The notes under the pieces: model-generated
Told to the model about the DNA's origin: nothing
The model's input: only the letters and a program-made list of their open reading frames with translations
Databases searched by the model: none
Assembly: GCF_963921235.1 (NCBI RefSeq)
Contig: NC_086097.1
Location: 66,528,001 to 66,592,000, forward strand
DNA from: Mobula hypostoma
Lineage: Eukaryota
Direction: 5' to 3'
Length of the DNA: 64,000 bases
Translations under genes and position numbers: made by a program
Shown: positions 1-64,000 of the stretch, in pieces
Position numbering within the stretch: position 1 is the stretch's first letter
Layout of the letters: the number at the start of each line of letters is the position of its first letter

Positions 1-139
1 AGGAGAGAATAAAACAAACATAGCGTAAAACGAACTTAAATTATGCTTTTCTTCCAAATAACTTTTTCATGGGATGATTTGGCATGTTAGTAACTAATGG
101 AAAGAATTGTGAAATCCATCATAATACTCACTAAATGCA

Positions 140-395
140 AGAGGAACTCAGCAAATCAGGCAGCATCTATGTAAAGCAATAAATGGTAGAAGTTTTGGGC
201 CATGATCCTTCATCGGGACTGGAAAAGAAGGGGGAAGAAGCCAGAATAAGAAGGTGGGGGAGGGGGGAAGGAATACAAGATGGGAGATGATAGGTGAAGC
301 TAGATGAGGGAGAAGTGAGTGGGTAGGGAAGGGGAATGATGTAAGAAGCTTGGGAGGTGCTTGGTGGAAGAGGTAAAGGGCTGAAGAAGAAGAAA
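140..395 (-). mobile_element. Old Penelope-like element 3'/pLTR fragment
   Basis: Similar to the termini of the younger PLE copies (gaggaactcagca..caggcagcatct, degenerate hammerhead at about 188-220, purine-rich tract). Confidence 0.6.
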
Positions 396-2006
396 CGCCC
401 CATACACCGTCTAGGTAGTGTGACGAAAGACCAAGTATCATCATCTTATTTTTGTTATCTCCATTTCAACTGAGATTTGGCAGCAGCCTCCACCTTAGTA
501 ATATGTAATGCATTTCAACAATGCCTACAGCCCCTCTGCACATTGAGCATTACTTTAATCATCTTGCGCCAATTATCTTCTTATTACCTACTTGCATTTG
601 CAGGCCAGTGGAAGATGATTGGATATTCTGAAGCTACCGGTCATTCTCTCAGCCTATTATTATTCATCTACTTTTAATTTTCCCTTTCATTTTCTATTTT
701 TGTCCTTGCTTTTCTTTTTTCCCCTCATCTTCTCTTTCTTCTTCAGCTTTGGTTCTTTTTGTAGAATGTATAGGCCTACATCTGAAACATGTGCTCTTCA
801 AAAGTCACCATTATTCAGTTACAGTTTTACCCATGTTTGGTTTCAACTTTCTCGTAGTTTATTCCCTTCTCATTTCACCGATTAGCCCACCTCCAATTTA
901 AGACACATATCATTACAAAAGTTCCAGTTGCAAAAATAGTAAAGCCACTTAAACCTCTAAGTGGAATCCCCAAATATAAATGTTCTTTAATTTATCATAT
1001 TCAACCTACCAGTTATCCATGATAATCCCCTTAGTCTATGGTGATACACAGTGCTGCTCTTCATTAAGTGATTATCACCAGATGTTCACTGGTCTTTTGC
1101 ATCAATACCATTAAGTCCTAAGATCACTTTCCTTTATGAATAATCTTCCGCCTTTCTACATTATTCTTCCACCTGTACAACTTGTAAAAATTCATACCCA
1201 TCTCTATTTCAATAGCATAGCATAAATTACTGCTTGAGCAGAAAGACCCATTCAGCTCAGTTTTCCAACACTTTCACTCAGATGTTGCTCTGTGAGGATC
1301 CATAGTTTTCCAATTCCATTCATTAATGAAGGTTCTCTATCACTATTTGAGAATGGTGAAGTTCCTTCTTGTATCAAACTAGAATAAAATTAGCACCTAT
1401 TACTTCACATAAATATTTTTTTTATATAAAGTGGGACCCTTGTATTCAATTGTATCTTAAGGCCTAACTCTACTTATTATCTTTCACATGGCAGTAGTCT
1501 CTTGTACTAACCAGTTGTCATTTTCTGGCATCATATATTTCTTATCTTTAATTAATTTTTGTTCAAATAGTGAAACAATATGCTTTGTATGCTACCAAAG
1601 GTACCTTTACAGCAATTATTCAAATTCTTTTTCTCTTTTTTGCACCTATGGTCTGAGAGCACAAAACATGGAAATTTTTTTTCACTATAACTTATTTTAG
1701 GTAGTGCCCAATTATTAACTGCAAATTGAGAAAAATATAATGCTGTATATACATTATGGCAGTGGTTTGTTTCACAACTATTTGTAAGGCTTATAGCAAG
1801 TTTTTCTAAAAGAAACCAATAAAATAGATATGAAAAATTATTATATAAATTAACTACTTATTTTTCAAATACTCCAACTTAGTTAAACATACTAAACCAT
1901 ATCTTAAACATACATTTTAAGATGCTTTCAAATATTAATATACTTAATAATGGAAGTTATATTAGTTTATTCTTAATCTCAGAATTATGATATCACTAAA
2001 ACAGAC

Positions 2007-2570
2007 TCAATTCAAAGTTCAAAGTAAATTTATTATCAGAGTACGTATACTGAATGTCGGCATATACAACTCCGAAGTTCATTTTCTTTCAGGCACTGAA
2101 TCCACTGTAATCATTATGCGCCCATTTACACTCATTCCAAATATGAGAAAATCTGCAGATGCTGGAATTCCAAAGCAACACACACAAATTGCTGGAGGTA
2201 CTCAGCAGGCAAGGCAGCATCTACAGTCATTTCATTTTGCTCTCCCTATATTCCATCAAATTCCCAGAGATTTAATCTTTCACCTACATATATTTAAAAT
2301 ACAAGTTTATTTATCACATGTACATCGAAACATACAGTGAAATGTGTTGTTTGTGTTAACAACCTACACCATCTGAGAGTTACACCATCTTAATTTGTTA
2401 ATACTAAGTACAATTTACAAAGACCAACTAGCAACTTGTATATCTTTGGAAAATGTGAGGAGACCACATGGTCCCAGGAATAACCCATGCAAACTGGAGG
2501 CATGGAAAGAGCCAGATTGCTGGAGCTGTGATGCAGCAACTCTGCTCGATGTGCCACTATGCCTCCTACG
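2007..2570 (-). mobile_element. Cluster of short decayed repeats (Rex/Babar tail, PLE terminus at 2144-2225, V-SINE-like fragment at about 2400-2570)
   Basis: aaatctgcagatgctggaa PLE end; ttcaaagttcaaagtaaatttattatc LINE tail; degenerate V-domain-like sequence on the - strand. Confidence 0.45.
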
Positions 2571-4199
2571 CAACTCAGAAGTAGTGAACAAATTGTAACT
2601 GCATTCTGCATAATGAAGTACAACCCATGTATTTCAAAGCTTAGTTACTAAAGGGTTCTTTTTCAGTGAACAGTTACCAGTGTGAAAGATAAAATAAATA
2701 AAACCAATAAAGTATGACTGTGACTATGACTATGACAGGTAAGTAACTGCTTTATATTTAAATAAATAGATAACCCTGGAAAAGTATTAAATCTACTTCA
2801 AGTCTAATACTTTTTGCCTGGATAGTGGCCCACATCCACAAGATATTCATTATATCTTGGTGATATTTAATAATTAAATGTCATTATATTAATAATAAGA
2901 TTTTACTCTGACTTTCTAGTACAATTTAAGTATTTGTTTTAAAAAGATTGAACATACAGGTGTGGATAGGTTTCATTTACCAATTTGTTGTTAATTATTA
3001 GATCTTCCTTGTGTTGTTTTGCTTATTAATTATAATTTTGACACAGTTATTTGATGTTAGTTCATGTTTTCAATTCACACATTTATGGAAGTTACCAATA
3101 CTTTACAAGATCTGTTAAATAACAACAACTGACATTTATACCATGCCTTTAATATAGTAAAACTTCAGTAAATATGTCAGGGGGATATTATCACACAGCC
3201 AGATACATAAATAGATTTCAGAGCATATGCATAGTTGAAGTGAAATGTTTTAAAGAATGACACTTAGGATGAAAGGGGTAAAGTGGCAGAGTTGTTTCAA
3301 GCAAGTTGCAGAGCCTAGAGGTGAGACACTAAAGGCAGAGCCACAGGTAGTTTGTCTTGCATCAAGGATCATTAAATAGTTTAAAAATTGGAAGAATCAA
3401 AATGTAACCTTTGCTTTCTTTCACTTCTCCTTTCCAAACATGTCATAATAATAATGGGAAAAATTCTTCCCTTAACCTCATTTGCTCCAAGACCAACTCA
3501 GCCTAACTTTGTAACTAAGGTCCCCCATTCCAGGATTAATTCTCGTAAATATCTGCATTCTTTTAAGGACATTGATATTTGCCAACGTGCCATTGGTAAA
3601 TACTCTCTCAAAAATGTCTGCACCTTCAAAGGCCTTAAATAATAGGTCTCTCTTTCCTGGTATACTGTTTACTGCTATTAATTTACATTGCCTTTCTTAG
3701 ATATTTGCAGATATTTTTGAGGATGGTTGGACAGGAATAGATAAAGTGATGGAAAGGGTGAACTTGTTGGAGAGGCTTGAAAACAAGGATAAGTATTTTA
3801 TAACTGAGCTATTCATTAACAGGAAGCCAAGACAGAGCAGAAGCTACTGGGTGATAGGTGAATGGGACTTTGTTCCAGTTAGGATAAAGGCTGGTGAGTT
3901 GTGGATAAGCTTAAGTTTATTAAAGATGGAGGAAGAGAAAACAGCCTGGAATGCTTTTAAGTAATTAAGTTCAGAAATAACAAAGGTTTATACAACTGTT
4001 TCAGCAGAAGCTAAGATGAGGCAAGGTGGAATTAGGGAATTTCCAAGTGAAAATTGGTATCACAATGATCTTGCATCTGTTCACCCATGCTTTAAATAGT
4101 CAAACAACAGGAATTCTGCAGATGCTGGAAATTCAAGCAACATACATCAAAGTTGCTGGTGAACGCAGCAGGCCAAGCAGCATCTGTAGGAAGAGGTGC

Positions 4200-4235
4200 A
4201 GTCGACGTTTCAGGCCGAGACCCTTCGTCAGGACT
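4200..4235 (-). ncRNA. Minimal type I hammerhead ribozyme, intact core
   Basis: Minus strand reads AGTC-CTGACGA-AGG gtctcgg CCT-GAAAC-GTC-GACT: CUGANGA and GAAA core, stem I AGTC/GACT, stem II AGG/CCT, palindromic ACGT stem III. Confidence 0.85.
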
Positions 4236-5118
4236 AACTGAAGGAAGAGTGAGTAAGGGATTTGAAAGTTGGAAGGGGAGGGGGAGATCCAAAATGATAG
4301 GAGAAGACAGGAGGGGGAGGGATAGAGCTGAGAGCTGGACAGGTGATAGGCAAAAGGGGATACGAGAGGATCATGGGACAGGAGGTCCGGGAAGAAAGAC
4401 GGGGGGGGGGTGACCCAGAGGATGGGCAAGAGGTATATTCAGAGGGACAGAGGGAGAAAAAGGAGAGTGAGAGAAAGAATGTGTGCATAAAAATGAGTAA
4501 CAGATGGGGTACGAGGGGGAGGTGGGGCCTTAGCGGAAGTTAGAGAAGTCGATGTTCATGCCATCAGGTTGGAGGCTACCCAGACGGAATATAAGGTGTT
4601 GTTCCTCCAACCTGAGTGTGGCTTCATCTTTACAGTAGAGGAGGCCGTGGATAGACATGTCAGAATGGGAATGGGATGTGGAATTAAAATGTGTTACAGT
4701 AGAGGAGGCCTCCTCTACTGTAAAGATGAAGCCACACTCAGGTTGGAGGAACAACACCTTATATTCCGTCTGGGTAGCCTCCAACCTGATGGCATGAACA
4801 TTGACTTCTCTAACTTCCGCTAAGGCCCCACCTCCCCCTCGTACCCCATCTGTTACTCATTTTTATGCACACATTCTTTCTCTCACTCTCCTTTTTCTCC
4901 CTCTGTCCCTCTGAATATACCTCTTGCCCATCCTCTGGGTCACCCCCCCCCTTGTCTTTCTTCGCGGACCTCCTGTCCCATGATCCTCTCATATCCCCTT
5001 TTGCCTATCACCTGTCCAGCTCTCGGCTCTATCCCTCCCCCTCCTGTCTTCTCCTATCATTTTGCATCTCCCCCTCCCCCTCCAACTTTCAAATCCCTTA
5101 CTCACTCTTCCTTCAGTT

Positions 5119-5154
5119 AGTCCTGACGAAGGGTCTCGGCCTGAAACATCGACT
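5119..5154 (+). ncRNA. Minimal hammerhead ribozyme, CpG-mutated (GAAACATC)
   Basis: AGTC-CTGACGA-AGGGTCTCGGCCT-GAAAC-ATC-GACT; the stem III palindrome is broken by a G>A change. Confidence 0.75.
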
Positions 5155-5864
5155 GCACCTCTTCCTACAGATGCTGCTTGGCCTGCTGCGTTCACCAGCA
5201 ACTTTGATGTATGTTGCTTTAAATAGTCAAGATCACTTTCAGGACAGTTGCCAGACTAAGGGAAGTTATTGGCAACAAAAGAATTGCATTGGTAGAACAA
5301 AAGCTTTTTAACTAAAAAGAAAATCCATTCTACTTCCAGTACTGAATGAACAAGAAGTAGCCTAACTATATGGAGTACTTGCAGGGTTCAAAGCAAATGA
5401 TGAAGGAGAGCTGAGTGTTATAGGTGGCCTAGAAATTAGAAATGCTTTTGACCTACAGTCAATCTAAATTTCAGATTGGACAAAAAATAATTCGAGCTAT
5501 CTCTATTCATGGGCATACAAGTTGCAACAATGGGTGGTTTCCACCTATTTCCTCAGTACAAGGTTTAGTTTCCACGTTGACAGTGCAAAAAAAAGGATAT
5601 ACTGAAGTATTGGAAATTGGAACAACAATGAAACAGTTAAATTGTCCAATGCACTTTTTGCTCCATTACTTCACCAGCTAATTAGCAAAACAGAAAATTT
5701 ATCTCCCCACACCATCACTATCTATTCATATCCTTAAACTAATTTTGCCCTAGTTCTCCAGAAAGCATGCAAGATTATGCATTACATTTTTAGCCCTACA
5801 CAATTAAAACCATATGCATAAAATATCAAATTAATAAAGCATGCTTACATATTTGAATAGATAT

Positions 5865-6238
5865 TGTAGCGACTGCCTGAAAACAAACTAAAAGTCACTA
5901 AAAGGCTAAATGAAGGAATATTGCACTATATGATGTGCTTCCAACTAACTGAATTCTAAGTCGAAAAATTAAATTAAATTCTCTATTACAAACCAGCAAC
6001 AAAATCACTCAACTCGTCGGTAATTCATGTAAAACAAAAATGAATGAAACAAGTTTAATTGGATCAACTTCAAACAAGGAAGAGTAGTCAAATACGAACG
6101 GTCAACAAAAAATATGTGCTCCCTACTCACCCCATCACCTTGCTGCCATGCAGTTCAACAGGTAACTATATTAATTTATTTCTACTGCCACCCAATATCA
6201 CACGCCCTCTGCTAACTGCCGCCCAAACCCACATGACA
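5865..6238 (-). repeat. BEL/Pao 3' LTR, first part (split by insertions)
   Basis: Starts TGTAG on + and aligns with 21927-22300. Confidence 0.8.
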
Positions 6239-6379
6239 AATTATACTCAAAAGTATTACTTCCTCTAATAGTTTTTGTAGTTGTGATAGACAGCTTGAGG
6301 AGGAACGCAAGTATAATTTCAGACTATTTGTATCACGCAGGAATTTGGCAAATCTAGAAATTAACTTTAATTAGCCAAC

Positions 6380-8779
6380 ATAAGCCAACATCAAAGTCAG
6401 AGAGAGGGCGTATAATAGAGCAAAAATTAATGGGAAGTTAGAGGATTGGGAAGCTTTTAAAAATTAACAGAAGGCAACTAAAAAGTTATTAAGAAGGTAA
6501 AGATGGAATACATAAGACCAGAAGACATAGGAGCAGAATTAAGCCATCTGGCCCATCGAGTCCGTTCTGCCATTGAATCATGGCTGATCCTTTTTTTCTA
6601 TCTCCTCCTCAACCCCAGTTCCCGGCCTTCTCCCCGTAACCTTTGATGCCATGTCCAATCAACAATCTATCAATCTCTGCCTTAAATACACCCAGTGACC
6701 TGGCCCCCACAGCTGCACGTAGCAACAAATTCCACAAATTCACCAACCTTTGGGTAAAGAAATTTCTCCGCACCTCTGTTTTCAAAGGGCGCCCCTCTAT
6801 CCTGAGGCTATGCCCTCTTGTCCTAGACTCTCCTACCATGGGAAACGTCCTTTCCTCATCTACTCTGTCTAGGCCTTTCAACATTTGAAAGGTTTCAATG
6901 AGATCCCCACCCCCTCATCCTTCTGAATTCCAGTGAGTACAGACCAAGAGGAATACAAAAGTAAGCTAACCTATAATAATACAGAGGATACCAAAAGTTT
7001 CTTCAGACACATAAAGCATAAAATAGAGGCAAGAGTGGATTGGAGAGGTAGTAATGGGGAACAACAAAATGTCAGATGTGTTGAAGTATCTTGCATCAGC
7101 CTTCACTGTGGAAGACATTAGCAGTGTAGTAGAAGTTCCAGGTGACAGGTGGCTTGAAGTGTGTGAAGTTGCCATCACTAGAGAGAAGGTTCTTGGGAAA
7201 CTGAAGGGTCTGAAGGTAGATAAGTCACTTGGACCAGATGGTGTACACACCAAGTTTCTGAAAGAGGTGGCTGAAGAGATTGTGGAGGCATTAGTAGTGA
7301 TCTTTCAAGAATCATTAGATTCTGGCATTGTATCTGATGACTGGAAAATTGCAAATGCAACTTCACTCTTCAAGAAAGGAGAAAGGCAGCAGAAAGGAAA
7401 CTATAGACCTGTTAGCCTGACATCAATGGTTGGGAAGTTGTCGGAATCGATTGTTATGGATGAGATTACGGAGTACCTGGAGGCACATGACAAGATAGGC
7501 CAAAGCCAGCATGGTTCCCTGAAAGGAAAATCTTGCCTGACTAACCATCTGCAATTTTTTGAGGAAATTACAAGCAGGGTAGACAAAGGAGATGTAGTGG
7601 ATGTGATGTACTTGGATTTTCAGAAGGCCTTTGACAAGGTGCCACACATGAGGCTGCTTAGCAAGATAAGAGCCCTTGGAATAACAAGGAAGTTACTAGC
7701 ATGGGTGGAGCATTGGCTGATCAGCAGGAAACAGAGTGTGAATAAAGTTATCCTATTCTGGCTGGCTGCCAGTTACCATTGGAGTTCCACAGGGGTCAGT
7801 GTTGGGACCGCTGCTTTTTACGATGTATGTCAGTGATTTGGACTATGGGATTAATGGATTTGTGTCTAAATTTGCCAATGATACAAAAATAGGTAAAGGA
7901 GCGGGTAGTGTTGAGAAACAGAGAGCCTGCAGAGACTTAGATAGTTTAGGGGAATAGGTAAAGAAGTGGCAAATGAAATACAATGTTGGAAAGTGTACGG
8001 TCATGCACCTTGGTGGAAGATGTAAACAGGCAGACTATTATTTAGATGGGGAGAGAGTTCAAAATGCAGAGATGCAAAGGGACTTGGGGGTCCTCGAACA
8101 CAATACCCTAAAGGTTAACCTCCAGGTTGAGTCTGTGGTGAAGAAGGCGAGTGCAATGTTGGCATTCATTTCTAGAGGTATAGAATATAAGAGCATGGAT
8201 GTGATGTTGAGGCTCTACGAGGCATTCGTAAGACCACACTTGGAGTATTGTGTGCAGTTTTGGGCTCCTTATTTTAGGAAGGATATACTGACATTGGAGA
8301 GTGTCCAGAGAAGATTCATGAGAATGATTCCAGGAATGAAAGGGTTACTGTATGAGGAACGTCTGGCAGCTCTTGTGCTGTATTTCCTGAAGTTCAGGAG
8401 AATGAGGGGGAACATTCCAAATGTTAAAAGGCCTGAACAGATTATATATGGCAAAGTTATTTCCCATGGTAGGGGAGTCTAGGCAAGAGGGCACGACTTC
8501 AGGATTGAAGAACACCCATCTAGAACAGAGATGCAGAGAAATTACTTTAGTCCGGTGTGGGTAAATCTGGGAATTTGTTGCTACGAGTGGCTGTAGAGGG
8601 CAAGTTAGTAGGTGTATTTAAGGCAGAGATAGATTCTTGATTAGCCAGGGCATCAAAGGGTTTGGGGAGAAAGCTGGGGAGTGGGAATGACTGGAAGAAT
8701 TGGATCAGCCCATGATTGAATGGTGGAGCAGACTCGATGGGCCAAATGTCCTACTTCTGCTACTATATCCTAGGGTCTT
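6380..8779 (+). mobile_element. CR1-clade LINE, 5'-truncated and frameshifted
   Basis: ORFs 7054-7836 ([22 protein letters not shown]) and 7973-8482; CR1-type 3' tail. Confidence 0.9.
6513..6949 (-). mobile_element. CR1 3' fragment nested in a CR1
   Basis: ORF 6609-6884 (RTRGHSLRI..FFTQRLVNLWN); TSD ggaataca at 6505-6512 and 6950-6957. Confidence 0.85.
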
Positions 8780-9248
8780 ATGGTTCAAATGAGGTTCATG
8801 AAAATGATTCCAGTATTGAATGGCTTGACATATGAAGAGTGTTTGATGGTTCTGGGCCTGTATTCACCAGAATTCAGCAGGATGAGGGGGCAACCCATTG
8901 AAATCTATCGAATGGTGAAAAGCCTTGATAGAGTGGATGTGGAGAGGATGTTTTCCATTGAGGGGACATCCTCAGAATCGAGGGGCATCCTTTTAGAATG
9001 GAGATGGAGTAATTTCTTTCGCCCAAGGGTGGTGAATCTGTGGAATTCTTTGCCACAGGCAGCTATGGAGGCCAAGTCTTTATGTATATTTAAGGCAGAG
9101 GTTGATAGATTCTTGATCAGTCAGAGCATGAAGGGATATGGGAGGAAATTGGGGCTGAGAGAAAAATTGGATCAGCCATGATGAAATGGTAGAGCAAACT
9201 TGATGGGCCAAATGGCCTAATCCTGCTCCTATATCTTATGGTCTTATT
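8780..9248 (+). mobile_element. CR1 3' fragment in tandem with the previous copy
   Basis: ORF 8780-9181 is a CR1 C-terminus; tail tatatcttatggtctta. Confidence 0.85.
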
Positions 9249-9329
9249 AAATATAATGTGTTTAATTGCATAATGGTGATGTAGCTTTGCAATAGTTCAA
9301 CTAAGCTAAGAATGTTTTGTAGATTATTT

Positions 9330-10820
9330 TTGTATTACTCAGTGTCTTACTCATTTAAGTGTCCAACAATGATCAGCCAACGTTGCTGGTTTCCAGTTGC
9401 CCTGATAGTTCTGCATGACCACAATGTCCTGGTGAAACCTTTCACAGTGTTCGTCATTGACAGCACCAAGATCTGCAGGGAAGAAGTCTAATTGAGAATG
9501 TGGAAAATGAATCATTAATGACATGTAGCCCTAAATGGCTTTGTATGCTTGAAGCATGTTGTCAACCAGCTGCACGTAGTTTGGTGCTCTGTAGTTGCCA
9601 AGAAAATGTTCAACATCCTTAAATGCATTCCATGCAATTTTCTCCGGTCCCACTAAAAGTTCTTTGAATTGCCTGTCATTGATGAGCTGTCTGATTTGTG
9701 GACCAACAAAAATGCCTTCCTTAATCTTGGCATCAGTTATTCTGGGAAACATCTGTCTTAGATATCGAAATCACAACAAACTTTGTGCCTGATGACAACA
9801 AATTCCATCAATGCAGTCTTGAACCCAATAATTCTGCTTTTGCCTTTGACAAACCCAACTCTCTGACCAAGTCATTTAACTCAGAATGAGTGATCAGATG
9901 AGGCTCACTCAACAAAGGGTTCAAAATCTGTATTAGTATCAGTTTCATTTTCCATTCCTGACTCATGCATCATGGTATCTTCACCTGCTTCCTCTAGACT
10001 CTATGTCTCTGGTGGCTTCAGTACTGGAGACTATCATCATGCAGCACAAGTCTCATGGCTGAAGGGAGATTGGGGTATTCAATGGATTGCTTGCTTTTAG
10101 CAGAGAACCCAAACACGTTGACAGACAGAAATAGTTGTTTGTCACATGATCCTTCTGCTCTCAGCATATTATCAGGACAGCAAACGGAATAGATTTCCCA
10201 GTATCTCTGAGCCAAGCTCCAAGATTGACAACGCATGTTGCACAACAAATGTAAGGAGCGTTGGCCTTGTCCTGGTTGTCAATTTTACACCCCAAGTGGA
10301 GCTCATAGGCTTTTTTTTAAAAATAAGAGGAGTCATGCTTCAGCTTTAAGATTTAAACATATATTCTCCACAAATATAACAAAACATTAGTGAGCCATTT
10401 TGCTATCACAAGTAGTACTAAAAATACAAGTACTTCCTATTAAAATGAGTACACACAATATGCTGTGCGTATAAAGAATGAGCATCAACGTGACCGCAAA
10501 CCGAAATGTATGTAAGCACAATGCAGAGAACAGTGTGTGCTTGATGATTTTATAACCTTTCCTAAACCCATCTTGCTATGCAGTATCCACTCTGCCTAAG
10601 CATGCCCAGGCATGCCTTGACAAGATGGAAAACTTTTCAGCTTACATTGTGGGCAACATTTTAATTGACATGCACTCTGAATTGAAATAACAAATATAGA
10701 TGATTTCAAGAAAATGGTGCATGATAGGGAAATTTCATGGTGAGTTTTCATGATCAACAGTCCAAAAACAATAGGATACACCCAAAAGTATTCAGAAAGC
10801 AAAATCTTTGTTGTCCAGTG
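9330..10820 (-). mobile_element. Chapaev3-like (CMC superfamily) DNA transposon remnant
   Basis: FCYICGEY near 10360-10385; AKIKEGIFVGPQIR..FLGNYRAPNY at 9531-9752; LADHCW near 9360-9380; terminus CACTGGACAAC at 10820 on the - strand. Family assignment is from recalled motifs. Confidence 0.7.
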
Positions 10821-10832
10821 TTACCTTAACCC

Positions 10833-10896
10833 AGAGTGAGGATAAACAACACAACTACAATAAAGGCAGACAACAAAGTGATACACAGCTCCTACA
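10833..10896 (-). repeat. BEL/Pao 3' LTR, second part
   Basis: agagtgagga..ctcctaca matches 22301-22364; adjacent polypurine tract (tccccgtcccc on +). Confidence 0.8.
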
Positions 10897-11119
10897 TCCC
10901 CGTCCCCAATTATAGCACTATAAGAATTACAACCACATATTACAAAATAGAAGACATGAAATCTTCGAGGATAAATGTTTACATATTATTTTAATATTTA
11001 TGCAAATATTTTCCTTCTTCTTTAAACCAAGTCATGTAACACCCATCTAGGCCAGACGTTCCTAGTGTTTAGACCAGTAAAGAGTGATTTGTTACCACCA
11101 CTCTCAGTTAATTCAATAA

Positions 11120-11965
11120 GTCAAGTCAGAATCAGAATCCGGTTTATTATCACCAGCATGTGACGTGAAATTTGTTAACTTAGCAGCAGCAGTTCAATTC
11201 AATACATAATATAGAAGAAAATAATAGTAAGTAAATCAATTTACAGCATACGTATATTGAATAGATTAAAATCACACAAAAAAATGGAATAATTGTATAT
11301 TAAAAAAGTGAGGTAGTGTTCACAGGTTCAATGTCCATTTAGGAAATGGATGGCAGAGAGGAAGAAGCTGTTCCTGAATCACTGAGTGTGTGCCTTCAGG
11401 CTTCTGTACCTCTTACCTGATGGTAGCAGTGAGAAAAGGGCATGTCCTGTGTGCTGGAGGTCCTTAATAATGGACACTGCCTTTCTGAAACACTGTTCCT
11501 TGAAGATATCCTTGGTACTTTGTACCCAAGATGGAGTCGACTAAATTTCAACCCTCTGCAGCTTCTTTTGGGCCTGTGCAGTAGCCTGCTACACCAGACA
11601 GTGATACAATCTGTCAGAATGCTCTCCATGGTACATCTATAGAAGTTTTTGAGTGTATTTGTTAACATACCAAATCTCTTCAAACTCCTAACACGCTGTC
11701 TTGCTTTCTTTAAAACTGCATCGATTTGTTGGGATCAAGTTAGTTCCTCAGAGATCTTGACACCCAGAAACTTGAAACTGCTCACTCTCTCCACCTCTGA
11801 TTCCTCTATGAGGATTGGTATGTGTTCCTTCCTGAAGTCCTCAATCAGCTCTTTCGTCTTACTGACGTTGAGTGCAAGGTTGTTGCTGTGACACCTCTCC
11901 ACTAGTTGGCATATCTCTCTCTCCTGTACACCCTCTCGTCTCCATCTGAGATTCTACCAACAATG
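11120..11965 (-). mobile_element. Rex1/Babar-like LINE 3' fragment
   Basis: KRFGM..LKNFYRCTMESILTDCITVW (DUF1891-type C-terminus); (ttctga)n tail. Confidence 0.8.
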
Positions 11966-13106
11966 GTGAAAGTTAATGTCATGAAGTCAAACAACCAAAA
12001 TAAGTGAAGCTCCTAGAGCTGTAGCTGTTGCTTCTCCAACTATATATAAAAAAAGACAGATCTTGGTTATAGGCCTGTCCAGACAGCTGGTTTTGGTCTT
12101 GACGCACCTGCCACATAAATCCTCTTCTGCCTGGAAAGGGTTGCATAACTCTTCCTCTTATCCATGAATTGTGAGGCGCTGTATCATCAATTATAAGCAC
12201 AATGTCTCCTGGGAGGAAATTGCACTTTATACCTGACTATTTCTGACATTCCTGTAACTGTGGTAAGTACTCCTTAACCCACCATTTCCAAAACAGGTTT
12301 GACATATATTAGACCTGCTTCCATCTATGATGAGCATAAATGTCTTACTTTTGGAACTCTCCTGGTGACAAGGGTGGTGAGAAGCAACAAATGGTTGGGT
12401 ATAGTGCATCCAAGTCATTGGGATCAAAGGATGCCTTTGTAATTGGAACACCATTGATAACAGCCTGTACTTCACAAATGACTGTGAAAACCAACTGTGT
12501 CAAGGTTTTGTATATTTATGCTGGAAGTGATGCTCTTTCGCGCAGACCTGATCAATCTCTCCCATGTTCCCCCATAATGTGAGCCAGCTGGGGAGTTAAA
12601 AATCCACTTAATTTCTTTCTGAAGAAGGACATCACTGATCTACGAATGGTTCCACTTGTCGTCGGAAATCCAGTATTTTTAGCACAACCTGGACAACACA
12701 TGGTTATGCCCACCATGTTCCATCTCCTAATGTAAATTCCTCAGAAAGATGTCTGAGATATGGAGATTCTTTGCCACTATAACAGTTTGCTTAGACTCTT
12801 CAGGCATAGCTGACCTACTAAGTCGTCAACCTACGCTCAAGATATCATCTTGAAGTTCTGAATTGAGCTTGAAAAATATGGCTGTTCCTTTTCAGTTTCT
12901 CCCCTTTACAAACTTGAGAATTCATCTGGAAATCTTTTTCTTTGACAAAATCCAGTGATCTCCATTTCAGTCTCTCTGAGCTCCTCCACTGAGAGACAAC
13001 CTCAGCCGATCTGACCTTTGGCCCTTTCCATCTCTCTCTCTCTTTCCCCCCCCCCCCCCCAAAGAATGCCTTTGTTTTTCATACAAATCAGACAGGGCAA
13101 GTGTGA

Positions 13107-13203
13107 GTTAGTCCTGACGAAGGGTCTCGGCCTGAAACGTCGACTGCACCTCTTCCTACAGATGCTGCTTGGCCTGCTGCGTTCACCAGCAACTTTGATG
13201 TAT
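13107..13203 (+). mobile_element. 97-bp PLE-derived insertion made mainly of a hammerhead ribozyme
   Basis: 13-bp TSD agggcaagtgtga at 13094-13106 and 13204-13216; intact hammerhead at 13110-13145. Confidence 0.9.
13110..13145 (+). ncRNA. Minimal type I hammerhead ribozyme, intact core
   Basis: AGTC-CTGACGA-AGGGTCTCGGCCT-GAAAC-GTC-GACT; predicted cleavage after C13141. Confidence 0.85.
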
Positions 13204-13859
13204 AGGGCAAGTGTGATGGTCAATTGCTTCCTCTTCTGACTGAGAAACAAGAGCAGGTTCTTAAATCTAAGAATCCAGGCCACTGTCTTCCTCAACAGGT
13301 CCAAGACAAGAAGTGATGGTTTCTATATGTTATTGCATCCACCTCTTCTTCAGTCTGCATAGCACTCACTGTAACAGTACTCTTGACTTCCAGATCATCT
13401 AGCAGGAGTTCTCCACAACAATCAGAAATATTTCTTCTTAAGCTGAAGATGATATTAAGGCCCTGACACCCATGTCTTATTCTTCAGGAATGTTTCCACC
13501 TTCAACCCTCTAGAGGCCACATTTGCCAGATTGCTTGAAGTATTTACATACCTCCATTGAGAAGCCTGTGAGATCTTAAGAATTTCTGAAACCCTGTTTG
13601 CAACAAAGGTTCAGAACCTGGAAGTTTTCTTCTTAATATACTTCAGTACAGAAGTAATATCAGTCCAAAAAACTGAGTAATGAAGCTGCATGTGTAATTC
13701 CTTCCTCCACAATGTGTTTACTTTGTGAGTCAAAAACCAGCCTTAGCACAGATGAATACAAGGTCATGATTGTGAGACACCACTTTTCCCCCAGAGGATA
13801 CGGACACAAGGCAATCATAACATAAGAAGCAATGCAAAACCTAATCAACAGGAATTCTG

Positions 13860-14737
13860 GGAATGGTTACTGCCGGTGGAAAGGGCTAGTAGTCCTACTT
13901 CCTCCCTATGGGGAATCGTGATTTCCGGTGGAATGGGATGTCAAATTTGTCTTGGCGTTGGATTGTTCTTAACGGAGATCGTGAGCTTAAGTCAGACCAT
14001 ATGACATGCACCATGACTAAGAACACGGTGATGGGTCATTGTCGTGAATTTTACTCTGTGTGCCTGTCTTCACTGAACATACCCGGACAGGCCAGGATAC
14101 GCCAGGAAGCTATGGCACTTTATAATAGCAACTAGTCACAACATATTTCTTACCCGACTGTTGCTCCTTTCCTCTAGCCGTCCATGAATGTTTGCAAGAC
14201 ATCAATTGTCAGCCGGATCGTTAAACTGCAAATGTTTCTTGCAAACATCTTGTGACCCTTCGAGCTGATCAAATTCAGCAGCCTTTCATTTTCCTCTGTC
14301 CAGAGACCTCTCGCTCCAACCACGAAACCATAGTACTCTACTGACTGTGCACCTGTAAGCTCTTTAATCTGGCGTGTGAGATGTTTATATTTCTCCTCCT
14401 TCTCCTTCCACGCCTTTTCTAGGGACCGATGGTTGTCCTCGTATCTGATGGTCACGTCGACTACAGCCGCTTTCCCTCTCTTAACAAAGATTAGGTCCGG
14501 CTTCCATAGCGATCCGTCCTCTGTTCTTATATGAGGTTCGACGTACGCATCCCATCCATGCTTGCAGGCTTGGTTTTTCAGTCTTTCAGCCACCTTGTCG
14601 TGCCTCTTAATCCGGCTCCTTTTCACATCTACCGGAGATGTGGGCCAGGGTCTCGTTGGCTATACCACATCTCCTACAGGTTTTTACTCGATCTTTGTCT
14701 CCTTTATTTCTTGTACAACGTGTCGGATACTGTCTGT
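13860..14737 (-). mobile_element. R2-type non-LTR retrotransposon 3' fragment (CCHC finger, restriction-like endonuclease, 3' UTR)
   Basis: YPTR..CRRCGIANETLAHISGRC, then ORF 14174-14626 with RIKRH..EPHIR..KPDLIFVK..VVDVTIRYE..EKYKHL..GARGLW, typical of the R2 endonuclease domain. Confidence 0.88.
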
Positions 14738-14988
14738 GGACCTCCTGTCCCATGATCCTCTCGTATCCCCTTTTGCCTATCACCTGTCCAGCTCTCAGCT
14801 CTATCCCTCCCCCTCCTGTCTTCTCCTATCATTTTACATCTCCCCCTCCCCCTCCAGCTTTCAAATCCCTTACTCACTCTTCCTTCAGTTAGTCCTGACG
14901 AAGGGTCTCGGCCTGAAACGTCGACTGCGCCTCTTCCTATAGATGCTGCTTGGCCTGCTGCGTTCACCAGCAACTTTGATGTATGTTG
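14738..14988 (+). mobile_element. PLE pLTR arm joined in inverted orientation to the R2 fragment
   Basis: Nearly identical to 4966-5216; contains an intact hammerhead at 14891-14926. Confidence 0.9.
14891..14926 (+). ncRNA. Minimal type I hammerhead ribozyme, intact core
   Basis: Same 36-nt motif as 13110-13145. Confidence 0.85.
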
Positions 14989-15869
14989 TGTTACGAGAAT
15001 ACACATAAAATTAAGATGTTTGCTGGCCTGGGCTAGCATCAGTGGCATCAGCAGTTGGTCTGCCACCTGCCCTCAGGGGAAGGAGAGATAAGGAACAATG
15101 GAGCAGCGTCTGGAGATGTGTAATGAAGGGATGTGGGAGGAAGAGCTGTCTGGAGCGGCTCCCCCCTTTGAACCCTGAACTGTTTGAAGTGATGGACAGG
15201 CGATACCCCAGCAGGGGGATAAAAAGGGACAGGTTCGCTAAGACAGACACACACGCCACCCGAGGTAACGAGACCCTGGAAGCGGTGCGCTTCTCACGAG
15301 TGGGTGAGAAGTCCCAGACAACGACAAGGGTGGAAAGGTACGATCAGCGGGAACCCGGTGTGTGTCCGCCCTTGCCTGGGTGCCGGGTTCACTGCAGAGG
15401 ATCGACCGCATCTGGAGGAGGGGTCACAGTCGGTGACCTCAGGTGACATCACCAAGGACCCGCCCAAAAGGCTGTTTGTGAGCCATCTCGCTGGTCTGTG
15501 AGCCATCTTGCTGGTCTGTGAGTGAAGCCGTTCTGAATGATGAGTTGTTCCTATTCTATCTCTCTCTTCCCCCACGTTGTCCACCGCCATGGCAACGATT
15601 ACTGCGAACTGAACTACTGAACTGGACTGAACTTTGAGTCATTTTGAAATTGGTCATTTACCCCTAGACAACGATAGAGCTTGATTGATGCTGTTATCTT
15701 AATTCTGTGCACATGTGTGTTTATCATCACTGAACTGTTGCATTTATTATCCTTTCGATTACTGTGTTGCTTGTTTCTTTAATAAAACTTTCTTAGTTCT
15801 AGTACTCCAGACTCCAACTGAGTGATCCATTTCTGCTGGTTTGGCAACCCAGTTACGGGGTACGTAACA
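14989..15869 (+). mobile_element. Solo LTR (Gypsy/ERV-like)
   Basis: TGTTACG..CGTAACA termini; 4-bp TSD gttg at 14985-14988 and 15870-15873; AATAAA at 15781. Confidence 0.85.
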
Positions 15870-15900
15870 GTTGCAAAACCTAATCCAATGTCTCTCAGCT

Positions 15901-15979
15901 TAATTGTTCTTCATAGAACAATTAAGAACAATTGTTCTTCATAGAACAATTAAGAACAATTGTTCTTCATAGAACAATT
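15901..15979. repeat. 28-bp tandem repeat, about 2.7 copies, with internal palindrome
   Basis: Unit aattgttcttcatagaacaattaagaac. Confidence 0.85.
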
Positions 15980-16404
15980 GGCAAAGCTTGGTGATAACGT
16001 TGATCCAAACACATGTACTACTATTTTAAAGTCCACCATATCTTGGTTGAGGTCACCATCAGCCCACCAGAGAAACCTCAGCAGATCTTCATCTTCCACT
16101 AGTACTTTAACCAGATGAAACATTGATTCAATATCTGCCATTATCACCCTGGATTTTTCTGAATCTGGTCATGACTCCAATCAGTGAGCTAGTAAGATGT
16201 GGTCCCTGAAAGAGCAGAGGCATAATGAGTGATTTTTTTTTTTTTTTTTTTGAAAAGTTGCTCCACAGTTCTACTCAATACGAAGTTCCTATTTTCTGGG
16301 GTGGTAAACACTATGGTGTGGATATACTTGACTTTCCGATTACTGTGTTCCAGATCCTCTGCAGGCACTCTTTTGACATATCTTCCAGAATAATCTTCCA
16401 GAAA

Positions 16405-18124
16405 TAAGGAGGACATAAATAATCTTCCAGAAATAGTAAGGGACAGAGGGTCCAGTGAGATGGAGGAACTGAGTGAAATACATGTTAGTAGGGAAGTGGT
16501 GTTAGGTAAATTGAAGGGATTGAAGGCAGATAAATCCCCAGGGCCAGATGGTCTGCATCCTAGAGTGCTTAAGGAAGTAGCCCAAGAAATAGTGGATGCA
16601 TTAGTGATAATTTTTCAAAACTCGTTAGATTCTGGACTAGCTCCTGAGGATTGGAGGGTGGCTAATGTAACCCCACTTTTTAAAAAAGGAGGGAGAGAGA
16701 AACCGGGGAATTATAGACCGGTTAGCCTAACGTCGGTGGTGGGGAAACTGCTGGAGTCAGTTATCAAGGATGTGATAACAGCACATTTGGAAAGCGGTGA
16801 AATGATCGGACAAAGTCAGCATGGATTTGTGAAAGGAAAATCATGTCTGACGAATCTCATAGAATTTTTTGAGGATGTAACTAGTAGAGTGGATAGGGGA
16901 GAACCAGTGGATGTGGTATATTTGGATTTTCAAAAGGCTTTTGACAAGGTCCCACACAGGAGATTAGTGTGCAAACTTAAAGCACACGGTATTGGGGGTA
17001 AGGTATTGGTGTGGGTGGAGAATTGGTTAGCAGACAGGAAGCAAAGAGTGGGAATAAACGGGACCTTTTCAGAATGGCAGGCGGTGACTAGTGGGGTACC
17101 GCAAGGCTCAGTGCTGGGACCCCAGTTGTTTACAATATATATTAATGACTTGGATGAGGGAATTAAATGCAGCATCTCCAAGTTTGCGGATGACACAAAG
17201 CTGGGTGGCAGTGTTAGCAGTGAGGAGGATGCTAAGAGGATGCAGGGTGACTTGGATAGGTTGGGTGAGTGGGCAAACTCATGGCAGATGCAATTTAATG
17301 TGGATAAATGTGAAGTTATCCACTTTGGTGGCAAAAATAGGAAAACAGATTATTATCTGAATTGTGGCCGATTAGGAAAAGGGGAGGTGCAACGAGACCT
17401 GGGTGTCATTATACACCAGTCATTGAAAGTGGGCATGCAGGTACAGCAGGCGGTGAAAAAGGCGAATGGTATGCTGGCATTTATAGCGAGAGGATTCGAG
17501 TACAGGAGCAGGGAGGTACTACTGCAGTTGTACAAGGCCTTGGTGAGACCACACCTGGAGTATTGTGTGCAGTTTTGGTCCCCTAATCTGAGGAAAGACA
17601 TCTTTGCCATAGAGGGAGTACAAAGAAGGTTCACCAGATTGATTCCTGGGATGGCAGGACTTTCATATGAAGAAAGACTGAATGAACTGGGCTTGTACTC
17701 GTTGGAATTTAGAAGATTGAGGGGGGATCTGATTGAAACGTATAAGATCCTAAAGGGATTGGACAGGCTAGATGCAGGAAGATTGTTCCCGATGTTGGGG
17801 AAGTCCAGAACGAGGGGTCACAGTTTGAGGATAGAGGGGAAGCCTTTTAGGACCGAGATTAGGAAAAACTTCTTTACACAGAGAGTGGTGAATCTGTGGA
17901 ATTCTCTGCCACAGGAAACTGTTGAGGCCAGTTCACTGGCTATATTTAAGAGGGAGTTAGATATGGCCCTTGTGGCTACAGGGGTTAGGGGGTATGGAGG
18001 GAAGGCTGGGGCGGGGTTCTGAGTTGGATGATCAGCCATGATCATAATAAATGGCGGTGCAGGCTCGAAGGGCCGAATGGCCTACTCCTGCACCTATTTT
18101 CTATGTTTCTATGTATGTTTCTAT
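16405..18124 (+). mobile_element. Young 5'-truncated CR1 LINE
   Basis: Uninterrupted RT ORF, 3' UTR and (ttctatgt)n tail. Confidence 0.92.
16460..18022 (+). CDS. CR1 ORF2 reverse transcriptase and C-terminal region (open frame, endonuclease missing)
   Basis: 520-aa ORF with [32 protein letters not shown] and KFADDTK. Confidence 0.85.
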   Translation: MEELSEIHVSREVVLGKLKGLKADKSPGPDGLHPRVLKEVAQEIVDALVIIFQNSLDSGLAPEDWRVANVTPLFKKGGREKPGNYRPVSLTSVVGKLLESVIKDVITAHLESGEMIGQSQHGFVKGKSCLTNLIEFFEDVTSRVDRGEPVDVVYLDFQKAFDKVPHRRLVCKLKAHGIGGKVLVWVENWLADRKQRVGINGTFSEWQAVTSGVPQGSVLGPQLFTIYINDLDEGIKCSISKFADDTKLGGSVSSEEDAKRMQGDLDRLGEWANSWQMQFNVDKCEVIHFGGKNRKTDYYLNCGRLGKGEVQRDLGVIIHQSLKVGMQVQQAVKKANGMLAFIARGFEYRSREVLLQLYKALVRPHLEYCVQFWSPNLRKDIFAIEGVQRRFTRLIPGMAGLSYEERLNELGLYSLEFRRLRGDLIETYKILKGLDRLDAGRLFPMLGKSRTRGHSLRIEGKPFRTEIRKNFFTQRVVNLWNSLPQETVEASSLAIFKRELDMALVATGVRGYGGKAGAGF

Positions 18125-19428
18125 ATCCTTTGAAGATGGTTTCTTGCTGTACTTCACTATGACATCCTTCATGGAAGCTGTGTAGTCAGTGTGAAATGAC
18201 AAATCCCTCTTAAACCTCTTCCTTAGATTTAAAGCATGCTGTTCTGCCATATTCCTATTATTTGATATGTATTTCACTTCTAATGTAATGGTCTTTCTGT
18301 AGCAGCGGCGTATGGATTATGGTTAGAGATAACATATGCTTTGGAATGTGAGCCATCCAATCACAGTAGCAGGTTCTTTGTGTTGAGCCAGGGACACTGG
18401 TGTGAGCTGGAGTTCTATGTGCAGTAGGAGATGAAGAGAAGAAACACTGGTAAGAACCGGTCATAAGATTTGACCCGGCGGGGGACTGTGATCCAATGGA
18501 GCCAAGGAAACCAGCAGGATTTCACATGTTAACTTCCTTCTTTCTGAAAGGTAAACTAATCTGGTAGTGGCCATCAAGCAGTTTTGCAGGATTTGCAACC
18601 AACTCCATGAACTTGTGGTCTTCTCTTGATAAACCAGTTTGTTCATCCTGACTACATTCAGGGAAATGTGCCTTGAACTGCTGCCGCCAAAGCTCAACCA
18701 AGTTCAAAACTGAGAACCTCTAAACTGTCAGCTCTGGCTATGCATAGTCTCTTCCATCACTATTGTATCCTTTCAGTGATCCATTCACAGTCCATCCCAA
18801 GATTGTTTTAATTGCATAGTGGCCATCATTAACAGTACAAATCATTGGCAATGGCTCGAATGCCTCAGGCACATTTTTTTTCCTATCAGCAGCTCAATTT
18901 CTGAATCAGTCTCTGGCAAATGGAAATATTTTCAGGTGAGACCATCCCTGGAGATCCCTGTGTTGTGAAATATTCATTCTCTGGACAGGCATACATACTT
19001 TGTGTACAGAAGCAAACTAGTTCACAGTAATTTTCACCATCTATGCTAACCACTTCCAATCCTGATAGAGTGTAGCTACTCACAACCTTTTCTTGACCCA
19101 TGGTACATAAGAAAATGCATTTCCTTTTTCTGATGATGTTAAGCTTGTTTATTTGGTCCACTGTGCAGAAAACTGTGATAATCCCTTGATCTAAGAAAGT
19201 ATGAGTAACCACTCTCTTGTTACCCTTCTTCGACTTCACTTGTACTGGATCTAAGGGAAGTTTACAATCATGATTGCCAGGCTTGTAAGGCCACTGGATA
19301 GCAGCACACTGCCCACTGCTGTGTCTGATTCTGCTCCCCTTTCCTTTGAGTGAATGTGATGTAGGCTGGGATGTTTTAAACTGCATACCTTGTATGAAAG
19401 ACACATCCTGCAACCTTTGCTGATGTGT

Positions 19429-19670
19429 CATAGATAAGTACAGCAGAGAAACAGACCCTTCAGCTCATCTAATCCATGCCAAAACCATCTAAGCTGTCTA
19501 CTCCCATCAACCTGCACCGGGAGCATAGCTCTCCATACCCCTACTATCGATGTACTTATCCAAACTTCTCTTAAACATTGAAGTCGAGCTTGCAGGCACC
19601 ACTTGTGCTGGAAGCTTATTCCATGCTCTCATGACCCTCTGAGTAAAGAAGCTTCCCCTCACGTTCCCCT
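19429..19670 (-). mobile_element. CR1 3' fragment
   Basis: RGSFFTQRVMRAWNKLP peptide and CR1 tail. Confidence 0.75.
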
Positions 19671-21926
19671 CAGTTTCTTTATAACAGTCAACATATTGAC
19701 AGGCATGCACAGCTCACGCATGTACTGACTGCTCTTCTTCCATGGCATTGCAACAACCTCCAAGAAAAAGACTGTAATCTTGAAAAGCTTTCATGTCTTC
19801 AGATTTGCTGGATACCCTTGAAGAAGCCTTTCCCAAGTGCAATTTTGTGTTTAATACCAAAATGTTTCTGTAGTAAAGCCTTAGCGTTGACATATCCTCT
19901 CTTAGGGTTAACATGCTGGTAATTTCTAACAAATTCCCTAGGGTGATTCTTAGTGTACGAGGAGGTCACTCTAGGAAATAAAGGCAGTCACTATGGCTGT
20001 CAGTCTTACATTCAAAACTGCTTTCAAAGCCCTTCATGAATGTATGATACTGCAATGGATCACCTTTGAAGATCTATATCTCTCTTTTAAGCAAAGATGA
20101 AAGGTGTTGTGCCAATAAGGTTGTTGTTTGATTTTGCTTCTTCATAATATCAAAAATTCTGTTTCAGTCTCTACTGTCTGAAACAAGAGTGTTTCCATTC
20201 TGTAAGTGAATGTCCCCATTGAGCTGCTGGACGTGACACAGGTTCAGGGTGCCTCAATAGTGCAGGCAAAGAGTGAACACACGGAACTACCTCTTGGGGG
20301 TTTTGTTCATGTTTCCCAGTCACTTGAGGAGCAAATAAATCAGCATTGACATTGAGTGTTTTTGTTTTTCTTTGTGCCTTTTCAATATAGGAATCCATGC
20401 CATTGGACTGTCCTATTGTAGCACTTTTAGCACTCGACACACTTGAAGCCCTTAGCATATTAACTTTGGCCATACATGCAGCAATGTCTTCCTCCAACTT
20501 CAGCTGTTCCTCCTTTTTGCATAGCTGTTCCTCTTGTTCTTCCAGCTTCAACTTAACCTGTTCCTTCCTTTTCCGTAGCTATTCCTTACTCTTCCAGTGC
20601 ATGTTTGTCCTTCAACTTAAGCTGTTCCTTCCTTTTCCATAGCTATTCCTCTTGCTCTACCAGTGCATGTTTGTCCTACAATAATCATTGACATGCCATT
20701 AACACAGCTACATCAGCCTCTACTTTAGTGTGTTCAGAGGAGGTAGTTGATACAGAAGATGTTCTTCCTGTAGCAGAGCTCTGTAAGCTAGTTCTTCTGC
20801 TTTCAACATTTGACACTCTGTCACTTGGTTTTACATCATCTTGTATGTCATCTGTTATATCCAGAGTCATAACTTAAGAAACATCATCTATTGGAAGGAA
20901 AGGCAGGTCTTCATTTAGTACAGCAACATCAGATTGAACATGGCCATCAATGTGAAATGTTTGAACCAACCATTGTTTCACATCCTCTTTGAATGTTCTG
21001 CTGTGTTTATTAATGCTTGTTAAACTATTCATTTTGTTTTTCTTGGTCATTCTTGGGAAGTAAAGGAGTCACTGCGTGATGTAGCTTAGTGGCAGCTTCA
21101 TAAAAGTTAGTCAAGTTTTCAAAATGAGATTGTACCTGTGAGATATTTTCTGTATTTTTCATAAGATCCTTAATTAATAGCATTGAATCTTTTGTTCACC
21201 TTTGTTTCACATTCCTTCTGAAGATGTTCAATTTATTCACCAAAGCTTTGGTAGTGAGTTTAACTTCTCCTTTGCCAGCTTCCATTTCGGAGTCACTGGC
21301 GTCAGTCCCATCCTTTGATGCATTCATGTTGCTCTCTTCATATTGCAGAATTTACAATTCACAGCATATTTGCAAAACGCACTGGTGATATTCGATTGAA
21401 TCAACACAGGCAACAAACAAACTATTTGCTCATCCACAGTACACCAATCAAACCAAACAGAAAGCTTTCAGTTCAACTGTCAGCAACTGGGACAACATTT
21501 CAGCACTTACGGATTTTGTAAATCACACAACAAACCAGGGTTTTAAGCTCTTCAACAAGACAGATCAACAAACCATCAGGCTGACACTACATGATCGAGC
21601 AACAGTCCCCAATGGCTAGGCAGCACTGACCACTCAGACTGTGTGCAATCCACAAATACACAGCATGAATCAACACAAAGCCATAGGTAGGCTTACCACT
21701 TCAGCTGCTCACGTTGCTGACATGCCTTCTCGGTGTTTTGATAGTAGTTATCACAGATGGCTGGCTGGCCTTTCTTTGCATTCCTTTCTGTTGGAATTCT
21801 TTATTCACCAGCAGGTCTGAGCAATCCGCTTTCGTTCAGAATGTGAAACATTGTGCGAAGTAGTTTGTGCTGATGGCTTTGCCATAAACTGTTATTTGTT
21901 TGGTATAAAAATTTTTGTTGACAAAA

Positions 21927-22364
21927 TATAGTGACTACTTGAAAACAAAATAAAAGTCACTCAGAGGCTAAGAGAGGAAGTATCACACTGTATTATGCAC
22001 TTCCAACTAACAAATCCAAGTCAATAAAGTACAAACGTGTACATTCAATCCTTTATTACAAACCAGTAAAATCATTTGGCTCTTCCGTAATTCATTTTCA
22101 ACAAAAGTGAACGAGACGAGTGTAATTGGATCAAATTCAAACCAGGAAAAGTGGTCAAAGATGCTCAGTCAACGAAACATGTACATACTATTTACCCCCA
22201 CTCTATGCTGTCATGCAAGTCAACAGTTGATGATATTCATTTATTTCTACCACCACCCAATGCTGCACTGCCCACTGACTGTCAGCCAAACCCTTGTGAC
22301 AGAGTGAGGATGCTCAACACAAATACAATTCAGGCAGACAATAAGTAGATACATGACTCCTACA
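21927..22364 (-). repeat. BEL/Pao 5' LTR
   Basis: Aligns with 5865-6238 plus 10833-10896; ends ctaca followed by TSD gatat. Confidence 0.82.
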
Positions 22365-22448
22365 GATATGCATTGGGAAATATCACAGATGATTTTTATG
22401 AATGCAATGTACCATTTATTGTTTGGTGTATTTTATGAAAATAATGGG

Positions 22449-25400
22449 GAGAGAACTTCCGGGTCACCAAGAGAATGACAGCGTAGGAAAAGGTCTTTCG
22501 ACAAAAAAGAACATAAACTACCCCAAAGTTGAAATTAGACCAATATTTAGTATTGTATAACTATATCAATAAAAGGGACAAGGATGGAGTCTAACTACAA
22601 GAATAAAAAGTCCGCTCGGAGGGCTGATAAATATAAAAAGACGCAGCAAGACGAGGGGCCTAGCTCCCCCATGACTAGCCAGGACAGAGATAATGTGGAA
22701 GAATCAGTGAATCTGACTTTGATTCTTAGAGAGATTCGTGATTTCTGACAAGATATCAACAAACAGCTGAAAGATACTAAAGGAGAAATAGGAACAACTA
22801 ATCTGAGGTTAGATGAAGCTGAAGCGAGGATTGTAGGGACTGAGGAGAGGCTGCAAAACGCAGAGGAAGTGACAGGAGAAATGCTGAAGCTACAAGAGCA
22901 GCTCCAGTGGAAGCTAATAGACAAGAAGGGAAAATGTGAGGATCTGTGGAGTTCCCGAAGGAGCTGAAGGTAAACCCGGATTGGTGATGCCCTTCGTGGA
23001 GAAGCTGCTTAGAGAGAACCTTGAAATACCAGACTCAAAAGACCTACAGATAGAAAGGGCCCACCGCGCGTTGGCACCACAACCCCCGGCAGATGCCCAG
23101 CCCAGATGGATTTTAGTCAGATTTCTCAGTTACAGAACGAAGGAAGAAGTGCTTAAACTGGCATGGCAAAAGAAAGGCTTTATGTGGAACAACGTAAAAT
23201 CAGTTTAGACCAAGATTACGCACCGGGGATCCTTGCCAGATGGAAGGAATACGCGGAAACACGGAGGGTCCTGAAGGAAAACAACATCAGATTTCAGACC
23301 CTGTATCCAGCTGGGCTAAGAGTCTTTTATGACGAAGGGACAAAAACCTACGCTACAGTGGAAGAGGCAACGTTGGATCTGGCGGTTTGGGGACTACCCA
23401 TAAAAGTTATCACCCAACCGGAGTCGTTACTGGAGAAGATTCGGCGGTGAACATGGCAGCCAGTGCGGCGAGGACGCTCCACTCGAACCAGAGAGTCAAG
23501 CTATAAGGAAAAGCTGCAAGTATTCAGAAGCGAATGTACAGAGAGTGTAGAATAATTGAGAAATGTCCATAAAGAGTAAATCATACTTAAAGGTAAAATG
23601 AAAGCTGATAATTGAAAATAAACTAGATGGAGTAACGAATGATAGCAATATGGTGGAGACATAAAAAGGAGAGAATTCTCTGTAACTGTTCACACTGTGG
23701 AGGGCCCTCTAACACAGACTGGAGATAGGGGTTATCCTTCTGAACTGAGGCGGGTCGGTGCTCAGGCCTCACTGTTGGAAGTCGGGAAAAATTTCAAATG
23801 TTCTATGTTCAAAAATACCTAGGGTTTGGTTTTATGTTCTGGTTTACTGTTGAGAAGGGATTGCTTACTGTTGGTTCAGAAAAGGAGAGTGTTTTTTTTC
23901 TATTAGAGAAAAATGCAAATTGAACTGGTAAAAATAATTTCCTATAATGTACATGGGGTTTTGAATCCAACTAAGAGGAATAAGATTATGTCTAAATTGA
24001 AAAGGAGAGGGCACAAATAGCTTTCCTTCAGGAAACGTACATGAGCCAATCCGAACATGCAAAATTAAAAAGAACGGGCTTTAAGCATGTATTTTATTCA
24101 TCATATAAATTGGGCCACAAAAGAGGAGTAGCTACTTTAATATCAAGTGCTCTTAATTATGAACATATTTCAGAGACTAAAGACAAGGATGGACGATTTG
24201 TAAAAATTACAGGAAGAATAGAAGGTAAATGAAGTAACATTGTTGAATGTTTATGCTCCACCAGGTTGTGAATGGTCATTCTATAGACATATTTTTGACC
24301 TAATGGTCAGTTCTTAAAGGGTAGTAATCTGCGGAGGGTATTTTAATATTAGGTTAAACCCTGCATTAGGTTCTTCAAGAACAGTTATTCAGAATAAACC
24401 TCTGTCTAGGAAAGTGAATTCATTGATGGAGGAGCTGGGAATTATAGATGTGTTGAGGGAATTACACCCCACTAGTAAAAACTATATGCATTATTCTTTC
24501 CCTCATTCAGCTTATTCAAAGATAGACTTTTTTTTATATTTAACACAGATAGATTCAGGATAAAAGAGTGTCATATTGCAACAATTGATTTGTCCGACCA
24601 TAGTCCAGTCTCTATGTCTCAAATTCTGGAAAGGAAAATGAGGAAAACACTATGGAGGTTAAATTCCCATATACTCAATAACCTGAAAGTAATGGAGAAA
24701 TAAAGGGGAGAAATCAAAGAATACTTAGACCATAATGATACGGGAGAAACATCACCAGTGATCTTATGGGATACATTGAAAGCTGTACTGAGAGGGAAAA
24801 TTATTTCCATTACTACTCACATGAAAAAATTCAATGCACAAAAATTAGCAGACCTTAAGGAAAACTAAAACAACTTCAAGTTGTAGATAGCAACAAAATT
24901 AGTTCTAATTTAAAACAGGAAATTAAGAAAGTGCAAAGTGAAATTGGTGATATATACACATTGGAAACTCAAAGGAACTTTCTTTACCTGAGACAAAAGA
25001 ATTATGAAGTAGGAGGAAAATCAGCTAGATTATTAGCATATAAATTAGATAAACAACAAGCAGACAATACACTTCATAAAATAAAGAATCCAAAAACAAA
25101 GCTTGTGGAGAATACAATAGGAAAAATTCAAGAGAGTTTTGAAACATATTATCGAAAGCTGTACTCTCAACCTCGGGCCTCCAATGAGCCCTATATAGAC
25201 ACTTTCTTGAATTCGTTAGATCTACCCAAACTCACAGATTTAGAAAATGAAGGCCTATTAGAACCAGTAACTGCCAAAGAACAGAACGCGGCCATCTCTA
25301 GATTAAAGGCCGGAAAGTCTCCAGGCTCTGATGGGTTTACCTCAGAGTGGTAAAAATCGCTGAAGTCACAGTTAGTTCCATTATTACTTAACACCTTTAA

Positions 25401-28400
25401 TTGGATCTTACAGAGAGGAGAAATTCCACCTTCCTGGAGCAAGGCGATTATCTCAGTTATTCTTGAAGTGGGTAAAGATAAACTAGAATGTGGTAATTAC
25501 CAGCCAATCAGTGGACTACAAATTATTTACATCTATATTAGCTCGTAGACTGGAAAAGCTTCTACCTGGCCTCATCCACTTAGACCAGACTGGATTCAAT
25601 CAGCAAAGACAAACTCAGGACAACACAAGGAGAACTTTACACCTACCAGAACAGGTCATTAAGAATGGGACAGAGACAATGGTAGTGGGATTAGACGCTG
25701 AGAAAGCTTTTGATTCAGTTAGTTGGGTATTCCTATACAGAGTGTTAGGAAGATTTGGCTTTCAAGAAAAGGTTCCACACGGTAGGCTTATTCAGAAAGT
25801 CAAAAGGCATGGGATCCAGGGAAGTTTGGCCAGGTGGATTCAGAATTGGCTTGCCTGCAGAAAGCAGAGGGTCGTGGTGGAGGGAGTACATTCGGATTGG
25901 AGGGTTGTGACTAGTGGTGTCCCACAAGGATTGGTTCTGGGACCTCTACTTTTCATGATTTTTTTTTTAAACGACCTGGATGTGGGGGTAGAAGGGTGGG
26001 TTGGCAAGTTTGCAGATGACACAAAGGTTGGTGGTGTTGTGAATAGTGTAGAGGATTGTCAAAGATTGCAGAGAGACATTGATAGGATGCAGGAGTGGGC
26101 TGAGAAGTGGCAGATGGAGTTCAACCCTGAGAAGTGTGAGGTGGTACACTTTGGAAGGACGAACTCCAAGGCAGAGTACAAAGTAAATGGCAGGATACTT
26201 GGTAGTGTGGAGGAGCAGAGGGATCTGGGGGTACATGTCCACAGATCCCTGAAAGTTGCCTCACAGGTAGATAGGGTAGTTAAGAAAGCTTATGGGGTGT
26301 TAGCTTTCATAAGTCGAGGGATAGAGTTTAAGAGTCGCGAGGTAATTATGCAGCTCTATAAAACACTGGTTAGGCCACATTTGGAGTACTGTGTCCAGTT
26401 CTGGTAGCCTCACTATAGGAAGGATGTGGAAGCATTGGAAAGGGTACAGAGGAGATCTACCAGGAGGCTGCCTGGTTTAGAGAGTATGCATTATGATCAG
26501 AGATTAAGGGAGCTAGGGCTTTACTCTTTGGAGAGGAGGATGATGAGAGGAGACATGACAGAGGTATACAAGATATTAAGAGGAATAGATAGAGTGGATA
26601 GCCAGAACCTCTTCCCCAGGGCACCACTGCTCAATACAAGAGGACATGGCTTTAAGGTAAGGGGTGGGAATTTCAAGAGGGATATTAGAGGAAGGTTTTT
26701 TACTCAGAGAGTGGTTGGTGCGTGGAATGCACTGCCTGAGTCAGTAGTGGATGCAGATAGACTAGTGAAATTTAAGAGACTACTGGACAGGTATATGGAG
26801 GAATTTAATGTTGGGGGGTTATATGGGAGGCAGGGTTTGAGGGTCGGCAAAACATTGTGGGCCAAAGGGCCTGTACTGTGCTGTACTATTCTATGTTAAA
26901 AGTTTATTAAAGTAATCCAGACTTTATATGACAGCTCTATAGCTTGAATTAAGATAAATGGGGACCTCTGTGACTCTTTATTTTAGGGAGAGGAACTAGA
27001 CAGGGATGCCCAATTCCTCCTCTCCTATTGCACTATAAATTGAACCTCTTGCCCAGCTAATAAGAAATTGTAAAAGGCATCAGGGTGGCAGGGATTGAAC
27101 AGAAGATGATGCTATTCACAGATGACGTTTTAGTCTATTTGAGTGAACCAGAAAAATCATTTATAGGATTGTTTACACTGTTGGATGAGTTCGGGAAAAT
27201 ATCAGGCTATAAAATTAATGTAAAGAAAACGCAGGTTTTGTCCTTAAATTATACAGCATCCAAAAACTGCAGGATACATATGATCTTAAGTGGGAAGCTA
27301 AATCATTAAAATATTTAGGAATAACCTTGACAAAAGATCTTTCAACATTGTCACAGGTAAATTATGGGCCATTAATTTCAGAGATAAAAGCAGGTATACA
27401 TAAGTGGAATCTTATCCCTTTTTAAGTTTAAATTCAAGGATAAATACCATAAAAATGAATATTCTCCCTTGGTTACTTCACCTTTTCCAGACTTTACCTG
27501 TGGAGGTGGATGATAATCAACTTAGGGAATGGGACAAATGGATTTCCTGCTTTATCTGGCAAAGAAAGAAACCTAGAATCCGATTTAACACCTTACAGTT
27601 AGGAAAGGAAGGAGGAGATATGGCACTTCCTTGTTGAGAAATTATTTTTATGCCTCACAGATAACCCCTCTGTTATACTGGTGCAATAGGGAATATAAGG
27701 CTAGATGGATGGAAATAGAATTTGGACTGATTGACAGTTTTCCTCTACAGGCCTCAATAGTGGACAAAGGATTGATGGCCCAATTGGAAAAGATTAAAAA
27801 CAGCTGGATAAGTCTCACATTAAAAGTATGGCAGAAGGTGGCTAATTCATGTGGAATCAATAACATGTTAAAATTTTTCAGATGGTGTGCTTATGATACC
27901 GAATTTCTTCCCAGCAGAGGAGATAAAAGATTTGAACTGTGGATAAAGAAAGGTCTTACAACCTACCTCTCATTCACACATCAAAGTGTATTACAAAGTT
28001 TTCAATCCCTGCAGGACAAACATGGCCTAGAACACAATGACCTTTTTTTTTTTAGGTACCTTCAAGTACGACGTCATGTTAACCAGAGCTGCAGATATAC
28101 AGACTTATCAATAGTAGGATTAGAATTTTTCAAGATTCTGAGTTCGGCTTATTGTTCAATACCAAGTAAATCAATTTCTCGATTATATAATGCCCTCTCT
28201 CATGCCAAAAATGAAAACACATTGTATTTTAAAGAGTAGTGGGAGAAAGCAGGGTTGGTACTTTCGGAGGAGGCTTGGGGGAAAATATGCTGCTTCCAGT
28301 GGTCTTCGACTAACTCTTTGATTTGGAGAGAACATTGCTGGAAAAATATTAAGATACTTCAAGACCCCATACCAGGAAAAATATGAAGACACAAATGTGG

Positions 28401-29143
28401 TGTCTTGGAGAAGGTGTGGCTCCAAGGAGGCAAATCATTTCCATATTTTTTGGGTTTGCCCTAAATTAAGTTTATATTGGAAAGGTATTCGCAGAACATT
28501 AGTTAAGGTATTTAAGACTCAGATACCTCTGAACTTTGAGACTCTCTACTTGGGGCATGTATTGTTTTTGGAACAGAAGAAAGATATAAAGCTGCTGCAG
28601 GCCCTTTTAGCGGCAAGTAAGAAATCAATCACCAGAAAGTGGTTAAATCCAACATCACCTACATAAGAAGATTGGCATGAAATCATTTTGAAAATATTTA
28701 AAATGGAAAAGATGACCTACTCTGAGAATTCAGAAGGAAAAATTTTATCAAATTTGGAATAAATGGATTGAATTTATAACCCCAGAGCGAGCAGACTTTA
28801 GATGACTCTCCTAATGGTTTATACTGTTTGTCTCACCAACGTAGTAATAGTGTTAACATAAGCACCCTTGGCTTGAATGTATTTGAATATTTTTATAACA
28901 ACTATTATTATTTAGTAGAGTAGAATTACAATTGCACATAAACACCTATTTGAGTGCCTAATTATTTTCTATATTATCTCAATGTGCACTTGTGAATGTA
29001 CAAATCAATATCACATAAAAAATGGAAAAGGTTATATATGTTTAAGAATAGATAGATAGATAGATATACTTTATTAATCCCGAGGGGAAAAAAAGTTTGT
29101 ATTACTTGTGAATACCTTATCCAAATAAAAATAAAATTTAAAA
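22449..29143 (+). mobile_element. Full-length, decayed L1-clade LINE (ORF1 and ORF2)
   Basis: ORF1 RICGVPEGAE..IERAHR..PRWILVRFL; APE endonuclease from about 23913; RT GLDAEKAFD; C-terminal RCG..HIFWVC; A-rich tail; imperfect TSD gaaaa(t/g)aatggg. Confidence 0.88.
25772..26897 (+). mobile_element. CR1 3' fragment nested in the L1 RT
   Basis: [19 protein letters not shown] aaaag; the L1 frame GFQEKFIKVI is restored when it is removed. Confidence 0.9.
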
Positions 29144-29255
29144 GAAAAGAATGGGACATATCACAAACAGCTTTGTCCTTTGACAAAGAAATATGCTGCT
29201 TCGGTGATTACTTATAGATATGTTCCAGGTCTTGGTTAATAATATGTTTTGGGTA

Positions 29256-31040
29256 AATTGGTTCATTATTGTCATATATACCGAGGTATAATAAAAAGTT
29301 TAGTTTTGCATACCACCTATAAAAAATTTCATTACAATAATGCATTGAGGTAGTTAGAGGTGCAACACAGAATAAGCCCTTCGAGCCGTACCACCCAGCA
29401 ATCCCTGATATAGCCAATTTCCAATGACCAATTACCTATTAAACTGTACATCTTTGGACTATGGGAGGAAACCGGATGGCCGAGAGAAAACCCACACATT
29501 CCACAGGGAGGAAGTATAGACTCTTTACAGATGACATCGAAATTGAAGTCCAAACTCCGATGCCCTGAGCTGTAATAGCGTCACACTAACCGCTACGCCA
29601 CTGTAGCGCACATGGTAATACAAAGAAAGACGACAGAATGTGGAAACATGTGTTACAAGTACAGAGAAAGTGCAGTGGAGGCAGACAATAAGATGCAAGG
29701 CCAAAATAATCGTGAGATCAGAAATCCATCCTTTTGTATTAGGTACTGTTCAACAGCCTTATAACAGCAGTGTAGAAGCTCTCCTTGAGGTGGTACATAC
29801 TTTCAGGCTTTTATACCTTCTGCCCATTGGGATGGGGGAAAAGAGAGAATGTCTGGAGTGAGGATGGTCTTTGATGATGTTGGCTGCCTTACTGAGGCAC
29901 CATGAAGTGTAGACAAGTGTGCATGGAGGGGAGGCTGGTTTCTGCGATATGCTGAGCAGTGTGCACAACTCTAAGGTTTCTTGCAATCTCGGGCATAGCA
30001 GTTGCCATACCAAACTGCTAGTCGTCCAGATAAATGCTTTCTAAAGTGCATTGATAAAATTGGTAAGGTGTTGACAAGTACATGTTAAATTGCTTTAGCC
30101 TCCTGAAGTCGTCGAGGTATTAGGGAGCTTTCTTGGCCGAGGCATCTTTGTAGTTGTACTGGAACAGGCAATAGGTGATATTCATCTTAGGAACTTAAGT
30201 TTTCAACCCTCTCAATCTCAGCACCATTGATATAAACAGGAGCATGTGCACCGCACTGCTCTTCCTGAAGCCAATGACCAGCTCTTTTGTTTACCTGACA
30301 TTCAGGGAAAGGCCACATCACTAGACTCTTATCTCCTTTCTGTAGTCCAATACATTGTATTTGAGATTTGGACCACTGTGGTTGTGTCATCTGCAAACTT
30401 TAAAGGGAGTTAGAATGGAATCTGGCTAGAGTCATAAGTGTATAGGTAATAGAGTTGGAGGCTGAGGAGAGCACCTTGTGGGGCAACAGTGTTGCAGGTG
30501 ATTGTGGCAGAGGTGATCCTGCCTATCCTTAAAGATTGCAGTCTGTTGGTCAGGAAGTCAAGGATCCAGTTGCAAATGGAGGTGCTAAGTACCAAATCTG
30601 AGTTTGGAGACGATTTTTTCTTGGAATTATAGTATCGAAGACAGAGCTGTGGTCAATTAACAAATAGTCCAACTTGTATGCTTTGGAGATGTAGGGCCGG
30701 AGGAATCTGACATGGACCTGTTTCAGCTGTAAGCAAATTCCAGTGGACTAAGATTGTCTGAGAAGCTGAAGATAATATGTGCCATGACCAGCCTCTCACA
30801 GCTCTTCTTGTTGGTGAATATCACAGCATTGGGTAGTAGTTATTTGGGCATGTTACATTATTTTTCTTAGGTACTGGGATAATAGTGGTTTTCTTAAATT
30901 AGGTGGTAACCTCAGATTGAAGTAAGAGAACTTAAAAATATCTGCATTTACCTCCACAATCTGATCTGTGTAGGATCCAACAACATGACTGGCTACACCA
31001 TCCAGGCCAGGTGTTTTCTGTGGGTTCACTCTCTGTGAGG
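29256..31040 (-). mobile_element. Rex1/Babar-like LINE, decayed
   Basis: [16 protein letters not shown] and AANIIKDHPH peptides on the - strand. Confidence 0.75.
29355..29605 (-). mobile_element. tRNA-derived V-SINE (HE1-like)
   Basis: A-box-like gtggcgtagcggttag; V-domain gtgggttttctctcgg..ccggtttcctccca..tccaaaga; CR1-like tail. Confidence 0.75.
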
Positions 31041-31137
31041 AAGCACTAGATAGAATTAACCCAGCTGCGCTAACTAGAAGGATTTCCAGCAATACAATGT
31101 AACAACTTTTAATTATCTCAACAAAATTACTTTTCAG

Positions 31138-31363
31138 GCTCATAACCACTACACTAAGGCAATCGATCTGCAACCTAGAGACGAGTCTGCTTTGCTGAAT
31201 CGAGCAATTTGCTGTGTTATGCTTAGGCATGTCAAAGAGGCACTGGAGGACTTTGAACAAGCTATTAACCTTAGTCCTTACTCAGCTCACATATACTTTA
31301 ACAGAGCAAACCTATATGCCACACTAAAGCAGTACCAGGAAGCTGAGAAAGATTATTCACAAG
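31138..31363 (+). CDS. TTC6: Tetratricopeptide repeat protein 6, penultimate coding exon
   Basis: ttttcag acceptor and AAG|gtaag donor; AHNHYTKAIDLQPRDESALLNRAICCVMLR..YFNRANLYATLKQYQEAEKDYSQ matches the TTC6 C-terminal TPRs. Confidence 0.9.
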
Positions 31364-32202
31364 GTAAGATAAAGCATGTGCATTCTTTATGTATATTTTG
31401 TAGTGTAATAAGTGCAGTGAGAGCCAATGAAAAACTCTAGTAAATTTTCCTTGCATAACTATAATCAGTTAAAAAGCTGAATTATACTGTGTCATGTGTG
31501 TCACTGCTGAAGAGTCTCAGCCCAAAACGTCGAGTGTACTCTTTTCCATAGATACTGTCTGGCCTGCTGAGTTCCTCCAGCATTTTGTGTGTGATCTTAA
31601 TATAGAATCTCATTTGTGTAATCCAGTACCAAATATATGGTTCAATTAATTCTTGAGAACTGCTGTGCCATGTTTTGAAATTTCTTCCATCAACTCAAAG
31701 TGTGCACAAAATTATGAAATTCAAAAATTATGTTTACTATCAAAGAAAAGCAGAATAGGTCATTAGCTTAATTTATGTTACAAATTTGTTTGAGCTTAAA
31801 AAAGCAATTCTTTTGGCTAATCCCAAATAAAACAAAAACAAATCAATATTACAGTCCTCAAAATTATTTAGGCAGCATTATGACAACTTAATGTCAGATA
31901 ATATTATACTGCAATACAAAATAGATCAAACTCCAGCCCTTCGTAAAGCCCAATTCACAGAATGAAATATACAACTATAATTTTCACATCACATGTAGGA
32001 ATATGTAGAACAATAAAATAAAACATTGAGGGAAATCCTTTTTAGTGTTGTTTGGAATATACTTACTGAGCATTTTCTGAATGCAAGTGCATATTTCTGT
32101 TACTTTTCTGTTTTTTTTAATATGGATGGTTCACTAGATTCCTACATTGTTATTTTCCTTTATTTTAAAGTGCTAACTTTTACCAGTACATTGCAAGAAT
32201 AT

Positions 32203-32902
32203 TGTGGCGAGCATTTGGTCCATAATGACACACGAGGAAACTCGTTGAACTCAACAAGCGTTTTATTGTGATAAACACAAAATAAATCGGGCACCATGAC
32301 CTGGAGAGTGAACCCCCCCCCCCCCCAGTCGCATACAGACAGGGGAGGTCACCATCCCCCCCCCCAGTCGCATACAGACGGGGGAGGTGACCATCCCCAC
32401 CCCCCACCCCGCCTTCCAGTCGCATACAGACAGGGGAGGTGACCATCCCCACCCCCCACCCCAGTGGCATACAGACAGGGGAGGTGACCATCCCCAACCC
32501 CCACCCGCCCCCTCCAGTCGCATACAGACAGGGGAGGTGACCATCCCCAACCCCCACCCGCCCCCTCCAGTCGCATACAGGCAGGGGAGGTGACCATCCC
32601 CACCCCCCACCCCCCCTCCAGTCGCACACAGACAGGGGAGGTGACCATCCCCAACCCCCACTCACCCCCTCCAGTCGCATACAGACAGGGGAGGTGACCA
32701 TCACATACTCTGGTTACAGTTACGGTGACCCACAAATACACAAGTGAATAACTGTATAACCCAAGCTAGCATATGACAATAAATGAACTAGAACTTCCCA
32801 CCAGAATCCCACAAAAGCATTTTAACACAAGAAAAATAAATAGTACTGGTTATAGAAATGCAGGGGCGGGCTGTCAACTATGCCCCCCCCCAGAGCGTCA
32901 CA
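32203..32902 (-). mobile_element. Solo LTR-like element containing a minisatellite
   Basis: TGTGGCG..CGTCACA termini; 4-bp TSD atat; AATAAA on the - strand near 32262. Confidence 0.65.
32312..32702. repeat. C/G-rich minisatellite, 40-60-bp unit, about 7 copies
   Basis: Core ccagtcgcatacagacaggggaggtgaccatcccc separated by variable C-runs. Confidence 0.92.
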
Positions 32903-33057
32903 ATATTAAATCATATTTCCATTCTTAGAAATACTCCTAAAATAATTCAAATTAAAATAATAATGAAGACAAATCTTTTCAACTTTAATTATTCACACAA
33001 TGATTGCTAACATTGTATTGATTATATTTTAACATGCTTTTAATCATACTTTTGCAG

Positions 33058-33185
33058 CACTACAACTAAAACCAGGTGATGCTCTATTTTACAAACTCCG
33101 TGCGGATGTTCGAGGCCATTTGGGTTTGATTGATCATGCTATTACTGATTACAAAATAGCTATAGGCATCCAAGAAGATAGGTAA
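33058..33185 (+). CDS. TTC6: TTC6 last coding exon
   Basis: tttgcag acceptor in compatible phase 1; (A)LQLKPGDALFYKLRADVRGHLGLIDHAITDYKIAIGIQEDR*. Confidence 0.9.
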
Positions 33186-33251
33186 ACAGGATATCTATTG
33201 TTTTATGATTAGTACAAAGATGCTTTATATTAAGGAGTTACAAAAACACTG

Positions 33252-33257
33252 AATAAA
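33252..33257 (+). promoter_or_regulatory. Candidate TTC6 polyadenylation signal
   Basis: AATAAA 67 nt after the stop codon. Confidence 0.5.
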
Positions 33258-34268
33258 AGTGAACAAAATTTTTAACAGATTTCTTTTGGAAGTGTACAAA
33301 TGCTTTAGTTCTGATGACATAAATGAAATTAACATCATATAAGGCAACATCTGCTCGTAAGTATTTCACAGCAATGTTTGAAATTATGGTAATTGTTAGA
33401 TTACATAATGTACATCCTATTGTTAAAAAACGTAAATGTAAAATAATTTAATTTCGTCATGTGGTTTCATTTTCTCACTCAGATAGATATTCCTTGAATT
33501 GTTAAACTGCTTATTTTCTTCCTTGATATGAACATAAATTGTGACCAATAAAAAAATTAATGAGTTTTGTGATGATGTAAGATGTAAGAAGTTCTCAAAA
33601 TTAAAAAACATTATGAAAATAAAGCTTCAATATTGAAGTTGACCTCTATTTGTTGAATATTCTTTTTGGTGTGTTCCTATATAAAATTTTGATAATATTT
33701 TGTTATTAACTCCATATCAAAAGACACGATGAACAATATTGGCCATTTTGATACAGCTGTACTACTCATTGGGGATCTATCAGAATGTTAACTCAGTTTT
33801 GTTTGGAACTAACAGTTTCTGAAGGTGTTTTTGTTCATTTTCATTATACTCTGAAGTTTGCCTTATCTATTTCATAGATTAACTTTACTCTTGCTTTAAA
33901 ATTGACTTACTTCTATTACTTGTTTCTGAACTCTATGATCTTAAACTGTAACTGAAATATACATCATCTATTTAGACCCATGGCCTCAACCTTTCTTTGC
34001 ACACACAATTATAAAAGAAAATCATACACTTTTCTCAGAAGCCATTATGGATCCAAATTTCATAACTCTGCTTCCTTTAGTACCCTTATCCCATTTGTAA
34101 TTCTCTTTTCTAAAATCCCTATTTTATTTAATACTTGAAATATTTCTGAAAAGTTATATGATTGCACAATTGAATAGGGATCTACAGCATATTGTTAGCA
34201 GTACTGTTACATTAAATCTATTGTACTGTGGCACTCACAAATACATAATTTTCTGTGTAGAAAATGTG

Positions 34269-35865
34269 CAGTGCCGATAAAAAGTATTCACCCCTTGAAG
34301 TTTTCATGTTTTATTGTTTCACAATATTGAATCACAGTGGATTTGATTTGGCTTTTTTGACACTGATCAACAGAAAAATACTTTTGTGTCAAAGTGAAAA
34401 CAGATCTGTACGAAGTGATCTAAATTAATTACAAATATAAAATACAAAATAATTGATTGCATAAGTATTCACATCCCTTAATATGACACACCAAATCATC
34501 ACTGGTGCAGCCCATTGGTCTTAGAAGACACATAATTAGTTAAATAGAGATCTGTTTTAGGAGACCTTTGTGCATTTAAGGTGTTTGAATTGATTGTAGT
34601 AAAAATACACCTGTATCTGGAAGGTCCAACTGCTAGTGACTCAGTATCCCAGTAGAAACTACACCATAAAGACAAAAGAACGCACCGAGCAACTCAATGA
34701 ACATGTTACTGAAAAGCACAAGCCAAGAGATAGATACAAGAAAATTTCCAAGTCACTGAATATTCGTTGGAGTACAGTTAAGTCAATCATCAAGAAATGG
34801 AAAGAACATAGCACAGCTGGAAATTTGCCTACAGCAGGCCGTCCTCAAAATGAGTGATCATGCAAGGAGGGACTACTGCCAAGAGACCTATGACATCTCT
34901 GAAAGAGTTTACAAGCTTCAGTGGCTGAGATGGGAGAGACTGCACATACTACAACTGTTGCCCATGTGCTTCACCAGTCGCAGCTTTATACAAGAGTGGC
35001 AAATAAAAAGCCACTATTGAAAATAACTCACATTGAAATCTCACCTAGAGTTTACCAGAAGGCATGTGGGAGACTCTGAAGTCAGCTGGAAGAAGGTTTT
35101 ATGGCTTGATGAAACCAAAATTGAGTTTTTGGCCATCAGACTAAACAGTATGTTTGGCATCAGCCAAACACCACACATCATCCAAAACACACTATCCCTA
35201 CCGTGAAGCATGGTGGTGCTGCATCATGCTGTGGGGATGCTTCACTGCAACAGGCCCTGGAAGGCTTGTGAAGGTAAAGGGTAAAATGAATGCAGTAAGA
35301 TACAGGGAAATCCTGGAACAAAACCCGATGCAGTCTGCAAGAGAACTGCGACTCAGGAGAAAATTTGTTTTCCAGCAAGAAAATGACCCCAGGCATAAGG
35401 CCAAAGCTACAGAGAAATGGCTAAAAAACAACTATCACACTGGAGTGGCCAAGTCAGAGTCCAGACCTCAATCCAATTGTGAATTTGTGGCTGGACTTGA
35501 AAAGGTCTGCTTACTCGTGATCCCCATGCAATCTGGCAGAGCTTCAGCAGCTTTGTTAAGAAGAATGGGGAAAAATTGTAGTGTCTAGATGTGCAAACCT
35601 GGTAGAGACCTATCCATACAGACTCAAGGCTTTAATTGCAGCCAAAGATGCATCTACTAAATACTGACTTGAAGGAGGTGAATACTTATGCAAACAATTA
35701 TTTTGTGTTTTATAATTGTAATTAATTTAGATCACTTTGTAGAGATCTGTTGCCACTTTGACACAAACGTATTTTTCTATTGATCAGCATCAAAAAAGCC
35801 AAATTAATTCCACCGTGATTCAATGTTGTAAAACAATAAAACATGAAAACTTCAAGGGAGTGAAA
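34269..35865 (+). mobile_element. Tc1-family DNA transposon, decayed
   Basis: CAGTG start; about 200-bp inverted repeats; DETKIE, IMLWGCF, FQQENDPRH and SPDLNPI motifs. Confidence 0.9.
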
Positions 35866-36649
35866 ATCGTGTATTCATGAATGTCAAGGTACAATAGGTT
35901 TAATGTTACAGAGCTCCTGAACCAAAGGGGATAACTTCACTGGATCCATCACTGAACTGTTCCCACAACCTATGGACTCACTTTCAAGGACTCCTCATCT
36001 CATGTTCTCAATATTTATTGCTTATTTACTTGTTATTTCATTTTTTCTTTATTCTTGTATTTGCAATTTGTTGTCATTTGCACATTGGCTGTTTGTCCTT
36101 CCTGTTGGGTGCCATCTTTCATTGATTCTATTGTGTTTCTTGTATTTACTGTGAACGCCTGCAAAAAATGAATCTCAGGGTTGTATATGATTATACAAGT
36201 ACTTTGACAATAAATTTACTGTGAACTTTGATATTTGGGTCTCAGTAATCAACAGTAATTGTGGTGATTGTGTGTACTGAATGCGTGAAAATAACCGATG
36301 ACTCCACAATTCCAGTCCATGATAATCTGGGAGGCAAAGGACATAATGGAGTTATTCTGTAATATTTTACCAAAAAAATGGGCCATCAGTAATTTTCTGA
36401 AAATAATGAACAATGGGTTATGAGCTTCACACCTTGTAGGAAAAGCCCTGGACTTCTTAAACAACTGAATCAGAGAATAAAAGCTCTACTATGATCTTGA
36501 AAAAAAATCATTAAACACCTTGATCTGAAATCAAAATACCAGTTCATAGATAAAAATTTCTATGTCTAAAATAAAGCCAGTGTTTTTTTCCAGAACATTC
36601 CAAACCACAACCAGTATATTTAAGTTCAAAGTATGAAAGATTAATAAGC

Positions 36650-36755
36650 TAACTCATTTGGAGCTCAGTGTACTGATTGCAGAATGATTTGTACATAAAT
36701 GAGGACCTAACAGTTTATGAACACAATTACAACACAGGAAAACTCAAGCAGACAG
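36650..36755 (-). pseudogene. PKDREJ-like pseudogene: last TM and C-tail fragment
   Basis: VVIVFINC*VLIYVQIILQSVH*APNE resembles recalled PKDREJ MICVLINLFQAVIL..QPVYEEPSDE. Confidence 0.5.
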
Positions 36756-37755
36756 CCTCGATGCTGCCTTTTGCAGCTGGATCCTGGACTTCCTGTCGCA
36801 TCGCCAGCAGGCTCCCTCACCTCCAACCCTCTGACTCTCAATAGTACACAGCCCTGAGGGGCTCCTGTAAGTCCCCTCCTTTACTCCCTGTATACCCATG
36901 ACCGTAATGCCACCCACAGCTCTAATCTGCTAATTAAATTTGCCAATGACACTACATTGATTGGCCTTATCTCAAACAATAATGAGCTGGCCAACAGGGA
37001 AGAAGTCATCTCTCTGACACAGCGGTGTTAAGAAAGCAACCTCTCCCTCAATGTCGCAAAAACAAAGGAGCTGTTTGTGGATTACAGGAGGAATGGAGAT
37101 GGGCTAACTCCTATTGACGTCAATGGATCTGGGGCTGAGAGGCTAAACAGCTTTAAGTTCCTCGGCATCCACATCACCAAGGACCTCACTTGATCTGTAC
37201 GCACCAGCTATGTGCTGAAAAAAGCACAACAGCGCCTCTTTCACCTCAAACAGTTGAAGAAGTTTGGTATGGGCCCCCAAATCCTAAGAACTTTCTACAG
37301 GGGCACAATTGAGAGCATCTTGACTGGCTACATCACTGCCTGGTATGGGAACTGTACTTCCTTTAATCACAGAACTCTGCAGAAAGTGGCGCGGGCAGCC
37401 CAGCACATCTGTAGTTGTGAACTTCTCATGATTCAGGACGTTTACAAGGACAGGTGTGTAAAAAGGGCCCATAGGATCATTGAGGACCCAAGTCACCCCA
37501 ATCACCATCTATTACAGCTGCTACCATCCAGGGAGCAATACTGCAGCATAAAAGCCAGGACCAACAGGCTTCGGGACAGCTTCTTCAACCAGGCCGCCAG
37601 ATTGATTAATTCACGCTGATTTGAGTGTACTGTATATTACAGTGATTGTTCTATTATAAATTAATATGTTGCACATGGCACATTTAGATGGAGATGTAAC
37701 AAAGATTTTTACTCATGTATAGAAGGATGTAAGAAATAAAGTGAATTCAATTCAA
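36755..37755 (+). mobile_element. Rex1/Babar-like LINE 3' fragment
   Basis: ORF 37212-37619 KKAQQRLFHL..FYRGTIESILTG; (attca)n tail. Confidence 0.85.
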
Positions 37756-37844
37756 TGATGAAACTGACTAATAAGTATCAAGCAACACACATCAAAGTTG
37801 CTGGTGAACGCAGCAGGCCAGGCAGCATCTCTAGGAAGAGGTAC

Positions 37845-37880
37845 AGTCGACGTTTCAGGCAGAGACCCTTCATCAGGACT
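37845..37880 (-). ncRNA. Minimal hammerhead ribozyme, intact core
   Basis: AGTC-CTGATGA-AGGGTCTCTGCCT-GAAAC-GTC-GACT. Confidence 0.82.
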
Positions 37881-39088
37881 AACTGAAGGAAGAGTTAGTA
37901 AGAGATATTAAAGTGGGAGGGGGAGGGGGAGATCCAAAATGATAGAAGACAGGAGGGGGAGGGATGGAGCCGAGAGCTGGACAGTTGATTGGGAAAAGGG
38001 ATATGAGAGGATCATGGGACAGGAGGCCCAGGGAGAAGGAAAAGGGGGAGGGGGGGAAACCCAGAGGATGGGCAAGGGGTATAGTGAGAGGGACAGAGGG
38101 AGAAAAAGGAGAGTGAGAGAAAGAATGTGTGTATAAAAATAAATAACGGATGGGGTACGAGGGCGAGGTGGGGCATTAGCGGAAGTTAGAGAAGTCAATG
38201 TTCATGCCATCAGGTTGGAGGCTACCCAGACGGAATATAAGGTGTTGTTCCCCCAACCTGAGTGTGGCTTCATCTTTACAGTAGAGGAGGCCGTGGATAG
38301 ACATGTCAGAATGGGAATGGGATGTGGAATTGAAATGTGTGGCCACTGGGAGATCCTGCTTTCTCTGGTGGACAGAGCGTAGGTGTTCAGCAAAATGGTC
38401 TCCCAGTCTGCGTCGGGTCTCGCCAATATATAGAAGGCCACATTGGGAGCACCGGATGCAGTATATCACCTCAGCTGACTCACAGGTGAAGTGTCGCCTC
38501 ACCTGGAAGGACTGTCTAAGGCCCTGAATGGTGGTAAGGGAGGAAGTGTAAGGGCATGTGTAGCACTTGCAGAAAGCAGAGAGAGGGGAAGGGAAAGATG
38601 TGCTTAGTGGTGGGATCCCATTGGAGTGGCCACACATTTTAATTCCACATCCCATTTAGTGCGTCCGGTGCTGACATGTCTATCCACGGCCTCCTCTACT
38701 GTAAAGATGAAGCCACACTCAGGTTGGGGGAACAACACCTTATATTCCGTCTGGGTAGCCTCCAACTTGATGGCATGAACTTTGACTTCTCTAACTTCCG
38801 CTAATGACCCACCTCCCCCTTGTACCCCATCCGTTATTTATTTTTATACACACATTCTTTCTCTCACTCTTTTTCTCCTTCTGCCCTCTGACTATACCCC
38901 TTGTCCATCCAATGGGTTTCCCCCCTCCCCCTTTTCCTTCTCCCTGTCCCATGATCCTCTCGTATCCCCTTTGCCAATCACCTGTCCAGCTCTTGGCTCC
39001 ATCCCTCCCCCTCCTGTCTTCTCCTATCATTTTGGATCTCCCCCTCCCCCTCCCCCTCTCAAATCTCTTACTAACTCTTCCTTCAGTT

Positions 39089-39124
39089 AGTCCTGACGAA
39101 GGGTCTCGGCCTGAAACATCAACT
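39089..39124 (+). ncRNA. Hammerhead ribozyme, decayed
   Basis: CTGACGA..GAAAC-ATC-AACT with two CpG-type changes. Confidence 0.65.
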
Positions 39125-39239
39125 GTACCTCTTCCTAGAGATGCTGCCTGGCCTGCTGCGTTCACCAGCAACTTTGATGTGTGTTGCTTGAATTTCCAGC
39201 ATCTGCAGAATTCCTCTTGTTTGCGTTAATAAGTATCTA

Positions 39240-39900
39240 ACCTTCAAATCAATCCTTGGGAAAAAAGGATTAACAGATTCATTAAACAGAAAGGAGTGGA
39301 AAGCAGACTGAAGGAAGGTTATGTACGATCTGTAGACCTTCAGATTAATTCACAGTGAAATTAAAGTTCCATTCCGAAAAAACTATAAAAAGTCTATTAG
39401 GAATACATAGAGGAAATGCCAAGATTTAAGTTATCAATGAAAAGGCAAAGAAATTGGAGCATCATTGCCATGAAAGTGAGAGGTCAAAGGCAGGCTAGAT
39501 ATCGGAAACACATCTGCAGAGAGTGACTATAGGTGGCATTACTCAGGAAAAAAAAAATCTATCCCACCATCCAGATTAGGAAGCGGATTCAGGAGGCAAA
39601 TTTACAAACATAACATTAAAATAAAACTGGATACAGGAGTGTGAAGGAACCTCATAACCACTCAAATTATACCAAATGATTGTCTGAAAATATGAAATGT
39701 GGTATCAAAGATTATATCTCAAAATTTAGTGCTGTTCTGTTGCTGATGTGTGGAGGAGTTAATATTCTACAACTTGGAATTGCCCAAATCTTTGAGAAAC
39801 ACAAAGAGATACAAGTTAACTATACAGTATTTTCTATGTCACAGAAATTAAAAGCCAGGCATTCTGGATCTGAGGACTTATGAGAAACTGAACTTCATTT
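39240..39900 (-). pseudogene. PKDREJ-like pseudogene: polycystin channel-domain fragment
   Basis: FIVFSEWNFN (about 39360-39389) and FLQSAFHS resemble recalled PKDREJ LVFGQHEWNYSN and YCVSAFQN; many stops and frameshifts. Confidence 0.55.
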
Positions 39901-39976
39901 CAAATTTTAGAATGCAGCTTATTTCTTTTTGATGTGTTTCCACATTTTCCTAATATTTAGCAAACTTGCATAAATC

Positions 39977-41770
39977 ATATAAGACATAGGAGGAGAAGTA
40001 GGCCATAGAGTCTGCTCCACTATTCTATCTTAGCTGATTTATTATCCCTCTCGACCCCATTCTCCAGCCTTCCCTCTGTAACCTTTAATGCCCTTACTAA
40101 TCAGAATCTATCCACCTTCGCATTAAATATAGCCAATGACTTGGCATCCACTGCCAACTGTGGCAATGAATTCCACAGATTCACGACTCTCTAGCTAAAG
40201 AAATTCCTTTTCTCTGTTCTAAAGGAACGCCTTTCTGATCAGATGTTGTGCCCTCTGGCCCTATACTACCCCACTATATGAAATATCCTTATCACATCTA
40301 CTCTCTCTAAGCCTTTCAATATTTAAAAGGTTTCAATGAGATTCCCACCCCACCCCCACTTTATTCTTTGAAACTTCAGTAAGTACAAGGCCAGAGCCAT
40401 TAAACTTCCTTCAATGCTAGTACATCCTTACTTAGATAAGGGGCCTAAAATTACTCACATTGCTCTAAGTGTGGTTTGGCCAATGCCTTATTGTTACATG
40501 ACCATGGTTTCGTTTACTGTGAGTGTCACTTTGAAACGCCTGTATGAGGCGGGACTATGACATCAGTAAAACAAGCTGCGACAGACCGCTGGGATTTTTC
40601 AGGAGTAAGGAGAGAGAGGGCTGTCAAGACTTCAGCTCACTACGATATGGGTAAAGTCTGATACTTTCCCATGCCCAAAGGACTGGATTGAGTAACGGCA
40701 CACAGTGCACATTGGATGTGTGATTGTCACTTCGTATGATCCATATGTGAATGTTGTTGGTGTATCCTGTGGCGACCACGCTTGTTAACCCTTACTTGGA
40801 TTCAGGTGTGCTATGTGGTTACCACTTGTGCGAAGGGATATTCTGTGACTGTCACCTTGTGATGTTTCTACGTGGATTTCAGAACGACTTGATGGAAAAG
40901 ATCTTTGGCAACTGTTACTTTGTTTTCCTAGCGTGGAACCTGTGGAATTCTTCGTAATCGCTTTCTCTTTACATTTTAACCTGCATTTACAGATCTCTTC
41001 CGTCATTTATTCCGTGGATTACTGGACCTTTCTACTTTGCCATTTTAAGACTTTAAGACTGTTCCTAAGCTTGAAGTTTGGGAGCCACACACACACATAC
41101 AACACTGTTAACTTCTGGTTATTTTGTTTAATCATTTATATTTTAAGTAGATACTAATAAAGATAGTGATTTTAACATTAAAACCGGACTCAATGTGTGA
41201 TCTATTGCTGCTGGTACGAACACTTGTGAAGCCTCAGCATTACATCCTTGATATTATATTCTAGTCCTCTTGAAATAATTGCTAACATTGTATTTTCCCC
41301 CTTTATCACTGTCCCAAGCTGAAAATGAACCTTCAGGGAATCCTACACAAGGACTCCCAAATGCCTTTGCACCTCTAATTTCTGAATTTGCTCCCTGTTT
41401 AGAAAATAGTTTATGCTTTTATTCCTTCTACCAAAGTGCATGATCATACACTTCCCCACATTGTATTCCATCTGTCACTTCTTTGCTCATTCTCCTGATC
41501 TCTCTCATTCCTGATTTCTCAACACAATTGACCCCTTCACCTGTTTTTGCATCGCCTGCAAATTTGGCCACAAAGCCACCAATTCCATCATCCACATCGT
41601 CGACATATAATGTAAAAGGAAGCAGTCCCAACACTGACCCTTGTGGAACACTACTAGTAACTATCAGCCAAAATGAAAAGGCCCCCTTTACTCTCACACT
41701 TTGCCTCCTGCCAGTCAGCCAATCTTCTGTCCATGTTAGGACCTTTCCTGTAATACTCTGGGCTCTTATT
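39977..41770 (-). mobile_element. CR1 LINE fragment interrupted by a solo LTR
   Basis: [17 protein letters not shown] and CR1 3' end. Confidence 0.8.
40492..41222 (+). mobile_element. Solo LTR
   Basis: TGTTAC..GAACA termini; TSD cttat/cttgt; AATAAA near 41156. Confidence 0.7.
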
Positions 41771-42559
41771 TAACAACACAACTAATAGAAACAAGAGTAG
41801 TTTTTCTAAACCTCAGAGCCTACTCTACTGTTCATCAGAATCATGCCTAATCTTCTACCTCAGTATCATTTTTGTCAGCGTATTTCTTGCTTCCCTTAAC
41901 ATTCAGAAATCTATCAAGATGTGTTTTGAATAAACATAGTAACTAAGCTTATACGACCCTTCAGAGTAAAGAATTCCAAAGATTCACCTTTCTTTCTCTT
42001 CATCCCTGTCTTAAATGGTCTCCTGCGTATCCTTGTCCAGGAATCTACAGCCACTGAAAACATCCTTCCAGAGTCACCCTGTTCGCACCTTGCAAGTTTC
42101 TGGAAGTGCTCATGTTATGGGAAAATAATGATACTTGGAAAACCTTGGATCATATAGGAGCCTGAAGGCACACACTCTACTATTCAGAAACAGCTTCTTC
42201 TATTCTACCAGCAGTTTTCTGAATGGACACCGAATCCATAAACACTGACTCACTAATTTTTTTTTGCACTTCTTATTTAACTATTTAATACACACACATA
42301 TACTGTATGTACATATGCTTACTGTACTTCAGTTTTTATTATAATACATTGCTGCCGCATAATAACAAATTTCATGACACATGCAGTGATATTAAATTTA
42401 ATTCTGATTCGTTGGAAAATGTCAGGAGATGATGCTTTTGCTAATTTCTCTGAATTATTGATGGAGAGTTTTAATCATTTGAGTACTGCTTTAAAGCATT
42501 GCCAACACAATCTGCTTTTAACCAAGTGACATATTAAGGATTGTGAAAATCTGTCACTT

Positions 42560-43380
42560 CATCTAAGCAAATCATCAACAGTAACGTGTATCAACCTACT
42601 GCTACTTCTCTGTTGATTATTATTTTGGAATCTCCACACATCCAAAATGGCATAATCTTTAATCGCTACACAAATAACTGGTATAGCTCTTCCCCAACCT
42701 TATCCTGTAGAATGGAGTAGAGAGTCACAGTTTGAAGAAATATTGTGCAGCATTTTCTCACTAGCAAATTTCGCCTTATATGCTTTGAATAATATCTTTC
42801 ATTACAAAATATCTCTGGTTTCTTGCCAAGCAAAACCTATTCAGAGAATTTATCTCCACTCTTTATTTCCTCCTAATTTAATTTGATTTTTTTTCCTGCC
42901 AGTTCCAGACTGATTTTTGGTGTGGTACAGAAGAGGAAATTTTCCTAACTTTCACTGTTTCTTCCTCTAGCTTCACACACTCATACCATCTTGATCCTTT
43001 CTCCAGTGTAGGTATGAAGAACAACAGATCATACATTGAGCTTTATTGCATCATCTGGCCAATTACATTTACATTCCTACTCACATATCAATCATCAGTA
43101 TTGCAGTGCCAACATAAATTTCCATTGGCATTTTTTCCTTCAATGTTACCTGATGTATGGAAAATTTCAATGGAAATGTACAGCATCAGCAGTCCAGATC
43201 ATCGCCTTCTTTGTCTTGTCTATGGGTGTGCCCCTTTGCTATTATTCCCAATGAGCTTCATGTTGCTTATCAGCCTTAGTAGGGGCAAAATGGCATTTTT
43301 CTTCCCTTCTACAAAGTAATTTACACAAAAAAAATTCCAGAACTCTTAACAGACTCAATGATAATCTTATGGAACTACTG
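42560..43380 (-). pseudogene. PKDREJ-like pseudogene: TM and cytoplasmic-loop fragment
   Basis: IIIESV, EAHWE** and LKIMPFWMC occur in order, resembling recalled PKDREJ MIGIESV, SEHWEEY and RIVLPWWC. Confidence 0.55.
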
Positions 43381-45432
43381 AAAGAATCCAAACTGTCGTT
43401 TATCGTCGCAAACAACCTTCAGGAGGAACTCAGCTGGTCGAACCTCATCTGTGGGAGGAAAGGAACTGATGTTCCAGGTTGAAGGCAAAACATACTAGCC
43501 ATTTTTCCTTTCCGCCTCCCAGTCCTGATGCAGGGTTTCAGCCCAAAAGGTCAACCATTCTTTTTCTCCCACTGAATCTGCTCAATCCACTGAGTTCCTC
43601 TTGTGGATTAGTTGTTGCTCCAGATTCCAGCATCTTTGTAGCTGCCATACGACTACTATATAGACACCCACAGCATAGTAAATTTTAAATTGTCCCATTC
43701 AGGCCTAAATATTTAATCATTGTGAAGGCTTTCTTAATGTTGTGGGATAATGTCGTTCCTGACAAGGGGGATCATTCTGCTTGGTATGAGAGACTTGTGT
43801 CTGTGAAAATATCTCAGGTTCTGGGGCTTCCTCCTTTTAGGCAATTTCCATCAAGGACAAGTTCATGCCAGTGATGGTAAAAATGGGGGAACTGGAATTT
43901 CTGCTGCACATTCCAGCTATTTCGGGTTGACCGAAGACAGTGTAGGGTCTTTTCTGGTTTCTCTTTGGATCATCTCTACTATAATAGAGATACTTTAGAT
44001 TAGCATTAGAGGAGTGTCCTCTTTTGTAAATTTTTCAGATATTTCCTTTTCCAGGGGTAAATGGGATAATCATTCTCCTGGATTCAATCTTGTAATTGTG
44101 TCCTCCAGGAAACAGAGCCCCTATCTGGATTAGTACTGCTGCTGTTAGTGGAACAACCTTCTGTGGATTGAAAATGGACACTAGTGGTTGATGATCGGTA
44201 ATGACCGTGAACTCTCTCCCATACAAGTACTGATCGAAACGTTTTCCACCCCAAACCAGTCTCAAGGCCTCTCTGTCAACTTGTGTGTAATTTTTCTCTG
44301 CAGCGGTAAGGGAATGTGATGCAAAGACTATGGGGTGTTCAGTCCCATCACGCATAACATGTGACATGACTGCACCTTTCCATAAGGTGAGGCATCACCG
44401 GCAAGCTTCACCAGACAATGTGGATCATAATGTGTGAGTACAGTGTCTGATGTTACCATTTCCTTTATCGTTTTGAAAGATACCTCACATTGCTTTATCC
44501 ATTGCCATTTCTTGCTAACTATAGTAATGAGTTTGTTGGGGGGGGGGGGGGGAGTGCGGCATTATAACCAGATTTGGCAGGAACCTGTTATAGTAATTGA
44601 CAAATCCTAAAAAGCACCACAACTGTGACACATCCTTTGGGTTTGTGGCATCCACCACTGCTTGAATTTTCTCAGCACACTTGAGTATTCCTTGTGCGTC
44701 AATAGTCTGACCACAGTAAGTGATGCGTGCTTTAAAGAATTCACGTTTGCTACATTGTACTCTGAGCCCATAATCTTCTGATCTTTTTCACACCATCTTG
44801 ATATTTTGCAGATATTCCTTGTCATCCTTACTGGTAACAATGATCTCATCCAGGTAACGATGGCTAGCCTTACAACACTAGGTCCATAGCTTTCTGCCAG
44901 AGCGTGGGCACTGCTGCCACTCCAAAAATAATACTATTATAGTGATAGAGCCCTTTGTGAGTGTTAATGGTGGGAAACACTTTGGATTCTTCTTCCATCT
45001 CCAATTGTAGGTAGACCTCAACTAAGGCTACCTTGCTGAAGTGTTTTCCTCCAGAAAGGTTTGCAAGGGTGTCATCTATTCTTGGCAAGAGGGAATTGGG
45101 CTACTTTCAGTACTGGGTTGATGGTACCCTTAAGATCACCACATATCCTGACAGTCCTATTTTTCTAGACTACTGAGAGCATTCGCATTACCCATGGGCT
45201 CCATTTAACCTTGAAAAGAATTCCTTCAGCCTCCATGCGATCTGGATCACTGGCTACTTCATCATACATGGTATAGGGAACTGGATGGTTTTTCACAACT
45301 TAGGTGTGGCATTTTCAATTAACTCTATTTTACTCTTGATACGTTTGAGTTTTCCTATGCCACCCTTGAGCACTACTGTGTCACTGTAGCATCATCCAGT
45401 ACCTTTCTTAATTTGCTTTCAGTTGACTCTTA

Positions 45433-47045
<1,613 letters not shown>

Positions 47046-47244
47046 TATAGGGAATGTGACATACAAATGACGGATGGATCTCCAATCAAGTTGTAGTTGT
47101 CTCAGCCAATCACAACCCCAGAAAATGGACCTTCTTTCTTTGTACCACGTACAAGCCCAATGTATTTCACTAATGAATATCATTCCCACAGGAGTTATCT
47201 TTTCCCCAGTATAACTTCTCAGTTACATATCTTCAGGCTTCAGT

Positions 47245-49783
47245 TCATAGAATAGTACAGCACAGTACAGGCCCTTTGGCCCACAATGTTGTGCCGACCC
47301 TCAAACCCTGCCTCCCATATAAGCCCCCACCTTAGATTCCTCCATATACCTGTCCAGTAGTCTCTTAAACTTCACTAGTGTATCTGCCTCCACTACTGAC
47401 TCAGGCAGTGCATTCCACGCACCAACCACTTTCTGAGTAAAAAACCTTCCTCTAATATCCCCCTTGAACTTCCTACCCCTTACCTTAAAGCCATGTCCTC
47501 TTGTATTGAGCAGTGGTGCCCTGGGGAAGAGGTGCTGGCTATCCACTCTATCTATTCCTCTTATTATCTTGTACACCTCTATCATGTCTCCTCTCATCCT
47601 CCTTCTCTCCAAAGAGTAAAGCCCTAGCTCCATTAATCTCTGATCATAATGCACACTTTCTAAACCAGGCAGCATCCTGGTAAATCTCCTCTGTACCCTT
47701 TCCAATGCTTCCACATCCTTCCTATAGTGAGATGACCAGAACTGGACACAATACTCCAAGTGTGGCCTAACCAGAGTTTTATAGAGCTGCATCATTACAT
47801 CGCGACTCTTAAACTCTATCTTATGAAAGCTAACACCCCATAAGCTTTCTTAACTACCCTATCTACCTGTGAGGCAACTTTCAGGGATCTGTGGACATGT
47901 ACCCCGAGATCCCTCTGCTCCTCCACACTACCAAGTATCCTGCCATTTACTTTGTACTCTGCCTTGGAGTTTGTCCTTCCAAAGTGTACCACCTCACACT
48001 TCTCCAGGTTGAAATCCATGTGCCACTTCTCAGCCTACTTCTGCATCCTATCAATGTCTCTCTGCAATCTTTGACAATCCTCTACACTATCTACAACACC
48101 ACCAACCTTTGTGTCATCTGCAAACTTGCCAACCCACCCTTCTACCCCCACATCCAGGTTGTTAATAAAAATCACGAAAAGTAGAGGTCCCAGAACAGAT
48201 CCTTGTGGGACACCACTAGTCACAATCCTCCAATCTGAATGTACTCCCTGCACCACGACCCTCTGCCTTCTGCAGGCAAGCCAATTCTGAATCCACCTGG
48301 CCAAACTTCCCTGGATCCCATGCCTTCTAACTTTCTGAATAAGCCTACTGTGTGTAACCTTGTCAAATGCCTTACTAAAATCCATATAGATCACATCCAC
48401 TGCACTACCCTCATCTATATGCCTGGTCACCTCCTCAAAGAACTCTATCAGGCTTGTTAGACATGATCTGCCTTTCACAAAGCCATGCTGACTGTCCCCG
48501 ATCAGACCATGATTCTCTAAATGCCCAGAGATCCTATCTCTAAGAATCTTTTCCAACAGCTTTCCCACCACAGACGTAAGGCTCACTGGTCTATAATTAC
48601 CCGGACTATCCCTACTACCTTTTTTGAACAAGGGAACAACATTCGCCTCCCTCCAATCCTCCAGTACCATTCCTGTGGACAACGAGGACATAAAGATCCT
48701 AGCCAGAGGCTCAGCAATCTCTTCTCTCGTCTCATGGAGCAGCCTGGGGAATATTCCGTCAGGTCCCTGGGACATATTCCGTCAGGTCCCTGGGACTTAT
48801 CTGTCCTAATGTATTTTAACAACTCCAACACTCCTCTCCCTTAATATCAACATGCTCCGGAACATCAACCTCACTCATATTGTCCTCACCAACATCAAGT
48901 TCCCTCTCATTGGTGAATACCGAAGAAAAGTATTCATTGAGGACCTTGCTCACTTCCACAGCCTCCAGGCACATCTTCCCACCTTTATCTCTAATCGGTC
49001 CTACCTTCACTCCTGTCATCCTTTTTTTCTTCACATAATTGAAGAATGCCTTGGGGTTTTCCTTTACCCTAGTCGCCAAGGCCTTCTCATGCCCCCTTCT
49101 TGCTCTTCTCAGCCCCTTCTTAAGCTCCTTTCTTGCTTCCCTATATTCCTCAATAGACCCATCTGATCCTTGCTTCCTAAACCTCATGTATGCTGCCTTC
49201 TTCCTCCTGACCAGATTTTCCACCTCACTTGTCACCCATGGTTCCTTCACCCTACCATTCTTTATCTTCTTCACCAGGACAAATTTATCCCTTACATCCC
49301 ACAAGAGATCTCTAAACATCGACCACATGTCCATAGTACATTTCCCTGCAAAAACATCATCCCAATTCACACCCGCAAGTTCTAGCCTTATAGCCACATA
49401 ATTTGCCTTTCCCCAATTAAAAATTTTCCTGTCCTCTTTGATTCTATCCTTTTCCATGATAATTATAAAGGCCAGGGAGCGGTGGTCACTGTTCCCCAGA
49501 TGCTCACCCACTGAGAGATCTGTGACCTGACCCAGTTCATTACCTAGTACTAGTTCTAGTATAGCATTCCCCCTGGTCGGCCTGTCCACGTACTGTGACA
49601 GGAATCCATCCTGGACACACTTAACAAATTCTGCCCCATCTAAACCCTTGGAACTAATCAGGTGCCAATCAATATTAGGGAAGTTAAAGTCACCCCTGAT
49701 AACAACCCTGTTATTTTTGCACCTTTCCAAAATCTGCCTCCCAATCTGCTCCTCTGTATCTCTGCTGCTACCAGGGGGCATCA
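47245..49783 (-). mobile_element. CR1 LINE (partial endonuclease and RT)
   Basis: ORFs 48816-49784 (GDFNFPNIDW, SDH), 48035-48775 and 47301-47795; TSD ttcagt; same subfamily as 25772-26897. Confidence 0.92.
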
Positions 49784-50641
49784 TTCAGTGTCTTTGAAAT
49801 GCCATTCAAGCTCATTTTTTGGAATGACTGAAACTGCCAAGCCAATATTTAATTCAATTTTAGTTAATTTGCCATTCATTTCTGGTGTAAGCCATATTGC
49901 TTGTCTATTGTTAGTTTTCACGTTGTAAATCTTTAGGCTGCGCAGTCCTGTGAAACTCTCATCACGATCAGATTTTTCATCAACAGCGAAAAGATTAGTG
50001 CTCTTTTTGAAACTGCAACTTGACTTTCTATCTTTTTCTCCTCTCTGTGTAGTCCATTGATTTTTGTCTGCCTGACATGCTCCTTGCATGTGTCCTACTT
50101 TGTTGCTTTTTTTTTGCAAGTTTGACCTTTAAACCTGCATCGGTCCAGTGCATGTGAGCCCCTGCCACAGTGGTAACACAATTTTTTTCAGCCAGGACAG
50201 TTTAGATGTTGCAATCTTGTTCATGCGCACTTTCATTCTTAACTGCAACTTAATTGTGTCTTTGTCTGTTGTTTCCATTGCTCAGCGATTTCAACTGCTC
50301 TTTTAAATGTAAGTTGTGCTTCAGTTAGGAGCCATTTTTGAAAGCTTTCTTGTAAGATTCCACAAACTAAACCATCTCTCATTAAGTCCATTGTTGAACT
50401 GAGAATGGTCAATCTCTTCAATTTAGCCATATACATTGAAAAGGACTCTCCTTCCTTTCAATTCCACTTATGAAACCTAAAGTGTCTCCAGTCAACAATG
50501 TTCTAAATGTTCCTGCATTACTTTCACAATATCAGCAAAGCTCATCTTGTCTTCTTTGTTTAGAGCAATTAAACTTCTAAGCAAACTGTTTGCCTTTAAA
50601 TCCAATGCACTCCGTAAAACCGGTATTTGCTTCTCCTTTAA

Positions 50642-51182
50642 AAACACAAACACCAGGAAATCTGCAGATGCTGGAATTTCAACCAACACACATCAAAGTT
50701 GCTGGTGAACGCAGCAGGCCAGGCAGCATCTCTAGGAAGGGGTACAGTTGACGTTTTGGGCCGAGACCCTTCGTCAGGACTAACTGAAAGAAGAGCTAGT
50801 AAGAGATTTGAAAGTGGGAGGGGGAGGGGGAGATCTGAAATGATAGGAGAAGACAGGAGGGGGAGGGATGGAGCCAAGGGCTGGACAGGTGATTGGCAAA
50901 GGGGATATGAGAGGATCATGGGACAGGAGGCCTAGGGAGAAAGAAATGGGGAGGGGGGTGAACCCAGAGGATGGGCAAGGGGTATAGTGAGAGGGACAGA
51001 GGGAGAAAAAGGAGAGGGAGGAAAAAAAAGAATGTGTGTATATAAACAAATAATGGATGGGGTACGAGGGGGAGGTGGGGCATTAGCGGAAGTTTGAGAA
51101 GTCAATGTTCATGCCATCAGGTTGGAGGGCTCCTCTACTGTAAAGATGAAACCACACTCAGGTTGGAGGAACAACACCTTAT
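50642..51182 (-). mobile_element. PLE 3' fragment with a short inverted segment (51129-51182)
   Basis: Same family as 4104-5214; the hammerhead at 50746-50781 has GAAA mutated to AAAA. Confidence 0.85.
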
Positions 51183-52964
51183 CCTCTGCTTTCTGCCACA
51201 GCAACAACTTTTAAGCCAATGTACAATCACCCTTGCGTCCCATGAACTTCAATTTCTTTCATGTGGATTTTGTCTGATAATAAAACTCACATACCTCCTT
51301 GATCTTCTTCATTCAGAAAAATTCAGTTAAGCTAAACATGGCTCTCCATTAATGATCCTGTGCTGAATGGCCTTTATTAATCTGTTCCACTCTAAATGCT
51401 AATTGATGCCTTTGGAATTTTTCAAGACAAGGGTTCTGTTGTCACACAATCTATCTCTTTATCCCTTTAGTAATCTTTCAGCATTCTGGCACCAACCCTG
51501 GTTTCAAGCATTTCCTACTATGCTGATTCTGCTGATTCATTCGGAGGATAATTTCACCATTGCTGGCCACTCTTGGAGTTAGAGATCTAAGCCTTGACCA
51601 GCAATGAAATGGTATCTGAGGACAGTAATTCTGATACTCATTTTTCATTCATTCGACTACAGCATGTAAGAAAATTGTGGTGTACAGACCAATGGCAAAT
51701 ATACTTCTCATGGCTTAAATTTTATTGTGAAAGCTGGCATGAACATAAAGCTATGTTCTCTGTTTCTATATCAAACATGCTTTTAGTTAAGTTGCCTAAA
51801 GAAAATAAATCTCAAACATCATGGATATCCAATTTATGGAAGCAAAATGGACCAACTGAGATATGGCTTTGATCACCTGCCTTTGATAATCCTTCCCAAT
51901 GTTCTTTCACATGTTCTGAAGTCAGCAAAATTTATTCTCTGTAATTTTATTGTGCAATTTTCTTGAGTAGTTGAATGAAGCTAATGGGAATGAACATCAA
52001 AATACATAACAGACCATTGATCTTTTATCACATATTTAACATCTCTACCAAATTTGAAAATTCAAAAAACAAGCCTGCCCTCCCAACCTGCTCATCTCCT
52101 CTCCCAGTTTGCAACCTCTATTCCATGTCTACTGTCCACTCCTATCAGATTCCATCTGGACTTTGCCTCATCCACGAATCACCTCCCAGCCTCTCATATC
52201 ATTGCCACTTCAATCCCTCCCCCACCCACTTATCTTTCTCCCTAACAAAGATTAACTTATTATCCACAAGCTCAAGCTCCTCTTCTCTCCCACTCTTTTA
52301 TTCTGGCTTCTGTCCGCTTTCTTTTCCAATCCTATTAAAAAGGTCTCAGTCCAACATATCATCAGTTCATTTCCCTCCATAGACACTGCCTGACCTGCTG
52401 AGTTCCTCCAGCGATTTGTGTGTGTTGATCTAAATTCAGCCTTATTCCATTCTCTATTCACGTATTAAGCTGCTACCATATTCCACTAAATTTCTACGAA
52501 AAGACTAATTGATTAAAATTTATGATATGCCAGGTGCCAATATATGATAAAGAATTAAATAACATCTTGCTTGCATGTAGTTTCATGATTACTTCAGGAA
52601 AATGAATAGACATAAACAGCTGTTTCTTTTCTGCCTTGGTTTCTGAACTTGTACAAGAAAACTAATTTACCAGACCATTACATTCAACAGTCTAGGGATG
52701 CTAACCACGTATACACTTAAAATTTTAAACCACCAAAAAGAAACATGAACTGAGGATAGTAATTCCAGCTTAAGTTATTTAATACATTCATTCAACAAGT
52801 AAAAAAAAATTGCAATGGACAAATGGGAAATACATTTGCTTTTTGTTAAATTACTGAAAGAAAATAATCTCAAAAATCATAGTTACATTAGAAATTATTA
52901 ATATTTATTATTTTACAAGATTGAACAAAATCAATTGACCTAAACAAATGAATGGGTTGCTACT

Positions 52965-53290
52965 TCACAGAAGTTGGCAAAACTAAGTATAGTAAGCGTC
53001 TGACGATTTGGAATATAACTGGATAAATCTGGCTGCTCGTGTCTTATGGTTCCAAGGAGAAATGCTTGCATTCAGAACAGAGGCAAGTCCTGGACTTAAG
53101 TTATGTGCTGTAATTCCAGGACACACAGTGACAGGTGACATTGTATATGCCAAAATATTCCGTGTCTGGAATCCAGTGGTAAATTTCAGTCTTTCTGAGC
53201 ATTGCACAGGGAATATATAACTCAGCTACTACCTCAGGACTGATATGGTGTAGGCTCCAGCACCCTGCTGATTTAAATAGACATCCTGGG
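52965..53290 (-). pseudogene. PKDREJ-like pseudogene: GAIN-region fragment
   Basis: CLFK..ISPEVVAELYIP..TRAARFI..LTILSFANFC versus recalled VLFT..ITPTALVATFLVP..LQAPRFV..VRISIFSVQC. Confidence 0.6.
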
Positions 53291-53610
53291 TGTGTGGATT
53301 AAGAGGCAAAGTGGGAGATAAATTACTTTGTAAATTATTTCATTATAGTTTAACTTTTAAGTTTTTATTTACATTCATTACAATTTTATTTTTTAATGAT
53401 TTTGTATTTTTTTCATTTATTTTTATTTCAATAACTTTTCAAGTACTTGGACATTTAAAATCAGTTTCAAGACAAGACAAAAGAACTTAATGTCAAAGCT
53501 TAAAAGTTCAAAGTTTAAAGCAGGGTCTTCATAATACATACCCTGGAGAAAAGCTAGCATTTGGACTTTGCCAGCCGACTTATGGGCACAGAGCAGCAAC
53601 GAAGCTGGCC

Positions 53611-54476
53611 ACACACATCAAAGTTGCTGGTGAACGCAGCAGGCCAGGCAGCATCTCTAGGAAGAGGTACGTTTCAGGCCGAGACCCTTCGTCAGGACTA
53701 ACTGAAAGAAGAGCTAGTAAGAGATTTGAAAGTGGGAGGGGGAGGGGGAGATCCAAAATGATAGGAGAAGACAGGAGGGGGAGGGATGGAGCCAAGAGCT
53801 GGACAGGTGATTGGCAAAAGGGATATGAGAGGACCATAGGACAGGGGGCCTAGGGAGAAAGAAAAGGGAGAGGGGTGGAAAACCCAGAGGATGGGCAAGG
53901 GGTGTAGTGAGAGGGACAGAGGGAGAGAAAGGAGGGAGAGAAAAAGAACGTGTGTATATAAATAAATAACGGATGGGGCACGAGGGGGAGGTGGGGCATT
54001 AGCGGAAGTTTGAGAAGTCAATGTTCATGCCATCAGGTTGGAGGCTACCCAGATGGAATATAAGGTGTTGTTCCTCCAACCTGAGTGTGGCTTCATCTTT
54101 ACAGTAGAGGAGGCCATGGATAGACATACCAGAATGGGAATGGGATGTGGAATTAAAATGTGTGGCCACTGGTAGATCCTGCTTACTCTGGCAGACAGAG
54201 CGTAGGTGTTCAGCAAAACAATCTTCCAGTCTGCGTCGGGTCTCGCCAATATATATAGAAGGCCGCACCGGGAGCACCGGATGCAGTATATCACCCCAGC
54301 CGACTCACAGGTGAAGTGTCGCCTCACCTGGAAAGACTGTCTGGGGCCCTGAATGGTGGTGAGGGAGGAAGTGTAAGGGCATGTGTAGCACTTGTTCCGC
54401 TTACAAGGATAAGTGCCTGGAGAGAGATCGGTGGGGAGGGATGGGGGGGGGGGGTGGATGAATGGACAAGGGAGTC
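53611..54476 (-). mobile_element. Penelope-like element 3' fragment (GIY-YIG)
   Basis: VIYCIRCSRCG..YIGETRRRL; hammerhead at about 53669-53699 lacks its 3' stem I strand. Confidence 0.88.
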
Positions 54477-54656
54477 CAACAAAGTTGACCTTCTACCTCT
54501 GGCCCAGGTGAATATGAGAATACAGGGACCAGGGGTGGCAATTAGTGGCAGTGGGCTGGGTTCAGCACATTCTCTCTAATCAGGTCTTCTTCTGTAGCTT
54601 GATGCTCTTGATGAGCTGAAAATTATCCACACGTTTACAACCCTAGATCAAAATAC

Positions 54657-54962
54657 CTGCCGACAATATATAGTATTTCTTGGAATGAATCAACATTTGA
54701 AGCAGGTGGTCAGGCTAACATGATGAGTTATAAAACCATTCTTGCTTCACTCTGAACTGTGATAGCTGTGGTGAAAGTTTCTCTCCGTATATTGGATAAG
54801 GGAAAAGGTGGAAAGAATTGAGCAGTCTAATTTGTTCACAGTGAACATGAATAAATGCAAAACTATTTTTTGGATCCATAGCTGAAAAGTACGCAGAAAA
54901 AAAATCATATAATTGTAGCTACAGTTGCAAAAGGAAGATAAAATTTTAGACTTGAGGACAAC
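54657..54962 (-). pseudogene. PKDREJ-like pseudogene exon (GAIN region)
   Basis: tttttcctgttgcag acceptor; LFPYPIYGEKLSPQLSQFRV (about 54748-54807) aligns ungapped to recalled PKDREJ LFPWLNDQENTSVEVSGFRM. Confidence 0.65.
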
Positions 54963-56451
54963 CTGCAACAGGAAAAATACTTAAAGCAACCACAATAGTC
55001 AGTCCTTTTTTATTGATTTTATTTGGGACTAATTTATGTCAATATATTACTTTTAATAGTGTTCTAATTCTAATCCAGTTCTTGCAGCAATTCTGTACGA
55101 TCTCTGCTGTCCAAAATGAAGCCACTTCGTAAATTTTACACCTCAAAGATTATAATAAGTGTCTTGGGTGTATTTCTGTTTATTGTGTAAATCCTGAAAT
55201 GATCTGAGTTGGAGGATCAGCCATGATCATAATAAATGGCGGTGCAGGCTCGGAGGGCCGAATGGCCTACTCCAGCACCTAGTTTTCTATGTCTCTATTT
55301 TCTATGATATTTACTTCAAGATGTTGTATTAATCCAATATACACTTGCCTTTCATCTCATTTGAAAGCTAGGTGAAGCCAGGAGAAATAATTTAGTCTTC
55401 ATTTAGAGACTCTAAATGAAGCCACAACGGCCACAGTATGCGAGACAATAAAATATTTAGTATCAACAGCATAAAACATTCAGTGGGACACCACTGAGAT
55501 GTATTTTGAGACCTTTTTTTGAAAACACATGCACGGGAAAGATTGTGTAATATATAAAATGGGTGACAGCTATTTGGCTGGTTGTTACGTACCTCACTTG
55601 ATTTTATATCTCCATTAGAATAAGTAAAAATTTCCTATCCAATGATTGCAAAGGATTGAGATGTTATGCCAGGGTTTTATTCCAGTTAAAAAAAAAATAC
55701 AGCATTTCCGAGTACAACAGACGGCAGATGCTGGAACCTGGAGCAACAACCAGCTGCTGGAAGAACTCAGCAGATCAGCCTGCATCAGTGGAGGGAAATG
55801 GACAATCAACCATTTCAAATCAAGACCCTTCATCTTGACTTCAGGTATCTTTCTGATTTCACAAGTCAAAAATGACCCCTTAAAATAAATGTTATCAACA
55901 TTAAAAGGGTACTAACTGTTTCACCCATTTTTCCAATTTATTATGACAACATCCATAACTTGAAAGTGGTAGAAGTCAACAACACCTGATGAAGTTGTAC
56001 TCCTCAAATGCAAGCAAAACAATGGCACATTTCTCTGGAAGAGAAAATAATTATGATTCGGGAGTGCAATCTGTAATTTCTAAAACTGACACAAAAGGTG
56101 GCAGTATTGCCAACAGTGAACAGAATATTAACAGATTGCATCACAATATCAAAAAGCTGATGGAAGCGACCAACACGAGGCTGAAAACATTTAATGCAAT
56201 TTGATGGGTTAAAAGAGAAGAGCTAATAGAATGCTTTTTTAAAAAGGTGGTTGAGAGAGACCTGGAGGTATTCGTGCACGAAGCATTGACAGTAGCAGGG
56301 TAGGTAGAGAAAGTGGTTAATAAGGTATACATTATTATATGGGGCTTTTTCAGCTGGGATAGCACATAAAAAGCAGGGAAGTTATAGTGACACTTTATGA
56401 TACATAGACTGGCCTTAAGTGCAATATTGTGTTTATTCTGGCCACATCATT

Positions 56452-57120
56452 TCAGAATCAGGTTTAATATCACTGATATATGTTGTAAAATTTGTTTACA
56501 TAAAACTACTGTAAGTTACAATAAGTCTATAAAGTGCAAAAAGAGAGCAAACTAGTGAGATAATATTCATGGACCAGAGGGGAAGAAGCACTGAGTGTGC
56601 ATCACCACGTCCTCGCCGCTGTAGCAACAAGGAAAGGGCATGCCCTGAAAGGTGAAGATCCTTAATGATGGATGCTGCCTAATTGAGACACCACATTTTG
56701 ACCATGACCTTGATGGTGGGGAAACTGGTGCCCATGGTGGAACTGGCTGGGTCTACAACCCTCTATTGCTCTATTCAGTCCAGTGCACTGGAGCTCCATA
56801 TCAGGTGGTGGTGCAGCCAGTTAGAATGCTCTCCACAGTACACTTGTAGGAATTTGCTAGAGTCTTTGGTGACATACCAAAACTCCTCAAACTCCTAATG
56901 AAGTGTCTTCATGATTGCATATCTGAGGACAGATCCTCTGAGATGATGACGCCCAGGAACTTGAAGCTGTTCACCTCTTCTACTGCTGACCACTCGATGA
57001 GGACTGGTGGGTGGATGTGTGTGTGTGTGTGTGCGTGTGCGTGCGTTCGTTCTTCCGACTTTCCCTTCTTGAAGTCGAAAATCAATTCCTTGGTCTTACT
57101 GATGTTGAGGGCAAGGTTGT
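56452..57120 (-). mobile_element. Rex1/Babar-like LINE fragment
   Basis: Similar to 11120-11965; contains a (GT)n run at 57016-57045. Confidence 0.7.
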
Positions 57121-57424
57121 TCAGGAGGGTGTGACAGTATTAGAAAGGGTCAGAAAAGAAAAGAGTAATGAGAATGGTTCCTTGGGATTAGACAACAGTT
57201 TCTAACTTACATTAGAAGTGATGCTTTCTTCAGAATAGAGCAGTATAATGAGAGATTTGTTAGGGGAAGGATCTGAATAGAGTGGACAGGGACAGTTCTT
57301 TGTAAAATAAGTCAAAAACTGCAGGCAAAGAGGGAGCAAAGTAAGAGTGATATTAAAAAATTGCAGCATGTTGATGGATTCTGAAATCCAATGCCCACAG
57401 ATGTAATGGAGTGAGAATTGGACA

Positions 57425-58014
57425 CACTCAGTGGCCACTTTATTAAGTATACTTGCTCATGAATGCAAATATCTATTCAGCAATCATGTAGCAGCTACTC
57501 AACGCATAAAAGACATGTAAGCATGGTCTAAAGCAGGGGTTCCCAACCTGGGTTCAAGGACCCCTTGGTTAATGGTAGGGGTCCATGGGACTAAAAAGGT
57601 TGACAGCTCGGTCTAGAGGTTCAGTTGTTGTTCAGACCAAACATTAGAACAGGGAGGAAATGTTTTATAAGTGACTTTAATTGTCAACTGATTGTTGATA
57701 CCATACAGGATGATTGGAGTATTTCAGAAACTTTTTCACACACAACAGTGTCAGGAGATAACAGAGAATGGTCTGAAAAAAAAAATCCAGTGATCAGCAG
57801 TTCTATGGGTGAAAATGCTTTTTTAAATGAGAGGTGAGAGATGAATGGCCAGAATGGTTCAGGCTGACAGGAAGGTGACAGTAACTCAAATAACCATGTG
57901 CTACAACAGGAGCATCACTGAATGTACAACATGCCAAACCTTGGAGGGTGAGCTACAGCAGCTGAAGAACACATTGTGTTCCACTCCTGCACTGAATAAA
58001 GTGGCCACTGTGTG
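57425..58014. mobile_element. Non-autonomous Tc1-like element
   Basis: Inverted termini cactcagtggccactttatt and aataaagtggccactgtgtg. Confidence 0.8.
57534..57610. mobile_element. Very short hAT-like MITE
   Basis: CAGGGGTTCCCAACCT start; 8-bp TSD gtctaaag/gtctagag. Confidence 0.6.
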
Positions 58015-58649
58015 TATATCCAATCACAGAGAAACATTTGCAAGCCAATGGAGTAGGGGCTGCTGGTTGAACTCACAAGTTACTCTGGTAAACATGAGCA
58101 AAGGAGACTCCTTCTTTGGGAGTTTTGGTGCACAAAGAAGCTGCTACTTTCATTATATTACAAACACCATATCTCAAACCTGTGTATCTAGCATTTTTGT
58201 AATCTCCCAAAGGGAAATTAATTGCCCCCTCAAATATTTCTGATGACATAGGGCTAGTCAGTTAGTTTATGGAAAGCCATGTTATACAAGAGCATATTTT
58301 GTATGCTAGCCCTAAAAGGGGAAAGGCACAAATGCAAATGTGTGCTTTGACTGCTTTCAATGGGAAAGATTCTTGTACCACCAGTGATAGTTTCAAGCGT
58401 TTAGTTACGAATTCAGTTAATGCCTCACCATTAGATATTTCACAAGCAATGGTTAGCCTGGAAGCAAGCATGGCACAGCCTCTGTGAAAAGCCAACTTCT
58501 ACAGGCAACAAACAAATGCTGGCCTTTGAAGACCGCAGGAACACACAGCTGCACCTTGAATCATTCTGTGGAATCTTTTATGTGCACTGACAACTGGTCT
58601 GCTGCTTAATGTTTAACTTAATTTGGAAGATTCCACCTTTTTTTACTCC

Positions 58650-59975
58650 AGTGGTTGGTAAATTGATGCAAAATATCCTGAGAGGCAGGATTTATGAACA
58701 CTTGGAGAGGCATAATATGATTAGGAAGTCAGCATGGCTTTGTCAAAGGCAGGTCGTGCCTTACAAGCTGATTGGATTTTTTGAGGATGTTACTAAACAC
58801 ATTAATGAAGGTAGAGCAGTAGATGATGTGTATATGGATTTCAGCAAGGCATTTGATAAAGTACCCCATGCAAGGCTTATTGAGAAAGTATGGAGGCATG
58901 GGATTCAAGGGGACCTTGCGTTGTGGATCCAGAATTGGCTTGTTCACAGAAGGCAAAGAGTGGCTGAGTACGGGTCATATTCTGCATGGAGGTTAGTGAC
59001 CAGTGGTGTGCCTCAGGAATCTGTTCTGGAACCCCTCCTGTTCGTGATTTTTATAAATGACCTGGATGAGGAAGTGGAGGGATGGGTTAGTAAATTTGCT
59101 GATGACACAAAGGTTGGGGGTTTTGTGGATAGTGTGGAGGGCTGTCAGAGGTTACAGCGGGACATCGATAGGATGCAAAACTGGGTTGAAAGGTGGCAGA
59201 TGGAGTTCAACCCAGATAAGTGTGAGGTGGTTCATTTTGGTAGGTCAAATATGATGGCAGAATATAGTATTAATGGCAAGACTCTTGGTAGTGTGGAGGA
59301 TCAAACGGATCTAGGGGGTCTGAGTCCATAGGAATCTCAAAGCTGCTGCTGTGGTTAAGAAGACATATAGTGCATTGGCTTTCATCAACCATAGGATTGA
59401 GTTTAACAGCCAAGAGGTAATGTTATAGCTATATAGGACCCTGGACAAACCCCACCTGGAGTACGGTGCTCAATTCTGGTCGCCTCACTACAGGAAAGAT
59501 GTAGAAACTATAGAAAGGGTACAGAAGAGATTTACAAAAATGTTGCCTGGATTGGAGAGCATGCCTTATGAGAATAGGTTGAGTGAAATCGGCCTTTTCT
59601 CCTTGGAGCAGCAGAGGATGAGAGGTGACCTGATAGAGGTGTATAAAATGATGAGAGGCATTGATCATGTGGATAGTCAGAGGCTTTTTCCCAGGGCTGA
59701 AATGGCAAACACAAGAGGGCACAGTTTTAAGGTGTTTGAAAGTAGGTGAAGAGGAGATGTCAGGGGTAAGTTTGTTTATTTGTTTGTTTTTACACACAGA
59801 GAGTGGTGAGTGCGTGGAATAGGCTGCCAACAATGGTCATGGAGGCAGATACGATAGGGTCTTTTAAGAGACTCCTGGAGCTTAGAAAAACAGAGGGCTA
59901 TGGGTAACCCTATGTGATTTCTAAAGTAAGTACATGTTTGGTACAGCTTTGTGGGCCAAAGGGCCTGTATTGTGC
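58650..59975 (+). mobile_element. CR1 LINE 3' fragment
   Basis: [21 protein letters not shown] and KFADDTK. Confidence 0.88.
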
Positions 59976-60413
59976 ATTCTGATATGCTGGTCCATGGCCT
60001 CCTCTTGTGCCAAGATGAGGCCACCCTCAGAGTGGAGGAGCAACACCTCATATTCTGTCTGGGTAGCCTTGATTTCTCTTTCTGGTGAAAAAATACCTTC
60101 CCCCTCCTCTCTTCCTCTATTCCTCATTTTGTCCTCTTACCTCTTCTCACCTCCCCCTGGGTCCCCTCCTCCTTTCCTTTTTCCCATGGTTTACTCTCCT
60201 GTCCTATCAGATTCCTTCCTCAACTGCCCTATACTTCTACCCACCTGGCTTCACCTATCACTTTTGAGCTGCTCTCCATCCCCTCCCCTGACCTTTTTGA
60301 TCTGGTGTCTCTCCCCTTCCTTTCTAGTCCTGAAGAAAGGTCTCGGCCCAAAATGTCGACTGCCTATTCGTGCTGACTGACCTGCTGAGTTCCTCCAGCA
60401 TTTTTTGTGTGTG
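59976..60413 (+). mobile_element. Older PLE 3' fragment with degenerate hammerhead (60326-60361)
   Basis: Homologous to the PLE 3' region. Confidence 0.75.
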
Positions 60414-60599
60414 ACTTTCTGCATTTCCTCAGGACATGCTGATGAGTGTGTACAAACGTTTGTACATTATGAGCTGATGCAAAGCACAAATCTACAACCT
60501 TTTGACTTAGCAGTAAAAATGTTATTCTGGCATATAACATAATCGGAATTTAAGACAGACTGCAATGTTTTATAGTCAGCTTCCACTGCACCCATTGCA

Positions 60600-61425
60600 T
60601 AGCTGACCCTAAAATTTCATGAAGCATTTAGATGGTAAATCAATGTCATATATTTAGTAATGAGACGTACTGGATGAATAATTAATTCATGTCTCTGCAA
60701 CTTTTTTGTCAGTTAAATAGAAACACATGTTGATTTTGTTTACTTGATGTAAACATGTTTTGTGGAAGTGGATTTGAATTGTGCATTGATTACTTGAAGG
60801 AAATGTAGGCCCATTATGAATGGAATGTCAAATAAGAAGTTAAACAACACTGATATAGTGAATGCATCATATACTTATTGTATTACAATATATCTTTGCA
60901 ATTGAATAATTTAAAATTCTAAAATTATATACATTATAGCATTAACTAGAAATAGTTAATAAAGCCTTCTAAATTGTCGACAAAAAGCATTAGCTCTGTG
61001 ATATAAGATTCTTGTAAAGAGCATCTTTTAATAATGGCAATTCTTATATTTGATGCTTGCATTCTAATACATGAAATTTGTACTGCTAACACTAAGGAAA
61101 TTAAAATAATTGATTTGACGCATTGATACCATGAGAACAAATCAGGCATCCTGGGGAACATATGCCAAAAAATTTGGGGAATCTGGAAAATATAGGCATT
61201 ACAGAATGAAAGTGGATTTCAAACAGTGGCTCACTGGTGTCTATTTAAAGATGACACCATTTAAAACCGCAGAGTGGTTCCAGCATCATCTTCAAGGTTT
61301 TATTGCTCACTGTTGGTAGCCTGTTCTAAAGCCAAGGACACTAATAGTGCTACCTGCAGTATTTTAATGGTCAGCTGATGTCATTCATTGTCCTCTGTCA
61401 TGATGACCTGTAGCTAACCTGGGAT
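60600..61425 (-). pseudogene. PKDREJ-like pseudogene exon (REJ C-terminal part)
   Basis: HQLTIKI..EDDAGTTLRF..PVSH..LHQVNKINM..LTDK versus recalled HVPLTYKI..ENTLGTILYL..PVG..LVEIGQVVM..LTQK. Confidence 0.55.
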
Positions 61426-61798
61426 ATTGTTCAAGGCATAAATTAAAATAAATAAAAAATGGAAATTAATATCAAATCTATCAATGAGTAAAAGAGAAAA
61501 AAGCTGGGGAGGTTTGCAGTCTTCTGCTGCATAAAGGGGTAGCAGTACCCGTGATTTGGGGGGGGGGGTCAGACTGTACTCCCTTGTTCCACTATTTAAG
61601 TTTCGTCTGCATTTTAGCACAAATTAGCATACAGAACTGCAGAATGCACATAGTTAGCAACCCCCGTGGCACAAAAATCTGCCCTCAATACTACTGGCTG
61701 TGTAGTGTTGTGAACTAGAAAAATGATAAACAAACAAGGATTCCTTTTTTTTTTGCCCCAGAGCTCCTTCCCACTATTTTCACAAGATGGAAACTTAC

Positions 61799-62614
61799 TG
61801 CAGCTTTTGGCACCGGTTGCTTAATATAAATTTCAATTTCACTCGGGCCCTGATGATGTTGTGGGAATTCAACATAAGTACATAAAAATGACCCTTTTGG
61901 CTTTGTACAGATGTACTTGCCATCTGCTCAGTTGATTGTGGTGCCTGCAGATCAGGTAAGTAACCTGTGTGATTTTAACTGTATCTGCCCAGAGTTGGGC
62001 AGATACAGTTGAAAATAACTTCTGAGGTTATTTTCACTGATTCAAAGCAATAAATGTTAGCTTCTGGGTTTCTTAAAGGCTAGAAGCGCTGGAAAGAATA
62101 CTTTTTATATCCAATGTACAGAATTAAGTTTTCCCTGAAGTAGTACTCAAAGGGCAACTGCTGTTTATAGCAGATTTTTTGCATCAGAGTTGTGCGCACC
62201 TCATGTTCAAATTGGATCCTAGAGCAATCACAGTGCCATTGAAACATGGGAGCAACACCATCCAATTTATGTTCAGACATATCTATGAGAAAGCTGTTTA
62301 ACAATGAATTACAAGTGGAAACAGCAACAGGAATAGAATGGTTTCTACCATGCTCATGAACAACATTAATCACATCAGTATAGAGACTAATATCAGGATT
62401 AATTTCTGTCTTGACTTCAAAACTCGCCAGGAAGTAAAGAGTAACATCAGCTAGGTGAAATAGCAAATTCTTATCTCCTTCCATGTAGATGAATAACTGG
62501 AATGATACAAAAGCAGATTAGCCTAGGGAACTCTGCTTGTCTCGTGTTCTGTATACAAACATGTAACATTGAAATTCTACTGAAGAGGTCCTAGCAATTA
62601 GCTTCAAGGTGGAC
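61799..62614 (-). pseudogene. PKDREJ-like pseudogene exon (REJ domain)
   Basis: Pyrimidine-rich acceptor and CA|gtaagt donor. VKTEINPD..FQWHC..KICYKQQ..YYFR..SFQRF*PLRNPEANIYCFE versus recalled ITTGNPK..FFWYC..KEVCHPEQ..YFFR..SDKRVHVLQGPKAIAHITCIE. In-frame stops present. Confidence 0.7.
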
Positions 62615-63349
62615 CTTGCACAGAAAAGGAAATAAATAAATGACATAACAATTTTTTTAAAAAAGGGCAGTATTTAGAAGACCTATACAGTATCAGTATT
62701 TCTCCTCTGATACTGGAGGATAGCCCAACAACTAAACCAACAAAGTGTATTTTAGTTAAGGAACTTACAGAGATTTCTCTTCTGTGTGTTTCTCCTCTTC
62801 AATCAGCCTGTTCAATGTAATAATTGAGATGTGGTGACAATTAGTCACATGGTTCAAGTCTTAAAGGGGTTCACACCCTCTGTTACCACCCCTTTTGAAT
62901 GCAGTAAGAGTAATTGTCTTCAGAGGGGACTTAGCAAAGTGCCCCATTGTTGAAAGGACAACTGTTGATCGTAAATTAACAGAAAAGCAAAACACCTGTA
63001 AGTGAAGTTGTGTGTCAGACTAAGAGAAGCCCTGGTTCTTATTCGAGAAATTCTGACAAAGGGCTATAAAATAAGGTAAAGGCATTCATTTTTTTCTATA
63101 TTGGCTTTATTTAATCTTTGTACAAGAAGTTCTAACTTTGCTATTGAAATTGTAGAAGAAGAAGCTTGGTGATGACGTGGAAATTGAAGGATTTAAGGAA
63201 AAAATAATGTTAAAATGCAAATATTAGAGTGGGCGAGACAAGGACACTCACTTAAAATGTTAAGAGTAATGATATAACACAATGGCAAAATCAGAATTTT
63301 TTAAAAATTCCATCAAATAAAGAGTGCTGAAAACCTAATGTGAGCACCT

Positions 63350-63900
63350 GTTGTCATGCTTATCCGTCCCTGTACTGGTGTAACTCAAAGCTGAACATCG
63401 GTGAGCAGCTTATAGTTAAGTGTGGATTGACAACAGCTTCCATCACTTTGCTGATAATTAAAAGTTAACAGATTGAGTAATGAGCTGCAATAGGATTTTT
63501 CTTGCTTTTTATAAAGATGATGCATCTGGACAATGCTGGGTAGATTCAAGTGTAACCACATTGGATTGCTTCTGGAGAAAACTCTTGGGCGCTACACCCA
63601 GGGTTTTGACCTCTTAGGCTTTGCTGTATACTGTGCTCTCAGCAACATATTGAGAGATTAGATTGATTTTAAAGACCAGCTTCTTTGGTGGGGATCTGAA
63701 GTACATGCTAATATGAATGTATGTATGCATCTCTTAATGTCGTCACTACTATTCGCCCGCTGGATCCTGCCATCAATGAGAATGAAATATTTATTATGCC
63801 TTTTGCTCATGTAAAATGTTTAATTGTCTACCACCATTCTTCAGTACATACAGCAGGACTAGTGAGATTCAGTCTAATTGGTTGTGAGATTGTTTAGTTC
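63350..63900 (-). mobile_element. Ancient LINE RT remnant
   Basis: KKQEKS..ISKVMEAVVN..LLTDVQ on the - strand. Confidence 0.5.
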
Positions 63901-64000
63901 TTTAGGGCTGCTCCAAGCTTCTCTTCAAATGCTGCATTGAAGTGCAAGATTACTAATATTTCATTAGGTAGTTTTGGACAAAACCTGCTGGTGGAAGAAA

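Follow-up and report, generated by a model that had tools for sequence, protein, structure and literature searches.

The genome of Mobula hypostoma carries an internal piece of an R2 retrotransposon enclosed between ends of a Penelope-like element (PLE), away from ribosomal DNA (rDNA), and at least 15 separate PLE-R2 hybrids, this one included, are present in the genome. The window (the whole 64-kb stretch of DNA analysed) contains the unit described here between positions 13833 and 15885. Very probably it is a single insertion made by PLE with R2 as its cargo, no matter which enzyme copied the R2 sequence. The favoured account of its origin, given a probability of about 0.5, is a template jump, in which priming from both nicked strands would have been followed by a jump of the PLE enzyme onto R2 RNA. 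The parts of the insertion and of its flanks are:

13721 to 13846, minus strand: host flank, downstream half of a decayed BEL/Pao reverse-transcriptase region, collinear over the insertion with the upstream half (P0019 aa 841-883, matching at 13849-13721; P0025 aa 1041-1080)
13833 to 13846, no strand: left copy of the 14-bp target-site duplication, an exact repeat
13847 to 13859, minus strand: PLE tail-end stub of 13 nt (outer reverse-transcription start site), identical to 4106-4118
13860 to 14173, minus strand: R2 3' UTR, broken off 145 nt before the natural 3' end (L002, L019 and L020 run past 13860; L047 and L048 end at the 28S target)
14174 to 14659, minus strand: open frame of 161 aa with the R2 restriction-like endonuclease and stop codon (structure matches 9nl2, 4e-35, 9nl3 and 9dou)
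14625 to 14678, minus strand: CCHC zinc knuckle of R2, in a different frame from the endonuclease (translation; read contigs)
14735 to 14737, no strand: junction filler of 2-3 nt between R2 (last base 14734) and the PLE arm
14738 to 14988, plus strand: PLE terminal-repeat arm of 251 nt, stopping at the inner start site, with 97.2-97.6% identity to the PLE palindrome at 4104-5222
14891 to 14926, plus strand: predicted minimal hammerhead ribozyme motif (core 14895-14922 by pattern; predicted cut after 14922)
14989 to 15869, no strand: later solo LTR of 881 bp from a high-copy family (read depth), with its own 4-bp duplication (14985-14988 and 15870-15873)
15872 to 15885, no strand: right copy of the 14-bp target-site duplication, an exact repeat
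15886 to 16321, minus strand: host flank, upstream half of the same BEL/Pao region (homologues with PF05380/PF03564; P0019 aa 712-826, matching at 16321-15965)

A first-pass annotation had proposed that the unit is bounded by a 14-bp repeat, starts with the extreme PLE end and was later interrupted by a solo LTR with its own target-site duplication. All of this was borne out by comparison, and the LTR has the termini TG...CA. The first three bases of the right 14-bp copy overlap the PLE inner end, as they do at 5215. In the window the 10-nt core of the tail word occurs in three places only, the other two being PLE ends. At the tail/R2 junction there is 1 nt of microhomology, base 13859 being common to the PLE stub and the R2 donor. 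The alternative that the natural 3' end of R2 itself contains the tail word falls away, as donor R2 carries no PLE tail word there.

BEL/Pao matches on either side of the unit are 10 to 14 residues apart, which is approximately the content of the intervening flank; P0025, for example, matches with aa 913-1030 and then aa 1041-1080, a gap of 10 residues. As the BEL/Pao frame resumes over the unit with so small a gap, the insertion was into continuous sequence, and the unit split an old reading frame with little or no loss of flank. The single target-site duplication and the continuous host frame uphold the earlier proposal that a PLE-made insertion placed R2 sequence outside rDNA. No paralogous empty site was present among the loci examined. 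At the left junction, an X1 contig (this run may be that of the assembled sample) covers 13599-13888 with 0 differences and so takes in the flank, the tail and 29 nt of the R2 piece. Among the read contigs listed, none bridges the right-hand junctions. In run X11, joints leave at 13846 with undefined sequence between them and may be other BEL/Pao copies.

The R2 piece (13860-14734, 875 nt, minus strand) is, by its predicted protein, true R2 with an affinity to vertebrate R2 proteins. All five solved-structure matches of the 161-aa frame are R2 proteins; three of the five are named so, and the two 'reverse transcriptase-like' entries are presumably Bombyx R2. Pfam gave no name for the endonuclease piece. 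A frameshift lies between the CCHC finger and the endonuclease, and contigs of runs X5 (possibly RNA) and X11 have 8 extra bases after 14617. The cargo had previously been described as an R2 3' end; its identity as R2, its strand, the endonuclease and the CCHC finger stand, and the 3' end does not, since the piece is internal. In L002, L019 and L020, R2 extends beyond window position 13860, with the natural 3' end 145 nt further on. Two dispersed copies with 82-84% identity to the window piece (L047 and L048) run directly into 28S, for 226 and 76 nt, placing the 3' end of the family against the 28S target site. The window piece differs from a canonical R2 insertion in stopping short of that end and in lying inside a BEL/Pao relic.

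There is no other R2 match in the window, and the nearest on the contig, among the matches listed, is 45 Mb away. A search for full-length R2 in the assembled rDNA units on C50 gave no match. Read depth in run X1 is 35-45 for contigs that are identical to the R2 piece and 7-8 for the flank (approximately five-fold), and in a related species the depths are about 1300 and 50. This excess suggests unassembled rDNA copies and recent capture. Over 327 nt the window piece shows 0 differences from current R2 contigs. The insertion itself is a dead-end product, as it is without the 5' part and the 3' end of R2, is frameshifted and has no copies of itself.

In each of the PLE palindromes at 4104 and 37778, a tail end is paired with an end that is about 33 nt shorter; their target-site duplications measure 16 and 11 bp, and the unit has the same layout, as the first-pass annotation had said. 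Two start sites and extension of both strands, as reported for the Anolis PLE, would produce such a pairing of tail end and short end. A near full-length copy elsewhere in the genome (L067, 1356-5214) has pseudo-LTRs in partial tandem and a frameshifted frame; a Pfam search of this frameshifted copy returned 0 matches, and it aligns with P0014 aa 86-848 at 42-48% identity. P0014 gives weak scores for RVT_1 (1e-5) and GIY-YIG (2e-4), both slightly below their curated cut-offs. The partial tandem of L067 and the palindromes at 4104 and 37778 agree with the pseudo-LTR arrangement of endonuclease-bearing (EN+) PLEs, which is tandem or inverted with an optional 30-40-nt tail. Best protein matches of the window PLE are from rays. 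The hammerhead claimed for the inverted arm is present by pattern as a complete minimal core with a palindromic helix III, and is a predicted ribozyme. An Rfam search found no hammerhead match in the arm, and on folding of the monomer the hammerhead was not the predicted fold (z = 0.87). A minimal hammerhead motif in the pseudo-LTR is part of the PLE architecture described in the available text of PMC4209133.

The event recurs at 14 further R2 loci. With the window counted, two DNA searches and one protein search of the 3.5-Gb genome identified 52 distinct R2 loci, and 18 of the 52 have PLE sequence within 30 nt. Left out before the final count were the window itself, L155 (which has a junction in common with L007), L055 (an R2 piece inside an old PLE frame) and L063 (whose arm faces away). 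Thus 14 of the 51 other dispersed R2 loci adjoin PLE within 30 nt, where about one is expected (P = 2.4e-12); the null value, 0.021 per locus, was obtained by placing such fragments at random in 40 evenly picked stretches of 10 kb. When another region of R2 was used for a second search, 3 of 11 loci adjoined PLE (P = 0.0014).

Eight of the 14 hybrids have arms on both sides and five have one arm, while L015 has one arm plus a 20-nt repeat of the inner end. A 12-16-bp duplication closes nine of them, four with one mismatch; the same test was positive for 3 of 29 R2 pieces without arms and for 3 of 60 random pairs. No duplication was found for L046, L056, L140 and L144, and in L015 it is only 7 nt. 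Breakpoints differ in all 14. The identity of each R2 piece to the window piece (67-99%) tracks that of its arm to young PLE (78-100%), with a Spearman coefficient of 0.93 (n = 11). These matched identities indicate that cargo and arms arrived together and that capture has been long-running. Together with the differing breakpoints, the match in age leads to rejection of a chimeric family and disfavours later insertion into old palindromes.

Hybrid junctions bear on how the R2 piece was copied. Among the 15 hybrids there is no case of R2 running over the R2/28S boundary. The arm of L009 stops no more than 1 nt from the predicted hammerhead cut and meets R2 bluntly, that of L017 begins at the predicted cut, and the R2 piece of L018 begins 12 nt away from the natural R2 3' end. 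Filler of 4-20 nt, some of it templated, is present at many junctions on either side of R2 pieces. Junction microhomology, scored by exact extension, did not separate 3'-side from 5'-side joins, and mutations in older copies confound this measure.

According to the template-jump reading, the PLE protein would nick both strands 14 bp apart and RNA would be copied from both nicks. One cDNA would comprise 13 nt copied from PLE RNA before the jump to an R2 transcript, the other nick would give rise to the 251-nt arm, and the two cDNAs would be joined by end-joining repair; the solo LTR would have inserted later in the end of the arm. In this scheme we infer the RNA template, the identity of the R2-copying enzyme and the joining step, while two-strand cleavage and extension, and two start sites flanking the tail, would apply by analogy with the literature. 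The reading is favoured because the ends in L009, L017 and L018 match ends that the RNAs would have, and because there is neither crossing of the R2/28S boundary nor nearby R2 DNA. R2 is without introns, so its cargo does not itself demonstrate an RNA template, and the orientation of cargo is not diagnostic because either nick can prime. Filler at both kinds of junction weighs against a clean jump and resembles repair joining. Also counting against a jump, 37 of the 51 R2 loci have no enclosing arm, which indicates that R2 pieces scatter by another route too.

Foreign cargo is otherwise uncommon. Of 141 palindromes whose spacer measures 120-150 nt, the first 50 included none with clearly foreign spacer. 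Twelve of these 50 spacers contained at least 30 nt unmatched by the first references, and these stretches matched other PLE parts or a sister subfamily; those of L185 and L202 were assigned to PLE partly by eye. The window and 400 kb of random sequence, 464 kb in all, yielded 14 duplication-bounded PLE insertions, of which one held cargo; six further candidate duplications were set aside as chance or as lying inside PLE sequence. General promiscuous capture was rejected on these two counts. The one positive insertion, L101, contains 205 nt copied from its own flank in inverted orientation; DNA can therefore be a template, which counts against the jump reading. In a search with HSP90, four dispersed matches were obtained, two of them spanning several exons without introns; these matches come without flanks and are neutral on capture.

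Although 28S rRNA is far more abundant as RNA than R2, only 1 of 16 loci with dispersed 28S pieces (from the best 30 of 59 matches) adjoins an arm, which counts against simple jumping onto any RNA. The contrast with R2 gave p = 0.053 (Fisher) on an earlier count of 16/51 and is weaker at 14. This borderline bias towards R2 is predicted by neither RNA abundance nor rDNA copy number.

A possible, less probable account is that PLE made the staggered break and both arms, and that R2's own reverse transcriptase copied the piece, either by extending the 13-nt stub or as free R2 cDNA, before end-joining sealed it in. Capture of R2 at least as often as of the much commoner 28S would follow, weak as that contrast is. 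So would the 37 armless R2 loci, since 26 of the 29 tested are without a duplication, as repair patches would be, and the filler at both junction types points the same way. Retrotransposon sequence was reportedly captured at breaks in a study of mouse zygotes. The Bombyx R2 enzyme, moreover, jumps between templates and adds untemplated bases, as described in part of PMC8857657. Against R2's own enzyme stand the R2 pieces themselves, most of which are internal.

Copying of R2 normally starts at the R2 3' end, unlike what is seen in these pieces. The joins in L009 and L018, blunt or nearly so and placed at predicted ends of PLE RNA, also fit a continuing PLE enzyme. Taken alone, the junctions do not distinguish among a PLE-enzyme jump, a repair patch and R2's own enzyme.

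It is unlikely that R2 was copied from DNA, with a PLE-primed end invading or switching onto an R2-bearing rDNA unit. L101 provides a precedent, the introns kept in rotifer PLE cargo (PMC3846280, in part) are in keeping with DNA templates, and sequence identical to the R2 piece is present at approximately five times the flank depth in run X1. However, the only DNA-templated case is local, and among the matches listed no R2 lies near the window locus. Copying of rDNA should also yield mostly rRNA and frequent crossing between R2 and 28S, neither of which was seen.

Very unlikely is an ordinary PLE palindrome whose fragile centre later broke, losing nearly the whole left arm and gaining R2. R2 pieces do lie within older elements (L055 and L006), and in a contig from the related species four bases separate 13859 from 14891, followed by the next PLE bases; if it is from this locus, that joint also counts against the template-jump reading. 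In that contig the arm begins 153 nt further in than the window arm and runs on into PLE, so the joint probably fits a separate insertion. Cargo and arm ages match in 11 loci, and five hybrids are one-armed, so that no hairpin was possible. In the window unit, identity of the arm to young copies is 97%, and over 327 nt R2 is unchanged from current contigs. A stable chimeric non-autonomous family, SINE-like in character and also proposed in the first-pass annotation, is highly improbable, since no copies have the same internal junctions as the window (neither recurs among 43 matches), the apparent common end at query position 875 is merely the end of the query's R2 part and breakpoints differ in every other hybrid, the one repeated junction being that of L007 in L155, 24 kb away.

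The template-jump reading has relatives among other retroelements. L1 twin priming produces two cDNAs from two nicks that are joined in the middle of the insert, and U6-L1 template-switch chimeras reportedly place two RNAs within one duplication. If the template-jump reading holds, the hybrids resemble these in having two-nick cDNAs joined centrally and a two-RNA chimera in one duplication. In L1 chimeras, however, priming is by the 3' end and poly(A) of the element itself, and a whole small RNA is added at the 5' end; here each arm starts at one of two fixed internal sites, with internal R2 as cargo between the inverted arms.

Foreign sequence that lies between pLTRs of a PLE and is bounded by target duplications has been described from a rotifer, Adineta vaga, where an NRPS gene with introns and a few non-coding sequences were captured (available sections of PMC3846280; cited in part of PMC8557442). 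As there, the window has unrelated sequence between PLE terminal repeats and one target duplication, a pattern ascribed in the rotifer to mobilization in trans (PMC3846280, in part). The window thus combines foreign sequence, PLE ends, a single duplication and a continuous host, and nine further loci have a duplication. The rotifer cases are few and, in the accessible text of PMC3846280, involve host genes with introns kept. In contrast, M. hypostoma is a vertebrate, and its captured cargo consists of short internal pieces of R2, a site-specific retrotransposon of a different class. The 15 captures were separate and spread over a long period, and junctions lie at predicted ends of ribozyme and RNA.

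In PAc, the Poseidon PLE of Anolis carolinensis, cleavage and extension take place on both strands, and two start sites flank a 30-40-nt tail (excerpts of PMC11167929). Its hammerhead lies just upstream of the tail, and this arrangement matches the layout of tail end and short end in the window PLE (PMC11167929, in part). The available part of PMC11167929 describes no capture of a foreign template and no template jumping by a PLE enzyme, in which PAc differs from the process proposed here. Cartilaginous fish contain R2 of more than one lineage (PMC13188248, in part), and R2NS families outside rDNA have lost their specificity (PMC5035012, in part). The hybrids resemble R2NS in that R2 sequence lies away from 28S (PMC5035012, in part), and differ in being passive fragments of a 28S-specific family borne by the ends of another element. 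No PLE-R2 hybrid was found in the literature searched (most subscription papers, Repbase entries and supplements were outside its scope). Capture of foreign sequence by PLEs is thus known from rotifers; repeated capture of another class of retrotransposon has no precedent in the literature searched.

PLE-R2 hybrids are natural tracers, since a low-copy, recognisable cargo marks both the point at which a cDNA stopped and the partner to which it was joined. They support priming from both nicks and bear on how PLEs build inverted, tail-ended insertions, and the purified Anolis system makes the central jump step directly testable. By these insertions R2 leaves rDNA through the machinery of another element, repeatedly and over a long time, which is relevant to module swapping among retroelements and to the off-target fate of R2 RNA in retroelement-rich cells. 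A more speculative and rather doubtful extension is that two retrotransposon classes regularly meet at PLE insertion sites, where RNA-protein particles of R2 would be taken up far beyond their abundance and cDNA ends passed between PLE and R2 enzymes. If this is true, R2, otherwise locked in rDNA, would gain a long-running exit into the rest of the genome, and new domain combinations between retrotransposon classes could arise.

A PLE insertion elsewhere in the genome, at locus L101 (L101:5861-6557; G000:C67:45005861-45006557), is flanked by a 14-16-bp duplication. Enclosed in it are 205 nt of the insertion's own right flank, copied exactly but in inverted orientation, and after them comes a second PLE start; this is a DNA-templated capture. 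At another locus (L118:1501-2592), a PLE arm is joined directly to approximately 870 nt of 28S rRNA sequence. Within the window, a 98-nt PLE insertion (13094-13216), which begins at hammerhead helix I and has a 13-bp duplication, lies in the same BEL/Pao relic as the main PLE-R2 unit.

The R2 3' UTR contains a degenerate tandem repeat of approximately 50 nt (window 13860-13960; L019:1451-1526). Two dispersed R2 copies that lack their 5' part, 2.2-2.3 kb in length, lie at L047:3595-6030 and L048:3560-5917, with 226 and 76 nt, respectively, of downstream 28S attached. Both were examined for a PLE arm and a duplication, and neither was found. Two dispersed 28S copies (L116:862-1352 and L117:1063-1354) carry inserts of 490 and 290 nt, respectively, exactly at the R2 target site, which we interpret as truncated or non-autonomous R2. 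A second, divergent R2 lineage (protein identity 38% over 82 aa) extends from L053:4053 onward (G000:C166); it adjoins the 28S target, and several short stretches of upstream 28S lie close by.

The right flank of the PLE-R2 unit contains a partly self-complementary tandem 30-nt repeat (15902-15980). An open frame of 542 aa at 16394-18022 encodes a reverse transcriptase, presumably of CR1 type. Elsewhere in the genome, HSP90 stretches lacking introns across several exons (G000:C12:63064583-63065389 and C63:34009718-34010733) are probably processed pseudogenes.

Directly ahead of hammerhead helix I, a branch-point-like word is followed by a pyrimidine run and CAG, both in the window (14870-14888) and in the near full-length PLE copy (L067:1583-1602). 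The motif resembles the consensus of a 3' splice site. The inner end fell within approximately 25 nt of such a motif in 14 of the 39 PLE arms from 400 kb of randomly sampled genome sequence. According to PMC4209133, Drosophila virilis Penelope contains an intron that ends at the corresponding place, before hammerhead helix I.

Follow-up and report, generated by a model that had tools for sequence, protein, structure and literature searches.

On the minus strand of a 64,000-nt stretch of the Mobula hypostoma genome (NC_086097.1:66,528,001-66,592,000, forward strand; hereafter the window), positions 36650-62614 probably hold the remains of an old, single-exon PKDREJ-like polycystin-1 pseudogene, split by transposons and presumably dead before the five ray species compared here diverged. 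The locus is at most a pseudogene and its protein is no longer made: no intact frame with 11 TM helices was found, and the longest open frame outside the transposons, at 62083-62517 in the first island, comprises 145 codons and carries indels in relatives.

The original prediction described non-repeat islands, and self-BLAST of the window confirmed that they are unique at the positions given. The stretches lacking a second copy are 60414-64000, 55299-56620, 54395-55202, 52428-53607, 51183-52160, 42411-45430 (occupied above ~43.7 kb by a Gypsy element), 39228-39978 and 36232-37775. We delineated seven islands on the minus strand, running from 62640 down to 39228 and totalling 8,256 bases. Island 1 (60414-62640), a likely REJ-region remnant, is single-copy and unconstrained in four relatives and stop-poor on the minus strand only; island 2 (55299-56620), left without a domain assignment, is weakly stop-poor on the same strand (z -2.2) and has no Pfam polycystin match. 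Island 3 (54395-55202) is a likely GAIN-region remnant, judging solely from the by-eye resemblance of its peptides at 55107-54750 to PKDREJ, and island 4 (52428-53607) likely contains the end of GAIN (53244) and, from the motif spacing, a GPS-like W-x17-C-x-C (52672). Island 6 (42411-43400) is a possible TM/loop remnant, recognised by eye only, and island 7 (39228-39978), which is not stop-poor on the minus strand (z +1.8), a possible channel-domain remnant. Island 5 (51183-52160), absent from the pieces initially listed, is a candidate for the first TM helix and the start of PLAT, given its rank with an ungapped PLAT-core profile. A piece on the same strand at 36650-36760, claimed as the last TM helix, is doubtful and was rejected as a secure assignment: it offers a hydrophobic translation only, much like a second stretch found at 39306, and scores a profile z of -0.2.

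The large gaps are indeed transposons, as predicted, according to Pfam domains, gag/pol frames and self-BLAST. The 7.8 kb between islands 5 and 6 is transposon nearly throughout, the nested block at 43700-51182 consisting of a Gypsy-type LTR element, with gag/pol frames spanning 50.6 to 44.9 kb, and an inserted CR1-like LINE (47246-49784), together with two repeats, one of Penelope type at 50636-51182 and the other at 45431-47047 (Pfam RT_RNaseH, RVT_1 and Exo_endo_phos_2). Another CR1-like LINE piece with short repeats lies on the plus strand at 58643-60413 (RVT_1, E 2e-19; self-BLAST), and a Penelope-type repeat pair occupies 37769-39237 on the minus strand (GIY-YIG, E 0.0019). The latter is bordered on both sides by an 11-base direct repeat, a target-site duplication with copies at 37769 and 39227, which is the one clear case among 20 boundary pairs tried. 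The Pfam transposon domains map to 48038-48781 and 58591-59328 (RVT_1), 44038-44394 (RT RNase H) and 38179-38655 (GIY-YIG); the subfamily names are presumptive.

The islands lie next to the end of a TPR gene, which we take to be TTC6. Its last two exons, at 31138-31363 and 33058-33185 on the plus strand (TPR_1/TPR_2, E ~1e-14), have AG/GT borders and close with a TAA stop, 3.5 kb short of the claimed 3' end of the remnant. With the remnant taken in minus-strand orientation, the two genes converge as proposed. The statement that human PKDREJ does not neighbour TTC6 fits the literature, elephant shark pkdrej being, according to the PMC5318412 supplement, syntenic with the mammalian gene; any copy beside TTC6 would therefore be a paralogue. 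A literature search returned no published account of PKDREJ beside TTC6 or of 'PKDREJ-like' duplicates, and among the matches listed, the catshark paper (PMC11979771) was the only one that mentions pkdrej.

Decay is best documented in island 1, for which the sequence of Mobula hypostoma was compared with those of four relatives over 60400-63900. The segment 60517-63207 is single-copy at at least 80% identity in all four, and a young transposon origin was rejected on this ground. The REJ-like island is 2-9% diverged in the four relatives, with many indels, and is no better conserved than its own upstream flank; it is dead, unconstrained DNA that mutates freely in all five species. For this island, the predicted decay is thus upheld by the free accumulation of substitutions and indels, but the lineage-specific loss proposed along with it finds no support, since the island is unconstrained in all five species and no intact orthologue was seen.

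Stops are depleted in island 1 on the minus strand (z -3.3) and not on the plus strand (z +0.8); pooled over the pieces originally predicted, z is -2.3 on the minus strand (3 of 300 shuffles as low) versus -0.5 on the plus strand. Once the 145-codon frame is left out, the pooled signal vanishes (z -0.9, 53 of 300 shuffles), control DNA reaches z -1.9, and an equally long open frame is present on the plus strand at 42882-43316. The stop-content test reveals no sign of coding in islands 4, 5 or 7. The length of the 145-codon frame, against 84 codons expected (z +3.1), would suit a functional exon of some gene so far overlooked, but this is very improbable, and we reject it on the indels: in one relative, deletions of 2 and 13 bases fall within the frame, eight of the nine substitutions in or just before it change a residue (among the differences listed, which cover 40 of 443 places), and the frame diverges to the same extent as its flank. 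AlphaFold modelled the frame on its own with a pLDDT of 31.

Searches for polycystin homology came back blank. None of 18 long frames matched any Pfam family, and none of 105 short windows matched REJ (PF02010), GPS (PF01825), PLAT (PF01477), Polycystin_dom (PF20519) or PKD_channel (PF08016) (13 matched unrelated families weakly, best E 0.014), so that the Pfam check, which is of low power, yielded no polycystin match. Searches of the PDB with seven frames gave no polycystin and unrelated matches only (E 0.56 or worse); for island 6, one of three frames was searched, with no matches. No matches were obtained by phmmer with 61699-62640 against 1.84 billion proteins or against representatives, and no candidate scored in two word-index protein searches with the 145-codon frame (94 and 45 candidates); since the index yielded as few as eight candidates when given a conserved PLAT motif, its negative outcomes carry little weight. 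The ESM Atlas gave a best score of 0.86 with unrelated clusters, recognition lying below threshold. BLASTP against the REJ region of the invertebrate polycystin L007 reached E 9.1, tblastn of 12 invertebrate proteins against the window E 0.18 at best, and whole-gene frameshift alignment scored 26.2, compared to 26.5 +/- 2.9 in 30 shuffles. A frameshift-aware profile built from invertebrate polycystins, without vertebrate PKDREJ, gave z -1.3 to +1.2 in the seven predicted cells of 196 (REJ, -0.5; 54395-56620, +0.1; 42411-43400, -0.6; 39228-39978, -1.3); under simulated decay, this profile goes blind at 15-30%, from 15% for REJ and at 30% for the polycystin and channel domains. A vertebrate PKDREJ was sought by a PLAT motif scan, in which none of 46 loci was recognisable as such and which besides these gave one bacterial contig and no viral one, among the 26 PDB relatives of L007, which included none, and by a bridge search, which gave two proteins among eight candidates, one of them from coral. 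The islands are real, as is the decay of island 1, and no tool, all being weak tests, found a match to PKDREJ or another polycystin beyond chance. The collinearity of the pieces, put forward as an argument against chance, cannot serve as evidence on its own as long as none of them has a significant score.

Motif spacings and resemblance are among the points in favour of a polycystin. The spacing F-x-W-x-C-x19-C at 62244, inside the 145-codon frame, recurs in the REJ domain of L007, and W-x17-C-x-C at 52672 is also the spacing in the GPS region of three invertebrate polycystins (L007, L012 and P0001). The latter pattern occurs three times in the six frames of the window, 52672 being the only occurrence on the minus strand, where it lacks the G-C seen after W in the three polycystins and ranks 1363 of 127,792 by score. 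Each spacing is thus found once on the minus strand, in REJ-then-GPS order, for patterns picked after the window had been seen. With the ungapped PLAT-core profile, 51311 ranks 7 of 127,798 with a negative score and is not upheld by the gapped scan or the PDB; of four short motif profiles, three put the predicted sites no higher than chance would, and the eight best tiles of each of seven gapped profiles did not include a predicted one. By eye, several series of short, plausibly spaced matches, at 62.5-61.9, 61.1-60.55, 55.1-54.75 and 53.24 kb, resemble PKDREJ, and some TM-like and pore-like stretches below 44 kb fit it as well. The same motif could be fitted by eye to two different places, which indicates that chance matches come easily. 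The likely PKDREJ identity comes from by-eye resemblance of this kind only.

It is conceivable, although less likely, that the islands are ordinary intergenic DNA with unrecognisably old repeats, the PKDREJ appearance being pattern-reading on AT-rich DNA whose translations are hydrophobic and Cys-rich. Every homology search was blank, island 1 diverges like its flank, stop-poverty hangs on one frame and islands 4, 5 and 7 are devoid of coding trace, all as this explanation would have it; however, no vertebrate PKDREJ was among the queries, power was lost at 15-30% decay, the word-index blanks tell little, and motif order and island lengths suit a one-exon gene. Less probable still is that the real remnant is confined to the 5' part (REJ-GAIN, 62.6-52.4 kb), representing a truncated PKDREJ or another polycystin-1 family gene, with the assignments below 44 kb due to chance. 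The depletion of stops and the two motif spacings all lie above 52 kb, the island at 40.0-39.2 kb is not stop-poor on the minus strand, and the channel domain scores z -1.3 there, despite being the domain to which the profile is most sensitive (31 bits even at 20% decay); yet deep decay would mask the 3' pieces too, and some TM-like and pore-like stretches fit PKDREJ by eye.

Under the favoured reading, that of a complete but dead PKDREJ-like gene, a one-exon paralogue of ~6.5 kb would once have occupied the site, lost its function and grown to 26 kb as LINE, Penelope-type and Gypsy elements inserted into it. The proposed REJ-GAIN/GPS-TM-PLAT-TM-channel order on one strand is that of PKDREJ from human, mouse, gar, elephant shark and catshark, the summed length of the islands would suit a single-exon gene of 6.3-6.5 kb, and the by-eye resemblance of the peptides is a further likeness; unlike PKDREJ, the islands have no frame longer than 145 codons, are cut by transposons, lie beside TTC6 and not at the mammalian-syntenic site where elephant shark pkdrej is found, and gave no homology with any tool. 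According to the PMC5318412 supplement, gar and elephant shark pkdrej genes span 6.3-6.5 kb, so that 8,256 bases is compatible with such a span plus older insertions, old introns being another possible component. By analogy with mammalian PKDREJ, which pairs with PKD2-type channels (PMC13218627), the ancestor would have been an 11-helix polycystin of the sperm surface with partners of this type.

Three papers offer comparisons. Squamates have three tandem PKDREJ copies, one of which is missing in gekkotans (PMC7038749); there, too, extra copies come and go between lineages, but the squamate duplicates are tandem, with long coding exons in use, whereas the ray locus would be dispersed and dead. 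The pkd1l3 locus, which is partial in teleosts and gar (PMC5318412), likewise shows a polycystin-1 family gene in decay in fish, yet it is another paralogue, located beside dhodh and still detectable by BLAST at 29-55% identity. Cartilaginous fish also have additional polycystin-1 family duplicates, pkd1L4.1 and pkd1L4.2 (PMC11979771); these differ in being expressed and in grouping near the PKD1L2/L3 clades, although a link between them and the ray locus is conceivable.

With PKDREJ duplications and polycystin-1 family losses already known from squamates and teleosts, a dead copy by itself would be of little surprise to a specialist. A bolder and rather doubtful proposal is that, beside TTC6, cartilaginous fish have an undescribed further sperm receptor gene of PKDREJ type, which sharks, skates or chimaeras would retain intact and an ancestor of these rays would have lost; if so, it would lie among reproductive genes (TTC6) and its disappearance would be a fertilisation-gene loss that can be dated. 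The history of the polycystin-1 family in jawed vertebrates is called poorly known in PMC11979771, and the ray locus, if real, would add to it an unannotated PKDREJ paralogue and a gene loss that could be dated across rays.

The window is AT-rich vertebrate DNA with abundant LINE, Penelope-type and LTR repeats. Its forward strand carries the last two exons (31138-31363 and 33058-33185) of a TPR gene that we take to be TTC6, with AG/GT borders, an in-frame junction and a TAA end; the former exon matches TPR_1 and TPR_2 in Pfam (E ~1e-14). The last intron of this TTC6-like gene contains a GC-rich 53-base tandem repeat (32317-32702). Upstream of these exons lie an intact CR1-like reverse transcriptase frame of 542 codons (16394-18019, plus strand), apparently a young insertion, and a GC-rich stretch (14177-15443) with frames of 161 and 143 codons and a weak Pfam match to L_protein_N (E 0.0013); the 161-codon frame resembles the terminal restriction-type endonuclease of site-specific non-LTR elements.

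The original prediction was a decayed PKDREJ-like gene scattered over unique islands, and self-BLAST indeed revealed no second copy of these islands within the window. The seven islands, from 62640 down to 39228, total 8,256 bases, and self-BLAST, Pfam and frame reading place transposons in the gaps: a CR1-like piece (58.6-59.9 kb), Penelope-type repeats (53.6-54.4 and 50.6-51.2 kb), a decayed minus-strand Gypsy-type LTR retrotransposon with gag zinc knuckle, RT and RNase H frames (about 43700-50640) into which a CR1-like LINE and a further repeat are nested, and two tandem Penelope-type copies (37769-39237) within one 11-base target-site duplication. According to the supplement of PMC5318412, pkdrej spans 6.3 kb in gar and 6.5 kb in elephant shark. 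The island total fits a one-exon gene with old insertions, a fit that any intergenic region could match.

Homology searches did not recover the proposed polycystin domains. None of 18 long frames matched any Pfam family, and among 105 windows of 116-150 residues no match was to a polycystin family. Seven window frames matched none of PKD1, PKD1L3, PKD2 and PKD2L1 in the PDB, where the 26 relatives of the reference protein L007 include no PKDREJ. Nor were there matches for 61699-62640 among 1.84 billion proteins (phmmer) or for the 145-codon frame of island 1 (62083-62517) in word-index protein searches, and the ESM Atlas returned unrelated clusters only, all below 0.9. A metagenome scan with a PLAT motif, run to obtain references, yielded 46 loci, including two full-length polycystin-1-like proteins of ~3,400 residues, L007 (108-10391, plus) and L012 (1464-11891, minus), encoded in single uninterrupted frames with the domain order WSC/PKD-REJ-PLAT-channel; P0001 and P0002 were added by querying a protein index with a conserved PLAT stretch. 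With a 14-sequence profile built from these references, the joined islands scored 26.2 in a frameshift-aware aligner versus 26.5 +/- 2.9 for shuffles, and among the 196 cells of a domain-by-island table, the seven predicted pairs gave z of -1.3 to +1.2, with unpredicted cells reaching +6.9. When the L012 family was withheld from the profile, 15% simulated neutral decay sufficed to bring the L012 REJ domain close to background; for the PLAT and channel domains of L012 this happened at 30%. PKDREJ, described as fast-evolving in PMC13218627 and PMC7038749, lies, we infer, further from these references than L012 does. Furthermore, the PLAT stretch drew only eight candidates from the protein index, which suggests that the index covers vertebrates poorly or that its word search is insensitive. 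For these reasons, the blank searches lower the PKDREJ claim and do not refute it.

Several candidate traces of PKDREJ were seen. Island 1 (60414-62640) required fewer stops and frameshifts than shuffles on the minus strand (z -3.3; plus strand, +0.8); pooled over the originally predicted coordinates, the minus-strand z was -2.3, or -0.9 without one long frame, and control DNA reached -1.9. The pattern F-x-W-x-C-x19-C of the L007 REJ domain occurs twice in the six frames, once on the minus strand (62244), and W-x17-C-x-C, which L007, L012 and P0001 share in their GPS region, three times, once on the minus strand (52672); both were picked after viewing the window, so that no P value applies to them. 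Among 127,798 positions scored with a PLAT-core profile, 51311 came seventh, a rank that a gapped scan did not uphold, and three other short motif profiles gave nothing at their predicted sites in the window. By eye, short peptides at 62.5-61.9, 61.1-60.55, 55.1-54.75 and 53.24 kb resemble PKDREJ in order and rough spacing; the 54.76 and 53.24 kb pieces, presumably near-neighbours in the protein, are separated largely by one transposon. The resemblance is weaker for the 3' pieces, and a stretch at 39306 rivals 36.7 kb as the last transmembrane helix. This likeness is only a lead, being evidence of the same type as the original prediction and gathered in knowledge of it.

Constraint was compared across 60400-63900, which among the islands covers island 1. 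Contigs of four other species span 28-30 of its 30 bins, and outside a short repeat at ~63.4 kb their depth is that of single-copy DNA; at 63426-63475 a 50-base element has many copies, with unrelated flanks, in all four genomes. In one comparison (X11), the claimed REJ region carries 98 substitutions in 1,291 bases and 100 in 1,372 (97 and 72 gap letters), and the upstream flank 21 over 248 bases and 47 over 522; for another (X10), substitutions amount to 6.7-9.3% inside versus 5.9-7.8% upstream, and a third (X5) shows 66 substitutions and 63 gap letters over 2,975 bases. Deletions of 2 and 13 bases interrupt the 145-codon frame in X11, and one of the nine substitutions listed in or just before it is silent; this detail covers 40 of the 443 sites with a substitution and 12 of the 104 with an indel. 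Island 1 is unconstrained DNA. Because it accumulates substitutions and indels as the flank does, a working gene appears to be kept there in none of the five species.

A living exon, for which the 145-codon frame could speak, is accordingly highly improbable. It is improbable that the 5' half alone is a real remnant. That the islands are intergenic DNA resembling PKDREJ by chance is a less probable alternative, in line with the blank searches and the pooled z without the long frame. Most likely, the islands are a dead single-exon PKDREJ paralogue, which would have lost function before the five compared species split and would then have been expanded by insertions. No intact copy came to light, so the originally proposed lineage-specific loss is hypothetical.

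Such a minus-strand gene at 36.6-62.6 kb would face the TTC6-like gene convergently; PMC10453820 links TTC6 to the sperm annulus. In elephant shark, pkdrej keeps synteny with its mammalian counterpart (PMC5318412), and catshark has a pkdrej orthologue (PMC11979771), so any copy at this locus would be a paralogue. The family product is described in PMC13218627 as a sperm-head protein associated with PKD2-type channels, and knockout mice as fertile with reduced fertility. At best, then, the islands are a candidate pseudogene of a known, duplication-prone family.
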